In this document: positions 1-64,000 of the stretch, piece by piece | Position numbering within the stretch: the stretch's first letter is position 1 | Layout of the letters: every line of letters starts with the position of its first letter | Assembly (NCBI GenBank): GCA_958296135.2 | Contig: CATQHZ020000001.1 | Span: 1,280,001-1,344,000 of the forward strand | Direction: 5' to 3' | DNA length: 64,000 nt | Source of the DNA: an uncultured Poribacteria bacterium | GTDB taxonomy: Bacteria > Poribacteria > WGA-4E > WGA-3G | Notes under the pieces: generated by a model | Told to the model about the DNA's origin: nothing | What the model saw: only the letters and a program-made list of their open reading frames with translations | Database searches by the model: none | Position numbers and translations under genes: made by a program

Positions 1-742
1 CAATGTCTTGCGCGGGCATTTCAAGGCTAAAAATAGCAACGGGCCGGGCTTGTTCCAAGGCGATGTTCTGTGCCATATTCAGCACTAACGTCGTTTTTCC
101 CATACTGGGCCGTGCGGCGATGATGATGAAATTGCCGGGCTGTAATCCGGATGTCATCACGTCGAAATCCATGAAACCGGTTGGAACGCCGAGGAACCGT
201 TCCTCTTTGTGGAACAACTTTTCAATTTCGTCGATGCTCTGTGTGAGTAAGGGCCGGATGCGGGTAAAACCGCGTTGCGCGTCCGTTTGCCCTAACTCAA
301 AGACTGCCTCCTGCGCTTGGTTCATGACATCGGCCAGTTCGACATCTTCGTCCATCGCGAGGTCCCGAATCTGCGAGCTGGCTTGCATGAGGCGGCGGCG
401 CGTCGCCTTTTCGTGCAGAATTTCCGCGTAGAACTCGGTGCTCTCTGTCTCCACGATCGGTGCCTGCAGTTCGTAGAGATAGTCCGTGCCCCCGGTGCGG
501 TTTAGTTGGTTTGTCCGATTCAGTTCGTTCGCAACGAGAAGCGGATCTGCCTGACTCACACGTTCGTAAACTTCAAGGATTGCGGTGTAGATAAGTTGAT
601 GGTCTGTGGTGAAAAAGGCTTCGGACGTATGTCCTATCAGTGCGATGACGCGCGGGATAACGGATTTCTCTGTCATCATCGCGCCGAGCACGGCGCGTTC
701 GGCTTCCATGTCGGAAAGATGTTCAACCGGTTCTGCCTGCAT
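1..742 (-). CDS. dnaB: Replicative DNA helicase DnaB (5' part, runs off window start)
   Basis: Read manually on minus strand: MQAEPVEHLSDMEAERAVLGAMM... and GVPTGFMDFDVMTSGLQPGNFIIIAARPSMGKTT (Walker A), then IFSLEM; AAGGGG SD before ATG at 742; downstream of rplI. Confidence 0.93.
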   Translation of the reverse strand, partial: MQAEPVEHLSDMEAERAVLGAMMTEKSVIPRVIALIGHTSEAFFTTDHQLIYTAILEVYERVSQADPLLVANELNRTNQLNRTGGTDYLYELQAPIVETESTEFYAEILHEKATRRRLMQASSQIRDLAMDEDVELADVMNQAQEAVFELGQTDAQRGFTRIRPLLTQSIDEIEKLFHKEERFLGVPTGFMDFDVMTSGLQPGNFIIIAARPSMGKTTLVLNMAQNIALEQARPVAIFSLEMPAQDI

Positions 743-811
743 ACTTCCCCTTAGCGTTCATTAGACCTCATCAACCCTTGTAACGCGGGATTGTCTGAAG
801 TTTCAGAATAC

Positions 812-875
812 CCCGTAGGAGAGACATCTTTGTCCCGATGCGTGTGGTATCAAGACCGGGAGGTCTCTCCTACCG
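812..875. repeat. Inverted pair of GTAG-type REP elements (REPIN-like doublet)
   Basis: GTAGGAGAGACATCTTTGTCCCGAT at 815 faces ATCAAGACCGGGAGGTCTCTCCTAC at 849-873. Confidence 0.7.
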
Positions 876-902
876 AGGATTTTGCCCTACAGGAGCGCAG
901 CG

Positions 903-1355
903 TTATTCTTCGCTTTCGCGTTCAACGACGACTCGCAATTCGACGACGACATCTGCGTGTAGTTTTACTGGCACCATGAATACGCCGAGTTCGCGAATCG
1001 GTTCGCCCAGGTCAAAGACGCGCCGTTCCAATTCAAAGCCCTCGGTGCGCAGTGTCTCTGCGATATCGGTAGTGGTAACGGAGCCGAAGAGCCGGTCATT
1101 CTCGCCAGCGCGTCTGCGGAGGTTACACGTAACGCCGGCGATTTGTCCGGCGATTTCGCGGGCGCGTTCCCGGTCTTTCGAGACTTGGTGATCGATGAGC
1201 CGTTTCTCGTGCACCAGTTGCTTACGATTCCGTTCGGTTGCATGCACCGCCAGCTGCATGGGCAGGAGGTAGTTACGGGCGTAGCCGTCTGCAACCTTCA
1301 GGACATCGCCCGGCACGCCGAGCCCTTCAACGTTTCTTTTCAGAATTATTTCCAT
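903..1355 (-). CDS. rplI: 50S ribosomal protein L9
   Basis: MEIILKRNVEGLGVPGDVLKVADGYARNYLLP, LFGSVTTTDI motifs; operon context. Confidence 0.97.
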   Translation of the reverse strand: MEIILKRNVEGLGVPGDVLKVADGYARNYLLPMQLAVHATERNRKQLVHEKRLIDHQVSKDRERAREIAGQIAGVTCNLRRRAGENDRLFGSVTTTDIAETLRTEGFELERRVFDLGEPIRELGVFMVPVKLHADVVVELRVVVERESEE

Positions 1356-1399
1356 AATTAAATCAATTCCTATTTCGGCGGCGAGGTGCGGGCTTGATT

Positions 1400-1520
1400 G
1401 AAGATGTCCCTCCTACCGGCATGCGGTATCGGGCCAGGGATGTTCTGCCTACCGGCATGCAATATCGGGACAAGAATGTCCCTCCTACGGCAATATCTTC
1501 ATCAAAGCGCGCCTATCGGC
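1400..1520. repeat. Tandem REP-like repeats (3 x 36 bp) plus a half palindrome
   Basis: Units ending CCTAC at 1416, 1452 and 1488 (GATGTCCCTCCTACCGGCATGC..TATCGGG). Confidence 0.75.
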
Positions 1521-1533
1521 ACCGCCGCCTTGC

Positions 1534-1734
1534 CTATCGTGTGAACGGTAAGAGTGCCATGTTCCGTGCACGTTTGATGGCGCGCTTCACCATGCGCTGT
1601 TGTTTCGCGGAGAGCCCCGTGATGCGGCGGCCCACGATTTTTCCGCGCTCGTTAATAAATTTTCTCAGCGTATCCACGTCCTTGTAATCGACAGATTCAA
1701 GTTTGCTGAAACGCTGTCTTCTGCGGAATGCCAT
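1534..1734 (-). CDS. rpsR: 30S ribosomal protein S18
   Basis: [25 protein letters not shown]...[13 protein letters not shown]. Confidence 0.97.
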
Positions 1735-1824
1735 AGAAATGTTCTCCTGTGAGTGGAGCGTCGGGCGCGCTGTGTGTGCACGTCCGACGCTGAATACGCG
1801 GGCGGCTATTCGCCGTCCGAACGA

Positions 1825-2283
1825 TTAGAACGGGATGTCGTCCTCTGTTGCTGAGGGCGCGCCCTGTGGTGGAGCGGGTGCTTGGGCAGTCGGTGCGGCT
1901 GCGGGCGCGGCATCGGCATATCCACTGCTGCCCATTTCGTCGCCATCGCGCCGGCCACCGATAAGTTGCAGCCGAAAAACTCTGACTCGAAGGCGGCTGC
2001 GCTTCGTCCCATCGTCTGCCTCCCAAGAATCGAATTTGAGAGACCCATCGATGAAAACAGGGCTGCCTTTCTGCAGATATTCGTTCGCGATTTCCGCTTG
2101 TCGCCCCCAAGCCTCTATGTCAACAAAGCAGGTGTTATCCTTCTGCTCGCCTGTCTCCCGGTCGGTGTATCGTTCATTCATCGCGAGGCCAAAGTTCGCG
2201 ACGGAGGTGCCGCTAGGGAGATATTTCAATTCGGGATCACGGGTGAGGTTCCCCATGAGAATGACCCGGTTGTAGCTTGCCAT
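1825..2283 (-). CDS. ssb: Single-stranded DNA-binding protein
   Basis: MASYNRVILMGNLTRDPEL... acidic C-terminal tip DDIPF; GAGGAG SD before ATG at 2283. Confidence 0.97.
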   Translation of the reverse strand: MASYNRVILMGNLTRDPELKYLPSGTSVANFGLAMNERYTDRETGEQKDNTCFVDIEAWGRQAEIANEYLQKGSPVFIDGSLKFDSWEADDGTKRSRLRVRVFRLQLIGGRRDGDEMGSSGYADAAPAAAPTAQAPAPPQGAPSATEDDIPF

Positions 2284-2406
2284 GATTTCTCCTCTCTTCA
2301 ATTTCGTGCGTAACAAGACAGGGTTTGTCCTGTTCGCAAAGTTTAGGATGGTGCGTGTTTGGTTAACGTGCTGTTGTATTTTCAGCCATCACCACCCCCG
2401 ACGTTC

Positions 2407-2721
2407 CTATTCGGCGGCACTCTTCAGTTTCTCAACGTCGCCCTCGTGGTGGACGATCATGTGCCGCATAATCGCTTCGATGACTCGCAGCGATTGGTTG
2501 AGTTCCGCGATGAAGCTGGGCGCGCTCTCAAAAATGTAAAGCACGTAGTAGCCTTCGGTGCGTTTCTGAATCGGATAGGCGAGCCGTTTCTTGCCCCAAG
2601 GGTCTAGCTTGAGGAGTGTCCCGCCCTTTTCGATGATACCCTGCACAGTCGCTGTCAGAGCCTCTGCTTCACTTTCATCCTGGTCGGGCGTGATGATAAG
2701 CAGGAGTTCATAAGGTTTCAA
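2407..2721 (-). CDS. rpsF: 30S ribosomal protein S6
   Basis: KPYELLLII...WGKKRLAYPIQK...GYY; TTG start at 2721 after GAGAGG. Confidence 0.95.
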   Translation of the reverse strand: MKPYELLLIITPDQDESEAEALTATVQGIIEKGGTLLKLDPWGKKRLAYPIQKRTEGYYVLYIFESAPSFIAELNQSLRVIEAIMRHMIVHHEGDVEKLKSAAE

Positions 2722-2855
2722 AATGAGATGCCTCTCTTCGGACTGATGGCTCCACTGTTGCAGCACAGAAAACAGGCTGTCACAGAGAGCAGAGATTAAT
2801 TGATGATGTCCGCCGCGTTTTGCGCGGGGAACATTCACTTAACTTTGGTAACACA

Positions 2856-2885
2856 ATTATATCACATTTCGATCTGAGATGTCAA
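2856..2885 (-). promoter_or_regulatory. Sigma70-type promoter of the rpsF operon
   Basis: Minus strand TTGACA-18 nt-TATAAT with TG extended -10. Confidence 0.75.
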
Positions 2886-2972
2886 CCTAAAATCGCTTTT
2901 TTGGCAGAAAACAGACCAGAACATGATAATTACATATATTTTAACACATTTTGAGGTACGTGTCAAATTTTT

Positions 2973-3809
2973 TTAGTTTGTCCGCCGCGTGTAAGCAGAA
3001 GTATGCGGTGGCAAGAAGAACGGGCGTTTTGCGATAAGCACCTCTCTCCGAATTCTTTCTGCCAGCGTTTCCACTCCGACTTGCGGGGCGGTTGCGAGCC
3101 CGTATTTCTCCAGCAGGGGGAGTAGACTCTCAAAAATCGTCGCCATGTAGCGATAGCCGGCCCACGTTTCAGCTGCGCCGACCGGGGATTCCAAGTGCAT
3201 AGTTGGTTCCGGCAATCCTGCTTCAACGAATGCGCGGTAGAGTCCGATTCCGGTGTCCAAATGCGCTCTGGAAGCCTTAAACACCTCCACAATCCACGCG
3301 ATGAGTTGGTTCATCAGCGGCGTGTCTGGATGTGCTAGCGCGGGGTAGATTGTGTATTCAGGTTCCTGAAACGCGACGATGCCGTCGGGCCGGAGGTGCG
3401 TGACGAGGTGTTTTAACGCATCGCCCGGATTGGCCATATACATCAACACGAACCTGCCGGTGAGTACGTCAAAATCGTTGGAGAGGTTGAGTGTGCGGGC
3501 GTCGCCTGCGATGAATTCGACGTTTGTTATCCCGGCCGCCTTGGCGCGCTTGCGTGCGGTTCCCAGGATAGTGGGGTTGACATCCACGCCGACGACGCGG
3601 CCCTTTTCTCCGACGAGTTTGGCGACAGTGAGTGCTACGTCGCCTGCACCGCTGCCGATTTCCAACACCTTCATGCCGTTTGCGATGCCAGCTGCTTCTA
3701 GGAGCCGCTTCGTTGAACCGCCATAGATTTTCGACTGCTCGATGAGCCGTGTGGTTTCGTGCTGCGTTCTGCCTAAAGTATAGATAGCATCGCGGGTTGA
3801 GTTGTTCAT
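2973..3809 (-). CDS. Class I SAM-dependent methyltransferase (tandem paralog 2)
   Basis: VLEIGSGAGDV motif I, VGVDVN, HLRPDG; 278 aa. Confidence 0.9.
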   Translation of the reverse strand: MNNSTRDAIYTLGRTQHETTRLIEQSKIYGGSTKRLLEAAGIANGMKVLEIGSGAGDVALTVAKLVGEKGRVVGVDVNPTILGTARKRAKAAGITNVEFIAGDARTLNLSNDFDVLTGRFVLMYMANPGDALKHLVTHLRPDGIVAFQEPEYTIYPALAHPDTPLMNQLIAWIVEVFKASRAHLDTGIGLYRAFVEAGLPEPTMHLESPVGAAETWAGYRYMATIFESLLPLLEKYGLATAPQVGVETLAERIRREVLIAKRPFFLPPHTSAYTRRTN

Positions 3810-3824
3810 GAGACGTTCAAATCC

Positions 3825-4661
3825 TTATCTTGGGAGCACTGCGTATGCGGTGACGTGCGGCGGCAGCAGGAGCGGCCGTTTTGCCGAGACAACTTCCGCG
3901 CGCAACCGTTCGGCTAACGTGTCCACATTTACCTCCTCGGCGGTTGCAATGCCGTATGCCTCCATGAGCGGCAGGATGCTCCGGATACTATTCGTGAGGA
4001 ATTCGTAACCCGGCCAGGCAGCGGGCCCGCCCATAGGTGTCTCAAAATGGAGGGTAGGTTCAGGCAGCTCCGCGTCAACGAAGGCACGGTAAAGGGCGAG
4101 GCCCATGCCGATGTGTGCCCCGGACTGCTCAAACACGGCGATGGCGCACTCAGTCAGTTTATTGACGAGCGGTGTCTCTGGATGCGCGATGGCGCGGTAG
4201 AACGTCAGTTCGATTTCCTGAAAGGCGGCGATGCCGCCGGGACGTAGATGCGCGGCTAACTGCTTCAACGCATCGCCCGGGTCTGCCATGTACATCAGGA
4301 CCAGCCTGCCGACGATGGCATCAAAATCGTTGGGCAGCTCGAGTGTGCGGGCGTCGCCTGCGATGAATTCGACGTTAGTGGCCCCTGCTGCATTTGCTCG
4401 GGCGCGTGCCGTTTGAAGGAGCTCGGCGTTCACATCTACGCCGATGACGCTTCCGCCGGTTCCAACAAATTCGGCAAGCGTCAGTGCCACGTCGCCTGCG
4501 CCGCTGCCGATGTCAAGGACTTTCATCCCCTTCTCAATGCCGGCTGCGGTGAGAAACCGCCGAGTCACGCCGTCGTAGAGTTGCGACTGTTCGATTAAAC
4601 GTTTGGTTTCCGCGTCGCTGTGGCCCATGGTGTAGTCTGCGTCTTGGGTTTGGTTTTCCAT
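3825..4661 (-). CDS. Class I SAM-dependent methyltransferase (tandem paralog 1)
   Basis: VLDIGSGAGDV, IGVDVN, LRPGG; 278 aa, colinear with its neighbour; AGGAGG SD. Confidence 0.9.
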   Translation of the reverse strand: MENQTQDADYTMGHSDAETKRLIEQSQLYDGVTRRFLTAAGIEKGMKVLDIGSGAGDVALTLAEFVGTGGSVIGVDVNAELLQTARARANAAGATNVEFIAGDARTLELPNDFDAIVGRLVLMYMADPGDALKQLAAHLRPGGIAAFQEIELTFYRAIAHPETPLVNKLTECAIAVFEQSGAHIGMGLALYRAFVDAELPEPTLHFETPMGGPAAWPGYEFLTNSIRSILPLMEAYGIATAEEVNVDTLAERLRAEVVSAKRPLLLPPHVTAYAVLPR

Positions 4662-4696
4662 TGGTTTACCTCCTGATTCAAGCGAGTCTATTTATT

Positions 4697-4779
4697 ACGA
4701 CTTACGCGGAACCAATCCGGTTGGCGCGCTTTGAAATCGCGCCAACTGAACAGATGTTTTAGGAGTTTGCGTAAGTTTT
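4697..4779. mobile_element. Miniature inverted-repeat element (ACTTACGC...GCGTAAGT) enclosing a REP palindrome
   Basis: Terminal inverted repeats at 4700-4707 and 4769-4776, flanked by direct repeat ATTTATT (4690-4696, 4780-4786). Confidence 0.5.
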
Positions 4780-5067
4780 ATTTATTTTACCATATCTCTT
4801 GGCGAATGTCAAATTTTTCCCTGGCGATTCAGTTGTCCCGTTTCTGTCGTTTGCGCTCGCCCCAGCGCAAACAGGTCTGGCTCAGATAAAGTTTCAGTAT
4901 GAAATCGGGCAGCCCGCCAGCGGAAACGCTGCCGCGCTCTGCCCGCCAGTAGATTTTCCGCAGGAAAAAAATAACCGATTCATTCGTTCCTGCCCTATAG
5001 GGAGGTGCCCTTGTCGATTTTCACGGGTGACATCAAAGTGGGGAACTAAATCGTCCTGATTTTTCCC

Positions 5068-5096
5068 TTGACAAAACATTTTTCTTGCTATATACT
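5068..5096 (+). promoter_or_regulatory. Sigma70-type promoter
   Basis: TTGACA-17 nt-TATACT upstream of the ORF at 5227. Confidence 0.7.
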
Positions 5097-5226
5097 ATAA
5101 AGATAGGGTAAAATAAACGTGACACCTTGATTTGATTTGAAGTCCCACAAAGATAACTGAAGGGCGGCTCCGTGATTCAGCGTCGCCTGCATTTTCTCGC
5201 CGCTGGCGAGTCGAAAAGATAGGACA

Positions 5227-6471
5227 ATGGCAAAGAAAAAAGGGCGCCGGTCTGCGAATGTGGCGCGCAAGCGTGAAAAGCGCAATCGCGATCGGAAATC
5301 CCGTCAAAAACAGATAGCAATAGAGAAGCAACGCAGGCTCCCCTACGAGAAATCGGAGAAGGAGCGGCTGCACGCCTGCATTTCGCAAAGCCGCGAACTG
5401 CTCAACGAACCCGAATTGGAGAATGTGCATTTCGATTTTGAACTGATGTACACTTGGGTGACAGAACTGCTTGAGGACTATGAGCTGGATGGCAAGGCGG
5501 AAACACCGGCGGATTCAGACGAAGAAGCGGCTGCCCCTCTGGCACTACGGGAGAGCGATGAGAGCAGTCCGCTCCATTCGTCGTTGGGGCAGGCGATGCA
5601 GGAGCGCGCGAAGCAGATCGAACAGATGGAGAAGGCGGAGCGCGCCTGCGAACATTTTCGCACGGAAGTGCTTCCCCATCTGGTGACACCGGAATTCATG
5701 CAGCGTTTGATACAGGGGTTGACAGCCTGCGAGACCCGGTTGAAACTCATCGGGAATCGCGAAATGGCGGAGGTGGCACTCGTCGCGCGTTCGCTCTTTG
5801 AGGTAGCTCCCACGGAAATGCTGGTGTTCCACCCGCTCATCCAAACTATCGGCATCCAGACGCTCCGGATGCTCGTTGAAGAACCGCATGTCGTTCTGGA
5901 GGGACGCGAAGACGTGAAAGAGATGCTTTCAGATGTTTTGGAGTATGAAAGTGAGGTCGACCCTTATCCTCCGTCTGAGCGGCTCGCTGCCTTGTCAGAC
6001 TTGGCAGAGGAGGAAACGCGGTATGAGGACGACGAGGAAACGCCAGCTGCCCTTGATGAGGACGACGAAGTTTCTGCCGATGCGGCGGAAGAGCCTGAAT
6101 CGCCGCCGCCTGAATCACTCCCAGAGATTGTCAGCGATGAGGCTGAGGAACCTGAACCTGAGCCGGTTTCGGAAGAACCGCCGCGCCCGACATTTACGCC
6201 AGACGAACTCGCTGCGCGCGCCCTCTACAAAAATTTCAACGGCATGGCGACACGTGAAATTTTTGAAGCAGGGACAGCGTTCGTGTTAGCGGAGGAGACA
6301 GAGGAGCGGATTGCCTTTGTTGATGTGGCGCGCGAGCTCTACCTCACGCTTACCGCGGAGCGGCTCCAGTTGCAGGCCCGTTCGGAAGCGGAGCTCACCG
6401 ATGCGATGGAAGAAATTCAAGAATTGTGCGAAGAAGCACTCATGTATCTGGCCAAAACCATTCAAGCTTAA
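5227..6471 (+). CDS. Hypothetical protein, basic N-terminus and long acidic/proline-rich region
   Basis: 414 aa ORF with AGGA SD and upstream promoter; no recognisable motif. Confidence 0.8.
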   Translation: MAKKKGRRSANVARKREKRNRDRKSRQKQIAIEKQRRLPYEKSEKERLHACISQSRELLNEPELENVHFDFELMYTWVTELLEDYELDGKAETPADSDEEAAAPLALRESDESSPLHSSLGQAMQERAKQIEQMEKAERACEHFRTEVLPHLVTPEFMQRLIQGLTACETRLKLIGNREMAEVALVARSLFEVAPTEMLVFHPLIQTIGIQTLRMLVEEPHVVLEGREDVKEMLSDVLEYESEVDPYPPSERLAALSDLAEEETRYEDDEETPAALDEDDEVSADAAEEPESPPPESLPEIVSDEAEEPEPEPVSEEPPRPTFTPDELAARALYKNFNGMATREIFEAGTAFVLAEETEERIAFVDVARELYLTLTAERLQLQARSEAELTDAMEEIQELCEEALMYLAKTIQA

Positions 6472-6568
6472 AAAGAATGGATGCGAGAATCCACGTGTGT
6501 TGTCATCGTTACAAAACAAATCCGGTGCGCGGTTTGCAACCGCGCCTACTGATAAAGGAGGTGAACTT

Positions 6569-6682
6569 ATGCCACGGAGTAAAAGCGGCCAGGTCCGTCG
6601 ACGGACCCAGATCCGCCAACGCCAGCAACGGCGGCTCAAAACGAAAAAAGCGTTATTGAAAGAGTTGTTGGAAAATCGCTAG
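6569..6682 (+). CDS. Small basic protein (37 aa)
   Basis: AAAGGAGGTGA SD directly before ATG; MPRSKSGQVRRRTQIRQRQQRRLKTKKALLKELLENR. Confidence 0.7.
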   Translation: MPRSKSGQVRRRTQIRQRQQRRLKTKKALLKELLENR

Positions 6683-6760
6683 GTGTCGTGTTGCGCTACG
6701 GGCTGTGAAAATGTAGACGTTCGCGTGGGACGAGCCCTGGCTCTACGGGCCGGGAGATTT

Positions 6761-7546
6761 TTACGTTCCGCGCGGGCGTTCTTCGTATTTTTCATACTGC
6801 ACGAACTCCGATGCCTGCAATCTGACAGCGTCTCCGCCCGTTTCATCAACGTAACCTAGCCTGAGCAGCGTCATTATCTCATGATGCTTCGGCAGGCTGA
6901 ATAGGGCTCGGATTTTATCGCGATGTTCCTCGCTTTCCAGCGGCGCGCTCACAAATTGCACACCGATGCCGAGCGCGGTGGCGGCGAGCAGGAGGTTCTG
7001 AATCAGCATCCCCATGCTGAGCCACATCCATCGGTGCGCGCCTTCTCCGGGCGGCCGTTTTTGGCAATTCATTGTCACCAAGAGCAGCACTGGTGCGTCG
7101 TGTACCTGTTGCGCAATTTCTTTTGCGGGCATTTTTCCTGCGCCTAAATGTCCCAAAAATGTCAAAGATTTCGCGTTTTTTAAAAGCGGTTTCAACTTTT
7201 CCGGTGAACCTTGAAGGAACTTTGGGAGCGTGACGTGTTCTGTCAGTAGCACGCCGTCGCCGTGTTCTTTCCACTCGGCCTCGGTGAGGCGCATCCACCT
7301 GCTGTTATCGTCCAGAAACTTTGCGTCTTTGAATTGTGCGACGATAGCGGTTTCCGTTAACTCAGCGAGGCGCGCTTTTCCTTCAGATTCTCGGATGATG
7401 AGCAGTTCCCACGGTTGGACGTTGAATGGCGAGGGGGCCCATCGCGCTGCTTCGATGAGTTTCCCGAGGTCTGCTTCATCAATAGCGCGCGGCTGGAAAT
7501 CGCCGCGATGGCTTCGGCGTTGCGTCATGGCATCAAAAATATTCAT
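6761..7546 (-). CDS. Nitroreductase family protein
   Basis: RRSHR, EAARWAPSPFNVQPW, QNLLLAATALGIG. Confidence 0.9.
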   Translation of the reverse strand: MNIFDAMTQRRSHRGDFQPRAIDEADLGKLIEAARWAPSPFNVQPWELLIIRESEGKARLAELTETAIVAQFKDAKFLDDNSRWMRLTEAEWKEHGDGVLLTEHVTLPKFLQGSPEKLKPLLKNAKSLTFLGHLGAGKMPAKEIAQQVHDAPVLLLVTMNCQKRPPGEGAHRWMWLSMGMLIQNLLLAATALGIGVQFVSAPLESEEHRDKIRALFSLPKHHEIMTLLRLGYVDETGGDAVRLQASEFVQYEKYEERPRGT

Positions 7547-7583
7547 GGGGTAGTCCGGTTCGGGCGGATATAGAAATTCTCCC

Positions 7584-8615
7584 TTACAGTAGCGTCCGGT
7601 GGCGATGGCGGATTTCCGCCGGTGAGGCAGTTCCAGTCTCTCCGAGTTTGGTTACGGTAATTGACGCGACGAGATTCCCGATGTACGCCGCGAGCTCCTG
7701 AGCGCGATGGCGACACAGCGTCGCCACGAGCCCGGCCGAGACACTATCGCCGGCCCCCACCGGGTCTGTGTCACAATTGACAGGGATGCCGGGGATATGC
7801 GTAACTTCGCCCTGGTGGCAAACAAGGATGCCATCTTCTCCGAGCGTGACATACACTGTCTTTTGCGTTCGTTCTGCGAGGGTTTGCGCACACTGTTCCG
7901 CCGTTTCTCTGTTAACGGAATCTCCCTGCCACTCTGGCTCAACGGCGCGCCTTGCCTCAAATCGATTCGGTTTCACAATGACGTTTCGGTATGCGCCGAT
8001 TCGTGTGCGGGAGTCCGCAAAAAAGATCTTTTCTGGGAACGCGATCGCGAGTTCACAGAGTGCCTCTCTCACGTTCGTGGTAACAACCCCCAAATTCTCG
8101 TGCGGCATCTGATCTCCGATGATAACAGCCTCGACGAGCGGCAGGCATTCGTGGAGCGCGTTAATGACGGCTGTTTCAATGCTCTCTGTCATCGGCACTT
8201 GGTTTTCAATATCAAACCGCGGTCCCTCCGTTTCCACGCCTTCATAACCCCGATGAATCGGCTTGAGATAGGTAGGCGTGTGCCACTCCGGTGCCTGAAT
8301 CATAAAATCGGTAACGCATCCTTTCTCTTGGAGGCAATTCAGGAGTGTTCTCCCAAACCCGTCTTCCCCGATAACGCCGAGTGTGTAGATTGTGCCTACT
8401 CCCAAGGCGTTTAGGTTATTCGTGACGGTGCCTGCTGCGCCGGGACTATAGCGTTGCGCGACGACAGGGTTGGTATGCCACGGCGTTTCTAGCGATAGCG
8501 TGGAACGCGTTTTATCAATGTGCCAGTAGGCATCGAGATAAAAGTCCCCGATGACGAGGATGCGTACGTCGCGAAATGTATTGAGAATGGTTTTGAGGCG
8601 CGCTTCGGTGATCAA
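7584..8615 (-). CDS. PfkB/RfaE (HldE kinase domain-like) carbohydrate kinase
   Basis: ILVIGDFYLDAY, PGAAGTV, VKPNRFE, VTLGEDG, DPVGAGDSV anion-hole motif. Confidence 0.88.
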   Translation of the reverse strand: MITEARLKTILNTFRDVRILVIGDFYLDAYWHIDKTRSTLSLETPWHTNPVVAQRYSPGAAGTVTNNLNALGVGTIYTLGVIGEDGFGRTLLNCLQEKGCVTDFMIQAPEWHTPTYLKPIHRGYEGVETEGPRFDIENQVPMTESIETAVINALHECLPLVEAVIIGDQMPHENLGVVTTNVREALCELAIAFPEKIFFADSRTRIGAYRNVIVKPNRFEARRAVEPEWQGDSVNRETAEQCAQTLAERTQKTVYVTLGEDGILVCHQGEVTHIPGIPVNCDTDPVGAGDSVSAGLVATLCRHRAQELAAYIGNLVASITVTKLGETGTASPAEIRHRHRTLL

Positions 8616-8893
8616 ATTTTTCCCTCCAGTGCGTGTATTATAGCATCTTCTGGATTTTTGACAAAATGGTGTTTGCGGAGGACGATTCAGTTCTTCCTGT
8701 CTGTAGTTTTGAAGCGGCGTGCCCGTTGTTGATTTTCACGAGGGTTTCCATCAAAAAGGGAAAACTAAATCGTACTGGTATTTGCGAGGGCCGGGCCCTC
8801 GCGCTAGGGTTAAAGTAGCGTTTCTTGCAATCTGGGCAGATACGTGGTAAAATATAAGACGTTTGACTTTTAATTCCGTTTTGGAGGAAATTT

Positions 8894-9946
8894 ATGTATA
8901 AAATCGGCCTTATTCCTGGCGATGGCATTGGCCCCGAGGTGACGCGCGAAGCGATGAAAGTCTTCGGGGCCGCAGCTGCTCAGGCAGGCTTCCACTATGA
9001 AACCGTGGCATACGATGTCGGCGGCGACCGGTATCTCGCGACCGGGGAAGTGCTCCCGGAGTCGGTATTAGAAGAGCTTCGCGGGCTCGATGCCATTTAC
9101 CTCGGTGCAATCGGCCATCCCGATGTCAAGCCCGGTATTTTGGAGAAAGGTATCCTTCTCAAGGTTCGTTTTGAACTCGATCTCTATATCAATTTACGTC
9201 CCGTGAAACTTTATCCGGGTGTGCCAACGCCGCTGAAGGACAAGGGTCCGGAAGATATCGATTTCGTCATCGTCCGTGAAAATACCGAGGGCTTATACGC
9301 CGGCATTGGCGGCTTCCTCAAGCGCGGCACCCGCGATGAAGTCGCTATTCAGGAGATGATTAACACCTACAAAGGTGTGGAACGCTGCATCCGCTACGCG
9401 TTTGAGTTTACCCGGAAGCGGAACCAGGAGAACACGTTGACGCTCTGTGATAAGACGAACGTGCTCACCTTCGCGCATGATTTGTGGCAGCGCGTCTTCC
9501 ACGAAGTCGGCGAGGACTTTCCCGATATTAAGAAGGAACACACCCTCGTCGATGCTACGACGATGTGGATGGTGAAAAATCCGGAGTGGTTTGATGTCAT
9601 CGTGACGTGTAATATGTTCGGCGATATTATCACCGATTTGGGTGCGATGATTCAGGGCGGCATGGGTATCGCGGCCTCCGGCAATCTGAATCCGGAGAGC
9701 GTCGCGATGTTTGAACCGATTCACGGCTCTGCGCCGCGCTATACGGGCAAGAACCAGATTAACCCCATTGCTGCAATCAGCGCAGCTGGAATGATGCTGG
9801 AGCACCTCGGACAGTCAGAATCGGCGGCGGCGGTTGAAAAATCCATCAGTGCCCTGCTTGCAAGCGGTAAGATTAAAGACCTGGGTGCCGGCCGCATGGG
9901 CTACACTACCGAACAGGTTGGCGATATGATTGCTGAAGGCCTGTAA
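8894..9946 (+). CDS. leuB: 3-isopropylmalate dehydrogenase
   Basis: [44 protein letters not shown]. Confidence 0.9.
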
Positions 9947-10054
9947 CCGCACTGTTCCTCATCCACCGTATGGCGGGGGCTGGTGCCTCGTTGGCCAGGG
10001 ACGCTCGCGACGGAACTGCCCTCGCGCTACGGGTCCGGTGGGTTTTGCGAGGCT

Positions 10055-10819
10055 TTACGCGAGACGTGCGGCGAAATTAATCCGGTCCGAGTAGCGGTTC
10101 CACCGGTTGAACGTATACATATCGTAAGCACCGAGCGTTTTATAGCCGGCGGTTTTGAGTAGTGCCTTGACGGTATCCACTTCAAACATTTTCTGTTGGT
10201 GAATCTCTTCAAACCGGTGGAAGATCTCACCGTCGCGAATAAAAAAGGTCAGGTGTGTTCGGCACATTTTGGTCTGATAGAGATAACTGTTTCGCCAAAT
10301 GTAGGAGTAGTCCTCGTGGTTTTCGGCGAAGGTTTTGTTGTGGAAATGCTCAACGATGTTCCGTTCTGTCGTTATGTCGAAGATGAACAGGCCGTCGGGT
10401 TCCAGATGTTCTGATACGCGTTGGAAGACGCTGCTGAGTTCATCTTCGTCAAGCGCGTAGTTGATGCTGTCGTAGGTGCAGAGGATTGCGTCGAACTGCT
10501 GGTTGATTTGGAAATTGAGCATATCGCCTTGATGGAAGTCGATGTGTACGTCAAGGGTTTCCGCCTTTTCCTGCGCGATGTGCAACATGCCGGTGGCTCT
10601 GTCAACGCCTGTCATCTGATAGCCTTTTGCGGCGAGGAGCACGGTGAGCGCGCCGGTCCCGCATGCCACATCGAGGATGCGGCGTGGCTTGCAGTCGTGT
10701 TTGTCAAAAAGTGCTTCAGTATAGCGCGCCCACCGCGGGTAGTTGACGTTTCGCATCATCCTATCGTAGGCGTAGGCGAATTTTTCATAAGGTGGCGTGA
10801 GTTGCATCGTGTTATTCAA
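10055..10819 (-). CDS. Class I SAM-dependent methyltransferase
   Basis: ILDVACGTG, GDM, DSINY, LEPDGLFIFD. Confidence 0.9.
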   Translation of the reverse strand: MNNTMQLTPPYEKFAYAYDRMMRNVNYPRWARYTEALFDKHDCKPRRILDVACGTGALTVLLAAKGYQMTGVDRATGMLHIAQEKAETLDVHIDFHQGDMLNFQINQQFDAILCTYDSINYALDEDELSSVFQRVSEHLEPDGLFIFDITTERNIVEHFHNKTFAENHEDYSYIWRNSYLYQTKMCRTHLTFFIRDGEIFHRFEEIHQQKMFEVDTVKALLKTAGYKTLGAYDMYTFNRWNRYSDRINFAARLA

Positions 10820-11207
10820 CCTTTCCTTTGAACCCGACAGAGGCGTTCATCATCCGCAGGAGTGTGTTAATTTCCTCGGCATCCCAAAATTCATCGGCGT
10901 TCGCTTCTAGCGCGTAGTTGCCAACGTCTTTGATTTTCTGGAGACTGATTCTGCCGGTAAGGAAGCTCAACGGCAGTTGCTGCCCGGCGGTTTTGACGCG
11001 TTCAAACGTTTCCTCAATATCCGCCCGGTTTACGCCTTCGGGTGCTTGTTTCATCAGCGCATCTTTCACCATGTCCGCGCCGAAACCGAAGAGCTCTTTG
11101 ATGATAAACCATTGCAAAACGGCAAGGCATACCATCAGGATTAAAAGGAGAGTCAAGCCTTTCGTGAGGTGGCGGCTCCACTTCCGATTCTGGTTCTGGA
11201 TTGTCAT
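10812..11207 (-). CDS. Hypothetical single-pass membrane protein
   Basis: N-terminal hydrophobic helix; GAGG SD; overlaps the methyltransferase start. Confidence 0.7.
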   Translation of the reverse strand: MTIQNQNRKWSRHLTKGLTLLLILMVCLAVLQWFIIKELFGFGADMVKDALMKQAPEGVNRADIEETFERVKTAGQQLPLSFLTGRISLQKIKDVGNYALEANADEFWDAEEINTLLRMMNASVGFKGKVE

Positions 11208-11434
11208 GTTGCGGTTACCTCATTTGCGCAAAAGTTACCCGTGCCCGTAGGCGCGGTTTCAAACCGCGTCTACGGGGTTTGTTCTGCGTAAGTCTTTATC
11301 AATTAGATTAGCATTTTTAGGAAATGTTGTCAATCAAAATCAGAAAACGCCATTTTCACCGTAGTGCGAAGGCCTATCCCTTGTGCTCGCCCTACGCGAT
11401 ATGAACGTTTCCGGTAAAACAAAAAACGAAAAAT

Positions 11435-12553
11435 ATGAAAATAGGAATTGTCGGCAGACCACATGTTGGAAAAACGACTGTTTTTAATGCCTTAGCACGC
11501 TCTGCCGCGGAAACTGGGAATTACGGGGGCCGCCAACAGACAAACCTCAGCACTATTGCTGTTCCTGACAAACGTTTGGAACGCTTATTTGAGGTGCTCA
11601 AACCAAAAAAGATGACACCGGCGACGATCAATTACGTAGACATCGCTGGTGGCCCCAAAGTTGATCTAGAAAAACTGTTGGCGGGTGAGAGGCGCGAGAG
11701 CTCTTTTCCGCCTGCCCTGCTCGCGGAACTGCGCACTGTCGATGCCCTTGCGCATGTGGTTCGCATATTTGCGGATGAGACGGTGCCGCACGTTGATGGA
11801 AGCGTTAACCCTGAACGCGACATTGACACGGTCGCGCTGGAGTTTACCTTCGCTGACCTGCAGGTGATTGAGGACAGACTTGTTCGGCTCCGCAAGCAAT
11901 TTCAGAACGAAAAGTCGCCGGCGCTCCAGAGTGAACTTCGGGTTTTGGCGGAGTGCCAGCAGACGTTGGAAGAGGGGGTACCGCTGCGTTCCTTGGAGTT
12001 GTCTGCCGCCGATGAAAAACGGATTCGAGGCTACGGATTTTTGACGTTGAAGCCGTTGCTGCATATCTTGAATATCGGTGAGTCGCAATTGGATGCGGTA
12101 GCTGCAATTCAGGGGCGGTTTTCTGACTATGCGGAACAGCGGCGCACGGCAGTCATTGTGCTTGCGGCGCAGTTAGAGATGGAAATCGCGCAACTAGACG
12201 AGGCAGATGCCGAAGTCTTCATGGCAGAGATGGGGTTAGGCGCATCAGCCTTAGCGCGGTTTATCAACACCTCCTATCGTTTACTCGGATTAATTACATT
12301 TTTTACAGGGGGCCCCAAGGAGGTTCGGGCGTGGACGCTGCGTGAGGGACAAACCGCCGTTGAGGCGGCAAGCGTCATCCATACCGATTTTGGCCGCGGC
12401 TTCATTCGTTCGGAGACAATCTACTGGGAGGAATTGGCGGCGTGCGGCGGCTTTACGCAGGCGCGCAGCATGGGCAAACTGCGGGCTGAAGGGAAAACGC
12501 ATCAGGTCCAAGATGGCGAGGTGCTGGTAATTCTGGCGAATCCGACATCGTGA
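11435..12553 (+). CDS. ychF: YchF-family (Obg-like) ATPase, divergent
   Basis: [56 protein letters not shown]. Confidence 0.88.
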
Positions 12554-12593
12554 GGGATGCCCTCGCGCTACGGGCCAGGAGGTTTTTCTTGTG

Positions 12594-13244
12594 TTATGTG
12601 CTGCTATCCCTGAGAGCCGCAATCGCTGCCATGATCTGTTTACCCATGTGCTGATACATTTCGCGTCGCACGTCAAACCGGTCGAGTCCGGTGAAATCGA
12701 TCGGTTTTCCGAACGTTACGGTGAGTTTTGCGCGATGGAGGCGTTTGCTGCCACGTGGCAGCATCTGTTTTGAGCCGCTATGATAAACCGGCAGCGTCGG
12801 CACGCCTGCGCGGTGCGCGATGAAACACGCGCCATCGCGCGCCTTTCCTAAATTCCCATCAACGCTACGGGTGCCTTCCGGAAAAATCAGCACCGCGTTG
12901 CCCTCTTTCAGGAGCGAGATAGTCTTGCGGAGCGCGCCTAAATCCGGTGCACCTCTGTTGACCGGATACGCGTTATACGCCGAGATGAGTTGTCCTAATC
13001 CCGGAATGCGGAAGACGTTGCTGCGCGCCATGTAGTGAACTTCACGGCTGGCGGCGGATCCGACGATAACCGGGTCGAGGAGGCTGACATGGTTTGAAAC
13101 GAGCAGCACGCCGCCTTCACGTGGGATGTGTTGAACGCCGGATGCTTCGAGGTGTCCCATGCATTGACAGAAGAGATTGGTGAGTCGATGTCCCCACCGG
13201 TAGAGCGCGCGGGGTGTCCAGAATTGGTTGTTGGTATACCACAT
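12594..13244 (-). CDS. plsC: 1-acyl-sn-glycerol-3-phosphate acyltransferase
   Basis: NHVSLLD (HX4D) and IFPEGTRS. Confidence 0.9.
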   Translation of the reverse strand: MWYTNNQFWTPRALYRWGHRLTNLFCQCMGHLEASGVQHIPREGGVLLVSNHVSLLDPVIVGSAASREVHYMARSNVFRIPGLGQLISAYNAYPVNRGAPDLGALRKTISLLKEGNAVLIFPEGTRSVDGNLGKARDGACFIAHRAGVPTLPVYHSGSKQMLPRGSKRLHRAKLTVTFGKPIDFTGLDRFDVRREMYQHMGKQIMAAIAALRDSST

Positions 13245-13267
13245 TTTTTGTCATTCCTTCGCGTGTG

Positions 13268-13392
13268 CCGTAGCGCGGGGGCCTGTCCTCCGAGGAGAAA
13301 ACGTCCGCAGTCCAGGGTCCGCGAATGTTTGCTGTGCGCCCGGTGCATGGCGAGGGAAACCCTCGCCCTACGGTAGCGCGGGGGATTGTCGG
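13268..13392. repeat. Cluster of GTAG-type REP palindromes
   Basis: CCGTAGCGCGGGGGCCTGTCC..., GGCGAGGGAAACCCTCGCCCTAC, GTAGCGCGGGGG. Confidence 0.6.
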
Positions 13393-13396
13393 GAAC

Positions 13397-15757
13397 TTAC
13401 ACTAAGCCGCCACGTTTGCGGAGGAACCATTCCAGGCCCAACATCGCCAAAAGCAGTCCGAAAATAAGCGGCATATCCCAGATATCCACATCCGTTATTG
13501 TTGAGGTGGCACTCTCGACTAGCGGAATCTGATGTACGAGTTGCGATGCTTCCTCAAGCGGATAGTATTTTCCGCCGCTTCCCTCAGCGAGTGCCTTGAG
13601 GAGCGCGATGTTGAGTTCTGCATTGCTGAATTCTGCATAGGAAGTCTTCACGTCAAAAAGACTCTGCTGTTCACCGAGGGATTCGCCATCCAGGGTGCCG
13701 GTTGCCGTGAGGGTGTACTCTCCGTAGCGATTTGGGATGAAGCGTGCCGAGTAGAGTCCGTCTCTACCGAGGACTTGCTCAAGTCGGATTTCTTTGCGCT
13801 TCCCCGTTTCATCGACAATCACGGCTCGGAGTTTCGCTTGATTTGTCAATTCAAACTGCTTGTCCGTCGCTGTTACTTCAATAACGACAGGTTCTTTCAA
13901 CGTGTAAGCGGTTTTGGCGATATCAAGTTTTAGATGTTCCTTCGGTGCGGTTGTGAGCCATTTCGCGGTCTGCCGCCAGAAGCGTTGGTGACTTTCATCT
14001 TGATGCGATTGGAGCATCTGCCACCGCCATGAGCTGTTCGGTGTAAACACCATCACGCGTCCGGCGTTGTAATTGTGCGTGGCGAGGAGGATGCGCTTGC
14101 CAAACTGATTTCGTTCAGTCGGATGTTCTGCCAAAACGAGTGCCCCCGGCTTAGCGCGTTTCACTTTGCTATACCCGAGCATCGGCTTTTGGTTTTCCCA
14201 ACGTGCCAGATTTTCCATCGGCGTATCTGCCAACGCCATCAATGGTTCAACTTTCCCATCCGGGGTCAGTTGCAATTTGTAGCCTTCTTGCGCGGCACGT
14301 CGCCGCGGTGCGGGCGGCGGTGGCGGCGAACCGAGCTCTAATTCTACCGGTAGCATCTGTGCGATAGGGGTGTTAAGGTAAGACTCAGCGAGTTCATGGT
14401 TGCCTAAGGAGTCTGCGCCGCCAAGCATCAGCAAGCCGCCGCCGCGCGTCCGAACAAACTCTACCGTGTTCTCCAATTGCTGCTTTGTAAAATAGGAAGC
14501 GGCGACGTTGCCAATAATGATAGCGTCAAAATCAAACAGTACCTCTTTGGCATCGGGATAGAAGCCGAAGGTCTGCCCGATATCGGTTTGTGTCCCGCCG
14601 TAAAGGCTGCCACTTTTTAAAAACCGGTCGGTGAGTTGGATATTCGGATCCTCCTTGAGGGCGCGCTTGATGTGTTTAAACTCTGGGCGCGGTTTGCCAT
14701 CGACATATAGAATTTTCACGCGTTTGGAAGGCGCAACCTTCATCAGGAACGTCTTTGTGTTATTTTGCGGCACCGCCTCGTCTGGCTCAGGCAACACGTG
14801 CACCTCGTATCGCTGCGTCCCTGGTTGCCGTGGCGTGAATTTGATAGGCACGCGCGCCATCTTTGTCTCTTTTGACTTCGGGCTCGGGCGCGCCTGAACT
14901 ATCGGCTTTGCCTCGTTCATGTCAACGGGAATGGCTTTCAGTATGCGTCCGTTGCTCGTTAATTGGACGTTCACCTTTTTGCCTTTGTAGCCGCGCCGTT
15001 TCACGGTTGCCCACATTTCAACAGGGAAGTCCTCTTCTGCGGTGCGCGGCACATCGACTTTGACGATTTCCAGATCATCCCTGCCTTCCTCGGAACCGAT
15101 GCCGACGGTATGGATAGGCAGTTTCCGTTCTCGGGTTTGCAGTGCCAGTTTTGTGATATCCGTGCCGCTCCGGTCTGCGCCGTCTGTCAGTAGCACCACG
15201 CCTGAGAGCGGTACTCCTTGAAGTTCATCGAGTGCCTCGTTGAGTGCCTTCGGGATGTCAGTGCTTTCTCCCTCTGCGTTCGTAAGTACCTTGCTTGGGA
15301 TGCGTTTCGCCCCTGTATCAAACGCGAAGAGACGCACCTTAAATTTTGCGTTCAGTTGCTGTAGAAGTGAATCGTTGTTTTGGTTCTCTTCGCCAAACAG
15401 CAACTTGTTTGCGCGGTGCAGGCGCGTTTCTGTATTGACAGCATCAGTAATCTGCATACTCTTGGACCTGTCTACCATCACTAGGAGATACGAGTCATCG
15501 GGGTTCGTGTCGTAAATCGTGAGGAACGGTTTGAGCAAACAGAAGGCAAGGAAACAAAGCACTAGGGCGCGGAAAAAGATGAGCGTGCCTCGGAAGCCGC
15601 GGCGTGTGCGGCCTCGGGTGCTCCGATATGCCCAGATTGTCGTCGCGACAAGCGCGCCGAGCAGGACGACAATCAGTAGCCCCGGCAGGGGGACTCCAAA
15701 TGAGAAATCCCCTTCCCGAAAAACGTCAATGGGGTATTTCATGAGGTTTTCAAACAT
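13397..15757 (-). CDS. Membrane-anchored vWA plus class I glutamine amidotransferase-like domain protein
   Basis: N-terminal TM helices, MIDAS DRSKSM and LLTDG, FVRTRGGGLLMLGG, SWRW, C-terminal LEWFLRKRGGLV. Confidence 0.8.
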   Translation of the reverse strand: MFENLMKYPIDVFREGDFSFGVPLPGLLIVVLLGALVATTIWAYRSTRGRTRRGFRGTLIFFRALVLCFLAFCLLKPFLTIYDTNPDDSYLLVMVDRSKSMQITDAVNTETRLHRANKLLFGEENQNNDSLLQQLNAKFKVRLFAFDTGAKRIPSKVLTNAEGESTDIPKALNEALDELQGVPLSGVVLLTDGADRSGTDITKLALQTRERKLPIHTVGIGSEEGRDDLEIVKVDVPRTAEEDFPVEMWATVKRRGYKGKKVNVQLTSNGRILKAIPVDMNEAKPIVQARPSPKSKETKMARVPIKFTPRQPGTQRYEVHVLPEPDEAVPQNNTKTFLMKVAPSKRVKILYVDGKPRPEFKHIKRALKEDPNIQLTDRFLKSGSLYGGTQTDIGQTFGFYPDAKEVLFDFDAIIIGNVAASYFTKQQLENTVEFVRTRGGGLLMLGGADSLGNHELAESYLNTPIAQMLPVELELGSPPPPPAPRRRAAQEGYKLQLTPDGKVEPLMALADTPMENLARWENQKPMLGYSKVKRAKPGALVLAEHPTERNQFGKRILLATHNYNAGRVMVFTPNSSWRWQMLQSHQDESHQRFWRQTAKWLTTAPKEHLKLDIAKTAYTLKEPVVIEVTATDKQFELTNQAKLRAVIVDETGKRKEIRLEQVLGRDGLYSARFIPNRYGEYTLTATGTLDGESLGEQQSLFDVKTSYAEFSNAELNIALLKALAEGSGGKYYPLEEASQLVHQIPLVESATSTITDVDIWDMPLIFGLLLAMLGLEWFLRKRGGLV

Positions 15758-15960
15758 TTTTCGCCTTTCGCAATGCGTTGTTCAACTGCTATTGTGCAGA
15801 GATGTCCACGGTTTGGGCTCAGCGAGCCCGAACTACAGCAGTTCATTTGGTATGATACTAGGGCGGACGCGCTGGAGCGAGCCTGGTATGCGCGGTCTGT
15901 CCCCGTGCGTTTGTCGTCGTTGCGCGCTTTCAAAGCGCGCCTATCAGGGCAAAAATAGCG

Positions 15961-16944
15961 TTACTCTGGCAATCGAACGCGCTGGCCGGTATGGGCGGAT
16001 TCGTGCAAGGCATCGATGACACGCATGTTCCCGAGGGTGTCTGAAATCGGTAGACGCTGCGGCGCGCCGGTTTCTATCGCTTCACACAGGTTCAGGAGCT
16101 CAGCGGCATACGGGTTTACGCCATCAACGCTGAAGTGCTCGCCGTTCACCATGAAATGTGATTCTCCTTCGCCGTTACCCCATGCCGTTTGGACAGAGAG
16201 GGTTCCGTCTGTTCCCGCGACTTCGTAAGACTCGCGCCATGTCCATCCGAAGCTGCAATCCAATTGCCCCGTGATGCCATCGCCGAAATCCAAAGTGCCG
16301 ATGAGCGTTTCCCAGACATTGTTAATGGGTTCAAACTTGCCGGTAGCCCATGCGAACTGCGGTTCTCTTCCGATGAGGTACCGGATGATGTTGATGCAGT
16401 AGCACCCCAGATCCATGACGGCCCCACCGCCGAGTTCTCCACGGAGCCGCCAGTTTCGCCTATCTGTTAGTCCCGTTGAGAACGTGGCACGCGCGTATCG
16501 CGCTTCTCCGATGGAGCCTTCTTCAATCTTCTGCTTCACCGCCAACGTTAACGGATGATGCCGATACATGAACGCTTCCATTAGGTAGATATTGGCACGC
16601 TCTGTCACCTGAATCATCTGCTCCAGTTGTGTAGTGGTGACAGCCATCGGTTTTTCAACGAGGATGCCTTTGACACCACACCGCACCGCCTCTAACACAT
16701 TTTTAAGATGACTGGACGGCCATGTCGCCACGACGAGCACATCGGGTTGCTGTTTCTTCAGCATCTGCCGGAGTTCGTTATAGGTATTTTGGACGTTATA
16801 TTCTGTAGCAAATCGGGCAAGCGGTTCAAATTTTTCATCGCATGCGCCGACAATATCGATCTCTGGCACTTCTCTCCATGCGCGTCCGTGCGCGTGCGAG
16901 ATGCCGCCACACCCGACGATTGCCACGCGGTATTTTGCGGACAT
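15961..16944 (-). CDS. Gfo/Idh/MocA family oxidoreductase
   Basis: VAIVGCGGIS, LVEKP, MEAFMYRHHP, GGGAVMDLGCY. Confidence 0.92.
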   Translation of the reverse strand: MSAKYRVAIVGCGGISHAHGRAWREVPEIDIVGACDEKFEPLARFATEYNVQNTYNELRQMLKKQQPDVLVVATWPSSHLKNVLEAVRCGVKGILVEKPMAVTTTQLEQMIQVTERANIYLMEAFMYRHHPLTLAVKQKIEEGSIGEARYARATFSTGLTDRRNWRLRGELGGGAVMDLGCYCINIIRYLIGREPQFAWATGKFEPINNVWETLIGTLDFGDGITGQLDCSFGWTWRESYEVAGTDGTLSVQTAWGNGEGESHFMVNGEHFSVDGVNPYAAELLNLCEAIETGAPQRLPISDTLGNMRVIDALHESAHTGQRVRLPE

Positions 16945-17138
16945 GATACACCTCAGTAGTGAGCCCTGCTGAGAAAGGACAAGCGGATATTGATACGTAG
17001 GTTGGATAACCCACTTTCCTGCTTTGTTAACGTAACCGTATTTTCCGCATACGGATACGCAGGCAAGTCCCTCGGAGAATGCTTCGGCACTATCGAATTT
17101 CTTCTTGTAGTTGTGAAACGATGATACCGGGCAACCCG

Positions 17139-18116
17139 TTATCCCATTTCCGCGATGGACACCGGCCGGTTTTCTTGTGCCGAGCGGTTCGCCGCCAGCG
17201 AAATCGCAAGGCTCTTGACTGCATCGCTGTAGGGACTGCGGATGTGCGCGCCGTTGTTGCTACGCACTGCCTCTACGAAGACTTCGTCTATTGTGGGACT
17301 CGGAGCTGTTTTCTCTGTCCATTTCCCATCTTCGCGCACCGCAACTCGCGAGGGATTCCAGTTGAGCATCTGTGAGGCGTAGAAGACATCGAGAATATTC
17401 GCGTTGGACCAGTCGCCCGGGTCGTATGCCCACGTCGCGGTCAAAGAGCCGATAGCACCACTCGCGAACTGCATCGAGAGGCTGTTGACATCGGGGCAAT
17501 CCGTGGATTTCAACACCCGGTTCGCCTGCATCGCGTAAACGGTGTCCACCTCGCCGCCCATGTAACGCATCATGTCGATGGTGTGCGTTGCTTGTTCGAC
17601 GAGTTGGCCTCCCGATTTGTTCATTTGCCGCAGCCAAGTGTCTGGGTTTCCGTGTCCTGTCCCGCACCAATATTTGCCAACTAGCATGTTTAGCGGCGTG
17701 TTCTGCAGCATCGCGCGTGCTATCTGCGTTGAGCCGAGGTAGCGGAGTTGATAGCCGACGCAGGTAATCAACTCCTCCTTCGCGACTTGCTCTTCGATTT
17801 CGCGGGCGATGTCCATGTTGATGGCCACGGGCTTCTCAACGAAAAAGGGTAACCCGCGCGCGATTACGTCAAGTTCCGGTTGCCCGTGTGCGAAGACCGG
17901 GAGGCTGAGATAGACTGCGTCTAAGTCGTCGCGTTCTAACATTGCGCGATGCTCAGTATAGGGATGCGCGTTGTGCTTTTCGGCCGCGCTTTGCGCGCGC
18001 TCAAGTTGAACGTCACACACGGCGACGATGCGCGCCCCGTCTAATTGAGAGAGTTGATTCATGTGGCCGTTTGCATTGCCGCCACATCCGATAAATGCAA
18101 TTTTAACGTCACTCAT
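17139..18116 (-). CDS. Gfo/Idh/MocA family oxidoreductase
   Basis: IAFIGCGGNA, FVEKPVA, SGGQLVEQATH. Confidence 0.92.
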   Translation of the reverse strand: MSDVKIAFIGCGGNANGHMNQLSQLDGARIVAVCDVQLERAQSAAEKHNAHPYTEHRAMLERDDLDAVYLSLPVFAHGQPELDVIARGLPFFVEKPVAINMDIAREIEEQVAKEELITCVGYQLRYLGSTQIARAMLQNTPLNMLVGKYWCGTGHGNPDTWLRQMNKSGGQLVEQATHTIDMMRYMGGEVDTVYAMQANRVLKSTDCPDVNSLSMQFASGAIGSLTATWAYDPGDWSNANILDVFYASQMLNWNPSRVAVREDGKWTEKTAPSPTIDEVFVEAVRSNNGAHIRSPYSDAVKSLAISLAANRSAQENRPVSIAEMG

Positions 18117-18146
18117 TGATGTCCGTCCTGTCGGCGCGATTTTCGT

Positions 18147-19355
18147 CTAGCGCGCCTTGAAATTAACCGCTAAGGCTTTTTCAATATCTTCGCGGGGATG
18201 CGCTCCGAACCGCTGCTCAAAATCTCTATCAAACGCGTCTTCTTCCGCCGGGTCAGCTGCGAGTGGGAGCGGCACCGGTTGCCTATTGACCCGGGCCGAA
18301 CGGTGTGCGGCGATTACCATGCCCTGGTCTGCCCTCCCCATCTCGCCTGTCCAGAGCGGTTGTGTTCCTTCGCGCACAGCGTTCGCGATACCATCCAGCA
18401 TCGTCGCGAGTGAGATGCCGTTTTCGGGGATATCGGTGTGGCGGTAAGGGTTGCACCACTCAACAGTGCCGCCCAACGATGCAGGTAATTCTACAAAAAT
18501 GCGCTGCATCGCGCCGGATGCGCTATATTCGCGCTGAAATGCGTAGGTTTGTGCCTTTCCTGCGCGTTGGGCGATGTCCTCATCGGTGCAAACGTTCACC
18601 GTTTCGCCGCCGGATGCCCCCTGGTTTCCGTTGGTGATAATGGTGCCGCGCTCGCCGCACGTCTCAAAACCGACGAGGTGGTTCCGTCCGAGGCAGCCGT
18701 TCTTATTGCCTACCATGGCGATGCCGATGCCGCCGTTGTCAAAATCCACGGCGTAAAACTCAAGGTTTTCGGAACGAAAATCGCGTTTGGCTCTGTCAAC
18801 GTAAGGCACCACTGGCATCGAGTGGCCGATGCTACTGACAGCTATCGGTGTTGCATTCATCCGGCACCGAATCGCTGCAAGCCCGTGATACCCGGTAGTC
18901 GAAAAGAGACGATAGGACTTGTGAACGCGCCCAATTATGTCTTCGTTGATAAGTTTGCAGACGAACTGCTCAACTGGGACGAATGGAAAGTTCTCGGATG
19001 TCTGAAGTTTCACGCCGTTTTCGGCGGCATCCGCTATCATCATATCCATCAGGCCGAGCGTCGGCGCGAGCCCCGTCTCTACGTTATGCGAGATGCCGCG
19101 GCGGGAGAGGTAACAGGAGACGATATGGTGAAGTTGTGCCGGCACGACAACATCGCATACCTCGGGTGCCATTTCGTCAATGAGTCTGCGGACATCGGTG
19201 TAGGCAGGGACACCCAGTTTCGCCGCGCCTGCTTCTGCGGATTCGCGATGCGCGTCGCACACCGCGACGATTTCAAAGGTGTCCTTCAACGCCGCCGCTG
19301 TTGCGAGATGCGCGGCTCCGCGTCTTCCATGGCCGATTAATGCATATTTTAGCAT
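18147..19355 (-). CDS. Gfo/Idh/MocA family oxidoreductase, divergent
   Basis: ALIGHGRRGAAH Rossmann start, VAVCD; the EKP motif appears as VETG. Confidence 0.8.
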   Translation of the reverse strand: MLKYALIGHGRRGAAHLATAAALKDTFEIVAVCDAHRESAEAGAAKLGVPAYTDVRRLIDEMAPEVCDVVVPAQLHHIVSCYLSRRGISHNVETGLAPTLGLMDMMIADAAENGVKLQTSENFPFVPVEQFVCKLINEDIIGRVHKSYRLFSTTGYHGLAAIRCRMNATPIAVSSIGHSMPVVPYVDRAKRDFRSENLEFYAVDFDNGGIGIAMVGNKNGCLGRNHLVGFETCGERGTIITNGNQGASGGETVNVCTDEDIAQRAGKAQTYAFQREYSASGAMQRIFVELPASLGGTVEWCNPYRHTDIPENGISLATMLDGIANAVREGTQPLWTGEMGRADQGMVIAAHRSARVNRQPVPLPLAADPAEEDAFDRDFEQRFGAHPREDIEKALAVNFKAR

Positions 19356-19472
19356 ATTTCCCGCCCTTGTCAGAACGACTTAGTTTTCTACGCCGCGGTT
19401 TCGGCAGCGGCTAGATTCGGGCCAAAGGGCCCGAGGCAAAAGCAGCCGAGCAAGGCTGGCAGGTGAAAACGT

Positions 19473-20432
19473 TTAAGTTGCACCTATATGCTCCTTGGTA
19501 TAGCCAATCTCTTCGAGGCTTTTCTGGATGCGCTCAATTTCTGTCGGCGGCAATGGCCGGAGCGGCCGCCGCATCGTCATGGAGGGGAACCTGCCCATCA
19601 GCCAGCGCGCACACTTCATCCGTTGATGCGCGTCGCTACTCGGTTCGCCGAAGTTGTAAACGATACGTGCGAGCGCGTCGACTTGCTGGCGCGCTTTGCG
19701 GGCTCTGAGCAAATCGTTGTTGAGCGCGGCGTGAACTACGGCTACCATCAGTTCTGGGACGAACCCTGCGAAACCAATGAGTGCGCCGTCACTGCCCTCT
19801 AAAAGTGAGGCGAGCAGATATTCATCGTGGCAGGTGAGAATTGGGATGTGTGGTGCGGCTTCCTTCAGCTGCTCATAGTCCCACCGCCAGCGTGCCATAT
19901 CGCGCGTGCCCATTTTAATGCACACCACCTGCGGTATTTTTACCATCTCCAGCATTTCGTTGAGGCTGTAACTCGCCTTTGTCCATGCGGGGTATTGATG
20001 CACGATGGTGGGGATGTCCGCGCCTTCTGCCACGTCTTGAAAAAATCCGACAGCGGTTTCGGAGGTGCGGCCAAAGCGGATCCAGTGGTGTGCGGGCATG
20101 AGCAGGATGGCATCTGCGCCAGCCTCCTTTGCTGCGAGCGCGTCGTCAATTGCGGGTAGACTTCCCTCCGCGCTGACGCCGGAAACGACTTTCACCCGTT
20201 CGCCGACAGCCGCGGCAGTTATCTGTGTGACGCGCTGCCGTTCGTGTGGCCGAAGGGACATAATCTCGCCGGTGTGTCCGTTACAGACAACGCCTTTTAT
20301 CCCCGCAACGTCTGCGAGTTCCTGCATATAGAGACGTAATCCAGTTTCGTCAATGGATTCGTCTTCATGAAATGGACAGAGCGTCGCTGGAAATACGCCT
20401 GTCCATGGATGATGCTGCCAATTGAGATTCAT
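19473..20432 (-). CDS. Dihydrodipicolinate synthase family aldolase/lyase
   Basis: GVFPATLCPF, NGHTGE, EAGADAIL, Schiff-base lysine in VCIKMG. Confidence 0.88.
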   Translation of the reverse strand: MNLNWQHHPWTGVFPATLCPFHEDESIDETGLRLYMQELADVAGIKGVVCNGHTGEIMSLRPHERQRVTQITAAAVGERVKVVSGVSAEGSLPAIDDALAAKEAGADAILLMPAHHWIRFGRTSETAVGFFQDVAEGADIPTIVHQYPAWTKASYSLNEMLEMVKIPQVVCIKMGTRDMARWRWDYEQLKEAAPHIPILTCHDEYLLASLLEGSDGALIGFAGFVPELMVAVVHAALNNDLLRARKARQQVDALARIVYNFGEPSSDAHQRMKCARWLMGRFPSMTMRRPLRPLPPTEIERIQKSLEEIGYTKEHIGAT

Positions 20433-20517
20433 GGCGTATCAACCCTCCTAACAGAATTGCCTAATCTGTTCCAATTTTAACGTAAAATCCGATTTTAAGT
20501 CAAGAATAAAAAAATAC

Positions 20518-20546
20518 TTGCATCTGTTTTGGATAAGTGGTATAAT
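20518..20546 (+). promoter_or_regulatory. Sigma70-type promoter upstream of the ccm operon
   Basis: TTGCAT-17 nt-TATAAT with TG extension. Confidence 0.7.
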
Positions 20547-20803
20547 TGCATATAACATTTCCGTATGGACTTCATGAAAGAGGTTCTTGGCCATAAAGCT
20601 GTTCGGTGAAAATCGGGTACTGTGGCCGTCTCTAATGAAGTTTCAGTAGTGAATCGGATGTTTTTCGGAACGCGTGCAGGCATTGTAAGTGTAGAGTGGC
20701 GGATTTCTCTATCCGCCCGTTTCTATCGCAGAAAATTACCCGTTTATTTCCTGAATCTTCATGACAAACATTTTGGGTACCGAGCGAAATACAGGGGGCT
20801 TAC

Positions 20804-21247
20804 GTGAAACGGAAAAGAGTTAAAATCATTGCGGCGAGCGCGCTTCTGCTTATCGCAATGGCGTTTTTAGTGATAGCGGGCATTCAAAGCACAAGTGTGC
20901 GCCATTTTACGCCCGCGGGGCTCGTCGCGGCAGCGGACTCGCTGAACAATCAGCGGGTGCAAGTCGATGGGCTTATTTTGGAGGGGAGTTCTACCTGGGA
21001 TGCCGCCAACTTTGAGCTCACCTTTGCGGTGCGCGCCCGGGAGGGCAACGAAACCGTCAACGTGCTTTACGTCAAACGGCTTAAACCGGATAACTTCGTT
21101 GATGGCGGCAGCGTGTTTGTGGAAGGCAGGTACGATGCTGCGCAGAACCTCATCGTCGCGACGAAACTGATGACGAAGTGTGCTTCCAAATACGAGGCGG
21201 CAGATAGCGCGACACCGGGGCTCGTTACAGAAAGAGGTAAAAAATGA
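20804..21247 (+). CDS. ccmE: Cytochrome c maturation heme chaperone CcmE (CxxxY variant)
   Basis: N-terminal TM, KPDNF...VFVEG, LMTKCASKY. Confidence 0.9.
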   Translation: MKRKRVKIIAASALLLIAMAFLVIAGIQSTSVRHFTPAGLVAAADSLNNQRVQVDGLILEGSSTWDAANFELTFAVRAREGNETVNVLYVKRLKPDNFVDGGSVFVEGRYDAAQNLIVATKLMTKCASKYEAADSATPGLVTERGKK

Positions 21248-23253
21248 CAGCGGAAATCGGACAAGCTGCGATAGCTCTCTCAGTCCTCTCTGCCCTGTGG
21301 GCAATTGGGTTTCTCTGCGTCGGGTTACGCTTGAGGAACGCTAGAGCCGTGCAGAGCGGTAGGAACGCTGTCGCCGCGACGTTTTTCCTCACCTGTATCT
21401 CGACAGGTGCACTCATCTACGGGTTTGTGACGGACGATTTCTCCATGCGCTATGTCGTTGAGGTATCAAGTGCGGCCCAGCCGTTGCTCTATAAAATTAC
21501 GGCTCTTTGGGGGAGAATGTCCGGCTCTTTGCTTTTTTGGCTCTGGCTGCTCACCCTTTCTGGTGTGCTCGTGGTGTGGCAGAGTCGGAAGCACACCAGG
21601 GATAACCTCGCCGATTACGCGCTGGTGCCAATCGCCATCGTGCAGCTCTTTTTTATCCTATTGGTGACAGGCATCACTGACGGTGTCTATAATCCACTTG
21701 TCCGGTTTCCCGGTGGACAGGTGGCCCCCGATGGGCAAGGGATGAACCCGCTCCTTCAAACGCCGAGCATGGCGTTCCATCCGCCGACATTGTATATCGG
21801 TTGGATTAGCATGACGGTGCCGTTCGGTTTCGCGGTGGGCGCGCTCGCCTCCGGACACGTCGGAAGCAATTGGATACTCCGCTCCCGAAGATGGATGCTG
21901 TTCTCATGGATTATTTTGACTATTGGGATAACACTCGGCGGCAATTGGGCATATCGCGAACTGGGATGGGGGGGCTATTGGGCCTGGGATCCGGTTGAAA
22001 ATGCCTCCTTCATGCCGTGGCTCCTCGGCACCGCCTATCTGCACTCCGTGATGATTCAAGAGAAGCGGCACATGTTCAAGTTGTGGAATGTCCTCCTCAT
22101 TACGTTGGCGTTCCAATTCACGCTATTGGGCACTTTTATCACGCGAAGCGGCATTATTACTTCTGTTCACTCTTTTGCGCAATCGAACGTTGGCTGGTAT
22201 TTCCTCGGCTTCATTCTCGCTTCAACTGCCGGGGTTATCGCGCTCATTGTCTACCGGCGGGAACGGCTCAAAAGTGAAAACCGGCTGGAATCTCTCCTCT
22301 CGCGCGAGAGTGCTTTTGTGCTGAACAATTGGCTGTTCGTCGGCTTGACGCTGATTATTCTCTGGGGCACGTTGTGGCCGATTCTCTCCGAAGCGATTAA
22401 CGGCGAGAAGGCATCCGTGCCTGAGGCGTTTTTCAACCAAGTGGTTATCATCCCCGGTCTGCTGCTCCTCTTCTTGACAGGAGCCGGTCCGATTATCTCG
22501 TGGAAGAAATTGACACCGAACAATTTCCGCCGGATGTTTGTCTCTCCTCTCGGTATCGGTGTGATTGCGGGTGCGTTGACGTGGGGATTTCTCGCGTGGC
22601 GCGGCAATCCGATGCCGATTTACTCGGTGCTTTGTAGTTTCGCCGCGGTTTTCGTGCTGGCGGCAATTTTTAGCGAATTTTATCGCGGTGCGAAGCTGCG
22701 TGCCAAACGACAGGAAGGTTCCTTCTTCGATGGCTTGACGCGCCTCGTGATGCGAAACAAACGCCGATACGGTGGTTATATCGTCCACATCGGCATTGTC
22801 ATCCTCTATATCGGCATCATGGGCTCCAAAGGTTATTTCCTGCTGGAATCCGACGGATTGAAACTCGGCGAATCGATGCAGGTAGGCACCTTCAATCTCA
22901 CGATGAAAGACTGGTTTCAGGAGCGGCATGCGAACTACGCGCGCGCTGGCGTGGTATTTGACGTTGAAAAGAACGGCAGACCGCTCGGCGAGATGAAGCC
23001 GGCGCGCCACTACTACGAGAAAACCGGGCAAGGCGAAACGGATACCATTGAGTCTGCTATCCGCCATTTCGGTGCAAATGACCTTTACATTGCTCTCGGT
23101 GATCTACCGCCGAATATTGATAACGGCGGCATCGTGAACGTTCAGGTTTATCACAACCCGCTCATCAATGTTGTCTGGCTCGGCGTTGCGGTGATGGTGC
23201 TAGGCGGCCTTGTCGCTATCGCGGAGAAACATCAACCCAAACCAGAGGAATAA
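21244..23253 (+). CDS. ccmF: Heme lyase CcmF
   Basis: WWD motif WAYRELGWGGYWAWDPVENASFMPW; GMNPLLQ, FHPP, SVHSF. Confidence 0.96.
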   Translation: MTAEIGQAAIALSVLSALWAIGFLCVGLRLRNARAVQSGRNAVAATFFLTCISTGALIYGFVTDDFSMRYVVEVSSAAQPLLYKITALWGRMSGSLLFWLWLLTLSGVLVVWQSRKHTRDNLADYALVPIAIVQLFFILLVTGITDGVYNPLVRFPGGQVAPDGQGMNPLLQTPSMAFHPPTLYIGWISMTVPFGFAVGALASGHVGSNWILRSRRWMLFSWIILTIGITLGGNWAYRELGWGGYWAWDPVENASFMPWLLGTAYLHSVMIQEKRHMFKLWNVLLITLAFQFTLLGTFITRSGIITSVHSFAQSNVGWYFLGFILASTAGVIALIVYRRERLKSENRLESLLSRESAFVLNNWLFVGLTLIILWGTLWPILSEAINGEKASVPEAFFNQVVIIPGLLLLFLTGAGPIISWKKLTPNNFRRMFVSPLGIGVIAGALTWGFLAWRGNPMPIYSVLCSFAAVFVLAAIFSEFYRGAKLRAKRQEGSFFDGLTRLVMRNKRRYGGYIVHIGIVILYIGIMGSKGYFLLESDGLKLGESMQVGTFNLTMKDWFQERHANYARAGVVFDVEKNGRPLGEMKPARHYYEKTGQGETDTIESAIRHFGANDLYIALGDLPPNIDNGGIVNVQVYHNPLINVVWLGVAVMVLGGLVAIAEKHQPKPEE

Positions 23254-23256
23254 AGC

Positions 23257-23817
23257 ATGTTTTTCGTATGCGCGCGAAACGTTCGGCGAACGGTATTTGG
23301 TTCGCCAATCTCTCTTTCCCAGGGCAGCTCGCGACGTTGGCACAAGCCGGGTATTTGGTTATTCTATCTCGTCCTCGCTTTCGCCACCGCTGTCCCCGGC
23401 GCGCGAGGCGACTCCTCATTTGATTCACAATTGGATGAACTGATGAGTAGTGTCTACTGCTACTGCGGGTGTGTCAAGGAGACAATCCAGGTCTGTGTGT
23501 GTGGCACTGCGGTGGCGGTTGAAGCCGATTTCCGCGGGCGTTTGAACGCGGGCGAAACTGTCGGGCAGATTCGCGCGGATTACCTTGAAACTTACGGGCC
23601 CCAGTTTTATGCGCTCATGCCTGCGGAGGGCATCAATCTGATTGCCTACATTGCGCCGGCCGTCATTCTTATCCTGATTGGCGGCGTTGCCCTCGCCATT
23701 CTCTTGAAGCTGAGAAAGCCGAAGGTTGCGACGGAGCAGCCGCGTTCTACCCAGGTTTCCGATGCCGCTGTTGAACAGATTGAGGCGGAATTGGAAAAAT
23801 ATAAGCAGGAAAAGTGA
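23257..23817 (+). CDS. ccmH: CcmH/NrfF-like protein (start uncertain)
   Basis: CYCGC...CVC, LNAGETVGQIRADYLETYG, C-terminal TM; follows ccmF. Confidence 0.75.
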   Translation: MFFVCARNVRRTVFGSPISLSQGSSRRWHKPGIWLFYLVLAFATAVPGARGDSSFDSQLDELMSSVYCYCGCVKETIQVCVCGTAVAVEADFRGRLNAGETVGQIRADYLETYGPQFYALMPAEGINLIAYIAPAVILILIGGVALAILLKLRKPKVATEQPRSTQVSDAAVEQIEAELEKYKQEK

Positions 23818-23830
23818 TAGGAGTTCCATA

Positions 23831-24169
23831 ATGTCCCTACTCGTCCTCTTATGGATGATAATCCTCGGCATCGTGCTTTTGGTATATTTGGCGTATCCGC
23901 TATTCTCGAAAACGCCAGCGCAACCTATGGAGCTTGAACCGGGCGAAGCACGCGTGCAAACCCTCTTGCTGGAACGCGAACGCAGCTACGCCGCTTTGGC
24001 AGAACTTGATGAGGACTACGAGACCGGCAAACTCTCTGAAGCGGATTATCGGGAGTTACGCGCCGCCCTCTTACAAGAGACTGCGCACGTCATCCAGCAA
24101 CTTGAAACCAATGCTAAAGCAGATGTTGAAGCAGAAATTGAACGATTCAAACGGCAGAAACGCGGATAA
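23831..24169 (+). CDS. CcmI N-terminal-like membrane protein
   Basis: TM helix then LAELDEDYETGKLSEADYRELR; AGGAG SD before ATG 23831. Confidence 0.7.
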   Translation: MSLLVLLWMIILGIVLLVYLAYPLFSKTPAQPMELEPGEARVQTLLLERERSYAALAELDEDYETGKLSEADYRELRAALLQETAHVIQQLETNAKADVEAEIERFKRQKRG

Positions 24170-24174
24170 GGAAC

Positions 24175-25515
24175 ATGTCTCATTTAGTCTTGACAGAGCC
24201 CCTAACAACGTATTCGGTAGGCGCGTTTTGGAAACGCGCTAGCATCGCGATAGCCGCACTTCTCATTTGCGTGACATACGCCCACGCCGAAGTCGGCTAC
24301 ATCCACGGCAAACTTACGGACAAAAAGTTGGATAAACCGCTTGCCGCTCACCCTGTAACCCTCAGTGTGCATCGAGCGGATACCGTTGAAACGCAGGATA
24401 CGGTAACCGATGAGAGCGGAAACTATCGCTTCGATGGGTTACCCGTTGACCCGAGTGTCCACTATACTGTAGCTACCAGTGACGAAGGCTCTGAATACGT
24501 GGAGAAGGACCTGGTTTTGTCCACATGGGCACCGAATCTCACGGTTAACATTGACATTGGTGCGCTGAGCGATGACCGGTCGAAAATTCGGATTAAAGCA
24601 CACACGCTTGTCATCGGACCGCCGCCCGAAGGCCACGCGCCAGATGGCGCGGTGAGTATCATGGAGGGGCTGCAGGTTGAAAATCAGAACGATTTACCGT
24701 TCCAAACGGTGCACGATACGCAACCGGTCGGCCTGCATTTAGGACTGCCGCGCGGCTATGAAGGGTTTCAGAGCCGCACGTCACACGAGCTCTCTGTCAG
24801 CTCGAAAACCAATCAGATTATGATGACAACGCCTTTGCCCCCGGGGCAGTTGAAATTCGGTTACTCCTACATTTTGCATGTTGAGGATTCTGGGCTAGAT
24901 TTGTCCCGACTCCTCCATTTTGGCACGGAGCAGCTCTACATTTTTGTGCCGGAGGCGTTCAACTTCCGTCCGCAATCCAAGCGGTTTAGCGAGGAGCGGC
25001 GCGAAGCGATTCACAACGTGATTTACATGATTTACAACAATCCGAAGGATGAACCGTTTCCGGTGGGTGCGCGGCCTGACTTGAAGTTGACACTCGGCGC
25101 GGGTAGTCAAGAGACATCGGCAGACCTCGGGCAGATGGCACTTATCGCGGTTGCTGCGGCATTAGCGGGTGGATTTTTCGTCGCCGCGCTCTTCAAACTC
25201 CGCGATGCCAACCGCAGTGATACAACGAGCGAAGACGATACGCAGGAGAGGGCGGAACCGGATTCAGGCTGGCTTGGGAAGCTCAACGATGAAGACTTGG
25301 AGCATGTCCGAGTCGCGAGACTTGAGTTTATCACCTATCTTGATGACGCGCGTGAAAATCAGCGCGTCTCGGAACGGGTTTACAACCGATTGCGCCGCGA
25401 GCAGACTGAACGTCTCAGTGCAACCCTCTCGCAGCGCAAAGAGCGGGGATTAGAGTCATTGGAAGGGGTAGGAGAGACTGCCCGGTCCCCACACTCATAC
25501 AAAAGAAAGGAATGA
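24175..25515 (+). CDS. Exported, membrane-anchored protein with carboxypeptidase-regulatory-like beta domain
   Basis: Signal peptide (..TYAHA), TVTDESGNYRFDGL, C-terminal TM; within ccm operon. Confidence 0.7.
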   Translation: MSHLVLTEPLTTYSVGAFWKRASIAIAALLICVTYAHAEVGYIHGKLTDKKLDKPLAAHPVTLSVHRADTVETQDTVTDESGNYRFDGLPVDPSVHYTVATSDEGSEYVEKDLVLSTWAPNLTVNIDIGALSDDRSKIRIKAHTLVIGPPPEGHAPDGAVSIMEGLQVENQNDLPFQTVHDTQPVGLHLGLPRGYEGFQSRTSHELSVSSKTNQIMMTTPLPPGQLKFGYSYILHVEDSGLDLSRLLHFGTEQLYIFVPEAFNFRPQSKRFSEERREAIHNVIYMIYNNPKDEPFPVGARPDLKLTLGAGSQETSADLGQMALIAVAAALAGGFFVAALFKLRDANRSDTTSEDDTQERAEPDSGWLGKLNDEDLEHVRVARLEFITYLDDARENQRVSERVYNRLRREQTERLSATLSQRKERGLESLEGVGETARSPHSYKRKE

Positions 25516-25516
25516 G

Positions 25517-25912
25517 ATGGCTGGAAACCACCAGATCGCAGAATTGATTGTCATGTTGGGGCACATGGATGCAGACGTGCGGCATGCCGCGGCGGCAGCA
25601 TTGGTTGCCATCGGCAAGCCGGCGGTTCCGCAGCTCATCGATGTGCTTACCCAAGAGTGCTGGCACATGGCTGGCTATGGTGCCGAATTCTTCTCGCACG
25701 TTGAAGATTCCGCTATTCCTATCTACATGGAGCAGATGGCGAATCAGGCATCCGAGGTCTTGGCGCGAATGGGCGAATTGACGGTGCCTGCGCTGACGGC
25801 AGAGCTCACGCGCGCCGAACGCCAATTCTCGGCGTGGTATTACAAACACGCGTTCCCGGAGCAGACCGGAAACCTCATCGCCATTTTGGCGTACGTCAAA
25901 AAGGGGGAATGA
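25517..25912 (+). CDS. HEAT/PBS-lyase repeat protein, short
   Basis: DADVRHAAAAALVAIGKPAVPQLIDVL. Confidence 0.75.
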   Translation: MAGNHQIAELIVMLGHMDADVRHAAAAALVAIGKPAVPQLIDVLTQECWHMAGYGAEFFSHVEDSAIPIYMEQMANQASEVLARMGELTVPALTAELTRAERQFSAWYYKHAFPEQTGNLIAILAYVKKGE

Positions 25913-26512
25913 ATGCACAGCCCGGTTACCGACTTGATTGACGATTTATCAGACCTGGACGACGACGTGCGCGATGCCGCGAAGGCTGAATTGATTGCCA
26001 TCGGCGAAGTTGCTATCCCCGTGCTCATTGAGACTCTCGCCGAGAACCTCTGGGATATTTCCGACCAGGCGGCCGATGCATTGGCACAGATAGGCAGCCC
26101 TGCCGTGGAACCACTCATGGAGCGGTTGCAAACTGTCGGGCGGCACCATGCGCTCTGTATCAGCGCGACCCTCGCTCGGATTGGCGCGCCTGCCGTTCCT
26201 GCGCTGACAGCGGCGTTGTCGGATATTGACGAAGAAGTTCGCGAATATGTCGTTCGCGCGTTCAGTTCCATGGGAGCGGATGCTGTTGGCGCGTTGCCTG
26301 CACTTATCCACGCCTTAAGCGATCCTTCCGAAGAAGTTTGCACTTATGCTGCCTACGCGCTCGCCAACATCGGGGAACCGGCTGCGGCAGCAGTCCCGGC
26401 CCTCACCGAGAAACTCGCGGACGACTCAGAACGTGTGCAGCACCATGCTGTTTTCGCGTTAGAAAGAATCGGCACGCCAGCGGCATTAGAGGCACTCAAG
26501 ACGTTAGTTTAA
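25913..26512 (+). CDS. HEAT/PBS-lyase repeat protein
   Basis: Repeated VR..AA.AL..IG.PAVPAL units. Confidence 0.9.
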   Translation: MHSPVTDLIDDLSDLDDDVRDAAKAELIAIGEVAIPVLIETLAENLWDISDQAADALAQIGSPAVEPLMERLQTVGRHHALCISATLARIGAPAVPALTAALSDIDEEVREYVVRAFSSMGADAVGALPALIHALSDPSEEVCTYAAYALANIGEPAAAAVPALTEKLADDSERVQHHAVFALERIGTPAALEALKTLV

Positions 26513-26632
26513 GAGGACACCGCTATAAACCGTGGGGCGCGGGCCCGGCGCGCGCGAATCGGCGAGGGTTTCCCTCGCCAAGTTTCAATTTTGGGCGAAA
26601 ATTGACGCTTTCGGGATGCATTGAAAAAAAAT

Positions 26633-26661
26633 TTGAAATCGCGATGAAAATGTGGTATAAT
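26633..26661 (+). promoter_or_regulatory. Sigma70-type promoter of the oxidoreductase operon
   Basis: TTGAAA-17 nt-TATAAT with TG extension in an AT-rich intergenic region. Confidence 0.7.
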
Positions 26662-26871
26662 TAATGAAAGTAACATGTTTTTAAGGTTATGCATAATGAA
26701 AAAGGTGAAAAGTTAACAAACGATTTCAGTTGATATGTTTCACCCACTCTGGCGGGCGGTTCCTGTTTTCAACCGCTTGTTCGGAGTAGCATACAAAGGC
26801 CCTATCGGCGTGCCAGCGTTATCTTGTGATGACGGCCGCGCGCGTCGAAAATTCTTATGAAGGGAGCCAAG

Positions 26872-28653
26872 ATGGCAAATTACGACTTTGTAATCGCTGT
26901 AGGTGGCGCGCCCGGCCAGGGGATAGATACGGTTGGTAAAAGCATGAGCCAAATCTGTGCTCGGCACGGCCTGCACGTCTACACCTATAGTGCTTATCAA
27001 TCTATCATCCGCGGCGGACACACCTTCCTCACCGTCAGAATCAGTTCCGAACCGGTGGCTAACCACGGCGACAAGATCGATTTGATTATCGCACTGGACC
27101 GGAACAGTCTGGAGAAACATCTCCCCCACGTCGCACCCGGCGGCGCGATTATCTATAACAGCGACGATGTCAAGCAGGCACCGGAACGCGACGACATTCA
27201 GCTGTGCCCCATCTCCTACAAAGAGCTGTCGGATAACACCGACCGGAAGAAGTTGATGCTGAATATCTGCATGTTCGGTGTGGCTTTGAAAATGGTAGGT
27301 GGTGATTTGAAGGTGCTTGAGGACATCATTGTTCTCACGTTCCTGAAGCGCAAGGGACAAGCGATGACGGACGCGAACCTGTCTGTGGCGCGGGCTGGTT
27401 ACAATTATGCTGCGGCGCATTTTACGTCGTTTGCGGCACAATTTACGAAGCATGAGCCGCTCGCCTTCGTTGATGGCAATTCGGCGATGGCGATGGGCGG
27501 GGCAGCCGCGGGTGTCAAATTTTACTGTGCCTACCCGATGAGCCCCTCCACCGGTGTCCTGAAATGGATGGCGGACAATGCCCGCGACTTGAACATCATG
27601 GTGCGGCAGTGCGAGGACGAGATCAGCGTTATCAACATGGTTATCGGTGCTGCGCACGCCGGGTGCCGCGCGATGTGTGCAACCTCCGGCGGTGGATTCG
27701 CCCTGATGACGGAGGCAATCGGCAGCGCGGGGATGATGGAGATTCCCCTCGTCGTCATTAATGTCCAGCGCGGCGGCCCCTCCACCGGTTTGCCGACGAA
27801 AACTGAACAGGGCGATCTGTGGCAGATTCTCGGTGCCAGCCAAGGCGATTTCCCGAAAATCATCGTTGCACCGACGAGTATCATGGATGGGTTTGACACG
27901 ATTCCCGAACTCTTCAATCTTGTCGATAAGTTTCAATGCCCCGGTATGGTGCTTTCCGACTTGACTCTCTCGATGGGCTTCTCGACGTTCAGTCCGGATT
28001 CTATCAATTGGCAGCCGGAAATCGACCGGGGTGAATTGATAACCGGTGCTGCCCAAACCAACGGTGATTATCGGCGGTATCTGATTACCGACAGCGGGAT
28101 TTCGCCGCGCGCCCTCCCCGGCACCCCAGACCACGTCCATGTCGTTGCTACCGATGACCACGATGAAGATGGTGGGCTGATCAGTGACGAATTTACCGAT
28201 CCGCACAAGCGTCGCGACATCATGGAGAAACGGCAGCGGAAGATGGATGGCATCGCGGCGCTCCTACCGCCGCCGACGTTGGAAGGGCCCGAAGATGCGG
28301 AGATTACACTTGTCGGATGGGGCTCCACGCATAGCGTCATCAGCGAAGCAGCGCAGGCACTCACTGAATCGGGGCTTCCGACGAATCACATCCATTTCAA
28401 GTGGCTCTACCCGATGAATGAAGACATGGTGGACGCGTTGCTTGACAAGGCTGCGCATGCTATTGTCGTTGAGTGCAATTACACGGGACAATTCGCGCGG
28501 TTTCTGCGCGGTGAAACCGGCTTTCAGGCGGATGGCCACATCCGGAAGTATGATGGTGAGCCGTTCATGCCGCATCACATCGTTGATGGTGCGCGTGAGC
28601 TCTTCGGTGGCAAGCCGGGTGTCTATGTTCCGTATCAGGAGATTGTCGTTTAA
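26872..28653 (+). CDS. korA: 2-oxoacid:ferredoxin oxidoreductase alpha subunit (gamma-alpha fusion)
   Basis: GGAPGQGI, IRGGHT, YPMSPST, QCEDEI, ATSGGGFALM, QRGGPSTGLPTKTEQGD. Confidence 0.92.
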   Translation: MANYDFVIAVGGAPGQGIDTVGKSMSQICARHGLHVYTYSAYQSIIRGGHTFLTVRISSEPVANHGDKIDLIIALDRNSLEKHLPHVAPGGAIIYNSDDVKQAPERDDIQLCPISYKELSDNTDRKKLMLNICMFGVALKMVGGDLKVLEDIIVLTFLKRKGQAMTDANLSVARAGYNYAAAHFTSFAAQFTKHEPLAFVDGNSAMAMGGAAAGVKFYCAYPMSPSTGVLKWMADNARDLNIMVRQCEDEISVINMVIGAAHAGCRAMCATSGGGFALMTEAIGSAGMMEIPLVVINVQRGGPSTGLPTKTEQGDLWQILGASQGDFPKIIVAPTSIMDGFDTIPELFNLVDKFQCPGMVLSDLTLSMGFSTFSPDSINWQPEIDRGELITGAAQTNGDYRRYLITDSGISPRALPGTPDHVHVVATDDHDEDGGLISDEFTDPHKRRDIMEKRQRKMDGIAALLPPPTLEGPEDAEITLVGWGSTHSVISEAAQALTESGLPTNHIHFKWLYPMNEDMVDALLDKAAHAIVVECNYTGQFARFLRGETGFQADGHIRKYDGEPFMPHHIVDGARELFGGKPGVYVPYQEIVV

Positions 28654-28662
28654 TAAAGGAGG

Positions 28663-29586
28663 ATGAATCAGATGGCGAAACGTGAAAGAAGAACGCGGGT
28701 GAAAGAGAGACCTGTTGTCGGTGCGCCTACGGCGAAAGACTTCGCAAGTGATACGCGTCCGGACTGGTGTCCTCAGTGCGGCGATTTCGGTGTGCTGCGC
28801 GCGCTCCAAACGGCTTATGCGAAGAGCGGGCGCGGCAACCATGAGCATCTCACCGTGAGCGGTATTGGATGCTCATCAAACCTCCCGGGCTATGTCCGGA
28901 CGTATGGGATGCATACGTTGCACGGCCGTTCCCTTGCCGTGGCGACTGGCGCGAAACTAGCGAATCACGAGATGAACGTCGTCGTCACCGGCGGAGATGG
29001 AGACGGGTACGGTATCGGCGGCAACCATTTCGTTCACACGATGCGGAAGAACGTCGATCTGCTCTATGTCGTGATGAACAATCAGATTTATGGGTTGACT
29101 GTCGGGCAGGCTTCGCCGACGAGTCTTGTCGGTATGAAGACTTACAGTACGCCGTTCGGCAACGTTGAGGAGCCGATTAACCCGATTGCGATGGCCATCG
29201 TGGCCGGTGCGACGTATGTTGCGAGAGGGTTCAGCGGTAACCCAAGGCAACTGACAGACCTGATGTATAACGGCATGCAGCACAAGGGATTTGCCCTCAT
29301 TGACGTGTTTAGTCCCTGCGTCACGTTCAATAAGGACAATACCTTTGCCTTCTTTAAACCGCGCGTTCAGGAGCTTCCGGCATCCCACGATGTGTCTGAT
29401 AAGGCGGCTGCGCTGGAGGAGGCTGTCAAGTGGGGGGATGAGATTCCGATTGGCTTGTTCTATCAGGATACGGAACGGCCCTCGCTGGAGCAGATGGAGC
29501 CCGTTTTGGAAAATGGCCCGATGGCTCACCAGCCTCTCGGCATTACTAAGGAGCAAGGCGAGGCGGTTATCCGCCGTCTGATGTAG
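28663..29586 (+). CDS. korB: 2-oxoacid:ferredoxin oxidoreductase beta subunit
   Basis: WCPQCGD, SGIGCSS, TPP-binding GGDGD...NNQIYGLT, SPCVTFN. Confidence 0.93.
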   Translation: MNQMAKRERRTRVKERPVVGAPTAKDFASDTRPDWCPQCGDFGVLRALQTAYAKSGRGNHEHLTVSGIGCSSNLPGYVRTYGMHTLHGRSLAVATGAKLANHEMNVVVTGGDGDGYGIGGNHFVHTMRKNVDLLYVVMNNQIYGLTVGQASPTSLVGMKTYSTPFGNVEEPINPIAMAIVAGATYVARGFSGNPRQLTDLMYNGMQHKGFALIDVFSPCVTFNKDNTFAFFKPRVQELPASHDVSDKAAALEEAVKWGDEIPIGLFYQDTERPSLEQMEPVLENGPMAHQPLGITKEQGEAVIRRLM

Positions 29587-29648
29587 CGGCATGCCTTGCG
29601 AGCGCGGGCGGATGTCGTTTTTATTCGTTCGCGCATTTGAACTATCGG

Positions 29649-29682
29649 ACAGGCGGATGGCTATTCCTATCCGCCTGTTTCT
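29649..29682 (+). terminator. Possible terminator hairpin after korB
   Basis: ACAGGCGGAT-10 nt-ATCCGCCTGT followed by a short T run. Confidence 0.35.
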
Positions 29683-29710
29683 GTGTACTTACCCATTTCG
29701 GGGTTTCCCT

Positions 29711-30418
29711 ATGCGTCTGCGTGCAACCGGCATCACAAAGCACTTCGGACATCGCCCGATTGTTAAAGACGTTGACATTGCGGTTGACGCTGGAGAAGTC
29801 GTCACAATTTTCGGTCCGAACGGTGCGGGCAAGACGACGCTGCTGAAAATTCTCGCGACGCTCCTCCGGCCAACGTCCGGGCAGCTTGAGATTGAGGGCA
29901 CGGCCGCGCTTACGGATTCCCTCAACGTCCGCAGCGCGCTGGGTGTCGTCATCCATGAATCCTTGGCTTATCCCGATTTCAGTCCTTATGAAAATCTTAA
30001 ATTCTTCGGGCGGATGTATGGCATTGCGCAATTAGAAGAACGCTGCACGACGCTCCTCGCTGAAGTTGGGTTGAACCGTTTTATCCATGAACCTCTTCGG
30101 CACTTCTCACGTGGCATGACGCAGCGGTTTATGATAGCGAGGGCCCTGCTTCATCACCCTTCGGTATTGCTCTTCGATGAGCCCTTCTCTGGGCTTGATG
30201 CTGCTGCCAAGCAGTTTGTCCTCCAGCGCATTGCGCGGGAACGGGCGGAAGGCAAGGGCATTATCATCACCACACACAACACAGAATTAGGCTATCTTGC
30301 TGGCACAAGGTTTCTTTTCATGATAAACGGCGAGTTGGAGGCAGTCGCGAGGAAAGATGACATTGCGATGGGCGCGTTGGTGCTGTTATATGAGGAGCGG
30401 GTGGTAAATCTGGTTTGA
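29711..30418 (+). CDS. ccmA: Heme exporter ABC ATPase CcmA
   Basis: GPNGAGKTT, FSRGMTQR, LLFDEPFSGLD, TTH; upstream of ccmB. Confidence 0.85.
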   Translation: MRLRATGITKHFGHRPIVKDVDIAVDAGEVVTIFGPNGAGKTTLLKILATLLRPTSGQLEIEGTAALTDSLNVRSALGVVIHESLAYPDFSPYENLKFFGRMYGIAQLEERCTTLLAEVGLNRFIHEPLRHFSRGMTQRFMIARALLHHPSVLLFDEPFSGLDAAAKQFVLQRIARERAEGKGIIITTHNTELGYLAGTRFLFMINGELEAVARKDDIAMGALVLLYEERVVNLV

Positions 30419-30494
30419 AAATTTCGGATGCGTTTTGCATGCATTCTGCGGGATATGCTATAATGCATAGTAGCGGCGCGCAAGGAGAATTCTA

Positions 30495-30935
30495 GTGAAA
30501 GAGCAGCGGATATCGCTCTTAAGTCTCAGACAAGTCTGGGAGAAGCCGGGCATTTTTATCTTTTTGGCTCAAGTCATCGTGTTTTATATTATCGTCGGGC
30601 ATCACGAAATCGGAAAGGGGATTGGGTTCGCCGAGACGCTCATCGCTATCTTTGGGCATGTCACACTCTTCATTCCCGTTGCGATTTTCCACACGATGCT
30701 CATCACTGAATTAGGAGGTTGGCTGATGATTAAGTATAGAATGTTCATGGATGAGCGCGCGCAGCGCATTGCTAAGGCGGAAGCTAAGGGGAAAGCGGAG
30801 GGCATCGCCGAGGGCATCGCCGAGCGCGACCGGGAGTGGGCGGCGTGGAATGAGCGGCGGCTGGCTGCGGCGGCGCAAGGACAACCGTTTGATGAGCCAC
30901 CGCCGTTGAATACGCCACCTGCACCCCCGCAATAA
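30495..30935 (+). CDS. Hypothetical membrane protein with an (A)EG-repeat helical tail
   Basis: Own promoter (TTGCAT...TATAAT 30435-30464), AAGGAG SD, GTG start; two TM segments then KAEAKGKAEGIAEGIAERDREW. Confidence 0.75.
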   Translation: MKEQRISLLSLRQVWEKPGIFIFLAQVIVFYIIVGHHEIGKGIGFAETLIAIFGHVTLFIPVAIFHTMLITELGGWLMIKYRMFMDERAQRIAKAEAKGKAEGIAEGIAERDREWAAWNERRLAAAAQGQPFDEPPPLNTPPAPPQ

Positions 30936-31212
30936 CGCGTGGGAAACGCTCCTTTGTTTCCGTAGGGCGAGGGCCTGTCCCTCGCCTTACAAGCAGTCAA
31001 AGTGAGGTTGGCTGATGATTAAGTATAGAATGTTCATGGATGAGCGCGCGCAGCGCATTGCTAAGGCGGAAGCTAAGGGGAAAGCGGAGGGCATCGCCGA
31101 GCGCGACCGGGAGTGGGCGGCGTGGAATGAGCGGCGGCTGGCTGCGGCGGCGCAAGGACAACCCTTTGATGAGCCACCGCCGTCAAACACTCCATCTGCG
31201 CTATCGCAATAG
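30715..31212 (+). repeat. Direct duplication of about 200 bp (30715-30935 and 31004-31212)
   Basis: Near-identical from GAGGTTGGCTGATGATTAAG onward; differ by one 12-bp GAGGGCATCGCC unit and a diverged tail. Confidence 0.95.
31015..31212 (+). CDS. Small protein (65 aa), stand-alone copy of the upstream C-terminal tail
   Basis: GAGGT SD before ATG; intact ORF MIKYRMFMDERAQRIAKAEAKGKAEGIAERDREW... Confidence 0.6.
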   Translation: MIKYRMFMDERAQRIAKAEAKGKAEGIAERDREWAAWNERRLAAAAQGQPFDEPPPSNTPSALSQ

Positions 31213-31298
31213 CAGGCACCGGCTTTAGGCGTGGTTGCAAACCGCGCCTACGGCATTCGCTTTACGTTTAACCTACTCACGCAGAAAAGGGAACGTTG

Positions 31299-31994
31299 AT
31301 GAAGGAAACCCTCCGTCACATCGGCACGCTCATTCGGAAAGACCTCGGGCTCCACTTCCGTTCAAAAGAGACGCTGGCTTTAATCTTTGTCTTTAGCCTG
31401 CTGGTTGTCCTCATCTTCGCGTTCGCCTTCGGGCCGGTTTTCCCTGAGAAAGCGGAGCGCGGCAAACTCACCGCCAGCGTCCTCTGGGCCGCTTTCATCT
31501 TCGCAGGAATTATCACCTTAAACCGTTCATTGACGCTTGAAAGGACGAGTGGTGCCTTGCACGGTATCCGACTGACAGGCGTTGATGCCAGCAACTTCTA
31601 CCTCGCTAAGGTTATCAGCAATCTCATTTTTCTGTCGTTGTTAGAAGTTGTCATCACGCCGATTGCGCTGCAATTCTTGGATCTCCTTAATTTGGTGACG
31701 GTAGGCGTGCTGCTGAAATTGATGGGCGTATTGAGCATCGGCACGCTCGGATTTTGTGCTGTCGGCGTGCTACTGGCAGGCATGTCAACGAGTGCCAGCG
31801 GCGGCGAAAGCCTCCTCTCTGTCATCTTGTTGCCGCTCGTCCTCCCGATTATCATGGGCGGTGCGAAATGCACCGTATCCCTGCTCGTCAATGGGACGGT
31901 GGCAAGCGGGATGTGGCTGAATTTGTTAGTTGGGTATAGTCTGATTTTTTTAGCCGCCGCCTATCTCCTCGCCGATGCTGTAATTGAGGAATAG
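31299..31994 (+). CDS. ccmB: Heme exporter permease CcmB
   Basis: LIRKDL, VLWAAFIFAG, ERTSGALHG, LLSVILLPLVLP; six TM segments. Confidence 0.88.
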   Translation: MKETLRHIGTLIRKDLGLHFRSKETLALIFVFSLLVVLIFAFAFGPVFPEKAERGKLTASVLWAAFIFAGIITLNRSLTLERTSGALHGIRLTGVDASNFYLAKVISNLIFLSLLEVVITPIALQFLDLLNLVTVGVLLKLMGVLSIGTLGFCAVGVLLAGMSTSASGGESLLSVILLPLVLPIIMGGAKCTVSLLVNGTVASGMWLNLLVGYSLIFLAAAYLLADAVIEE

Positions 31995-32009
31995 CAAAGG
32001 AAACACGTT

Positions 32010-33650
32010 ATGTCCAAAAAACCGATCGATCATTATCAACACCGCGACAAGCGCGCGAACAACCCAACGCAGGAACTCAGCGGCTTCGCTGAAGATGCCG
32101 AGACGCAACCCGACACCGTCCGCTACCCGCGCGATACCGCGTTGGACCCGCAGCTCGTCTGGCGCGGCAAAGACGCACAGAATAGCGAGGCACTCAGTGT
32201 GCACGCCGTGCCAATTTACGCGCAGGAGCACATCCAGCCTCAGGCGATTATCGAGGCACTCCGCACGCAAAAATCACAGACCAAACCCGCGCAAACCGAG
32301 CTGTTCTTTGAGGGATTCAACGCGCTAGAATTTGGGCAGCGTATTGAATTCTATCAGCACGAGCAGCATTGGAACAACCGCTTTATCTTGGGCGATTCGC
32401 TCCTCGTTATGAACTCCCTCGCCGAGAAAGAGGGGCTTAAAAGCCGAGTGCAGACGATATACTTCGATCCGCCTTACGGCATCAAATTCGGCAGTAACTG
32501 GCAGGTTAGCACGCGCAAACCGAACGTCGGCGATACGAAAACGGAGGACGTGACGCTCCAACCGGAACAGATCCGCGCGTTCCGAGATACGTGGGAGCTC
32601 GGCATCCACTCCTATTTGGCGTATCTGCGCGACCGGCTCACCGTTGCGCGCGAACTGCTCACCGACAGCGGGAGCATCTTTGTCCAGATCGGCGATGAAA
32701 ACGTCCACCGCGTCCGATGCGTATTAGATGAGGTGTTCGGTGATGAGAACTTTGTCTCCACCATCACGTGGACACGTGGCGGAATGACTTCCTCATCCGG
32801 GCTCGCCGCAATCTCCGATTATCTTTTGTGGTATGCAAAGGATAAGGAGCAGATGAAATATCGGCAGCTCTATATGCAATGGGATGAGCGTGCGCCCGAT
32901 CCGCTCCTTAATTCCTACACCCAAGTTGAATTGCCGGATGGAACACGCCGCGGAATGACAAGTGCTGAGAAGAAAAACCCCGCGCTCTTACCTGAAAACA
33001 GTCGGAGGTTTCAGATTGTCTTGGCATCATCGCAGACTGCTGGAGGGGCTACTGCTAAATACGAATTTGAAGGAAGGACTTTTATCCCTTCACGAGGTAG
33101 AGGCTGGGCGACAAGTCCTGAAGGTTTTGATCGGCTTGCTAAACAGAGTAGGCTTGTTGCAAGAAAAATTACGCTGAACTATGTCCGTTATGCAGGCGAT
33201 TTTCCAGGGCGAGAGATTACGAATCTTTGGACAGACACCGGACGGGGCGGGGCTGGAAAAACCTACGTCGTGGAAACGAACCCCAAAGTCATCCAGCGGT
33301 GTATCCTGATGACGAGCGACCCGGGAGATCTTGTCCTCGATCCGACGTGCGGCAGCGGCACCACCGCTTACGTCGCTGAACAATGGGGCAGACGATGGAT
33401 AACGATAGACACGTCCCGTGTTGCGCTCGCTTTGGCGCGCACGAGACTTATGTCTGCTGTGTATCCCTATTATCAGTTGGCAGATGCGGTTGACATCAAA
33501 CAGGGGTTCGCCTACAAAACCGCGCCGCACATCAGCCTCTCGGATATGGCGAACAACCTTGAGATTGACGACATCCATGCGGCGTATGCACCGAAATTAG
33601 CGGAGATTCGGAATTTACTTAACTCAAGTATAGGTAAGGGGGGGGGGTAA
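32010..33650 (+). CDS. Type III-like DNA methyltransferase Mod1, catalytic N-terminal part (ends at G10 tract)
   Basis: ILGDSL, YFDPPYG (motif IV), TRD, VLDPTCGSGTT (motif I), GRRWITIDTS; beta-class motif order. Confidence 0.93.
   Translation: MSKKPIDHYQHRDKRANNPTQELSGFAEDAETQPDTVRYPRDTALDPQLVWRGKDAQNSEALSVHAVPIYAQEHIQPQAIIEALRTQKSQTKPAQTELFFEGFNALEFGQRIEFYQHEQHWNNRFILGDSLLVMNSLAEKEGLKSRVQTIYFDPPYGIKFGSNWQVSTRKPNVGDTKTEDVTLQPEQIRAFRDTWELGIHSYLAYLRDRLTVARELLTDSGSIFVQIGDENVHRVRCVLDEVFGDENFVSTITWTRGGMTSSSGLAAISDYLLWYAKDKEQMKYRQLYMQWDERAPDPLLNSYTQVELPDGTRRGMTSAEKKNPALLPENSRRFQIVLASSQTAGGATAKYEFEGRTFIPSRGRGWATSPEGFDRLAKQSRLVARKITLNYVRYAGDFPGREITNLWTDTGRGGAGKTYVVETNPKVIQRCILMTSDPGDLVLDPTCGSGTTAYVAEQWGRRWITIDTSRVALALARTRLMSAVYPYYQLADAVDIKQGFAYKTAPHISLSDMANNLEIDDIHAAYAPKLAEIRNLLNSSIGKGGG
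33638..33647 (+). repeat. G10 homopolymer at the Mod1 frameshift junction
   Basis: GGTAA-GGGGGGGGGG-TAAAG; G8 or G11 would fuse the two frames. Confidence 0.95.
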
Positions 33651-34690
33651 AGTGGGAAGAATGGGACATCCCTCAAGAACCCGATTCTTCGTGGAGCGTG
33701 GAGACGCAGCGGTTGCACCAGCAGTGGCACTCTCTCAAGCGCGAGCGGCAGGCGGAGATGGATGCCTCCACTGCGGCGCGCGCTACCCATGAAATTCTCT
33801 ACGATCGGCCGCGTGAAGACCGGAAGCGGACGCGTATAGCCGGTCCGTTTACGGTGGAGAGTTTATCGCCGCACCGCATGCGAGAGGGAGCCGATACCGC
33901 ACCGCCGGTGGCATCGCCGGATTTTCACACGCATATCGTGGAGCATTTGAAGAGTGCGGGCGTGCAGAGTCGCATCAAGGCACAACGGCTGACGTTTGAC
34001 TGGCTGTCGCTGTTCCCCGGCGAGTATCTCCATGCGGAGGGGGCGTACTCAGACGAGAGCGGTGAATCGCAAAGCGTCGCGATTAGCATTGGGCCGCAGT
34101 ATGAAACTGTGGGTAGGCAGTGGATGGAAGGTGCGGCGCGCGAGGCGATGCGGCGCATCCCGAAGTTCAAGCAGCTCATCGTTTTAGGGTTCGCTTTTGA
34201 GGGATACACGGCAGATGAGCGGACGCGCGTCGGAATCCTCCCGATTCTTCCTGTTAAGATGAGTCCGGAGCTGATGATAGGCGAGCTCAAGAACACCGGC
34301 GCGGGCAATCTCTTCATGAACTTTGGCGAACCGGATATAGAAATCCAGCGTCAGCCTGACGACACGTTTGTCGTAAAGTTGTTGGGAGTTGATGTGTTCG
34401 ATGCGCGGCAAGGCTTGGTGCGTTCGGATAACCCTGATGAGATTGCGTGTTGGTTTATTGACACGGACTACAACGATGAGGCGTTCTTCGTGCGGCACGC
34501 CTATTTCACGGGCGCGGACGAACCCTACAAGAAACTCAAGCAGACGTTGGGTGACAACATTGATGAGGCTGCGTGGGAGCGTTTGTATCGGACAGAGAGT
34601 CTTCCGTTTGTGCGGCCTGCCGCCGGCAAAATCGCCGTGAAAGTGATTAATCATTATGGCGATGAGGTGCTGAAGGTTTATGAGGTGTGA
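33647..34690 (+). CDS. Mod1 C-terminal domain, in the -1 frame after the G tract
   Basis: Frame opens at the tract: VKWEEWDIPQEP...GPFTVESLSP...IACWFIDTDY...KIAVKVINHYGDEVLKVYEV, a typical Mod C-terminus; no well-spaced SD. Confidence 0.88.
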   Translation, partial: VKWEEWDIPQEPDSSWSVETQRLHQQWHSLKRERQAEMDASTAARATHEILYDRPREDRKRTRIAGPFTVESLSPHRMREGADTAPPVASPDFHTHIVEHLKSAGVQSRIKAQRLTFDWLSLFPGEYLHAEGAYSDESGESQSVAISIGPQYETVGRQWMEGAAREAMRRIPKFKQLIVLGFAFEGYTADERTRVGILPILPVKMSPELMIGELKNTGAGNLFMNFGEPDIEIQRQPDDTFVVKLLGVDVFDARQGLVRSDNPDEIACWFIDTDYNDEAFFVRHAYFTGADEPYKKLKQTLGDNIDEAAWERLYRTESLPFVRPAAGKIAVKVINHYGDEVLKVYEV

Positions 34691-34702
34691 TTTTTTAGGA
34701 AG

Positions 34703-34845
34703 GAAATCGAGACCAGGAGGTCTCTCCTGCCGGGGAAATCAAGGCCAGGAGGTCTCTCCTACCGGCGGAGGAAATCGAGACCGGGAGGAGGTCTCTCCTA
34801 CCGGGGCAGGAAATCGAGACCGGGAGGTCTCTCCTACTGGGGCGG
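34703..34845. repeat. Tandem array of 4 REP elements
   Basis: GAAATCGAGACCGGGAGGTCTCTCCTAC-like units ending at 34730, 34762, 34801 and 34837. Confidence 0.85.
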
Positions 34846-34865
34846 GCTGTGATTTTTGTCAAAAG

Positions 34866-34894
34866 TTGCATTTCGGCGCGTGATGTGGTATAAT
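34866..34894 (+). promoter_or_regulatory. Internal sigma70 promoter for the ATPase-PIN(-res) unit
   Basis: TTGCAT-17 nt-TATAAT with TG extension, then AAAGGAG SD. Confidence 0.72.
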
Positions 34895-34918
34895 TAAAGT
34901 TAAAGGAGACTGAAAGCG

Positions 34919-36235
34919 ATGATTACGCATATCCGCGTGAAAAACTTCAAGTCGTGGGTTGACAGCGGGGAGGTACGTCTTGCACCGCTGACGGGGTTTT
35001 TCGGGACGAATAGTTCTGGGAAGAGCAGTCTGTTGCAGATGTTGCTGCTGCTGAAGCAGACGATCGGCCGCGAGGACGTGCTGTTTTTCGGTGATGAGTC
35101 TTCGTTGGTGAATTTGGGGAGTTTCCGCGATGTGATTCATGGACATGACACCGATGCTTCGCTAGAGTTAGAATGTGGGTGCCAACCTCAAGAACCACTG
35201 TCCATTGAAGTGTATGGAGAGGAGCCAGACGGTAGTGAGAGGTCTCTCCCGGTGCCTTTTCATCACTTCACTCTTAGCACGTCTATTCATAGAAACAAGG
35301 ATAGTCTCCTTGTTGAGTACCTTCGTTATGGTTTGGACTCGCGTGATGTTCCAGGTATTGAATGGGCGGCGAAGACTGTGTCCTATAAAAATTCGCTTGA
35401 TAAGACAGTGCTAGCAGTTGGGGGTGTCCAGAATTGCTATGGGGTGGCCGCTTCCGGGTCACTCGTTTTACTGCCGCTCACCTCTGCGTTTGAGCATCAA
35501 TTTTCCTGCGTCTATTACCTCGGGCCGGCTCGGGTTACGCCGCAGCGATGTTATCATTGGGAAGGCAGCCATCCGCAGGACACCGGGTTGTGGGGCGATA
35601 AAACGATTGACGCTCTGCTCTCCGCGCGGGTGCTACAACTGAAAACTTCCGATAAAGAAGATGCTGTCCCGATTGAGGAACAGATATCAAAATGGCTCCA
35701 CGAGATGGAGCTTGCCCACTCCTTTTCGCTGAGGCTGAGCCCTAACGGCGATGGTAGGGATTATGAAGTTCGCATCAAAAAAGACAGCGTCAGTCCTGAG
35801 GTAACGCTCGTTGACATGGGCTATGGCTTATCGCAATTTCTCCCGGTGCTCGTTCTCTGTTATTATGCGCCGGAGGGCTCAACACTCATTCTGGAGCAGC
35901 CGGGCATCCACCTGCATCCAAAGGTGCAATCGCAACTGGCGGATTTGCTGATAGAGGTTGTCACGGAACGGAATCTCCAGGTCTTGGTGGAGAGCCACAG
36001 CGAACATCTGCTGACTCGGCTGCAGCTTCGCATCGCGGAAGAAAAGATTGGCGCGGACAAGACTGCCCTCTATTTTTGCGAAAATAAGGAGGGTGTTTCC
36101 GAAATGAAATCGTTGGAACTTGACGAACTCGGAAACATCAAAAACTGGCCGCCAGACTTCTTTGGCACTGTCAGAGGAGACCTTGTTAAAATGACGAAGG
36201 CCCAAATGAAACGTCAGAAGCGAACGGAGGGATAA
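34919..36235 (+). CDS. ABC-type ATPase (AAA_15/AAA_21-like) with DUF3696-like C-terminus
   Basis: IRVKNFKS, Walker A GTNSSGKSS, signature MGYGLSQFLPV, LILEQPGIHLHP, ESHSEH, GNIKNWPPDFF. Confidence 0.9.
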   Translation: MITHIRVKNFKSWVDSGEVRLAPLTGFFGTNSSGKSSLLQMLLLLKQTIGREDVLFFGDESSLVNLGSFRDVIHGHDTDASLELECGCQPQEPLSIEVYGEEPDGSERSLPVPFHHFTLSTSIHRNKDSLLVEYLRYGLDSRDVPGIEWAAKTVSYKNSLDKTVLAVGGVQNCYGVAASGSLVLLPLTSAFEHQFSCVYYLGPARVTPQRCYHWEGSHPQDTGLWGDKTIDALLSARVLQLKTSDKEDAVPIEEQISKWLHEMELAHSFSLRLSPNGDGRDYEVRIKKDSVSPEVTLVDMGYGLSQFLPVLVLCYYAPEGSTLILEQPGIHLHPKVQSQLADLLIEVVTERNLQVLVESHSEHLLTRLQLRIAEEKIGADKTALYFCENKEGVSEMKSLELDELGNIKNWPPDFFGTVRGDLVKMTKAQMKRQKRTEG

Positions 36236-36780
36236 TGGACGCTGTTGTCGTAGATACTAACGTTATCTTGGTTGCGAAAGGGATGGCAGATCAGGCATGG
36301 CCGGCATGCGTCCATACATGCATAGAACGGCTAGACCGGATTGTTGAGGGCTCAGAGAGAGTCGTCATTGATGACAACTGGGAAATCCTCGGCGAGTATT
36401 CGGACTATGAAGAGGACGGTTCAACGACAGCGGCGCGAACCGGCTGGGGATTTTTGGAGTGGTTGATGCGAAACCACGAGAATCCGGAACAGTGCGTGAA
36501 GGTGCATATCACGCCTTTGACAGATGGAACTGGATTTGAAGAATTCCCCACCGATCCGGCATTAAGCGGGTTTGACCCGGCCGACAAAAAATTTATCGCT
36601 GTCGCTGTCGTTTATGAAGACGTGCATCGCCAAAAAGTGCCGGTCTTACAAGCGGTAGATAGCAATTGGTACGGATTCCGCGAGGCATTCTCTCGGAATG
36701 GATTGACAATTGACTTCGTTTGTGAGGATAACCTCCGTCTTTTGTATGAAAGGCGCGGTGAAAGGCGTGCAAAAAACTAA
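36235..36780 (+). CDS. PIN-domain protein
   Basis: VVVDTNVIL, ILGEY, FDPADKKFIAVA, AVDSNW acidic tetrad; TAATG overlap with the ATPase. Confidence 0.8.
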   Translation: MDAVVVDTNVILVAKGMADQAWPACVHTCIERLDRIVEGSERVVIDDNWEILGEYSDYEEDGSTTAARTGWGFLEWLMRNHENPEQCVKVHITPLTDGTGFEEFPTDPALSGFDPADKKFIAVAVVYEDVHRQKVPVLQAVDSNWYGFREAFSRNGLTIDFVCEDNLRLLYERRGERRAKN

Positions 36781-36833
36781 CCGTTTGTATTGGTTTTGAA
36801 CTAAATGATGCTGTCTATGGAGAAACCACTCAC

Positions 36834-39809
36834 ATGCCAAAAGTGAACATAGAAAACCCTGTCATCAACAGTCCGTTTGACGAACCGCAACGCCACTTCA
36901 AATTCGATGAACGCGGCATCACCGAAGACATCGTCAACGGAAGACGTAGAAGTGAATACTTCATCCCGGTGCCGAAACCGAGGCAGCAGCCAAAAGAGGT
37001 TCAGACGCAGCTGGAACTGCACGTGCCAGAACTCCGAGAGGCGAACGCCTTCATCAACCGGGTGCGCGAAGAAGTCAGTGCTTGGCGGACAAGCGGCTAC
37101 CCCGGCGTAACGGACACAACGAAACGCTTACTGAAACATTGGAACGACACAACCCGAGAGCTCCGGTTGTTTTTCTGCCAACGCGAGGCTGTGGAAACCG
37201 CTATCTATATCCACGAAGTGGCAGATCCGCGGCGAAGTGGTTCAATTCATAGCATCCTCACGAAGACAAATGAGGATACGAATCCTGGGCTTTTTCGCAT
37301 CGCTTTCAAGATGGCGACGGGGAGTGGCAAAACTGTCGTGTTGGCGATGCTCATCGTCTATCATACGTTGAACAAAATCGCTGCGCCGCGCAATCCCCGC
37401 TTTTCCGATGCGTTTCTTGTTGTCACGCCGGGGCTGACCATCCGTGACCGGCTCCAAGTGCTACGCCCGGAACACTCGGACAACTACTACGAGGCGATGA
37501 ACCTACTGCCGCCCGAAGACAGGAATGCACTTGCCCACGCGAAGATTGTCGTCACGAACTACCACGCGTTCCAACATCGGAAGAATGCCGACGTGAGTCG
37601 GCTCGGTAGGAAACTCATCGGTGAGGGCGGAGCCCAGCTTGATGAAACCGGCGACGAGATGGTTAGCCGGGTTTGCCGCGCGTTCAGCCGGAAGCGGAAC
37701 ATTATTGTCCTCAACGATGAGGCGCACCACTGCTATCGCCCGAAACAGGCGACGAAGATTCGGGCATCTGAGGCAGACAGCGCGCGGCTGTGGATAAGCG
37801 GCCTGGGGGCAGTGCAAGCGAAACTCGGCATCAAAACCGTTTACGATTTATCGGCGACACCTTTCTTCCTCAGCGGTTCCGGCTATAGCCAAAAGTTACC
37901 GAACGGGCAGCGACTCACGGAAGGCGTGCTGTTTCCGTGGGTTGTCTCTGATTTCGCGCTTATTGATGCGATTGAATGCGGCATCGCCAAGATACCGCGT
38001 GTCCCTGTTGCAGACGATGCGATGACTGGCGAGGCACCTATCTATCGCAATCTCTGGAACGTGATCGGGAAAAAGTTGCGTAAAAGAGCGGTAGGCGAGG
38101 GCCCGCAGTTGCCCGCTGAGTTAGAAACTGCGCTCAGAAGCCTCTACGAAAACTATGAAGGCGCGTATCAGCAGTGGGAGAAAAAACCGGGAGACTTGAC
38201 ACCTCCCGTAATGATTCTCGTTTGTAACGACACGCGCACCTCCAAACGTGTCTACGATTGGATTGCCGGTTGGGAGAAGAAGGACAACGCCGGTGGCACC
38301 GTGGTTGTTCCCGGGAACCTCCCTATTTTCAACAACGAAGTCAACGGCGCGTGGAGCGAGAAGCTGAATACGCTTATCATTGATAGCAAGCAGTTAGAGT
38401 CCGGCGAGGCACTCAAAAGCGCGTTTAAGAAAGCCGCGCAGACCGAAATTTCGCAGTTCAAGCGTAGTCGCAACGACGAGAATGTTACCGACGAAGCCCT
38501 TCTGCGTGAGGTGATGAACACTGTCGGGCAAAAGGGAAAACTCGGTGAGCAGATTAAGTGCGTTGTCTCTGTGTCTATGCTGAGTGAGGGCTGGGATGCG
38601 AAACGGGTGACGCATATCCTCGGTGTTCGCGCGTTCAGCACGCAGTTGCTCTGCGAACAAGTCGTTGGCAGAGGGTTGCGCCGTTCCAGTTACGACACCG
38701 AACTGTCGACGCTTAACGTCAACGGCGAGGAAATTCCGTTAGAAACGTTTCCACCGGAATACGCCGCTGTCTACGGTGTACCGTTCTCGTTTATTCCCGC
38801 GACCGGCATTGGCCGCACGCCACGACAGCGGCCGATTACCTTTGTAGAGGCACTGCAGGAGCGCGCTGCGTGTGAAATCACGTTTCCGAACGTGGTGGGG
38901 TATCGCCGTCACGTGCCGCCTGAAAAGCTGCGGGCTGTTTTCACCGAAGAGTCGCGGTATCAAGTCTCAACTGCGGAGATTCCTAGCCGTATAGAAGTCA
39001 GCGATATCACCGGCAAAATTATTGAAGGCGAAGCCCTCTATTCAACAAGATTTCGCGTTCAGGAAACCGAATTCCACATTGCAAGGGTGCTTCTGGAACA
39101 TTACTTTCGGGACGATGATGGCGATGTCCGACATTGGCTTTTCCCGCAGTTGCTCGGTATGACGCGGCGGTGGCTGAAAGAGTGTGTTAACTACAAAGAC
39201 AACACTTATCCGCAGTGCTTTCGTATTGACGAGATTGCGCGAAAAGCGGCGCACCGTATCAATAGTGCCATCCTCCGTGCCGAACGTCTCCACAGCAACG
39301 AGGTGTCAGCGCGGCCACTGCCCTTGCTTCCGATACTGGGCGCGCCTCTCGGTTCCACGCGAAACGTCGCGTTTGAGACGGCCAAACCGGTATGGAGCAC
39401 ACATCCGGAGAAGTGTCACGTTTCGCATGTCGTTGCGGACACGGAGTCGTGGGAGCAGAAAGCGGCGGCGGCATTGGAGCAGATGGATGAAGTGCGTGCT
39501 TACGTGAAAAATCATCACTTAGGTTTCACGATTCCGTATCTCACTCACAACTTGGAGAAGCGGCACTACGTTCCGGATTTCATCGTCCGTATCCAAGACG
39601 GTGAAGACGTTGTCAACCTGATGCTTGAGGTATCCGGGGTTGAACGCGAGGATAAACGTCAGAAGGTGGATACCGCCAAAAACTTGTGGGTGCCGGCGGT
39701 GAACAACCACGGCGGATTTGGGAAGTGGGCGTTTTTGGAAATTACAGATCCGTGGAATATCCAGAGCGACATCCGCGCCTTTAGGCTATCCTCTCAAGTT
39801 CGGTGTTGA
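36834..39809 (+). CDS. Type III restriction endonuclease Res1 (SF2 helicase plus nuclease)
   Basis: FFCQREA, KMATGSGKT, LNDEAHH, LSATP, MLSEGWD, EQVVGRGLRR, YVPDF...MLEVSG. Confidence 0.93.
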   Translation: MPKVNIENPVINSPFDEPQRHFKFDERGITEDIVNGRRRSEYFIPVPKPRQQPKEVQTQLELHVPELREANAFINRVREEVSAWRTSGYPGVTDTTKRLLKHWNDTTRELRLFFCQREAVETAIYIHEVADPRRSGSIHSILTKTNEDTNPGLFRIAFKMATGSGKTVVLAMLIVYHTLNKIAAPRNPRFSDAFLVVTPGLTIRDRLQVLRPEHSDNYYEAMNLLPPEDRNALAHAKIVVTNYHAFQHRKNADVSRLGRKLIGEGGAQLDETGDEMVSRVCRAFSRKRNIIVLNDEAHHCYRPKQATKIRASEADSARLWISGLGAVQAKLGIKTVYDLSATPFFLSGSGYSQKLPNGQRLTEGVLFPWVVSDFALIDAIECGIAKIPRVPVADDAMTGEAPIYRNLWNVIGKKLRKRAVGEGPQLPAELETALRSLYENYEGAYQQWEKKPGDLTPPVMILVCNDTRTSKRVYDWIAGWEKKDNAGGTVVVPGNLPIFNNEVNGAWSEKLNTLIIDSKQLESGEALKSAFKKAAQTEISQFKRSRNDENVTDEALLREVMNTVGQKGKLGEQIKCVVSVSMLSEGWDAKRVTHILGVRAFSTQLLCEQVVGRGLRRSSYDTELSTLNVNGEEIPLETFPPEYAAVYGVPFSFIPATGIGRTPRQRPITFVEALQERAACEITFPNVVGYRRHVPPEKLRAVFTEESRYQVSTAEIPSRIEVSDITGKIIEGEALYSTRFRVQETEFHIARVLLEHYFRDDDGDVRHWLFPQLLGMTRRWLKECVNYKDNTYPQCFRIDEIARKAAHRINSAILRAERLHSNEVSARPLPLLPILGAPLGSTRNVAFETAKPVWSTHPEKCHVSHVVADTESWEQKAAAALEQMDEVRAYVKNHHLGFTIPYLTHNLEKRHYVPDFIVRIQDGEDVVNLMLEVSGVEREDKRQKVDTAKNLWVPAVNNHGGFGKWAFLEITDPWNIQSDIRAFRLSSQVRC

Positions 39810-40035
39810 GGGACAGGCCCTCAACCTACGGTTTCGTTGGAGTCTTGCCTGCTAGCCGTATCGCGAGGGCCTGTCCCTCGCGATATTCAGGTTAAGTTCG
39901 GTGTTGAGGGACAGGCCCTCAACCTACGGTTTTGTTGGTGTCTTTGCGGTGTTGAGGGACAGGCCCTCAACCTACGGTTTTGTCGGTGTCTTCGGTGTTG
40001 AGGGACAGGCCCTCAACCTACGGTTTCGTTGGTGT
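39801..40035. repeat. REP array: 4 copies of CGGTGTTGAGGGACAGGCCCTCAACCTACGGTTT plus one inverted variant
   Basis: Units end CCTAC at 39829, 39927, 39975 and 40021; internal palindrome GTTGAGGG/CCCTCAAC. Confidence 0.9.
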
Positions 40036-40046
40036 TTTCACCGTAA

Positions 40047-41408
<1,362 letters not shown>

Positions 41409-41421
41409 TATTTCGCAATGC

Positions 41422-41592
41422 GTTCGGCTGGCCGCCCTTGTTCAAGTGAGGTTGTCTTACCAGGCCACATCGACGTTGTCGATGTTTACGTTCCTTGTAC
41501 TCTTATCGCTGACATACAAGTTTTGACAACGTCAAGACGAACTGGGAAGTAGACGCTGTCTACCCGGACCCAGTTGAACAACCGCTAGGAAC
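41422..41592 (+). ncRNA. Candidate structured RNA (long irregular rod, 6S-like size)
   Basis: Nested pairings TTGTTCAA/TTGAACAA, CCAG/CTGG, GACGTTGTCGA/TTGACAACGTC, CTTGTA/TACAAG; G-U pairs favour the + strand. Confidence 0.35.
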
Positions 41593-41600
41593 AACAAAAA

Positions 41601-41894
41601 ATGCGCATTTTTCGTTATATTTTATTCGTGGTTGCGCTCGCCTTGCTGGGTGCCAGTATCAAGCAGTTCATCAACGGCTACGGTGACTGGCAGGCCGCCC
41701 AAATTGCTGAGCAGGCATATCAGGCGGAGCTCAGGGAGCTTGAGGCGCAGCGCGACGCGATGAAGCATCGCATTGAGATGCTAAAAACCGACGATTTAAC
41801 CAAGCAGCGTATCGCAAGGAAACGGCTTGGTTACATCAAACCTGGCGAGATTAAATACAAGTTCGTCAGCCCGAATCAGAACAATGGCTTGTAA
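41601..41894 (+). CDS. ftsB: Septum formation initiator FtsB/DivIC family
   Basis: TM helix, coiled coil, IARKRLGYIKPGE; directly after eno. Confidence 0.85.
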   Translation: MRIFRYILFVVALALLGASIKQFINGYGDWQAAQIAEQAYQAELRELEAQRDAMKHRIEMLKTDDLTKQRIARKRLGYIKPGEIKYKFVSPNQNNGL

Positions 41895-41982
41895 TCCGAT
41901 TCGCTAAACGTTACTTTAACCGTTTCGCGAGGGAAAACCTGTCCCTCGCGAAAGTTTGATTCTTTACAAAGAAGGAGTTTTC

Positions 41983-43089
41983 ATGCTACATCAATTTTTT
42001 GTCAACGCGCCTGTCCGGAAATGCCCGCTAACCTGCGGACTTTTGGCGGCGTTCATGCTTATGACAGTCACCTTGTTTTCAGGGTGCGAGCGGGTGCAAC
42101 AAGTTGTTGCCCCTCCGGAGAGTGTTTCCACAGACGCGGTGCGTTCCTGCACCGATGGCACGCGCGTCCTCAACGTCGGCTTCTATGCGTTTTTTGCGCC
42201 GGTAAGTTATAGTGCCGACGAAGACCCGGGCTCCCCCGAATTCAACACGCATCGCGGTTACGAGGCAGACTTGCTGACGGCACTGGAGGCGATGGAAGGT
42301 GCTGGGCTATCGTTTAAACGGACGGCTATCCCGGCTTGGGACGGCATCTGGCTCAAATCAACTGAACCGGCGTTTGATATGATCGGCGGTGGGATTACGA
42401 TTCTTGATTCTCGGACGCGCGATGCGGATGGCACGCCGCGCGTCACCTTTACGTCTGGACATATCAACTTCCAGCAGTCACTTCTGGTGCGCGCCGAGGA
42501 TGCGGAGCGTCTTGCGACGCATGCAGACTTAACGAGCGATGTCCGAGTGGGTGCTCTTCCGGGGACGACTGGCGAGAACCGCCTGCTCCAGTTGACGGCT
42601 CTCACCGATGCCGGTGGGATTCTCGCTGCGGGTACGCGGGTTGAGACACCGCAAGGCGCAGTGGTTGCCGATGGCACGGATGCTTACGTTATCCAAGCTT
42701 CCGGTGCGACGCCGAATCTGGAGGGACGCACGCATCTCTATCCGCCTTCTGAGAACATGCCGCAAGTCGTCTATCTTGGAAGCGAATTGGGTGAATCCGA
42801 GTTGCTGGCGGCACTTGATGCGGGTGAGATAGAGGCAGTTGCCCGGGGCGGCATTGGAAACGGCGAGGTTGCGGCGGATTCCGGGGGCGCGCTTGTCGTT
42901 ACGGCGCTTGATGAACAGGTAGAATACGGCGGTTTCACCTTCGCGTTAGAAGACGCTGAGCTCGCCGCCTGTATTGATGAGAAGATAAACTACCTCACCA
43001 ATAACCGTGCGCTCGGGTATGAGGCGTGGCTGGCGGACCCGGGCATCTTCATGAAGCGCGCTGAAATGTGGAGCGCAGAGATGCAATAG
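41983..43089 (+). CDS. Periplasmic substrate-binding lipoprotein (family 3-like)
   Basis: Lipobox LFSGC, LNVGFYAFFAPVSY, GYEADL, GGGITILDSR, VGALPGTTGE; AAGGAG SD. Confidence 0.8.
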   Translation: MLHQFFVNAPVRKCPLTCGLLAAFMLMTVTLFSGCERVQQVVAPPESVSTDAVRSCTDGTRVLNVGFYAFFAPVSYSADEDPGSPEFNTHRGYEADLLTALEAMEGAGLSFKRTAIPAWDGIWLKSTEPAFDMIGGGITILDSRTRDADGTPRVTFTSGHINFQQSLLVRAEDAERLATHADLTSDVRVGALPGTTGENRLLQLTALTDAGGILAAGTRVETPQGAVVADGTDAYVIQASGATPNLEGRTHLYPPSENMPQVVYLGSELGESELLAALDAGEIEAVARGGIGNGEVAADSGGALVVTALDEQVEYGGFTFALEDAELAACIDEKINYLTNNRALGYEAWLADPGIFMKRAEMWSAEMQ

Positions 43090-43122
43090 ACGCGCGCTGT
43101 TTTTCTGGCAGGCGAGGGAAAC

Positions 43123-46100
43123 CTATCCCTCGCCTGATTTCAACGCAATGCCGGCTCTCTCAAACATCACTTCCAAATACGACTTCCGCTTAGAAAACGG
43201 GCTGGTAGAGCCGTCTTCCATTTTCTCGTGCCAATTCAAGCGGAGAATGTGAGAATCTATCATATTCTCGGCAATCCATGCATCCGATTTTCCCTTCCCG
43301 AGCTCAGAACTGTCTCGGAGAAGGATGAACGAATGGAGACAGAACGTTCGACCTTGCGTTGCTGCTAGCCGCTTCTCAAGCGTCGTCAGCGTCTTGTCCT
43401 CCGATTTACGCGCCAGTCTCACTTTTGGATGATAACGAAGCGTTGTATCGTCAATGATGGCGCGCTGTCCCTTCGGATCGATGAAGAGGATGTGCGTTAC
43501 CTCGTGCGTGGTATCAATTGCCCACAGCACAAAATCCGGAAAATAGCTGCCCTCATCGCTCTCTAAATAGATACCGATTTTCCCAACGTTCCGCATCAGA
43601 TAGAATTCGTATCGTTCGCTGTTACGAGAAAATCGCCGGAGATACTCCATCAAGTCTTCGACGAATTTCTTTTCGCCTGCATTTAGTCTGTCCGGTGAGA
43701 TTTTGACATTGTTGAGTCGGGACAGGGATGTCCCTCCTCTTGTTCGGGACAGGGATGCCCCTTCTACCCAGACCGCCGGGTCTAACAGCAGCGGCTCGTA
43801 AATATGCCGATGATGCTTTCCCAACGACAACACCAGCGATTTCTGAATCTCTGACTCTGGATTCTCACGTGTGTTGCGTGCGGTATCCACCGCCGCAAGG
43901 AACGCCTCGTATGCCTCGCGCGTTTGGAATTCCTTTGTCACCGAGTATTCATAGATAAAATCTTTGCGCGCTAACGGTTCGTAGACATAGTTCGCGCGGT
44001 TGATGTGCGCGTTGATGCGGTTCCGCAGTTTACGGATGACATCAATTGCCACGCGGCGATTGAGCCGGTCTGTCCATGCAATCAGGTCATCGGCGGGCTT
44101 CTGATAGCGGATTTCCTCGATTAACGCGAGCAAATCGTCTATCGTCGGCATCTGCTTGTCGGCATAGATTTGCAACTGATTTTTCTGTGCTTCGCGATGA
44201 ATCACGGCGGCGAGCCCTGCACGATTCAGATAGCGGCGATACCGTTCATTGGATTGCCGGAGCTCTTCGTAAACATTCGGTGCGTGCTGTGTCTTATCGG
44301 TTCGGTAATCCAACGTCTGCACGCGCCAATTGTTGAGCGTGCCGCTTTTTTCGATGCAGTTAGCCGCGGTAGGCGCGCTTTCCAAGCGCGCACGGGTATC
44401 AAGATAGGTATACCGAATGTTGCCATTCCTGATAAAAACACGCTTGATACCCCTATTCGCGCTGCCTGACTGTTTGAAGATAGGCAATTTGTGCCGGTAG
44501 TCCTCAAAGTCAATAGACGTGTTTGCATCCACTCGAAAGAAGGTTGATGTTACCGGTACCTTAAAGGTATGAAACCGCGGTACACCGCCTTCATGAACCT
44601 CCTTAATAAATCTTTCAAGGTAACTGCGCTGCAAGCTGAAAACAGTCAACGTTTCCAATTTCCTAATGGCGGCTTCCTTGTCTTGGGCGAGGAGGTAATA
44701 ATTGTCATTGTGGGCAAGATAACGCCGTTTGCCGTTGCTGCCTTTTCCGCGGAGCCGTACGCCGCGTCCGAAAATCTGAATAATCAGGTTGCCCTTGGAG
44801 TGCCCCAAATTAATCAGATCGATGACAGAGAGGCGATAGGAGTTCCATCCCTCTGCAAACTTCCGACTGCCGATCAGGACGTTGATGGGACTGCCTTCGT
44901 CGTCAAGGTTTTCAAAGCGAAGGCGTGAAGTTGTGATTACCTCCTCGCGCTTTTCAATGCGTGAGTTTTCAATGCTGTTGTAAAACCGCAGTCCATCGCC
45001 GACGTTAATCATCCCCCACTTTTCGCCTTCGCCGTAGGAGAGGAGCAGTTCGTTGTTGTTTTCAGGAGTGCGCGCGACAACGAGCGGCCCGATGATGTCT
45101 CCGCCGAAAACGGAACGGAGTCGCTGGCGTTCTGCCTCTGTCAGGGCCGCGAGAAAATCCAACACCTTTTGGATGTCCGACACCTCATCGTTTTCGCCTT
45201 CCTTGTCGGGATTCTCCACCGTGTGTCCCATAAACGCCATCAAGGGCCTGTGATACGTCAGATCGATGTCGATTTCTTCACTTTGGCGTAGCCTTTTGAA
45301 GGTTTGCAACTTGTCTTCCATCACGTGGAAACATTCGTTCAGGTTATCCCGAATTTCTGTGTCGGCATCGGCGACTTGATCTGCGGCGATGGGTTTGAAA
45401 AAATGGTCCTTCCCGTATCCGTCGCCGTAGAATCGTGCGTAGTCGTAGCGGTAGATGATGGCGTTGTCGTATGCCTCTTTCAGTTCCTTCGCGACGTTGT
45501 GGAAGGTGGCGGAGTACTCGAAGAGGAAGGAGGAACCAACGTTGAGCCGGCTGCGCAGTTTTCGGAATTCACCCGATTGCTTACTGCTCAGGCCGATGTG
45601 TGCTTCGTCCACCAAGATCAGCCTGCGAACGCGTTCGTCTTCCGATAGGCGGAAATAGTCGTCTGGTTTCTGCAGGAGAGCCTGTGTGGTGTTGATTGTC
45701 AGTTCCAACCGATTGTTGTAAACCTCGTTGAGTTTGCGCACGTAAGGTTCTAACTCGCGCCGATGCTGTTGAATGAGTTCGGCGAGCGGCGTTGTCAAAA
45801 AGAGTTGGACGCGGTAGTCCTCTTTTTCACAGAAATGGTGAAGGTATTGGAGGATGTTGAGGTGCATGACGAGGGTTTTCCCGCTGCCAGTCGCCATCCA
45901 ATACGCGAGCATATTTTTGCCGTTCGGTGCCCCGGGTGCTGCCGCCGCGTCCGACAAGAAACACTCGGTGAAAAGCAACGCCAGTATCTGGTAATACCGG
46001 AGTTTGAAATTCTGCTCTGTCACGTTGTTGTATTGTTCAAGGAAATCCTGAATTTTCTCTAACGGTTCGGCGGGGAGGCCTAACCCCCGGTCGTATCCCT

Positions 46101-46179
46101 CGATTGCGTATTTGATACCGTTGTCCGAGGTGTCGATTCCGTTAAGGATTTCTTGTTCATAAGTTTGATAGCGTGTCAT
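43123..46179 (-). CDS. Type III restriction endonuclease Res2 (SF2 helicase plus PD-(D/E)XK nuclease)
   Basis: WMATGSGKT, LVDEAH, EYSATF, FAEGWN, QIFGRGVR, YFPDF...FIDPKG; GAGGA SD before ATG 46179. Confidence 0.92.
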   Translation of the reverse strand: MTRYQTYEQEILNGIDTSDNGIKYAIEGYDRGLGLPAEPLEKIQDFLEQYNNVTEQNFKLRYYQILALLFTECFLSDAAAAPGAPNGKNMLAYWMATGSGKTLVMHLNILQYLHHFCEKEDYRVQLFLTTPLAELIQQHRRELEPYVRKLNEVYNNRLELTINTTQALLQKPDDYFRLSEDERVRRLILVDEAHIGLSSKQSGEFRKLRSRLNVGSSFLFEYSATFHNVAKELKEAYDNAIIYRYDYARFYGDGYGKDHFFKPIAADQVADADTEIRDNLNECFHVMEDKLQTFKRLRQSEEIDIDLTYHRPLMAFMGHTVENPDKEGENDEVSDIQKVLDFLAALTEAERQRLRSVFGGDIIGPLVVARTPENNNELLLSYGEGEKWGMINVGDGLRFYNSIENSRIEKREEVITTSRLRFENLDDEGSPINVLIGSRKFAEGWNSYRLSVIDLINLGHSKGNLIIQIFGRGVRLRGKGSNGKRRYLAHNDNYYLLAQDKEAAIRKLETLTVFSLQRSYLERFIKEVHEGGVPRFHTFKVPVTSTFFRVDANTSIDFEDYRHKLPIFKQSGSANRGIKRVFIRNGNIRYTYLDTRARLESAPTAANCIEKSGTLNNWRVQTLDYRTDKTQHAPNVYEELRQSNERYRRYLNRAGLAAVIHREAQKNQLQIYADKQMPTIDDLLALIEEIRYQKPADDLIAWTDRLNRRVAIDVIRKLRNRINAHINRANYVYEPLARKDFIYEYSVTKEFQTREAYEAFLAAVDTARNTRENPESEIQKSLVLSLGKHHRHIYEPLLLDPAVWVEGASLSRTRGGTSLSRLNNVKISPDRLNAGEKKFVEDLMEYLRRFSRNSERYEFYLMRNVGKIGIYLESDEGSYFPDFVLWAIDTTHEVTHILFIDPKGQRAIIDDTTLRYHPKVRLARKSEDKTLTTLEKRLAATQGRTFCLHSFILLRDSSELGKGKSDAWIAENMIDSHILRLNWHEKMEDGSTSPFSKRKSYLEVMFERAGIALKSGEG

Positions 46180-46249
46180 CGGTTTATCCTCGGATGCGCC
46201 GCGAGCGGGCTGGTTGCCGGGAGCCAAATCCACGCATAAGGCGACCTGC

Positions 46250-46450
46250 TTATGCGAAGCAACACAGGCATTTTTTGTAGGCGTAACGGTTTTCGACCTG
46301 GACACGCAGCTGCGCGCTGTATCGCGTCGCATTGCTGAGCATCTGGTCATCGGTTGTTAAAAAGATGTCAGCATTGCCGAATTCAGCACAAGCAATATGC
46401 AAGGCATCATAGGGCTTAAATCCCAACGATTCCAGTTTCGGTGAGTCGGC
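46250..46450 (-). pseudogene. PIN-domain (VapC-like) gene remnant, C-terminal half only
   Basis: LESLGFKPYDALHIACAEFGNADIFLTTDD...VENR; no N-terminal DT(N/C) strand upstream. Confidence 0.7.
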
Positions 46451-46518
46451 TGAGTGCCAACCCGACATCAATAATTCTATCACATTTCTGGCCAAATTGC
46501 CAGAGGAAAAATCTGCGC

Positions 46519-47196
46519 TTACAGAGATGTCTCCTCCCACACCGTGCCCGTGTCAAAATCGGCTGTGGTGATGAGATGCACCTCGCGCAGATCGGCGTGT
46601 TGGAGCAAGGCATCCTGGTCTGCATCGGAGTTCACGTCTAATCGCCGCACGCCTGCTAACCGCGGGTCTGCCAGGATCTTCAACAACTGCGCTGTGTCGT
46701 TTGTATCATCGGTGACGTTGCGGAAGACTACCAAGCGTTGTGAGCTTTTGACGACGCGGTAGGTTCGCGCGCCATTGAGACTAGGGGGCTCTCCTACGGG
46801 GGATAATCGAGACCGGGAGGTCTCTCCTACGGGAGGGGAGTCGAGACCAGGGGTTTCGCCTACGGGGGAGTCGAGACGAGAGGGCTCTCCTACGGGGGAT
46901 AATCGAGACCGGGAGGTCTCTCCTACCGGGGAGCGAGACCGGGAGGGCTCTCCTACTGCAAGATCGAAGCGCAGGCGGCGTTCAATTGGGAGCCCTTTGA
47001 GATAACAGTAGGACTCCACGATGTCCACAATGCCTTCGGTGCTAGCCTTGCCGTAGGTGATGCTGTTGGAAAACGGCGCACGTAAGTCTAGCATCAGCCG
47101 AATCTGCTGTTCCTCCGGCCGATAGAGGTATGTGATAGGAATTCGGGATTGGAAATCGCTATGGATAGTTGAATTGTTAAATTTTGACGGGGGGGG
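46519..47196 (-). CDS. Mod2 C-terminal domain, in the +1 frame after the C tract, containing an in-frame REP array
   Basis: Frame open from the tract: PPPSKFNNSTIHSDFQSRIPITYLYRPEEQQIRLMLDLRAPF...VDIVESYCYLKGL...LVVFRN, resembling Type III Mod C-termini. Confidence 0.8.
   Translation of the reverse strand, partial: PPPSKFNNSTIHSDFQSRIPITYLYRPEEQQIRLMLDLRAPFSNSITYGKASTEGIVDIVESYCYLKGLPIERRLRFDLAVGEPSRSRSPVGETSRSRLSPVGEPSRLDSPVGETPGLDSPPVGETSRSRLSPVGEPPSLNGARTYRVVKSSQRLVVFRNVTDDTNDTAQLLKILADPRLAGVRRLDVNSDADQDALLQHADLREVHLITTADFDTGTVWEETSL
46776..46957 (-). repeat. Six tandem REP copies inside the Mod2 C-terminal frame
   Basis: CCTAC ends at 46797, 46830, 46863, 46893, 46926 and 46956; translate as VGE(P/T)SRSR/LDSP units. 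Confidence 0.92.
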
Positions 47197-50005
47197 TCAA
47201 CGTTAAGTTGTTAAGCGCGTCTTCATACTGCTCTAACCGTTGATACTTAACGATGCCGACGGTGCCATCGATTTCCTGCAGGGGATTCGGTTTTCCGTCG
47301 CGCCAATTTTCGGAGAACATGGCGCGGCGGATGCGTTCCTTCAGAGTGTTTTCAAAGTAGTCGCCCACCTCAACGAGGATGAATTTGCGGTTGCCATTGT
47401 CCGCCTTGTTGAGTTTCAGTACGGCGTGGCCGGTGGTGCCGCTGCCGGCGAAGAAGTCAAGCGTTGTCCCTTTTCCATCGGGTGTGACTGCCCAGACGAG
47501 TTTTTCGTATAGCCCGACAGGATGGGAATAGGGGAAGCTGAGCCCGAGAGCATCCATTCTATGTTTGCCTTTTTCTCCGGAAGGAATTACGGATGCTAAT
47601 TCGCTGACTAAACGCTCCTTCAAATACCATTTCTGCTGAGGTTGACTGGATTCATCAGGTCCAAAAACAATCAGGTTTTTCGCTAATAACCCTTGCATAA
47701 ATTCTGGACTGTTAGACCATCCGTTCGCCGGAACAGGACACGGTTTCTTGGTGGTTGGATGAATTAGCGGTTTAAAATATTTCGGGTCGGTGCGGCGTTC
47801 CGGTGCTCCCATGTGGACGTTTCTATACACGTGCCCATCATCGTCGATCTCCGAAAAAGTTCGTTCGCCGCCGCTCAAATCGCGTTTGCTCCTCAGCAAA
47901 TCTTTAAACGCTTTGCGGCATTCCTCAGTGGGACCACCGTGCTGTTTTATCAATTCGGCTGCTTTATCAAGGATCCAGCGGCGATTAGGAGGATTCACTT
48001 GAAGTTTTATATTCCCCTTGGACTGACAAATGACATATTCGTGTTGTGTAGCTATTGTTTTTGTACCGCCCCCTGGATTTCGCTTGTCCCAGATAATAGT
48101 TCCCTGATTCTGCAGCGGAAGTTGATTGAACACCTGAAACAGGTTCTCATATTCGTTCTCGTCAATATGGCAAAGGATGCAACTACTTTCCGGTGCCATC
48201 AATTGTTCGGCGAGAGAGAGGCGATTTTCCATCATCGTCAACCAGCTCGCGTGCTGATAATCGTTTTTGTATAGAAAACCGCTCGTGTTGGTGTTGTAAG
48301 GCGGATCGATGTGGACGCACTTTATCCTGCCTCGGTATTTCTCCATCAGCAGCTCCAACGCTTGGAAGTTCTCGCTGTTGAGGAGCAGCCCATCTGTTTC
48401 TGCCTCTAAATTGTCAAACAGCGCGAGCAACGTATCCACGAAGTCTGCGTCAAAATGCCGTGTGTCCAGCGGTAGCGTCGGAGGTAGTCCGTCAAGCATG
48501 GGGAATTGCCCCGTAATATCAACGCCGAAAATGTTCCGCCATTCTGCGAGTTGGGCATCGTTGCGGAGAATCTGCGAGATGAGCGTTTCCCGCTGTGCGG
48601 TGTCATTTTTCGTCGCCTCGGCGATTTTCCCCACCGAGATGAGATAGTCTGTTGTGATAACCTTTTTCTTCATGAGAAACAGGCTCTTTTGGAACGTTTC
48701 AACGGCGACGAGCAGCTTGATGATTTCGTCAGTGACGCTTCGGAACGCTTTCGCCACGGCAAACGTCGGGTTTTCGGGACTGAGGTTGAGGAGCGTACCC
48801 AGGTCTCCCAAGATGCCGTTCTGGATATAACGGCGTTGCTCGGTGAACAGGAATTTCCCCAGGGCTTTGTGAATGAAGTAGTCCGAGTCCATGCCGACAA
48901 AGAACCGATTCAAGTTTTTGTCAAACGCATGGAAACGGCGAACGGTTGGGCGCGTCTGGAGTGCTTCCTGCCTGAGGGTTTTGTTTCGGCCGAGTTCGCG
49001 AAAGTCCGAATGTTCGGCGAGTTTCTCGGTGTATTTCTTCAGGCTGATTCGTAAGTTGCGGACACCCCGGATTTGGCCGCCCTGCACCTCGTGAGACTTA
49101 TCTCCCAAGTCCTTAAAGAGTGGTTTTCCTTGTTCGCCACTTTTCCGCGGGCGTTCATAGAGGTAGATGTCAACGTCTTCTGGTTCGCCAAAAATCTGCG
49201 TGTTCATCTCCCGATAGAGTTCTGTCTTCGGCGTTGAGGTCTCCGCTAAGTGCAGAATGACGCGCCAGGTGGGCTCCACAGCGTCGGGTTCTGGCGGCTC
49301 AATTCTACCGAGGCGATAGTGTTTGAAGTCGTCGCGGTTGTTATTCTGTGCGGTGCCGTTCGCCGGCTTTCCCTCCAGTCGGTATTCGATGCGTTTGCCT
49401 TCGATTTTAAAGGCGACGCTATTGAAGCCGGTGGCGGTTTTGACGTAGTAACTGTCGCGGCATTTCCAGTGGAATAGGGTATCGGTGCCGGCGTAGTCTG
49501 CTTCATTGGGGTAATCGATTTGATAGAGCGCGGTGCTCCTGTTGTTGTAGCCGAAGTCGCCATCTCGGTAATAGCGTTCAAAGAAGTTGTGGATGTGGTT
49601 ATAGACACCTGCGGCGAGTTTCGCTTTAAGCGCGCCCGGGCCGGTTTCCAGCGGTGCGCCGAGGTCGCCGCGTTCTTCCTCTTGCAGAAAATTGATAAGG
49701 TTTTGACGGTTTTCGGGGATAGCCTCAAGCCATTCTCGCTGCCGGCGGCCGCCTTCTTCCCGGACGTATTCCTTGAGTTCGCCGAGTTGACTGTCCCAAA
49801 GGGTGCCCGTGACCTGGGCGAGCGCGTTCTCGACGATGTCTGTCAATGCGTCGTCAATAAAACGGTTGACTTCGGCGCGCTTGATTTTGAGGATGCGGAA
49901 GATGCCGAAATCCAGTTCATTTTGCGCGAGGTGGAACATCTCGCGGAGTTTGTTGCGCAGGATGTTTAGTGCTTCGGTTGTGGGGTTCGGTTGTTGCGTT
50001 GGCAT
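47177..50005 (-). CDS. Type III DNA methyltransferase Mod2, catalytic part (ends just after C8 tract)
   Basis: ELDFGIFRI, LFHWKCRDSYYVK, DYFIHK, SENFQAL, HIDPPYN, TLDFFAGSGTTGHA, YQRLEQYEDALNNL. Confidence 0.93.
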   Translation of the reverse strand: MPTQQPNPTTEALNILRNKLREMFHLAQNELDFGIFRILKIKRAEVNRFIDDALTDIVENALAQVTGTLWDSQLGELKEYVREEGGRRQREWLEAIPENRQNLINFLQEEERGDLGAPLETGPGALKAKLAAGVYNHIHNFFERYYRDGDFGYNNRSTALYQIDYPNEADYAGTDTLFHWKCRDSYYVKTATGFNSVAFKIEGKRIEYRLEGKPANGTAQNNNRDDFKHYRLGRIEPPEPDAVEPTWRVILHLAETSTPKTELYREMNTQIFGEPEDVDIYLYERPRKSGEQGKPLFKDLGDKSHEVQGGQIRGVRNLRISLKKYTEKLAEHSDFRELGRNKTLRQEALQTRPTVRRFHAFDKNLNRFFVGMDSDYFIHKALGKFLFTEQRRYIQNGILGDLGTLLNLSPENPTFAVAKAFRSVTDEIIKLLVAVETFQKSLFLMKKKVITTDYLISVGKIAEATKNDTAQRETLISQILRNDAQLAEWRNIFGVDITGQFPMLDGLPPTLPLDTRHFDADFVDTLLALFDNLEAETDGLLLNSENFQALELLMEKYRGRIKCVHIDPPYNTNTSGFLYKNDYQHASWLTMMENRLSLAEQLMAPESSCILCHIDENEYENLFQVFNQLPLQNQGTIIWDKRNPGGGTKTIATQHEYVICQSKGNIKLQVNPPNRRWILDKAAELIKQHGGPTEECRKAFKDLLRSKRDLSGGERTFSEIDDDGHVYRNVHMGAPERRTDPKYFKPLIHPTTKKPCPVPANGWSNSPEFMQGLLAKNLIVFGPDESSQPQQKWYLKERLVSELASVIPSGEKGKHRMDALGLSFPYSHPVGLYEKLVWAVTPDGKGTTLDFFAGSGTTGHAVLKLNKADNGNRKFILVEVGDYFENTLKERIRRAMFSENWRDGKPNPLQEIDGTVGIVKYQRLEQYEDALNNLTLTPPVKI
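47189..47196 (-). repeat. C8 homopolymer (G8 on +) at the Mod2 frameshift junction
   Basis: Coding strand TTGA-CCCCCCCC-GTCAAAATTTAA; C7 or C10 would fuse the frames. Confidence 0.93.
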
Positions 50006-50147
50006 GTTTAACAGATTAGCAGAAATTGCGAAAAAATGTCAAGAGAACGTTTTTCATCGCGCGGAGAGAAATAGTTGCATCTGTCACAGCATTCTGTTAT
50101 TATATCCTACAAAAGTGCTTTTCTCGGAGATTTAACTTACACCCCAC

Positions 50148-50975
50148 ATGAATTTGCTACCTTACGATTGGTGTGCCATCGGCTATTTAGCGATAACCGG
50201 CGTGCTCATCCTGATTTTTCATAAAAACGTTGCCCGATGGTATTTCTACTTGCTGGTGCGCGCGTGTGTTATCGCGGGGATTTTATCGTTAACCTTTGTC
50301 CAAGGTAACTTACCGTACCCGTGGCAATTTATTCGGGATTGGTATCCATTGTCAACTATCGCGCTCTTCTATTTTGAGATGGGCAAACTGACGCAGATGG
50401 TGTTTAACGGCTATTTTGACGACACCGTCATTCGGTGGGAGAAACAGGTTTTCAAGGGTATGCCGAGCGTTGAATTGAGCGAGAAGTTTGCCTCGTTGCT
50501 GCTCTCGGAGTATTTGCACTTCTGCTATTTTAGTTATTACGTCATTGCCATTTTTTTAGCGGCGTGGTTCTATTTTCAGGGTAAATCGGTGCTGTTTCAG
50601 CAGAGCGTCTTCGCCGAGACGTTGACGTTTAACGTGAGTCTGTTGTGTTATCCGTTTATACCGGCTGCGGGGCCTCGCTACCATTTTGATAAAATTGAAG
50701 GGAAGTTGTCTGCAGGTTTTTTCTTCAGGCTGACTCACGCGATTCTCTCGGCAGGTTCCTCCAAAGGCACGGCGTTTCCGAGTTCGCATGTTTCGTTATC
50801 CGTAATTGTGCTGCTGTGCGCGCTCCGTTACGATACGACAGCCTTTCTGATTCTCCTTCCGCTGTGCATAGGGTTGACACTCGGCACCGTCTACGGCAGG
50901 TTTCACTACGCTATTGATGCGCTTGCGGGTGCCGGATTGGCACTCCTGATATTTGGCATCACGCTGGTTATTTGA
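50148..50975 (+). CDS. PAP2-superfamily membrane phosphatase/phosphotransferase
   Basis: PAAGPR, AFPSSHV, TVYGRFHYAID; multiple TM segments. Confidence 0.88.
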   Translation: MNLLPYDWCAIGYLAITGVLILIFHKNVARWYFYLLVRACVIAGILSLTFVQGNLPYPWQFIRDWYPLSTIALFYFEMGKLTQMVFNGYFDDTVIRWEKQVFKGMPSVELSEKFASLLLSEYLHFCYFSYYVIAIFLAAWFYFQGKSVLFQQSVFAETLTFNVSLLCYPFIPAAGPRYHFDKIEGKLSAGFFFRLTHAILSAGSSKGTAFPSSHVSLSVIVLLCALRYDTTAFLILLPLCIGLTLGTVYGRFHYAIDALAGAGLALLIFGITLVI

Positions 50976-51059
50976 ACTGAATTGATTTTCACGTAAAAAT
51001 GTGATACAATTTAAGGATAGGCATACCTGAATGTGAAAAGGACAAGGAGAAAGAAACAG

Positions 51060-52661
51060 ATGAGAGGTTTTGGCATCCACGGCCGCGTTTATCCGGATGA
51101 GCACTACGTCGTCGCCCGCACGGAGGAGCTCGCCGATTTCATCCGCCGGGTTAAATATGGCAAATACATCGTCCTCTTCGCGCCCCGGCAAACCGGAAAA
51201 ACGACGTTCTTCCGGTGGGCTCTGGAGGAGTTGGCTGCAAAAGACGAGACTTACTTTCCCATACATCTCAATTTTGAGCGGTATGAAGACTGGCCTATAG
51301 AAGAATTCTACCGCAGCTTCTACGGAAGAGTTAGTAAGCAAGTCGGGGACGTTTTCCAGAAACGTGATGTCGCCCCCTCTGCGGCGTTAAGCCGATTTTT
51401 GAAAAATGTGCCTCAAGTTACTCAGTGGATGATGCTGCCTTTTTTTGAAGAGTTGGGCAGTTTGCTGACTGGACAGCGGGTGGTGCTCATCATTGATGAG
51501 TTTGATGCCATCCCGCGCGACGCGGTGCGCGGTTTTTTGCATACACTGCGTGACATCTACCTTTCTGATAGAGAGTTTCGATGTCCTTTCAGCGTCGGCA
51601 TCGTCGGGGTGAAGAATATCACGCAGCTCAACTACGACAGGGCTGTCTCGCCGTTTAATGTCCAAGATGAGTTCCACTTGCCGAATTTCACGCTGGCACG
51701 GGTGAAGGAACTTCTCGGGCAGTATACGGCGGAAGTCGGACAAGCGTTCGCGCCGGAAGTCATTGAGAATATCCACAGGCAAACGGCTGGACAGCCGGTG
51801 CTTGTTAACCGCCTCGCGCAGATACTCACAGAGGAGATGGACGTTCCCAAAAACGAGATAATTGGCATGGAGCACTTCGCCGTTGCGCATCGGCAGCTGC
51901 TGCGCGGGCGCAACACGAACATTCAGCATCTCACAACCAATATCCGCCGAGACCCGAGATTTGAAAGGCGGCTGATGCAAATCGCGTCTTATGATGAAGC
52001 GGTAGACTTCAATCTGGACGATGACATCATCAGTGAGCTCGCCACCTATGGAGTCCTCGTGGAGGGTACCAATGGCATGTGTGAAATCGCGAACCCGATT
52101 TATCTCTACCGCATCTTGCGAACGTTCCAGCCGGCGATTAACGGGTTAGAGAGAGACTACTACCCGCAAAACACCGGCAATGGCTATCGCGATTACCTCA
52201 CGGATGCAGGACAGATAGACATGGTGGCTCTGTTGGATAACTTCCGGGACTTCATTGCGCGCGCCGGATTCCGCATTCTCCAAGTACCGGACAAGCCGCG
52301 CGAATATGTTGGGCAACATCTGCTGTTTGCTTATCTGGCTCAGTTTGTGCGGCAGGTGCAGGGAGTCATGCATCTGGAGGTGCAAACCGGGCGCAGGCGG
52401 CTCGATCTGGTGGTGAATCATCGCGCCCGTAAATACATTGTTGAGACTAAGGTTTGGCAAGGCGAACAAAGTTATCGGGCCGGCAAAGAACAACTCGTCG
52501 CGTATCTCAAATTAGAGGGAGCGGCGGAGGGATACTACGTCGTGTTCGATCATCGGCGTGAACCAGAGCCTCGCGTGGAGACGGAGACGCTGGACGGTTT
52601 GAAGATTCGCAGTTATGTCATCCCTGTTGTCCACGAACGTCCATCGGAAAGTGGAACATAA
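51060..52661 (+). CDS. AAA-like ATPase with C-terminal PD-(D/E)XK nuclease-like domain
   Basis: APRQTGKTT, LIIDEFD, SPFNV, TAGQPVLV, GRRRLDL...IVETK...QLVAYL. Confidence 0.85.
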   Translation: MRGFGIHGRVYPDEHYVVARTEELADFIRRVKYGKYIVLFAPRQTGKTTFFRWALEELAAKDETYFPIHLNFERYEDWPIEEFYRSFYGRVSKQVGDVFQKRDVAPSAALSRFLKNVPQVTQWMMLPFFEELGSLLTGQRVVLIIDEFDAIPRDAVRGFLHTLRDIYLSDREFRCPFSVGIVGVKNITQLNYDRAVSPFNVQDEFHLPNFTLARVKELLGQYTAEVGQAFAPEVIENIHRQTAGQPVLVNRLAQILTEEMDVPKNEIIGMEHFAVAHRQLLRGRNTNIQHLTTNIRRDPRFERRLMQIASYDEAVDFNLDDDIISELATYGVLVEGTNGMCEIANPIYLYRILRTFQPAINGLERDYYPQNTGNGYRDYLTDAGQIDMVALLDNFRDFIARAGFRILQVPDKPREYVGQHLLFAYLAQFVRQVQGVMHLEVQTGRRRLDLVVNHRARKYIVETKVWQGEQSYRAGKEQLVAYLKLEGAAEGYYVVFDHRREPEPRVETETLDGLKIRSYVIPVVHERPSESGT

Positions 52662-52738
52662 AACGGGGCCGCTTTCGGCAGATTGCGAGGGCCAGGGCTT
52701 CGCGCTACGTTATCCGGAGAGATATGGAGGAAACACTC

Positions 52739-53971
52739 ATGTCCAACACATTGGCCGTATCGGGCGGCACGCCTGTGCGGAATACAGAAACGCATCCCTG
52801 GGCTTCGTGGCCCCTCAACACAGCCGAGGAGTGGGAGTCTAAAATTGAGCCGCGGCTCCGGGAAGTCTATCTCAGTGGGAATGAAGGTTCTGGCGGCACG
52901 ATGATTGACACATTCGGCGAGCAATATGCCCGCTATTCTGGTACCACCTACGCCATTTTTATGCCGCACGGCACCGATGCCATCAGTGCCGCCTTGGCCG
53001 GCGCGCTGGATTTAGACGGTTTTAGCGATGGCGGGGAGGTTATTGTGCCGAACTATACCTTCGTCGCTACGGCGAGTGCTGTCTTGGAACGCCGCTGCAC
53101 CGTCGCTTTTGTCGACATTGACGCGGACACGTTCACCATCGCTCCGAGTGCCGTTGAGGCTGCAATTCAGCCGAGTACCCGTGCGATTCTGCCTGTCCAC
53201 CTCGGCGGCCATCCGGCGGATATGGGAGCGTTGCGGGAGATTGCCCAACGCCATGGGCTCGCAATCATTGAGGATTGCGCGCAGGCGCACGGCGCGGCGT
53301 ATCGGGGCAAAAAAGTCGGTTCACTCGGCAATGTCGGCGCGTTTAGTTTCCAATCGTCTAAAAACCTTACGTCTGGCGAAGGTGGCATGGTGACTACCGA
53401 TGAGAGAGATATACGCGACCGCGTCTACGCTTTCATGAACGTTGGCCGCGCACCCGGCGGCGCGAGATGGGCATACCCGCGACTCGGGTGGAATTACCGT
53501 CCCTCCGAGTACCTTGCCGCGATACTACAGGTGCGGTTGGAACTGCTGGAAACCCAGACTGACTTGCGTAACCGTAACGCTGCCTATTTGTCAAACGCGT
53601 TGAAGGCAATTTCTGGCATAACGCCGCCGAGACTTGCCCCGTGGGTTACCAAGCACGGGTACCATCTCTACTGCCTCAAGTATGACCCGGGGGCGTTTGG
53701 CGGCAAGGCTCGCGATGAATTTGTCAGTGCGCTATCGGCGGAAGGCGTGCCTTGTTCCATCGGGTACCGCTCGCCGCTCTCGCAAGAACCAGGCATGGCG
53801 CACGTTGCCGAGAAATATCCGCATCTCATCCGCACATGGCCCTCGCCGAATACGGAACGCGTTTGTGAACAGAGCGTGTGGCTTTTCCAAAACCTCTTCC
53901 TCGGTTCCGAGCGAGATATGGATGATATCGTCTCTGCTGTTGCCAAAATTCAACATGCATGGAATTCCTAA
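52739..53971 (+). CDS. DegT/DnrJ/EryC1/StrS PLP-dependent aminotransferase
   Basis: YTFVATA, LPVHLGG, IEDCAQAHGA, FSFQSSKNLTSGEGG, GWNYR. Confidence 0.93.
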   Translation: MSNTLAVSGGTPVRNTETHPWASWPLNTAEEWESKIEPRLREVYLSGNEGSGGTMIDTFGEQYARYSGTTYAIFMPHGTDAISAALAGALDLDGFSDGGEVIVPNYTFVATASAVLERRCTVAFVDIDADTFTIAPSAVEAAIQPSTRAILPVHLGGHPADMGALREIAQRHGLAIIEDCAQAHGAAYRGKKVGSLGNVGAFSFQSSKNLTSGEGGMVTTDERDIRDRVYAFMNVGRAPGGARWAYPRLGWNYRPSEYLAAILQVRLELLETQTDLRNRNAAYLSNALKAISGITPPRLAPWVTKHGYHLYCLKYDPGAFGGKARDEFVSALSAEGVPCSIGYRSPLSQEPGMAHVAEKYPHLIRTWPSPNTERVCEQSVWLFQNLFLGSERDMDDIVSAVAKIQHAWNS

Positions 53972-54338
53972 ACCGCTCCTTATTTACGATGGAGCGTGCG
54001 ATTTTTGCCGATACTGCATCGCGCGCTGGCGGCATGTCACCGGTGGGAGAATTCACTACGCGCCTTATCAAGAAGTTGCATCGCAGTTTCCGCAGATACG
54101 ACTATCGGAATTCCAGGCTTCTGTCCAATTCGTTCTGCCAGACGGAACCGTGTTGAGCGGTGCGGCGGCGGTGTGCCACGCCTTCGGCAACCGAGGTATC
54201 CTCTGGTGCTACGAAAATGTCCCCGGTTTCGCGCCTATGACGGAGGCAGTCTATCGCTTCGTTGCGCGGCATCGCTCCTTTTTCTCCGCGGTGACGCGTA
54301 AGTTTTGGAAAGATAGAAAGGACACAGAACGAACTTGA
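53955..54338 (+). CDS. DCC1-like thiol-disulfide oxidoreductase (DUF393)
   Basis: LLIYDGACDFC (DxxCxxC), LSGAAAV, YRFVARHR. Confidence 0.85.
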   Translation: MHGIPKPLLIYDGACDFCRYCIARWRHVTGGRIHYAPYQEVASQFPQIRLSEFQASVQFVLPDGTVLSGAAAVCHAFGNRGILWCYENVPGFAPMTEAVYRFVARHRSFFSAVTRKFWKDRKDTERT

Positions 54339-54357
54339 AAGGACTATAGGAGAATTT

Positions 54358-55122
54358 ATGCCGAGTCCATTTTTAACCGTCGCGCTAGAAGCGGCGAGAA
54401 ACGCCGAAGAGGTGATTAGGGCTTACTACGATGGCGATGCGATGAACGTGCAATTGAAGGCGGACGAAACGCCTGTCACCCGCGCCGATACCGAAGCCGA
54501 AAGGGTTATCCGCGAGACTCTCAAGGCGGCATTCCCAGAGCATGGGTTTTTAGGCGAAGAATACGGCATTGAAAGAGGCACTTCGCCCTATCTGTGGATT
54601 ATCGATCCGATTGACGGCACCAAGAATTACATCCGAAAAATCCCGGTCTTCGCGACGCAGATTGCGTTAATGCAAGACGAACGCCTTATCCTCGGCGTTT
54701 CCAATGCGCCGTTGCTGAATGAGCTGCTCCATGCAGAGGCAGGCGGTGGTGCATTTTTGAACGGCGAACCGATAACTGTCTCTGGCGTAACTCATCCTTC
54801 AGACGTGATGCTCTGCCACGGCGGGCTGAATTGGTTTACGCCGAAAGGGGTTCTCCCTGGGATGTGCGGCCTCATCAACGCCGCTGCGCGCTCCAGGGGC
54901 TTCGGCGATTTTTACATGTATCACCTCCTCGCCTCTGCCAGGGCGGATGTCGTCGTTGAAGCCGCGATTAGCATCTGGGACATCGCCGCGCTCAGCGTCA
55001 TCGTGCAGGAGGCAGGCGGCAAGGTTACCGACATGCAGGGCCGCGCGATTACGAAGGATACCGCGTCTATGGTTGCAACGAATGGGCATCTGCATGGTGC
55101 GGTATTAGGCTATTTTTCATGA
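54358..55122 (+). CDS. Inositol monophosphatase family (HisN-like histidinol phosphatase)
   Basis: KADETPVTRAD, GEEYG, WIIDPIDGTKNY, RGFGDF, WDIAA. Confidence 0.88.
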   Translation: MPSPFLTVALEAARNAEEVIRAYYDGDAMNVQLKADETPVTRADTEAERVIRETLKAAFPEHGFLGEEYGIERGTSPYLWIIDPIDGTKNYIRKIPVFATQIALMQDERLILGVSNAPLLNELLHAEAGGGAFLNGEPITVSGVTHPSDVMLCHGGLNWFTPKGVLPGMCGLINAAARSRGFGDFYMYHLLASARADVVVEAAISIWDIAALSVIVQEAGGKVTDMQGRAITKDTASMVATNGHLHGAVLGYFS

Positions 55123-55204
55123 GTGCCGCGCGTTATTCCTTGCATCAACGCGCAAACTTGTGCTATACTAATTGACGTATCCTAAAAAAAGCGAGCATTT
55201 TAAA

Positions 55205-55885
55205 ATGCACCTCAATTTCCAAGAAGTCATCGATCTCTCTTATGTCGTTGACGAAAACAGCCCACGCGAACTGCCGATCGATCCGGTTAAAATTTATGAC
55301 CAGGCGACGCTCGAAAAAGATGGCTATTTTGAAAGCCGTGTTGACATGTCTGGGCACTGTTCCACGCATATCGACGCGCCGTGCCTGATGTATCCCGATG
55401 GGTTCACTGTCGCGGAAATCCCGAAAGAGAAACTCACAGGCGCCGCGGTGCTGATGGACTTCTCCGCGATTAAGCAACCAAACGATGCTGTCACCGCCGA
55501 AGATGTAGACGCATGGATAACCGAAAATGGCGATATTCCGGAAGGTAGCATCGTTTTTATGCGTACCGGCATGGATCGATTTGTCTATCAGGATAACTTC
55601 AACCGGGAGTGGATCGGTTTTAGCGCAGCTGCCGCCGAACTGCTTGTTGCAAAAGGCATCAAGGTTATCGGCACCGATGCGTGTAGCATCGATTCGGTTG
55701 CGGGACATCCACCGTTGCACGATGGGTTACCGCCGGCGCATCTCGTCTTCCTCGGAGCCGGGGTCCCGCACGTTGAAGATTTGTGCAATTTAAGTCAACT
55801 GCCAACGCACTTCTACGTCGTGATTGCGCCGTTGAAATTAGCGCGGAGTTCTGGTGCGCCGGCGCGCGTGTTGGCGTTTGTGTAG
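55205..55885 (+). CDS. Cyclase family metal-dependent hydrolase (kynurenine formamidase-like)
   Basis: HCSTHIDAP, FMRTG, IGTDACSID, APLKL...GAPARV. Confidence 0.88.
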   Translation: MHLNFQEVIDLSYVVDENSPRELPIDPVKIYDQATLEKDGYFESRVDMSGHCSTHIDAPCLMYPDGFTVAEIPKEKLTGAAVLMDFSAIKQPNDAVTAEDVDAWITENGDIPEGSIVFMRTGMDRFVYQDNFNREWIGFSAAAAELLVAKGIKVIGTDACSIDSVAGHPPLHDGLPPAHLVFLGAGVPHVEDLCNLSQLPTHFYVVIAPLKLARSSGAPARVLAFV

Positions 55886-55934
55886 GTTGTCAAGGCGGAC
55901 AGCTATAGACATCTGTTCTTACAGGCTCTGACTG

Positions 55935-57389
55935 ATGATACTCAAGATTCCTGAACCGCTGTTATCGTGCTTGCGAGAGATCGGCGAGGTGGGTGGCAAA
56001 TCGACATACCTCGTCGGCGGGCTGGTTCGTGATTTGCTTCTTAAACGGGATAGCCTTGACATTGATATTGTCGTTGAGGGTGATGCGCCCCGGGTGGCAG
56101 AAGCGATGAGGGAACGGTGGGATGGTACGTTAAACGTTCATCCGCAGTTCGGCACGGCAACCGTCACGCCTGCAAACCCGAGCTTGCCGAAAGTTGACTT
56201 CGTCACGGCGCGTCGTGAAACTTATCAGCACCCCGGAACGTTACCTATAGTGAAACAAGGGACTATCGTAGACGATTTGCGCAGACGCGACTTTACCATC
56301 AACGCGCTGGCGATGCGGTTAGATGCCGATGCATTCGGCACTATCGTAGACGAAACGGGCGGCCTGGCAGACCTCGAGGCCGGCACGATTCGGGTGCTGC
56401 ATAAGCAAAGTTTCATGGAGGATCCTACCCGTATTTTCCGGGCTTGCCGCTATGCAGGCAGATACGGCTTTCACATCGCTGATGACGATGCGGTTCTCAT
56501 CCGCGATGCACTGCCGGTGTTATCGGGGCTCAGCGGCGAACGCATCCGAAACGAGCTCGGCCGGGTGCTCCTAGAAGAGAACGCGCCGCAAATTGTGCAA
56601 CAACTAACGGCATTCGATGTATGGGCGGCTGTTTCTGCCGGATGGGAAATTTCCGAGAATTTTGCGCGCATATTTACGAGCGCGCGTCAGGCGATAAGAT
56701 GGGCATCAGAACATCTCATTGATGAAAAATTTGACACCGAGCTTGTCCGATGGATGGCCTTCTTAGGCGCAACTCTGCGGACATATCGGCTTGAGGCACT
56801 GAGTTTTAGACTCGTATTGCCGCATCAACTGCATCGGCTCGTCAGTTGTTCGCCGCAAGACTCGGGAGTAGATGCGCTTTTTCAACGCGCGGGACTGCCG
56901 CTGTCGCCGGACGCAGTTATTGAACATCACAACGGCAAATTGCTTGTCGTTGATGCTGAAAACGGGCAAGCCTATGTCTGTGGGGATGGAAGTCTCTATC
57001 GGGTGCAGACACCGCTGACTACCTATAGTGATGCGATGTGGACGATGTTCATTTTTTTACATGATGCCCCCAGCCCAGGAGCGGTTTACTATCTGCTGAA
57101 ACCTTATCCATTGGAGGCATTGGCCCTGACATATTTTGTAGCCGACGATGAGTCAAAAGCGGAGCGCGAACAGATTGGCACTTACTTGCATACACTGCGG
57201 AAGGTGCAACCGCTCGTCACCGGGCGCGACCTGGTTCAGTGGGGTGAAAAACCGGGGAAATCCTTTGAAACGTTCTTGTCGCGACTCTTTTCGGCGCAGC
57301 TTGATGGGGAAATCAACACGAAATCAGAGGCACATCGCTGGTTGCAGGAGTTTAAAAAAGCCTCGGCGGAAGCAGTATCCGAGAAATAA
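55935..57389 (+). CDS. cca: Class II tRNA nucleotidyltransferase
   Basis: YLVGGLVRD, DIDIV, DFVTARRE, RRDFTINA, EDPTRIFR, SGERI. Confidence 0.88.
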   Translation: MILKIPEPLLSCLREIGEVGGKSTYLVGGLVRDLLLKRDSLDIDIVVEGDAPRVAEAMRERWDGTLNVHPQFGTATVTPANPSLPKVDFVTARRETYQHPGTLPIVKQGTIVDDLRRRDFTINALAMRLDADAFGTIVDETGGLADLEAGTIRVLHKQSFMEDPTRIFRACRYAGRYGFHIADDDAVLIRDALPVLSGLSGERIRNELGRVLLEENAPQIVQQLTAFDVWAAVSAGWEISENFARIFTSARQAIRWASEHLIDEKFDTELVRWMAFLGATLRTYRLEALSFRLVLPHQLHRLVSCSPQDSGVDALFQRAGLPLSPDAVIEHHNGKLLVVDAENGQAYVCGDGSLYRVQTPLTTYSDAMWTMFIFLHDAPSPGAVYYLLKPYPLEALALTYFVADDESKAEREQIGTYLHTLRKVQPLVTGRDLVQWGEKPGKSFETFLSRLFSAQLDGEINTKSEAHRWLQEFKKASAEAVSEK

Positions 57390-57476
57390 TTATTACCGTC
57401 GGACGAGGGAAACCTGTCCCTTGGCATGCCGCGCGCTTCCGTTTTTTTTGGTTAGGTGTTTTTGGTTAGGTAAAAT

Positions 57477-58154
57477 ATGTTTAATCCTTTTGAAGCCATT
57501 CTTATCGTTACGCAATTTATCGTCTTACTAACCTTTCACGAGTGGGGGCACGCGAAGTCGGCGGATATGTTAGGCGATTCGACAGCGCGCAACCAAGGGC
57601 GCATGTCGCTTAACCCCGCTGTGCATATCGATCCGATCGGCACGGTGTTACTGCCGTTGCTCGGCACCTTTTTCGGCAGCACCTTTTTCGGCTGGGCGAA
57701 GCCGGTGCCTGTCAATCCGTTCAATCTCAAAAACCCGGTAAAGGATATGATGCTCATCGCGGCCGCCGGTCCTTTCATGAATATCGTTCTGACTTTTGTG
57801 ATTTTAGGGATTGCCCGTCTGTTGGAATTGGTTTTTAACTTCCCGCAACCTGGCTCCGATTTTCATGTGGAGATTGCTAGGCAATTAGTTCGCATGGGGC
57901 TCATCAGCGTGTTTTTGGCGGCGTTTAACATGCTCCCTATCTACCCGTTAGATGGATTCAGCGTTGTGCGTGGCTTGCTGCCGGCGCGTGCCGCACGTTC
58001 ATGGGAGAACCTCAGTCCTTACGGAATGCCGATTCTGATGTGCCTGATTTTTCTTCCCAGTCTCCTAGGGATACCGAACTATGTCTTCGGTTTTTTGTCC
58101 GAAATCAGTTACGCTACCTTCAATCTTATCGCACAAATCGTCGGACTGCGCTGA
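57477..58154 (+). CDS. Site-2 protease (M50 family)
   Basis: HEWGH, GWAKPVP, AAAGP, FNMLPIYPLDG. Confidence 0.93.
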   Translation: MFNPFEAILIVTQFIVLLTFHEWGHAKSADMLGDSTARNQGRMSLNPAVHIDPIGTVLLPLLGTFFGSTFFGWAKPVPVNPFNLKNPVKDMMLIAAAGPFMNIVLTFVILGIARLLELVFNFPQPGSDFHVEIARQLVRMGLISVFLAAFNMLPIYPLDGFSVVRGLLPARAARSWENLSPYGMPILMCLIFLPSLLGIPNYVFGFLSEISYATFNLIAQIVGLR

Positions 58155-58274
58155 ACTCCCTGTCCCGTAGGGCGAGGGGAGCGTTACGCCGAGACGTTGT
58201 CATCTCTGCAGCGTTGTCTGCAGGGATGTCCACTGTCCCTCGTCCTGCCGAATGAGCGCGAGAACAAGACAAAT

Positions 58275-59093
58275 ATGTTAACTGAAACAATACCCACTGT
58301 CGCACCTGTGAGTGAATCCCCCCAACGAGGTAAGGGTGACACTTCTCCTCCTATTTATTCCATCAAATTGGAGGGATTCGAGGGGCCGCTCGACCTGCTC
58401 CTCCATCTCATTCAGAAGGAGGAGATGGCCATTCACGACATCCAGATTGCGCATATTACCGACCGGTATCTGGAATACGTGAATTTAATGGAGCAGCTGG
58501 ATCTGGATGTTGCGTCCGAGTTCCTTGTAATGGCGGCTACGCTTCTCCATCTCAAATCGCAGAGTATCCTCCCGCAAATCGTTGCCGATTCTGAGTACCC
58601 CATCGGCGACAGGGAGCAGCTCGTCCAGCAGCTGCTGGAGTATAAGCATTTTAAAGAGGCGGCGCAGGCGTTAGATGTTTACGCCGAGCGGCGTTCCTGG
58701 CTCTACGGCAGGCCCCCGGAACTCCACGCGGAACTGGATGGCAGCAAGCAGTATGAGGTTAAAGCGACGCTGTTCGACCTGCTCACCGCGTTCAGGAACG
58801 TCAACGAACGGCTCGCCCTTGCCGAACCGGAAGAGGTTTACGAGACGTTTGAAGAGGAGACACTCACCGTTGAGGACAAAATCGCCTTTATTGAGAGGCA
58901 GTTGATACACACAGATCAGCTCCTCTTCGACGATCTGTTTCCATCTCTGTCGGGCGCGCCTTTAAGCCGTGCTGAACGTGTTGTTACGTTTCTTGCCATT
59001 TTAGAATTGGTGCGGATAGGGAAAATCGCCACGGTCCAAACGGGGCCGTTTGAGAGTATCTATATCATCAAAAAACCAGAAGGCAAGTCTTGA
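58275..59093 (+). CDS. scpA: Segregation and condensation protein A
   Basis: FEGPLDLLLHLI, EFLVMAATL, VTFLAILEL. Confidence 0.95.
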   Translation: MLTETIPTVAPVSESPQRGKGDTSPPIYSIKLEGFEGPLDLLLHLIQKEEMAIHDIQIAHITDRYLEYVNLMEQLDLDVASEFLVMAATLLHLKSQSILPQIVADSEYPIGDREQLVQQLLEYKHFKEAAQALDVYAERRSWLYGRPPELHAELDGSKQYEVKATLFDLLTAFRNVNERLALAEPEEVYETFEEETLTVEDKIAFIERQLIHTDQLLFDDLFPSLSGAPLSRAERVVTFLAILELVRIGKIATVQTGPFESIYIIKKPEGKS

Positions 59094-59223
59094 GGTACAG
59101 GATTATGCGAATGCCATCATTAGGGTTGAATCTGCGTAAGTCCTAAATATCCAAGACATTCTGGTGCAACAAGCGTTTTGGCACAGTCACAGTTGTCCAA
59201 ATGCCTTGTGAAAGAGGAAAGAC

Positions 59224-59925
59224 ATGAACGCTCAAAATTTAGCGGCAGCCCTGCCTCCGAAGGCTATCTTGGAGGCGATTCTGTTCGCCGCGAGTGAACC
59301 AATCTCGGTGAAGCAGTTTCGGAGGGCGCTGCCCGCGTTATCCACGCGCGCTATTCGGGATGGGCTCGCCGAACTTCGCGACGACTACCAAGCGTTGCAT
59401 CGGAGTTTCCGCCTCGTTGAAATTGCGAACGGGTATCAGATCTGCACCTGTCCGGAATATGCGGAGTGGGTCCAAAAGTTTTATACGCGGCAAGTGCGCG
59501 TCACACTGTCGCCTTCTGCGCTTGAGACGCTGGCGATTGTTGCTTACAAACAACCTGTCACGCGTGCCGATGTCGCCGTTATCCGCGGTGTCAATAGCGA
59601 TAGTGTCCTCAATTCGCTTGTCGTGAAAGGGCTCGTTTGCATTGCGGGCAGAAAAGCGGGTGCGGGACGTTCCTTGCTCTTCGCCACTACTGACGTGTTC
59701 CTCCAACAGTTTGGATTGAAAGATTCCGCCGAATTGCCCTCAATTGAGGAGATAGAGGCGTTGTTAGCGTCGGATGGGACAGCGGCACGGTTACAAAGCG
59801 CGCCTACCGATGAAGAGACAGGTGTACACCGAGTTGGGAATCGCTCTCAGGAGTTCGCTGCTGTTGGAGAAGATGGAGCGGAAAGGACAAGCACCCATTC
59901 GGATGAAGCACCGTTAGGTGCTTAA
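59224..59925 (+). CDS. scpB: Segregation and condensation protein B
   Basis: LEAILFAA, LETLAIVAYKQPVTR, IRGVNS, FLQQFGL..LP. Confidence 0.95.
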   Translation: MNAQNLAAALPPKAILEAILFAASEPISVKQFRRALPALSTRAIRDGLAELRDDYQALHRSFRLVEIANGYQICTCPEYAEWVQKFYTRQVRVTLSPSALETLAIVAYKQPVTRADVAVIRGVNSDSVLNSLVVKGLVCIAGRKAGAGRSLLFATTDVFLQQFGLKDSAELPSIEEIEALLASDGTAARLQSAPTDEETGVHRVGNRSQEFAAVGEDGAERTSTHSDEAPLGA

Positions 59926-59943
59926 TGGCTATAGGGGGATGGA

Positions 59944-61284
59944 ATGATGAACTACGATGCACACTTCCAGTGCAGTGAAGGCTGCGCCGAGAGTTACCCA
60001 CTCACTGAAATTGTCTACCGCTGTAAGAAGTGCGATGGGTTGCTGGAAGTGCGCCACGACATGGGCGTGCTCAAACAACGCAGCCCTGACGATTGGAAAT
60101 GCTTATTTGAAAAACGCTACAGGCGGACTGGATACCCGTACGGGAGCGGTGTTTGGGGAAAAAAGGAACTCGTCTGCCCGAACATTGATAACGAAAACAT
60201 TGTCTCTATGTATGAAGGCGGCACAAACCTTTTTTGGGCAGAACGCTTCGGCGCGCAACTCGGCCTCGCCGATCTCTGGATTAAGCAGTGCGGCAACAGC
60301 CACACTGGTTCTTTCAAAGACCTCGGGATGACAGTCCTTATCTCGATGGTAAAGCAGATTATCGCCGATGGGGGAGATATCCGCGCCGTAATGTGTGCAT
60401 CTACCGGCGATACGTCTGCCGCCTTGGCGGCGTATGCGTCTGCGGCTGGCATCCCCGCGATTATCCTCTTGCCGAAGGCGAAGGTCACGCGCGAGCAGCT
60501 GATTCAACCTATCGCTAACGGCGCGTTGACGCTCTCGCTGGAGACCGATTTTGATGGCTGTATGGAGATTGTCCAAAGACTCGCCGCCCGAAAGGATTTC
60601 TATCTTGCCAATTCCATTAATTCCATCCGAATTGAGGGGCAAAAAACTATCAGCATCGAGATAGTCCAGCAGTTTGATTGGGATGTGCCGGATTGGATTA
60701 TCATTCCGGGCGGCAACCTCGGCAACGTCTCCGCGCTCGGGCTCGGTTTTCTCATGATGCTAGAGCTTGGCATTATTAACAAACTGCCGCGGATTGCGTG
60801 CGCGCAGGCGGCACGCGCCAATCCACTCTACCGCAGTTACAAAACTGGGTTTACGGAGTTTCGCGCCATCACTGCGCAGCCCACACAAGCGACTGCAATC
60901 CAGATTGGCAATCCGGTCTCGATTCATCGCGCTATCCGCACGTTGAAGCGATTTGATGGCATCGTCGACCAGGCAAGCGAAGAGGAGTTAGCGGATGCTG
61001 CCGCAAGAGCCGATAGGACCGGGTTGTTCAATTGTCCGCATACCGGTGTTGCCTTGGCTGTGCTCCTCAAGATGGTAGAACGCAAACAGATTCGCCCAGG
61101 CGATAGGGTGATTGTCATCTCCACCGCGAATGGCCTCAAGTTCCCGGATTTCAAGGGGGCGTATCACCATTTGGATCCGGACAAGCCTGTCCCGCTCTAT
61201 TACAACGCGCCGATGGAGTTAGCAGCAGACTATGAGGTTGTTACTGGAGAGATCGCTAGGCACCTTGGGAACTTTGCTAGATAG
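59944..61284 (+). CDS. thrC: Threonine synthase
   Basis: EGGTNL, HTGSFKDLGM, CASTGDTSA, EGQKT, PGGNLGN, STANGLKF. Confidence 0.93.
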   Translation: MMNYDAHFQCSEGCAESYPLTEIVYRCKKCDGLLEVRHDMGVLKQRSPDDWKCLFEKRYRRTGYPYGSGVWGKKELVCPNIDNENIVSMYEGGTNLFWAERFGAQLGLADLWIKQCGNSHTGSFKDLGMTVLISMVKQIIADGGDIRAVMCASTGDTSAALAAYASAAGIPAIILLPKAKVTREQLIQPIANGALTLSLETDFDGCMEIVQRLAARKDFYLANSINSIRIEGQKTISIEIVQQFDWDVPDWIIIPGGNLGNVSALGLGFLMMLELGIINKLPRIACAQAARANPLYRSYKTGFTEFRAITAQPTQATAIQIGNPVSIHRAIRTLKRFDGIVDQASEEELADAAARADRTGLFNCPHTGVALAVLLKMVERKQIRPGDRVIVISTANGLKFPDFKGAYHHLDPDKPVPLYYNAPMELAADYEVVTGEIARHLGNFAR

Positions 61285-61389
61285 TTCTCCGTCTACGTTG
61301 ATGCCTAGATTATTTTTCGGTCCCTATGTGTAAGGGCGGATGTCTCTATCTGCCCTTACACTCTGGTGATGGGAAAATCTGATAAAAAT

Positions 61390-61419
61390 TTGCAAAAAAC
61401 ATGCAAAACATGCTATAAT
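61390..61419 (+). promoter_or_regulatory. Sigma70-type promoter of xylA
   Basis: TTGCAA-18 nt-TATAAT with TG extension. Confidence 0.65.
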
Positions 61420-61451
61420 TTCACGAAACAACAAAACAGAGGAGTCACGGA

Positions 61452-62621
61452 ATGCCAGAATTGTATCAGCCGAAGCCGGAACATAAATTTACCTTTGGGC
61501 TGTGGACGGTGGGGAACCCCGGCCGCGACCCGTTTGGGGATGTCGTCAGGCCCCCTTTGAAGCCCACCTATACCGTTGAGAAATTAAGCGAATTGGGTGC
61601 TTATGGCGTCAATTTACACGATAATGACCTGGTTCCCTTTGATGCCTCCGCCGCGGCGCGCGATAAAATCGTTACCGAATTCAAGAAGGCTCTCGAAGAC
61701 TATGGGCTGAAAGTGCCTATGGCGACGACGAACCTCTTTTATCATCCAATCTTTAAAGATGGCGCGTTTACCTCAAATGACCCGAGGGTGCGGGCGTTCG
61801 CAATCCAAAAAACCCTCAGTGCAATCGACCTCGGGGCGGAACTCGGCGCAACCGTGTATGTCTTCTGGGGCGGCCGCGAAGGCTCGGAAGTTGATGCCTC
61901 CAAAAACGGACCGGATACTATCAAGTGGAACCGCGAGGCGATGAACTTTTTCACGCACTACGTCAAAGACCAGGGGTATGCTCTCCGTTTTGCATTAGAG
62001 GCGAAGCCGAATGAACCGCGCGGCGACATCTACATGCCAACGACCGGGCACATGCTCCACTTCATTGAGACGTTGGACCACCCGGAGATGGTAGGGGTTA
62101 ACCCTGAATTCGCGCACGAAACGATGGCCGGGTTGAATTTCATCCACGGGGTCGCGCAGGCGTATGAGGCAGGAAAACTGTTTCACATCGACCTGAATGA
62201 CCAGAAGATGAGCCGGTTTGACCAGGATTTGCGTTTCGGTTCTGAGAACATCAAAGGCGCGTTCTTCCTCGTCAAATTCCTTGAAGATACCGGGTGGGAT
62301 GGGTGCCGCCATTTTGATGCGCACGCCTACCGCACCGAGGATGAGCAGGGAGTCTGGGACTTCGCAGCCGGGTGCATGCGCAGTTACCTGATTCTAAAAG
62401 AAAAGGCGCGCCGCTTCAACGAAGACGCGGAGATTCAGGGTATCTTATCGGAACTGCAGTCGCGCGATGCGGAACTTGAAACGTTGATGGGCACCTATAG
62501 TGCCGAGAACGCTGGCAAACTGCGAGAAATCGATTTCAAACCGGATACGCTCGCGCAGAGGGGCCTCGGCTACGAAAAACTCGATCAGCTCACGTTTGAG
62601 ATTCTAACCGGTGTCAGATAG
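61452..62621 (+). CDS. xylA: Xylose isomerase (short class I type)
   Basis: [52 protein letters not shown]. Confidence 0.96.
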
Positions 62622-62668
62622 GTGATGTCTGACTATCCCCGCTGTTGCAACAAATGGGTATTTTCTCT

Positions 62669-62750
62669 CCGTAGGGTGGGAGCTGTCCCCCGCAATTCTT
62701 ACACTCAATAGCGTTCTCTCGCCGTAGCGCGGGGGCCTGTCCCCCGCGAA
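62669..62750. repeat. Two GTAG-type REP palindromes
   Basis: CCGTAGGGTGGGAGCTGTCCCCCGC and CCGTAGCGCGGGGGCCTGTCCCCCGCG. Confidence 0.65.
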
Positions 62751-62773
62751 CCTTATAATCATTGGATGCTGCT

Positions 62774-64000
62774 ATGAATACGCTTATTATTGCCATCTTG
62801 AGTTTTGTCGGGTTCATTGTCGCCTACCATACCTATGGCAAGTGGCTTGCCCGCAAGATTTTCGGCTTAGATACGCACGCGACGGTGCCGAGTGAGGAGC
62901 TGCGCGATGATGTCGATTATGTTCCTACCAAAAAGGAGATTATCTTCGGGCACCATTTCACGAGCATCGCTGGCACGGGCCCGATCGTCGGGCCTGCTAT
63001 CGCCGTGTTTTGGGGGTGGCTGCCGGCGTTGCTATGGGTGATGCTCGGCTCAATTTTCATTGGGGCCGTGCATGACTTCGGCTCGCTCGTCGTATCGCTG
63101 CGCAATCGCGGACAGAGCATCGGTGAAGTCGCCGGCAGGATGATAGCCCCGCGTGCCAAGTTCCTCTTCCTTTTCGTCCTCTTCGCGGGATTAACCATCG
63201 TCCTCGCCATTTTCGGACTGGTTATCGCCCTCATTTTTTCCTATTATCCGGAATCGGTGCTATCGGTTTGGGTGGAAATTCCGCTTGCTGTCGTCATCGG
63301 CATCTGGATTTATCGGAGAGGTGGGAACATCCTGTGGCCCTCCATCATCGCCCTCGGCGTGATGTATCTCGCGATGGGGCTCGGTGCTTATGTGCTGCCG
63401 ATTGATTTAGGGCAGTGGCTCGGCATTCCGCTGCTCGGGCAGACTTACATGAGCGTTGTCGTCATTTGGACGCTCGTGCTATTCGTTTACTGCTTCATCG
63501 CGTCCGTGTTGCCGGTGTGGACGCTCCTCCAACCGCGCGATTTTATCAACAGCCACGAATTGGTATTGGCACTGCTGTTGTTGGGGCTTGGGCTCGGTGT
63601 CGCTGGTTTAACAGGACAGGCAGACCTTACCGCTTCGGCTCCCGCTATCGCATCGGATATTCCGCCGGATGCGCCGCCGATCTGGCCGTTCCTCTTTATT
63701 ACGATTGCGTGCGGCGCAGTGAGCGGTTTCCACTGCATGGTGAGTTCCGGCACTTCCAGCAAACAGGTTGCCTCCGAAGGCGACGCGCAATACGTCGGAT
63801 ACGGCGCGATGTTGCTTGAAGGCGGCCTCGCGGTTGTGGTGATTCTCGCCTGTTGTGCCGGCATCGGCATGGGCATTTTCAATCGGACCGGCACCGGGGC
63901 GAACTATACGTTTGAGCCTATTCGGGAGGAAGCGCGCTTCCAAAGCGCGTCTACCGCGGGGGAGGAGGGCTTGCCTCCGGTTACCGGGCATGACGCGTGG
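62774..64000 (+). CDS. cstA: Carbon starvation protein A family transporter (runs off window end)
   Basis: Read manually: MNTLIIAIL...DYVPTKKEIIFGHHFTSIAGTGPIVGP...GAVHDF...LLQPRDFIN...ITIACGAVSGFH. Confidence 0.93.
   Translation, partial: MNTLIIAILSFVGFIVAYHTYGKWLARKIFGLDTHATVPSEELRDDVDYVPTKKEIIFGHHFTSIAGTGPIVGPAIAVFWGWLPALLWVMLGSIFIGAVHDFGSLVVSLRNRGQSIGEVAGRMIAPRAKFLFLFVLFAGLTIVLAIFGLVIALIFSYYPESVLSVWVEIPLAVVIGIWIYRRGGNILWPSIIALGVMYLAMGLGAYVLPIDLGQWLGIPLLGQTYMSVVVIWTLVLFVYCFIASVLPVWTLLQPRDFINSHELVLALLLLGLGLGVAGLTGQADLTASAPAIASDIPPDAPPIWPFLFITIACGAVSGFHCMVSSGTSSKQVASEGDAQYVGYGAMLLEGGLAVVVILACCAGIGMGIFNRTGTGANYTFEPIREEARFQSASTAGEEGLPPVTGHDAW

Follow-up and report, generated by a model that had tools for sequence, protein, structure and literature searches.

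Long G/C homopolymers between methyltransferase core and C-terminal region in two Type III mod genes of an uncultured Poribacteria bacterium: candidate contingency loci

Closest described systems and composition of the two loci

In EcoP15I Mod2Res1 (PDB 4ZCF; Gupta et al. 2015, PMC4490356), as described in the sections of that account drawn on here, dimerization occurs via the N-terminal and methyltransferase (MTase) domains of Mod, and the C-terminal domain (CTD, aa 539-644) of ModA is in extensive contact with Res. A survey of phase-variable Type III systems (phasevarions) counted up to four per genome and took G[9] inside the mod ORF as its mononucleotide criterion (Atack et al. 2018, PMC5909438); an earlier note on this DNA had assumed that repeats are mostly placed upstream of the catalytic region, which the consulted portions of that survey support only in a looser form. 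The MmyCI mod gene of Mycoplasma mycoides is active at one repeat number and inactive at another (Algire et al. 2012, PMC3498834, in the excerpted account). Late homopolymers in Helicobacter canadensis alter the C-terminus of proteins that are still mostly made (Snyder et al. 2010, PMC2823697), and Cj0031, a Type IIG enzyme of Campylobacter jejuni, carries a poly-G tract inside its large restriction-modification (RM) gene (PMC4889913).

The window analysed here, 64,000 nucleotides of an uncultured Poribacteria genome, contains two converging mod-(cargo)-res loci that flank eno and a DivIC/FtsB gene. Locus 1 is on the forward strand. It begins with the 546-aa N part of Mod1 (32010..33650), which comprises an N-terminal region, an N6_N4 core and an inserted recognition region, and continues through tract 1 (G10, 33638..33647) into the Mod1 C part, which lies in another frame (33650..34690). 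Several copies of a palindromic repeat, GAGACCNGGAGG, follow Mod1 (34709..34830), and a 67-aa ORF at 34680-34883 is probably this repeat array rather than a gene. Next come an AAA_15/AAA_21/DUF3696 ATPase gene (34919..36235, PADLOC HEC-03B), a gene for a 181-aa protein (36235..36780, HEC-03A) and the gene for Res1, an intact 991-aa helicase-nuclease of the BPTD_3080 family (36834..39809).

Locus 2 is on the reverse strand. The 942-aa N part of Mod2 (47177..50005) has a 560-aa N-terminal extension ahead of an EcoP15I-Mod-like core, and is followed by tract 2 (C8 on the coding strand, 47189..47196) and by the Mod2 C part (46519..47196), an open frame with a conserved domain of about 145 aa. Inserted in this C part are 5.7 copies of a 30-bp palindromic unit (46777..46956), which remain in frame at 10 codons per unit. 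Beyond it are a 5'-truncated PIN gene remnant (46250..46540) and the intact gene for Res2, a DEAD/ResIII helicase-nuclease (43123..46350).

The earlier note had placed PIN cargo before res at both loci, and this holds in part at locus 1, where the ATPase gene is accompanied by a PIN-like gene, and fails at locus 2, where only the truncated remnant is present. The PIN-like assignment of the 181-aa protein comes from an N-terminal DTNV-type motif and weak leads: its start, MDAVVVDTNVILVA, is one that we take to be PIN-like, its sole PIN match in Pfam is PIN_3 below threshold (E 0.47, 11.7 bits, cut-off 27), and the ESM Atlas returned one PIN_3 cluster at rank 19, where the lead stood at 0.92. 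The locus 2 fragment encodes just the C-terminal ~70 residues of a PIN protein and matches Pfam PIN over profile positions 87-114 only, below the cut-off (E 0.003, 18.5 bits against 23.6). Neither cargo protein thus exceeds the threshold of a Pfam PIN model; a complete 236-aa gene at the same place in a genome of the same genus (G002) does so, with 26.6 bits.

Both systems have the components of Type III RM. Mod1 and Mod2 are beta-class N6/N4 methyltransferases in which DPPY precedes the recognition region and then the AdoMet motif, with matches in each to EcoP15I Mod and to MTase_III models of PADLOC. Beside each mod gene, model matches identify a superfamily-2 helicase with a C-terminal endonuclease, and Pfam ResIII/DEAD is found in both Res proteins. 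Res1 matches NCBIfam NF046055 end to end (1080 bits, cut-off 800), with a weak match to a Type III endonuclease model at residues 874-946. Res2 matches PADLOC REase_III PDLC03654 (E 3.3e-51) and aligns with orthologues over residues ~50-1075; since these alignments begin only at residue ~48-56, its true start codon is probably downstream of the listed ATG. The best PADLOC and NCBIfam models differ between Mod1 and Mod2 and between Res1 and Res2. We therefore regard the two pairs as dissimilar, and their dissimilarity and their convergence on eno-ftsB agree with the earlier description.

Compared with EcoP15I, as far as the cited structure report was drawn on (PMC4490356), the Mods share the beta-class order of DPPY and FxGxG and a linker followed by a C-terminal alpha/beta domain. 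They differ in the N-terminal extension of Mod2, in a Mod1 C region that is three times larger and consists of a nuclease-like fold and a beta sandwich, in the cargo genes that separate mod from res, and in the family of Res1. With the phasevarions covered in the consulted part of the survey (PMC5909438) they have in common a G/C tract in a Type III mod ORF at which a frameshift truncates Mod, tract lengths that differ among relatives, several such genes per genome and a host-associated organism. Here, however, the lineage is one of sponge symbionts rather than a pathogen, about 26 methylase/RM genes in one genome bear tracts, the tracts lie past the catalytic core with both res genes intact, and switching is something that we infer. 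In the H. canadensis account (PMC2823697) mostly a few residues change, whereas here a region of 220-346 aa would be gained or lost, and the parts of that paper considered describe no RM gene with such logic. The MmyCI mod resembles Mod1 in that an out-of-frame repeat is directly followed by TAA, but its repeat is an AG dinucleotide (PMC3498834, same excerpts). Cj0031, from the partial account used (PMC4889913), is of another enzyme class than the Mod1 and Mod2 loci and is comparable to two genes elsewhere in this genome, C1:39277 and C1:171076.

Tract lengths vary among relatives and the regions downstream are under purifying selection

Three G/C runs of at least 7 nt occur in the window: G7 at 21968-21974, G10 at 33638-33647 and G8 at 47189-47196. 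The first is in frame inside a 670-aa CcmF ORF, and the two longest are those in the mod genes, as had been noticed from the letters alone. At tract 1, the 546-aa ORF is closed by a TAA directly after G10, and the frame that begins at 33650 runs for 346 codons without a stop. A tract of G11 or G8 (a change of +1 or -2) would fuse the two into an open stretch of 897-898 codons, or ~893 aa from the ATG. At tract 2, C8 stands 10 nt ahead of the stop of the 942-aa ORF, and the alternative frame is open for 222 codons as far as 46519; C7 or C10 (-1 or +2) would yield a 1172-codon stretch and ~1161 aa. The reconstructed frames reproduce the long forms predicted earlier for both proteins, and the ORF frames and the Res model and orthologue alignments likewise confirm that both tracts are out of frame while both res genes are intact.

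The tracts also lie where the earlier note had put them, in an AT-rich linker past DPPY, the recognition region and the SAM motif. The 40 nt on each side of the tracts have 30-47.5% GC, against 53-55% in genes. In Mod1, DPPY is at residue 153, Pfam N6_N4_Mtase covers 147-474, the motif I region aligns at 426-486, and EcoP15I Mod matches with E 8.8e-17. Mod2 has DPPY at 567 and FAGSG at 852 and is matched by EcoP15I Mod with E 8.5e-36; its residues 577-882 align to EcoP15I Mod 163-471, so that tract 2 (~aa 940) falls in the EcoP15I 517-538 linker.

The C part of Mod1 was resolved into a helix, a disordered stretch, a PD-(D/E)XK-like alpha/beta domain (91-212) and an FN3-like beta sandwich (223-346). 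PDB sequence searches with the C parts of Mod1 and Mod2 gave nothing meaningful, a profile of the Mod1 C part found only VtrC in the PDB (E 0.0076), and Foldseek against the PDB gave no match at E <=0.001 for either. The modelled Mod2 C part was aligned with the EcoP15I CTD (4zcf_B 536-644) at rank 11 with a Z of 4.5, inside the aligner's noise range, and with a second Type III Mod CTD (6k0w_B 511-594) with a Z of 4.4. A complex prediction with Res1 1-654 and the Mod1 C part gave no answer (scores 0.00 and 0.00) and is evidence neither way.

Each mod is best regarded as one gene, because both pieces of Mod1 match a single PADLOC model (MTase_III PDLC03632, 983 positions) at 58-543 and 614-982, and because orthologues are mostly in a single frame. 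In tract-less relatives the product is a single protein, of 898-925 aa for the Mod1 type and 1093-1138 aa for the Mod2 type. Among 80 Mod1-type loci across phyla, the C part is found in 73, and in 69 of these it shares the frame of the N part. Close relatives carry tracts of other lengths at the same sites, and at the Mod1 site other genera lack one, which bears on a check that had been proposed for orthologues. At the same codons, the Mod1-type tract is G10 in the window, G9 in its own paralogue, G8 and G11 in G002, and, in further relatives, G4 (G001), G8 (G007) and G7 (L080); other genera have ...IGENWEEW... at the site. The Mod2-type tract is C8 in the window, C7 in G002 (in frame, 1160 aa), C4 in G001 and C9 in G009, and in G015 two copies have C9 at another site 30 codons upstream. 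The variation (G4/G7/G8/G9/G10/G11 and C4/C7/C8/C9) is thus one between species and paralogues. Against the survey's threshold of at least 9 (Atack et al.), the Mod1 G10 is long enough and the Mod2 C8, with C9 at the same site in the G009 orthologue, falls below, a point against the slippage reading.

For Mod1, dN/dS is 0.09-0.15 in the C part and 0.09-0.17 in the N part, at dS of 0.6-1.4; the C part of Mod2 has values of 0.13-0.32. Variable lengths among close relatives together with purifying selection downstream fit reversible slippage, not decay. That the genes are decaying pseudogenes, killed by frameshift in systems that are being lost, is highly improbable: both Mods are out of frame, the Mod2 C part has been invaded by repeat units and the adjoining PIN gene is truncated, but the downstream frames remain open and constrained, the repeat insertion keeps the frame, Res1 and Res2 are intact, and the breaks are located exactly at hypermutable tracts.

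Long G/C tracts are enriched across the genome in methylase and RM genes

The earlier note had described one design shared by these two systems. It is not peculiar to them: the tracts of both loci belong, as ordinary cases, to a genome-wide set of 78. G/C runs of 6, 7, 8, 9 and 10 nt number 568, 62, 28, 44 and 10, and the 78 runs of at least 8 nt on the chromosome peak at length 9. At least 26 of these are located in genes for DNA methylases or RM enzymes, 8 in genes for giant surface proteins and 19 in a family of small ORFs, a concentration that fits host-associated bet-hedging on defence and surface. DNA methylase or RM domains were recognized in 18 (17 loci) of 40 ORF stretches abutting tracts and LTD/cadherin/fn3 proteins in 6, and PADLOC named 6 additional stretches. 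Within the methylase and RM genes the tracts lie at the 5' end, ahead of the MTase domain, at the nuclease/MTase junction or ahead of the specificity domain. At least eight Type III-like methylases have theirs close to the 5' end, in a Type ISP enzyme the break precedes the specificity domain, and the two Type IIG genes mentioned above are split likewise. A third, unrelated Type III mod (C1:1866091, 522|151 codons) has G9 at the same boundary as Mod1 and Mod2, with a C piece that corresponds to 552-701 of a Mod model 708 positions long. The tracts are lineage-specific: G9 runs are absent from several single-contig genomes within the family, while others have 50-198 matches, and a 210-contig assembly (G001) contains tracts of G9-G12, with ORFs split at three of them.

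Of the 21 coding long tracts, 17 interrupt a long ORF and 4 keep the frame. The corresponding counts for control runs are 7 and 269 (G/C6-7) and 82 and 1008 (A/T6-8), with 5 and 26 for A/T8. The frame would be restored by +1 in 11 genes and by -1 in 6; as corrections in both directions are needed, the calls are not uniformly biased. With a neutral switch, about one third of the tracts should be in frame, against 4 of 21 across the genome and 1 of 11 junctions among Mod1- and Mod2-type copies with tracts of at least 7. This shortfall, which counts against the slipped-strand reading, hints at selection for the cut state, slippage read-through or consensus error.

A shared slippage module or mobile cassette of the form TTAAC-N4-GT-N3-10-G8 was considered and rejected for the Mods, in which TTAAC is a Leu-Asn codon pair, homologous in Mod1 to ATGAAC in tract-less orthologues; copies of the pattern belong mostly to the small-ORF family, on the opposite strand. 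Sigma-70-like sites were not enriched (15, against 11.2 +/- 3.2 in shuffles), a TTGACC-16-AACAAT match spanning tract 2 was not significant, and Rfam returned for the small-ORF loci only Chlorobi-1, with 20.7 bits and so below the gathering score of 50.

Explanations for the out-of-frame tracts

We consider it probable that both mod tracts are slipped-strand contingency loci. A hypermutable G/C homopolymer would have arisen in the short segment that joins the methyltransferase core to the C-terminal region, where runs of Gly or Pro are tolerated, and slipped-strand mispairing during replication would alter its length. Mod1 would then alternate between ~893 aa at full length and 546 aa when cut at the tract, and Mod2 between ~1161 and 942 aa; the majority state in the assembly is the cut form for both. 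If EcoP15I is a guide, the Res-docking domain would be part of what is lost, so that the cut state should at least switch off restriction; with 0.7-1 kb left untranslated, the cargo and res genes further along may also be expressed less.

A more specific reading is that the short Mod would remain an active dimeric methyltransferase without Res docking and the long Mod would both restrict and methylate, a choice between methylating only and restricting and methylating in which the cell is never unmethylated when restriction resumes. That the long Mod gains a Res-partner domain is plausible by structural precedent, as EcoP15I Mod dimerizes through domains ahead of the CTD that contacts Res and methylates alone (PMC4490356, in the sections drawn on), but the full reading seems to us rather unlikely. 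Tract 2 lies at the EcoP15I MTase-CTD linker, the mod at C1:1866091 is interrupted at the same boundary, and the G015 tract arose independently nearby in the same segment; Gly- or Pro-coding runs would, however, be expected to survive in inter-domain segments only, so that tract position alone does not imply coupling logic. The alignment of the Mod2 C part to two solved Type III Mod CTDs is weak, and the better of its Z scores is within noise. Predominance of the cut state would be more tolerable if protection persisted, and C-terminal phase variation already exists as a concept (PMC2823697, as excerpted), but none of the 73 Mod1-type loci with a visible C part represents a stable state without it, and the out-of-frame Type III mod of M. 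mycoides is inactive according to the consulted part of that report (PMC3498834). The other tract positions in this genome also point away from a coupling logic, since tracts at the 5' end or before the MTase domain give full OFF only, and the Type ISP enzyme is cut ahead of its specificity domain.

The tracts could instead be real and their OFF states not, if the true majority lengths were in frame and the frameshifts were homopolymer miscalls. Long G/C homopolymers are error-prone in several sequencing technologies, and some G-rich stretches of the assembly look like artefacts (C1:3588040-3588121 and, on contig C4, a C88 run), so that its homopolymer lengths are not above suspicion. The 17 of 21 coding long tracts that are out of frame, and purifying selection downstream, which would equally be expected of intact genes, are also compatible with miscalls. 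We compared assembled contigs of four runs (X1-X4) from one sample of one study. Across 46905-50005, contigs of X1 and X3 align with 0 gaps, and a contig of X2 spans 46905-47317; all reproduce G8 at tract 2, although possibly from the same data as the assembly. Contigs of X2 and X4 show a few gaps relative to the window, only some of them located, which would also be compatible with miscalls. Tract 1 is bridged by none of the X1-X4 contigs listed, which a paralogue repeat breaks there, and exact scans of metagenomes for the flanks (23-mer and 27-mer) gave 0 matches. Consensus error nevertheless appears improbable, given the corrections needed in both directions and the A/T8 and G/C6-7 controls, by which the assembly is not generally frameshifted. 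Out-of-frame tracts also occur in four other assemblies, the many-contig G001 included, and G002 has its in-frame C7 at tract 2 alongside an out-of-frame G8 at tract 1.

A distinctly improbable alternative is that slippage takes place during expression, with RNA polymerase or ribosomes slipping on the run and producing a ratio of short to long Mod from one DNA length, with no heritable switch. Transcriptional slippage at long homopolymers is established in bacteria, and it would account for copies that are nearly all out of frame in the DNA yet selected as coding. The required shift differs, however, being +1 in the window and G007 and -1 in the paralogue and G002, and tract length varies in the DNA between near-identical copies and between species, which indicates instability at the DNA level.

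Reading the tracts as contingency loci has consequences beyond the two systems. None of the papers listed in our literature searches dealt with contingency loci, homopolymers or phase variation in Poribacteria. We speculate, while considering it unlikely as a whole, that the largest homopolymer 'phasome' of defence genes yet seen belongs to this family of Candidatus Poribacteria, comprising in the present genome about 26 methylase/RM genes, giant surface proteins and a small-ORF family that extends from promoter to terminator, in which at least three unrelated Type III Mods are switched at the MTase-CTD boundary, uncoupling Res from an active Mod as a restriction-only switch with the chromosome protected. 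The three tracts at this boundary offer a direct test of whether a Type III system can turn restriction off and leave protection on; if it can, the risk of self-restriction that comes with ON/OFF mod switches would disappear. Annotators of such metagenome-assembled genomes should neither drop their many 'frameshifted' methylases as pseudogenes nor repair them silently. If switching is real, contingency-locus biology would extend from small-genome pathogens to an uncultured lineage of sponge symbionts, and dozens of RM genes would make its populations a mosaic of restriction and methylation types against sponge-associated phages.

Split mod genes and their res partners

Three G/C runs of at least 7 nt occur in the window. 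One of them, a G7 (21968-21974), is in frame within a 670-aa CcmF gene; the two longest, G10 and G8, are both out of frame, as the earlier note had claimed. Tract 1 (G10, 33638-33647, + strand) lies inside mod1 of a mod1-cargo-res1 locus, where it closes a 546-aa ORF (32010-33650) with the TAA abutting the run, and past it a second frame is open up to 34690. Tract 2 (G8, or C8 on the coding strand; 47189-47196, - strand) lies inside mod2 of a mod2-PIN remnant-res2 locus, within a 942-aa ORF (47177-50005); the stop is 10 nt past the run, and an alternative frame is open up to 46519. With tract 1 at G11 or G8 an open stretch of 897-898 codons results, and with tract 2 at C7 or C10 one of 1172-1173 codons, in agreement with the long forms of about 893 aa (Mod1) and about 1161 aa (Mod2) that the note had proposed. 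Its placement of the tracts after the catalytic motifs also held, with DPPY at 153 and Pfam N6_N4_Mtase at 147-474 in Mod1, and DPPY at 567 and FAGSG at 852 in Mod2, all upstream of the runs. The AT-rich linker it described is seen in the 40-nt tract flanks (30-47.5% GC, versus 53-55% in genes). Both pieces of Mod1 match a single PADLOC Type III methyltransferase model, PDLC03632 (58-543 and 614-982 of 983), and Mod2 matches a different one, PDLC03646 (positions 310-877 of 1057); residues 577-882 of Mod2 align to EcoP15I Mod 163-471 (E 8.5e-36).

The two loci converge on an enolase and a DivIC/FtsB gene, and the layout of mod1, res1 and then mod2 on the opposite strand is matched in the related genome G002. 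Both res genes are intact, as they had looked to be in the earlier note: Res1 matches NF046055, a restriction endonuclease of the BPTD_3080 family, over its full length (1080 bits), and Res2 is a DEAD/ResIII protein with which orthologues align from residue ~50 through to the end. Counted from the listed ATG of Res2 (46350; window 46197-46350), alignments with orthologues begin no earlier than residue 48-56, and the surplus 5' codons overlap the PIN remnant; the true start is probably downstream of this ATG.

The claim of PIN cargo before res holds in part. At locus 2 just the final ~70 residues of a PIN gene remain (complete in G002, 236 aa, Pfam PIN 26.6 bits). At locus 1 the cargo consists of an AAA_15/AAA_21/DUF3696 ATPase (PADLOC HEC-03B) and a 181-aa protein (HEC-03A) with a Pfam PIN_3 match at E 0.47 and nothing better, and one PIN_3 cluster in the ESM Atlas (rank 19, score 0.92). 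The 181-aa protein begins MDAVVVDTNVILVA, which we take to be a PIN-type start. Sequence comparison found no likeness between the PIN-like proteins of the two loci. In both families the mod-res gap is a variable cargo slot, ranging from 56-60 nt (G009, G031) up to 5.7 kb (G002) between the Mod1 end and the Res1 start, and from 27 nt (G009) up to ~6 kb (G004) between Mod2 and Res2.

Tract variation among relatives

The organism lies near Candidatus Poribacteria MAGs, according to the titles of the nearest loci. Runs at the same codons recur in G001, G002 and G007 for Mod1 and in G001, G002 and G009 for Mod2; the presence of tracts in orthologues, a check named in the earlier note, is borne out. 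Within the genus the Mod1 junction carries G10 (window), G9 (the genome's own paralogue, C1:246436 on the chromosome), and G8 and G11 (G002), all at the same codons, and in G001 it is a G4, in frame, giving 904 aa. G007, from another genus, has G8 at these codons. Mod1 orthologues in the family's other genera are single frames of 898-925 aa with no tract at the junction (...IGENWEEWEVP...). The Mod2-type tract is C7 in G002 (in frame, 1160 aa), C4 in G001 and C9, out of frame, in G009; G015 has a C9 30 codons upstream of the usual site, in two copies. Mod2 orthologues in other genera are single frames of 1093-1138 aa and contain no tract.

Across phyla, the Mod1 C part (the piece after the tract) is visible in 73 of 80 family loci, the remaining 7 running off their contigs, and it shares the frame of the N part in 69 of these 73. 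Three of the four out-of-frame loci are from Poribacteria, with a junction G7, G8 or G11, and among loci showing the C part no junction run longer than 6 was found outside Poribacteria. Two distant loci in which the frame is shared, L138 and L111, have a short open frame at the junction (557 and 498 codons) and are interrupted otherwise than by a homopolymer shift.

Tract repertoire of the genome

G/C runs of lengths 6, 7, 8, 9 and 10 number 568, 62, 28, 44 and 10 in the genome, lengths 8-10 being in excess and peaking at 9. On the chromosome, 78 runs reach a length of at least 8 once an artefact-like, low-complexity G/T-rich stretch (C1:3588040-3588121) is left out; examples lie at C1:39277, 171076, 1866091, 2642094, 2822657, 3905222 and 4205321. 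Forty open stretches abutting tracts were scanned with Pfam. DNA methylase or RM domains (N6_N4_Mtase, Eco57I/MmeI, Type ISP, DUF1156) occur in 18 (17 loci), LTD/cadherin/fn3/LRR proteins in six and other genes (GNAT, sulfatase, ligA, ABC) in four. The other 12 have no Pfam family, and PADLOC names six of them: two are Type IIG, two are pieces of Type III Mods, one is HmaB and one a weak Type II methylase. Counting also Mod1 and its paralogue, Mod2, and five more members of a six-copy methylase family that are recognised by near-identical flanks alone brings the tracts in RM or methylase genes to at least 26. The six near-identical N6_N4 methylase genes (C1:195552, 601424, 670244, 1453394, 2953827 and 4145681) each have a G9 or G10 ~130 codons in, and the sole in-frame copy is a G10.

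The methylase tracts share a rule: they lie in inter-domain segments, as is expected where a run has to encode Gly or Pro. They stand at the MTase-CTD boundary in Mod2, in Mod1 and its paralogue, and in a classical Type III mod (C1:1866091). Other Type III-like methylases have tracts in the N-terminal domain (e.g. C1:3678661, directly after ...EKLNRLLHIHE). At C1:2642094, in a paralogue from the Mod2 family, and at C1:3905222 the tract precedes the MTase domain; in Type IIG enzymes they lie between the nuclease and MTase parts, and in one Type ISP enzyme before the specificity domain. The gene for NAD-dependent DNA ligase (ligA) also has a C10, right where its open frame begins (C1:3112693); in a housekeeping gene, a hypermutable tract is not expected at such a place.

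Nineteen further tracts sit in a multi-copy small-ORF element recognised by blastn (e.g. C1:4898201, 520591, 3766609, 3209899, 853308 and 2576553). On the C strand it comprises, in order, a TTGACA-N17-TGnTATAAT promoter-like site, a 56-65-codon ORF (VNTQFR... or VNQRMQ...) with the C tract at its 3' end coding ..TPPP.., GTTAA, a hairpin and a T run; no Rfam family matched at gathering score. Members of one subfamily precede LTD/cadherin surface-protein genes by ~600 nt, which suggests a tract-controlled leader. The composite motif TTAAC-N4-GT-N3-10-G8, mostly copies of this element, occurs in 22 of 61 related genomes, all in the window's family (21 of 36 others) and in none of 24 genomes of the other three families; as a control, the reversed pattern was searched for and had no match in any of them. 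G9 matches among relatives are uneven, with 0 in several same-family single-contig genomes and 50-198 in others. In G001, 18 of 30 fetched loci were examined, the remaining 12 being duplicates of these tracts; they show G9-G12 tracts, three of which split ORFs.

C-terminal parts and readings of the tracts

EcoP15I Mod comprises an NTD (14-60), an MTase domain (62-262 and 390-516), a TRD (263-384) and a CTD (539-644); the Mod dimer is built through the NTD and MTase domains, and the ModA CTD contacts Res extensively (PMC4490356). In our alignment tract 2 maps to the 517-538 linker. For the Mod2 C part, modelled from the G002 copy (pLDDT 70), Foldseek returned nothing at E 0.001 or better and the top Z in a wide structural search was 5.8; matches to the Type III Mod CTDs 4zcf_B 536-644 (Z 4.5, rmsd 3.2, 77 residues, rank 11) and 6k0w_B 511-594 (Z 4.4) stand amid nuclease-fold hits, within the noise range. 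In the Mod1 C-part model (pLDDT 71, pTM 0.40), a long helix and a disordered stretch are joined by a PD-(D/E)XK-like domain (91-212; NucS 2vld_B, Z 10.4, rmsd 2.8, 102 residues; 1y88, Z 9.7; LlaBIII nuclease domain, Z 8.6) and an FN3-like sandwich (223-346; Z 7-8.4). Since E130 is the lone nearly invariant acidic residue in 91-212, the predicted fold is probably not an active nuclease.

Within the Mod2 C part, a 30-bp palindromic repeat unit (x5.7, 46777-46956) keeps the frame between two conserved halves. Repeats with its core, GAGACCNGGAGGTCTC, number 79 on the chromosome, and a second array follows Mod1 (34709-34830); contig depth spikes at both arrays, and also at 39810-40409.

That both tracts are slipped-strand contingency loci is the best explanation, and one we hold with moderate confidence. 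The switch proposed in the earlier note, in which the short Mod methylates only and the long Mod also restricts with Res, would be a special case with a structural precedent, and in this specific form we regard it as tentative. Consensus error of the assembly is improbable: runs of at least 8 G/C split 17 long ORFs and are in frame in four, versus 7 and 269 respectively for G/C6-7 and 82 and 1008 for A/T6-8, the controls for such error. Nor do the frame-restoring changes go one way: they are +1 in 11 genes and -1 in six. Homopolymer lengths nevertheless need care, given the artefact-like G-rich stretches on C1 and on contig C4 (C17 and C88 runs, 7759-7864). (Contig C2, of 144 kb, may be foreign: its GC content is 36.8%, that of the chromosome 54.4%.) Slippage at the level of expression is a slightly weaker candidate again. 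Decay of the mod genes is very improbable, as dN/dS past the tracts is 0.09-0.32 (Mod1-type 0.09-0.15, versus 0.09-0.17 before, at dS 0.6-1.4; Mod2-type 0.13-0.32, versus 0.08-0.17), and on sequence grounds Mod1 and Mod2 are not pseudogenes. Out-of-frame states are in excess: tract-bearing Mod1- and Mod2-type junctions are in frame in 1 of 11 cases, and tracts genome-wide in 4 of 21.

That Type III mod genes undergo SSR-driven phase variation is established, in environmental species also, with up to four such genes per genome in one survey (PMC5909438); C-terminal phase variation is a concept already described (PMC2823697). The two loci therefore belong to a known kind. Among the papers listed by our literature searches, none treats a tract repertoire, the MTase-CTD position or the small-ORF family for Poribacteria. 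The size of such a repertoire in a lineage of sponge symbionts, the repeated placement of tracts between MTase and CTD, and the small-ORF family may each be new.
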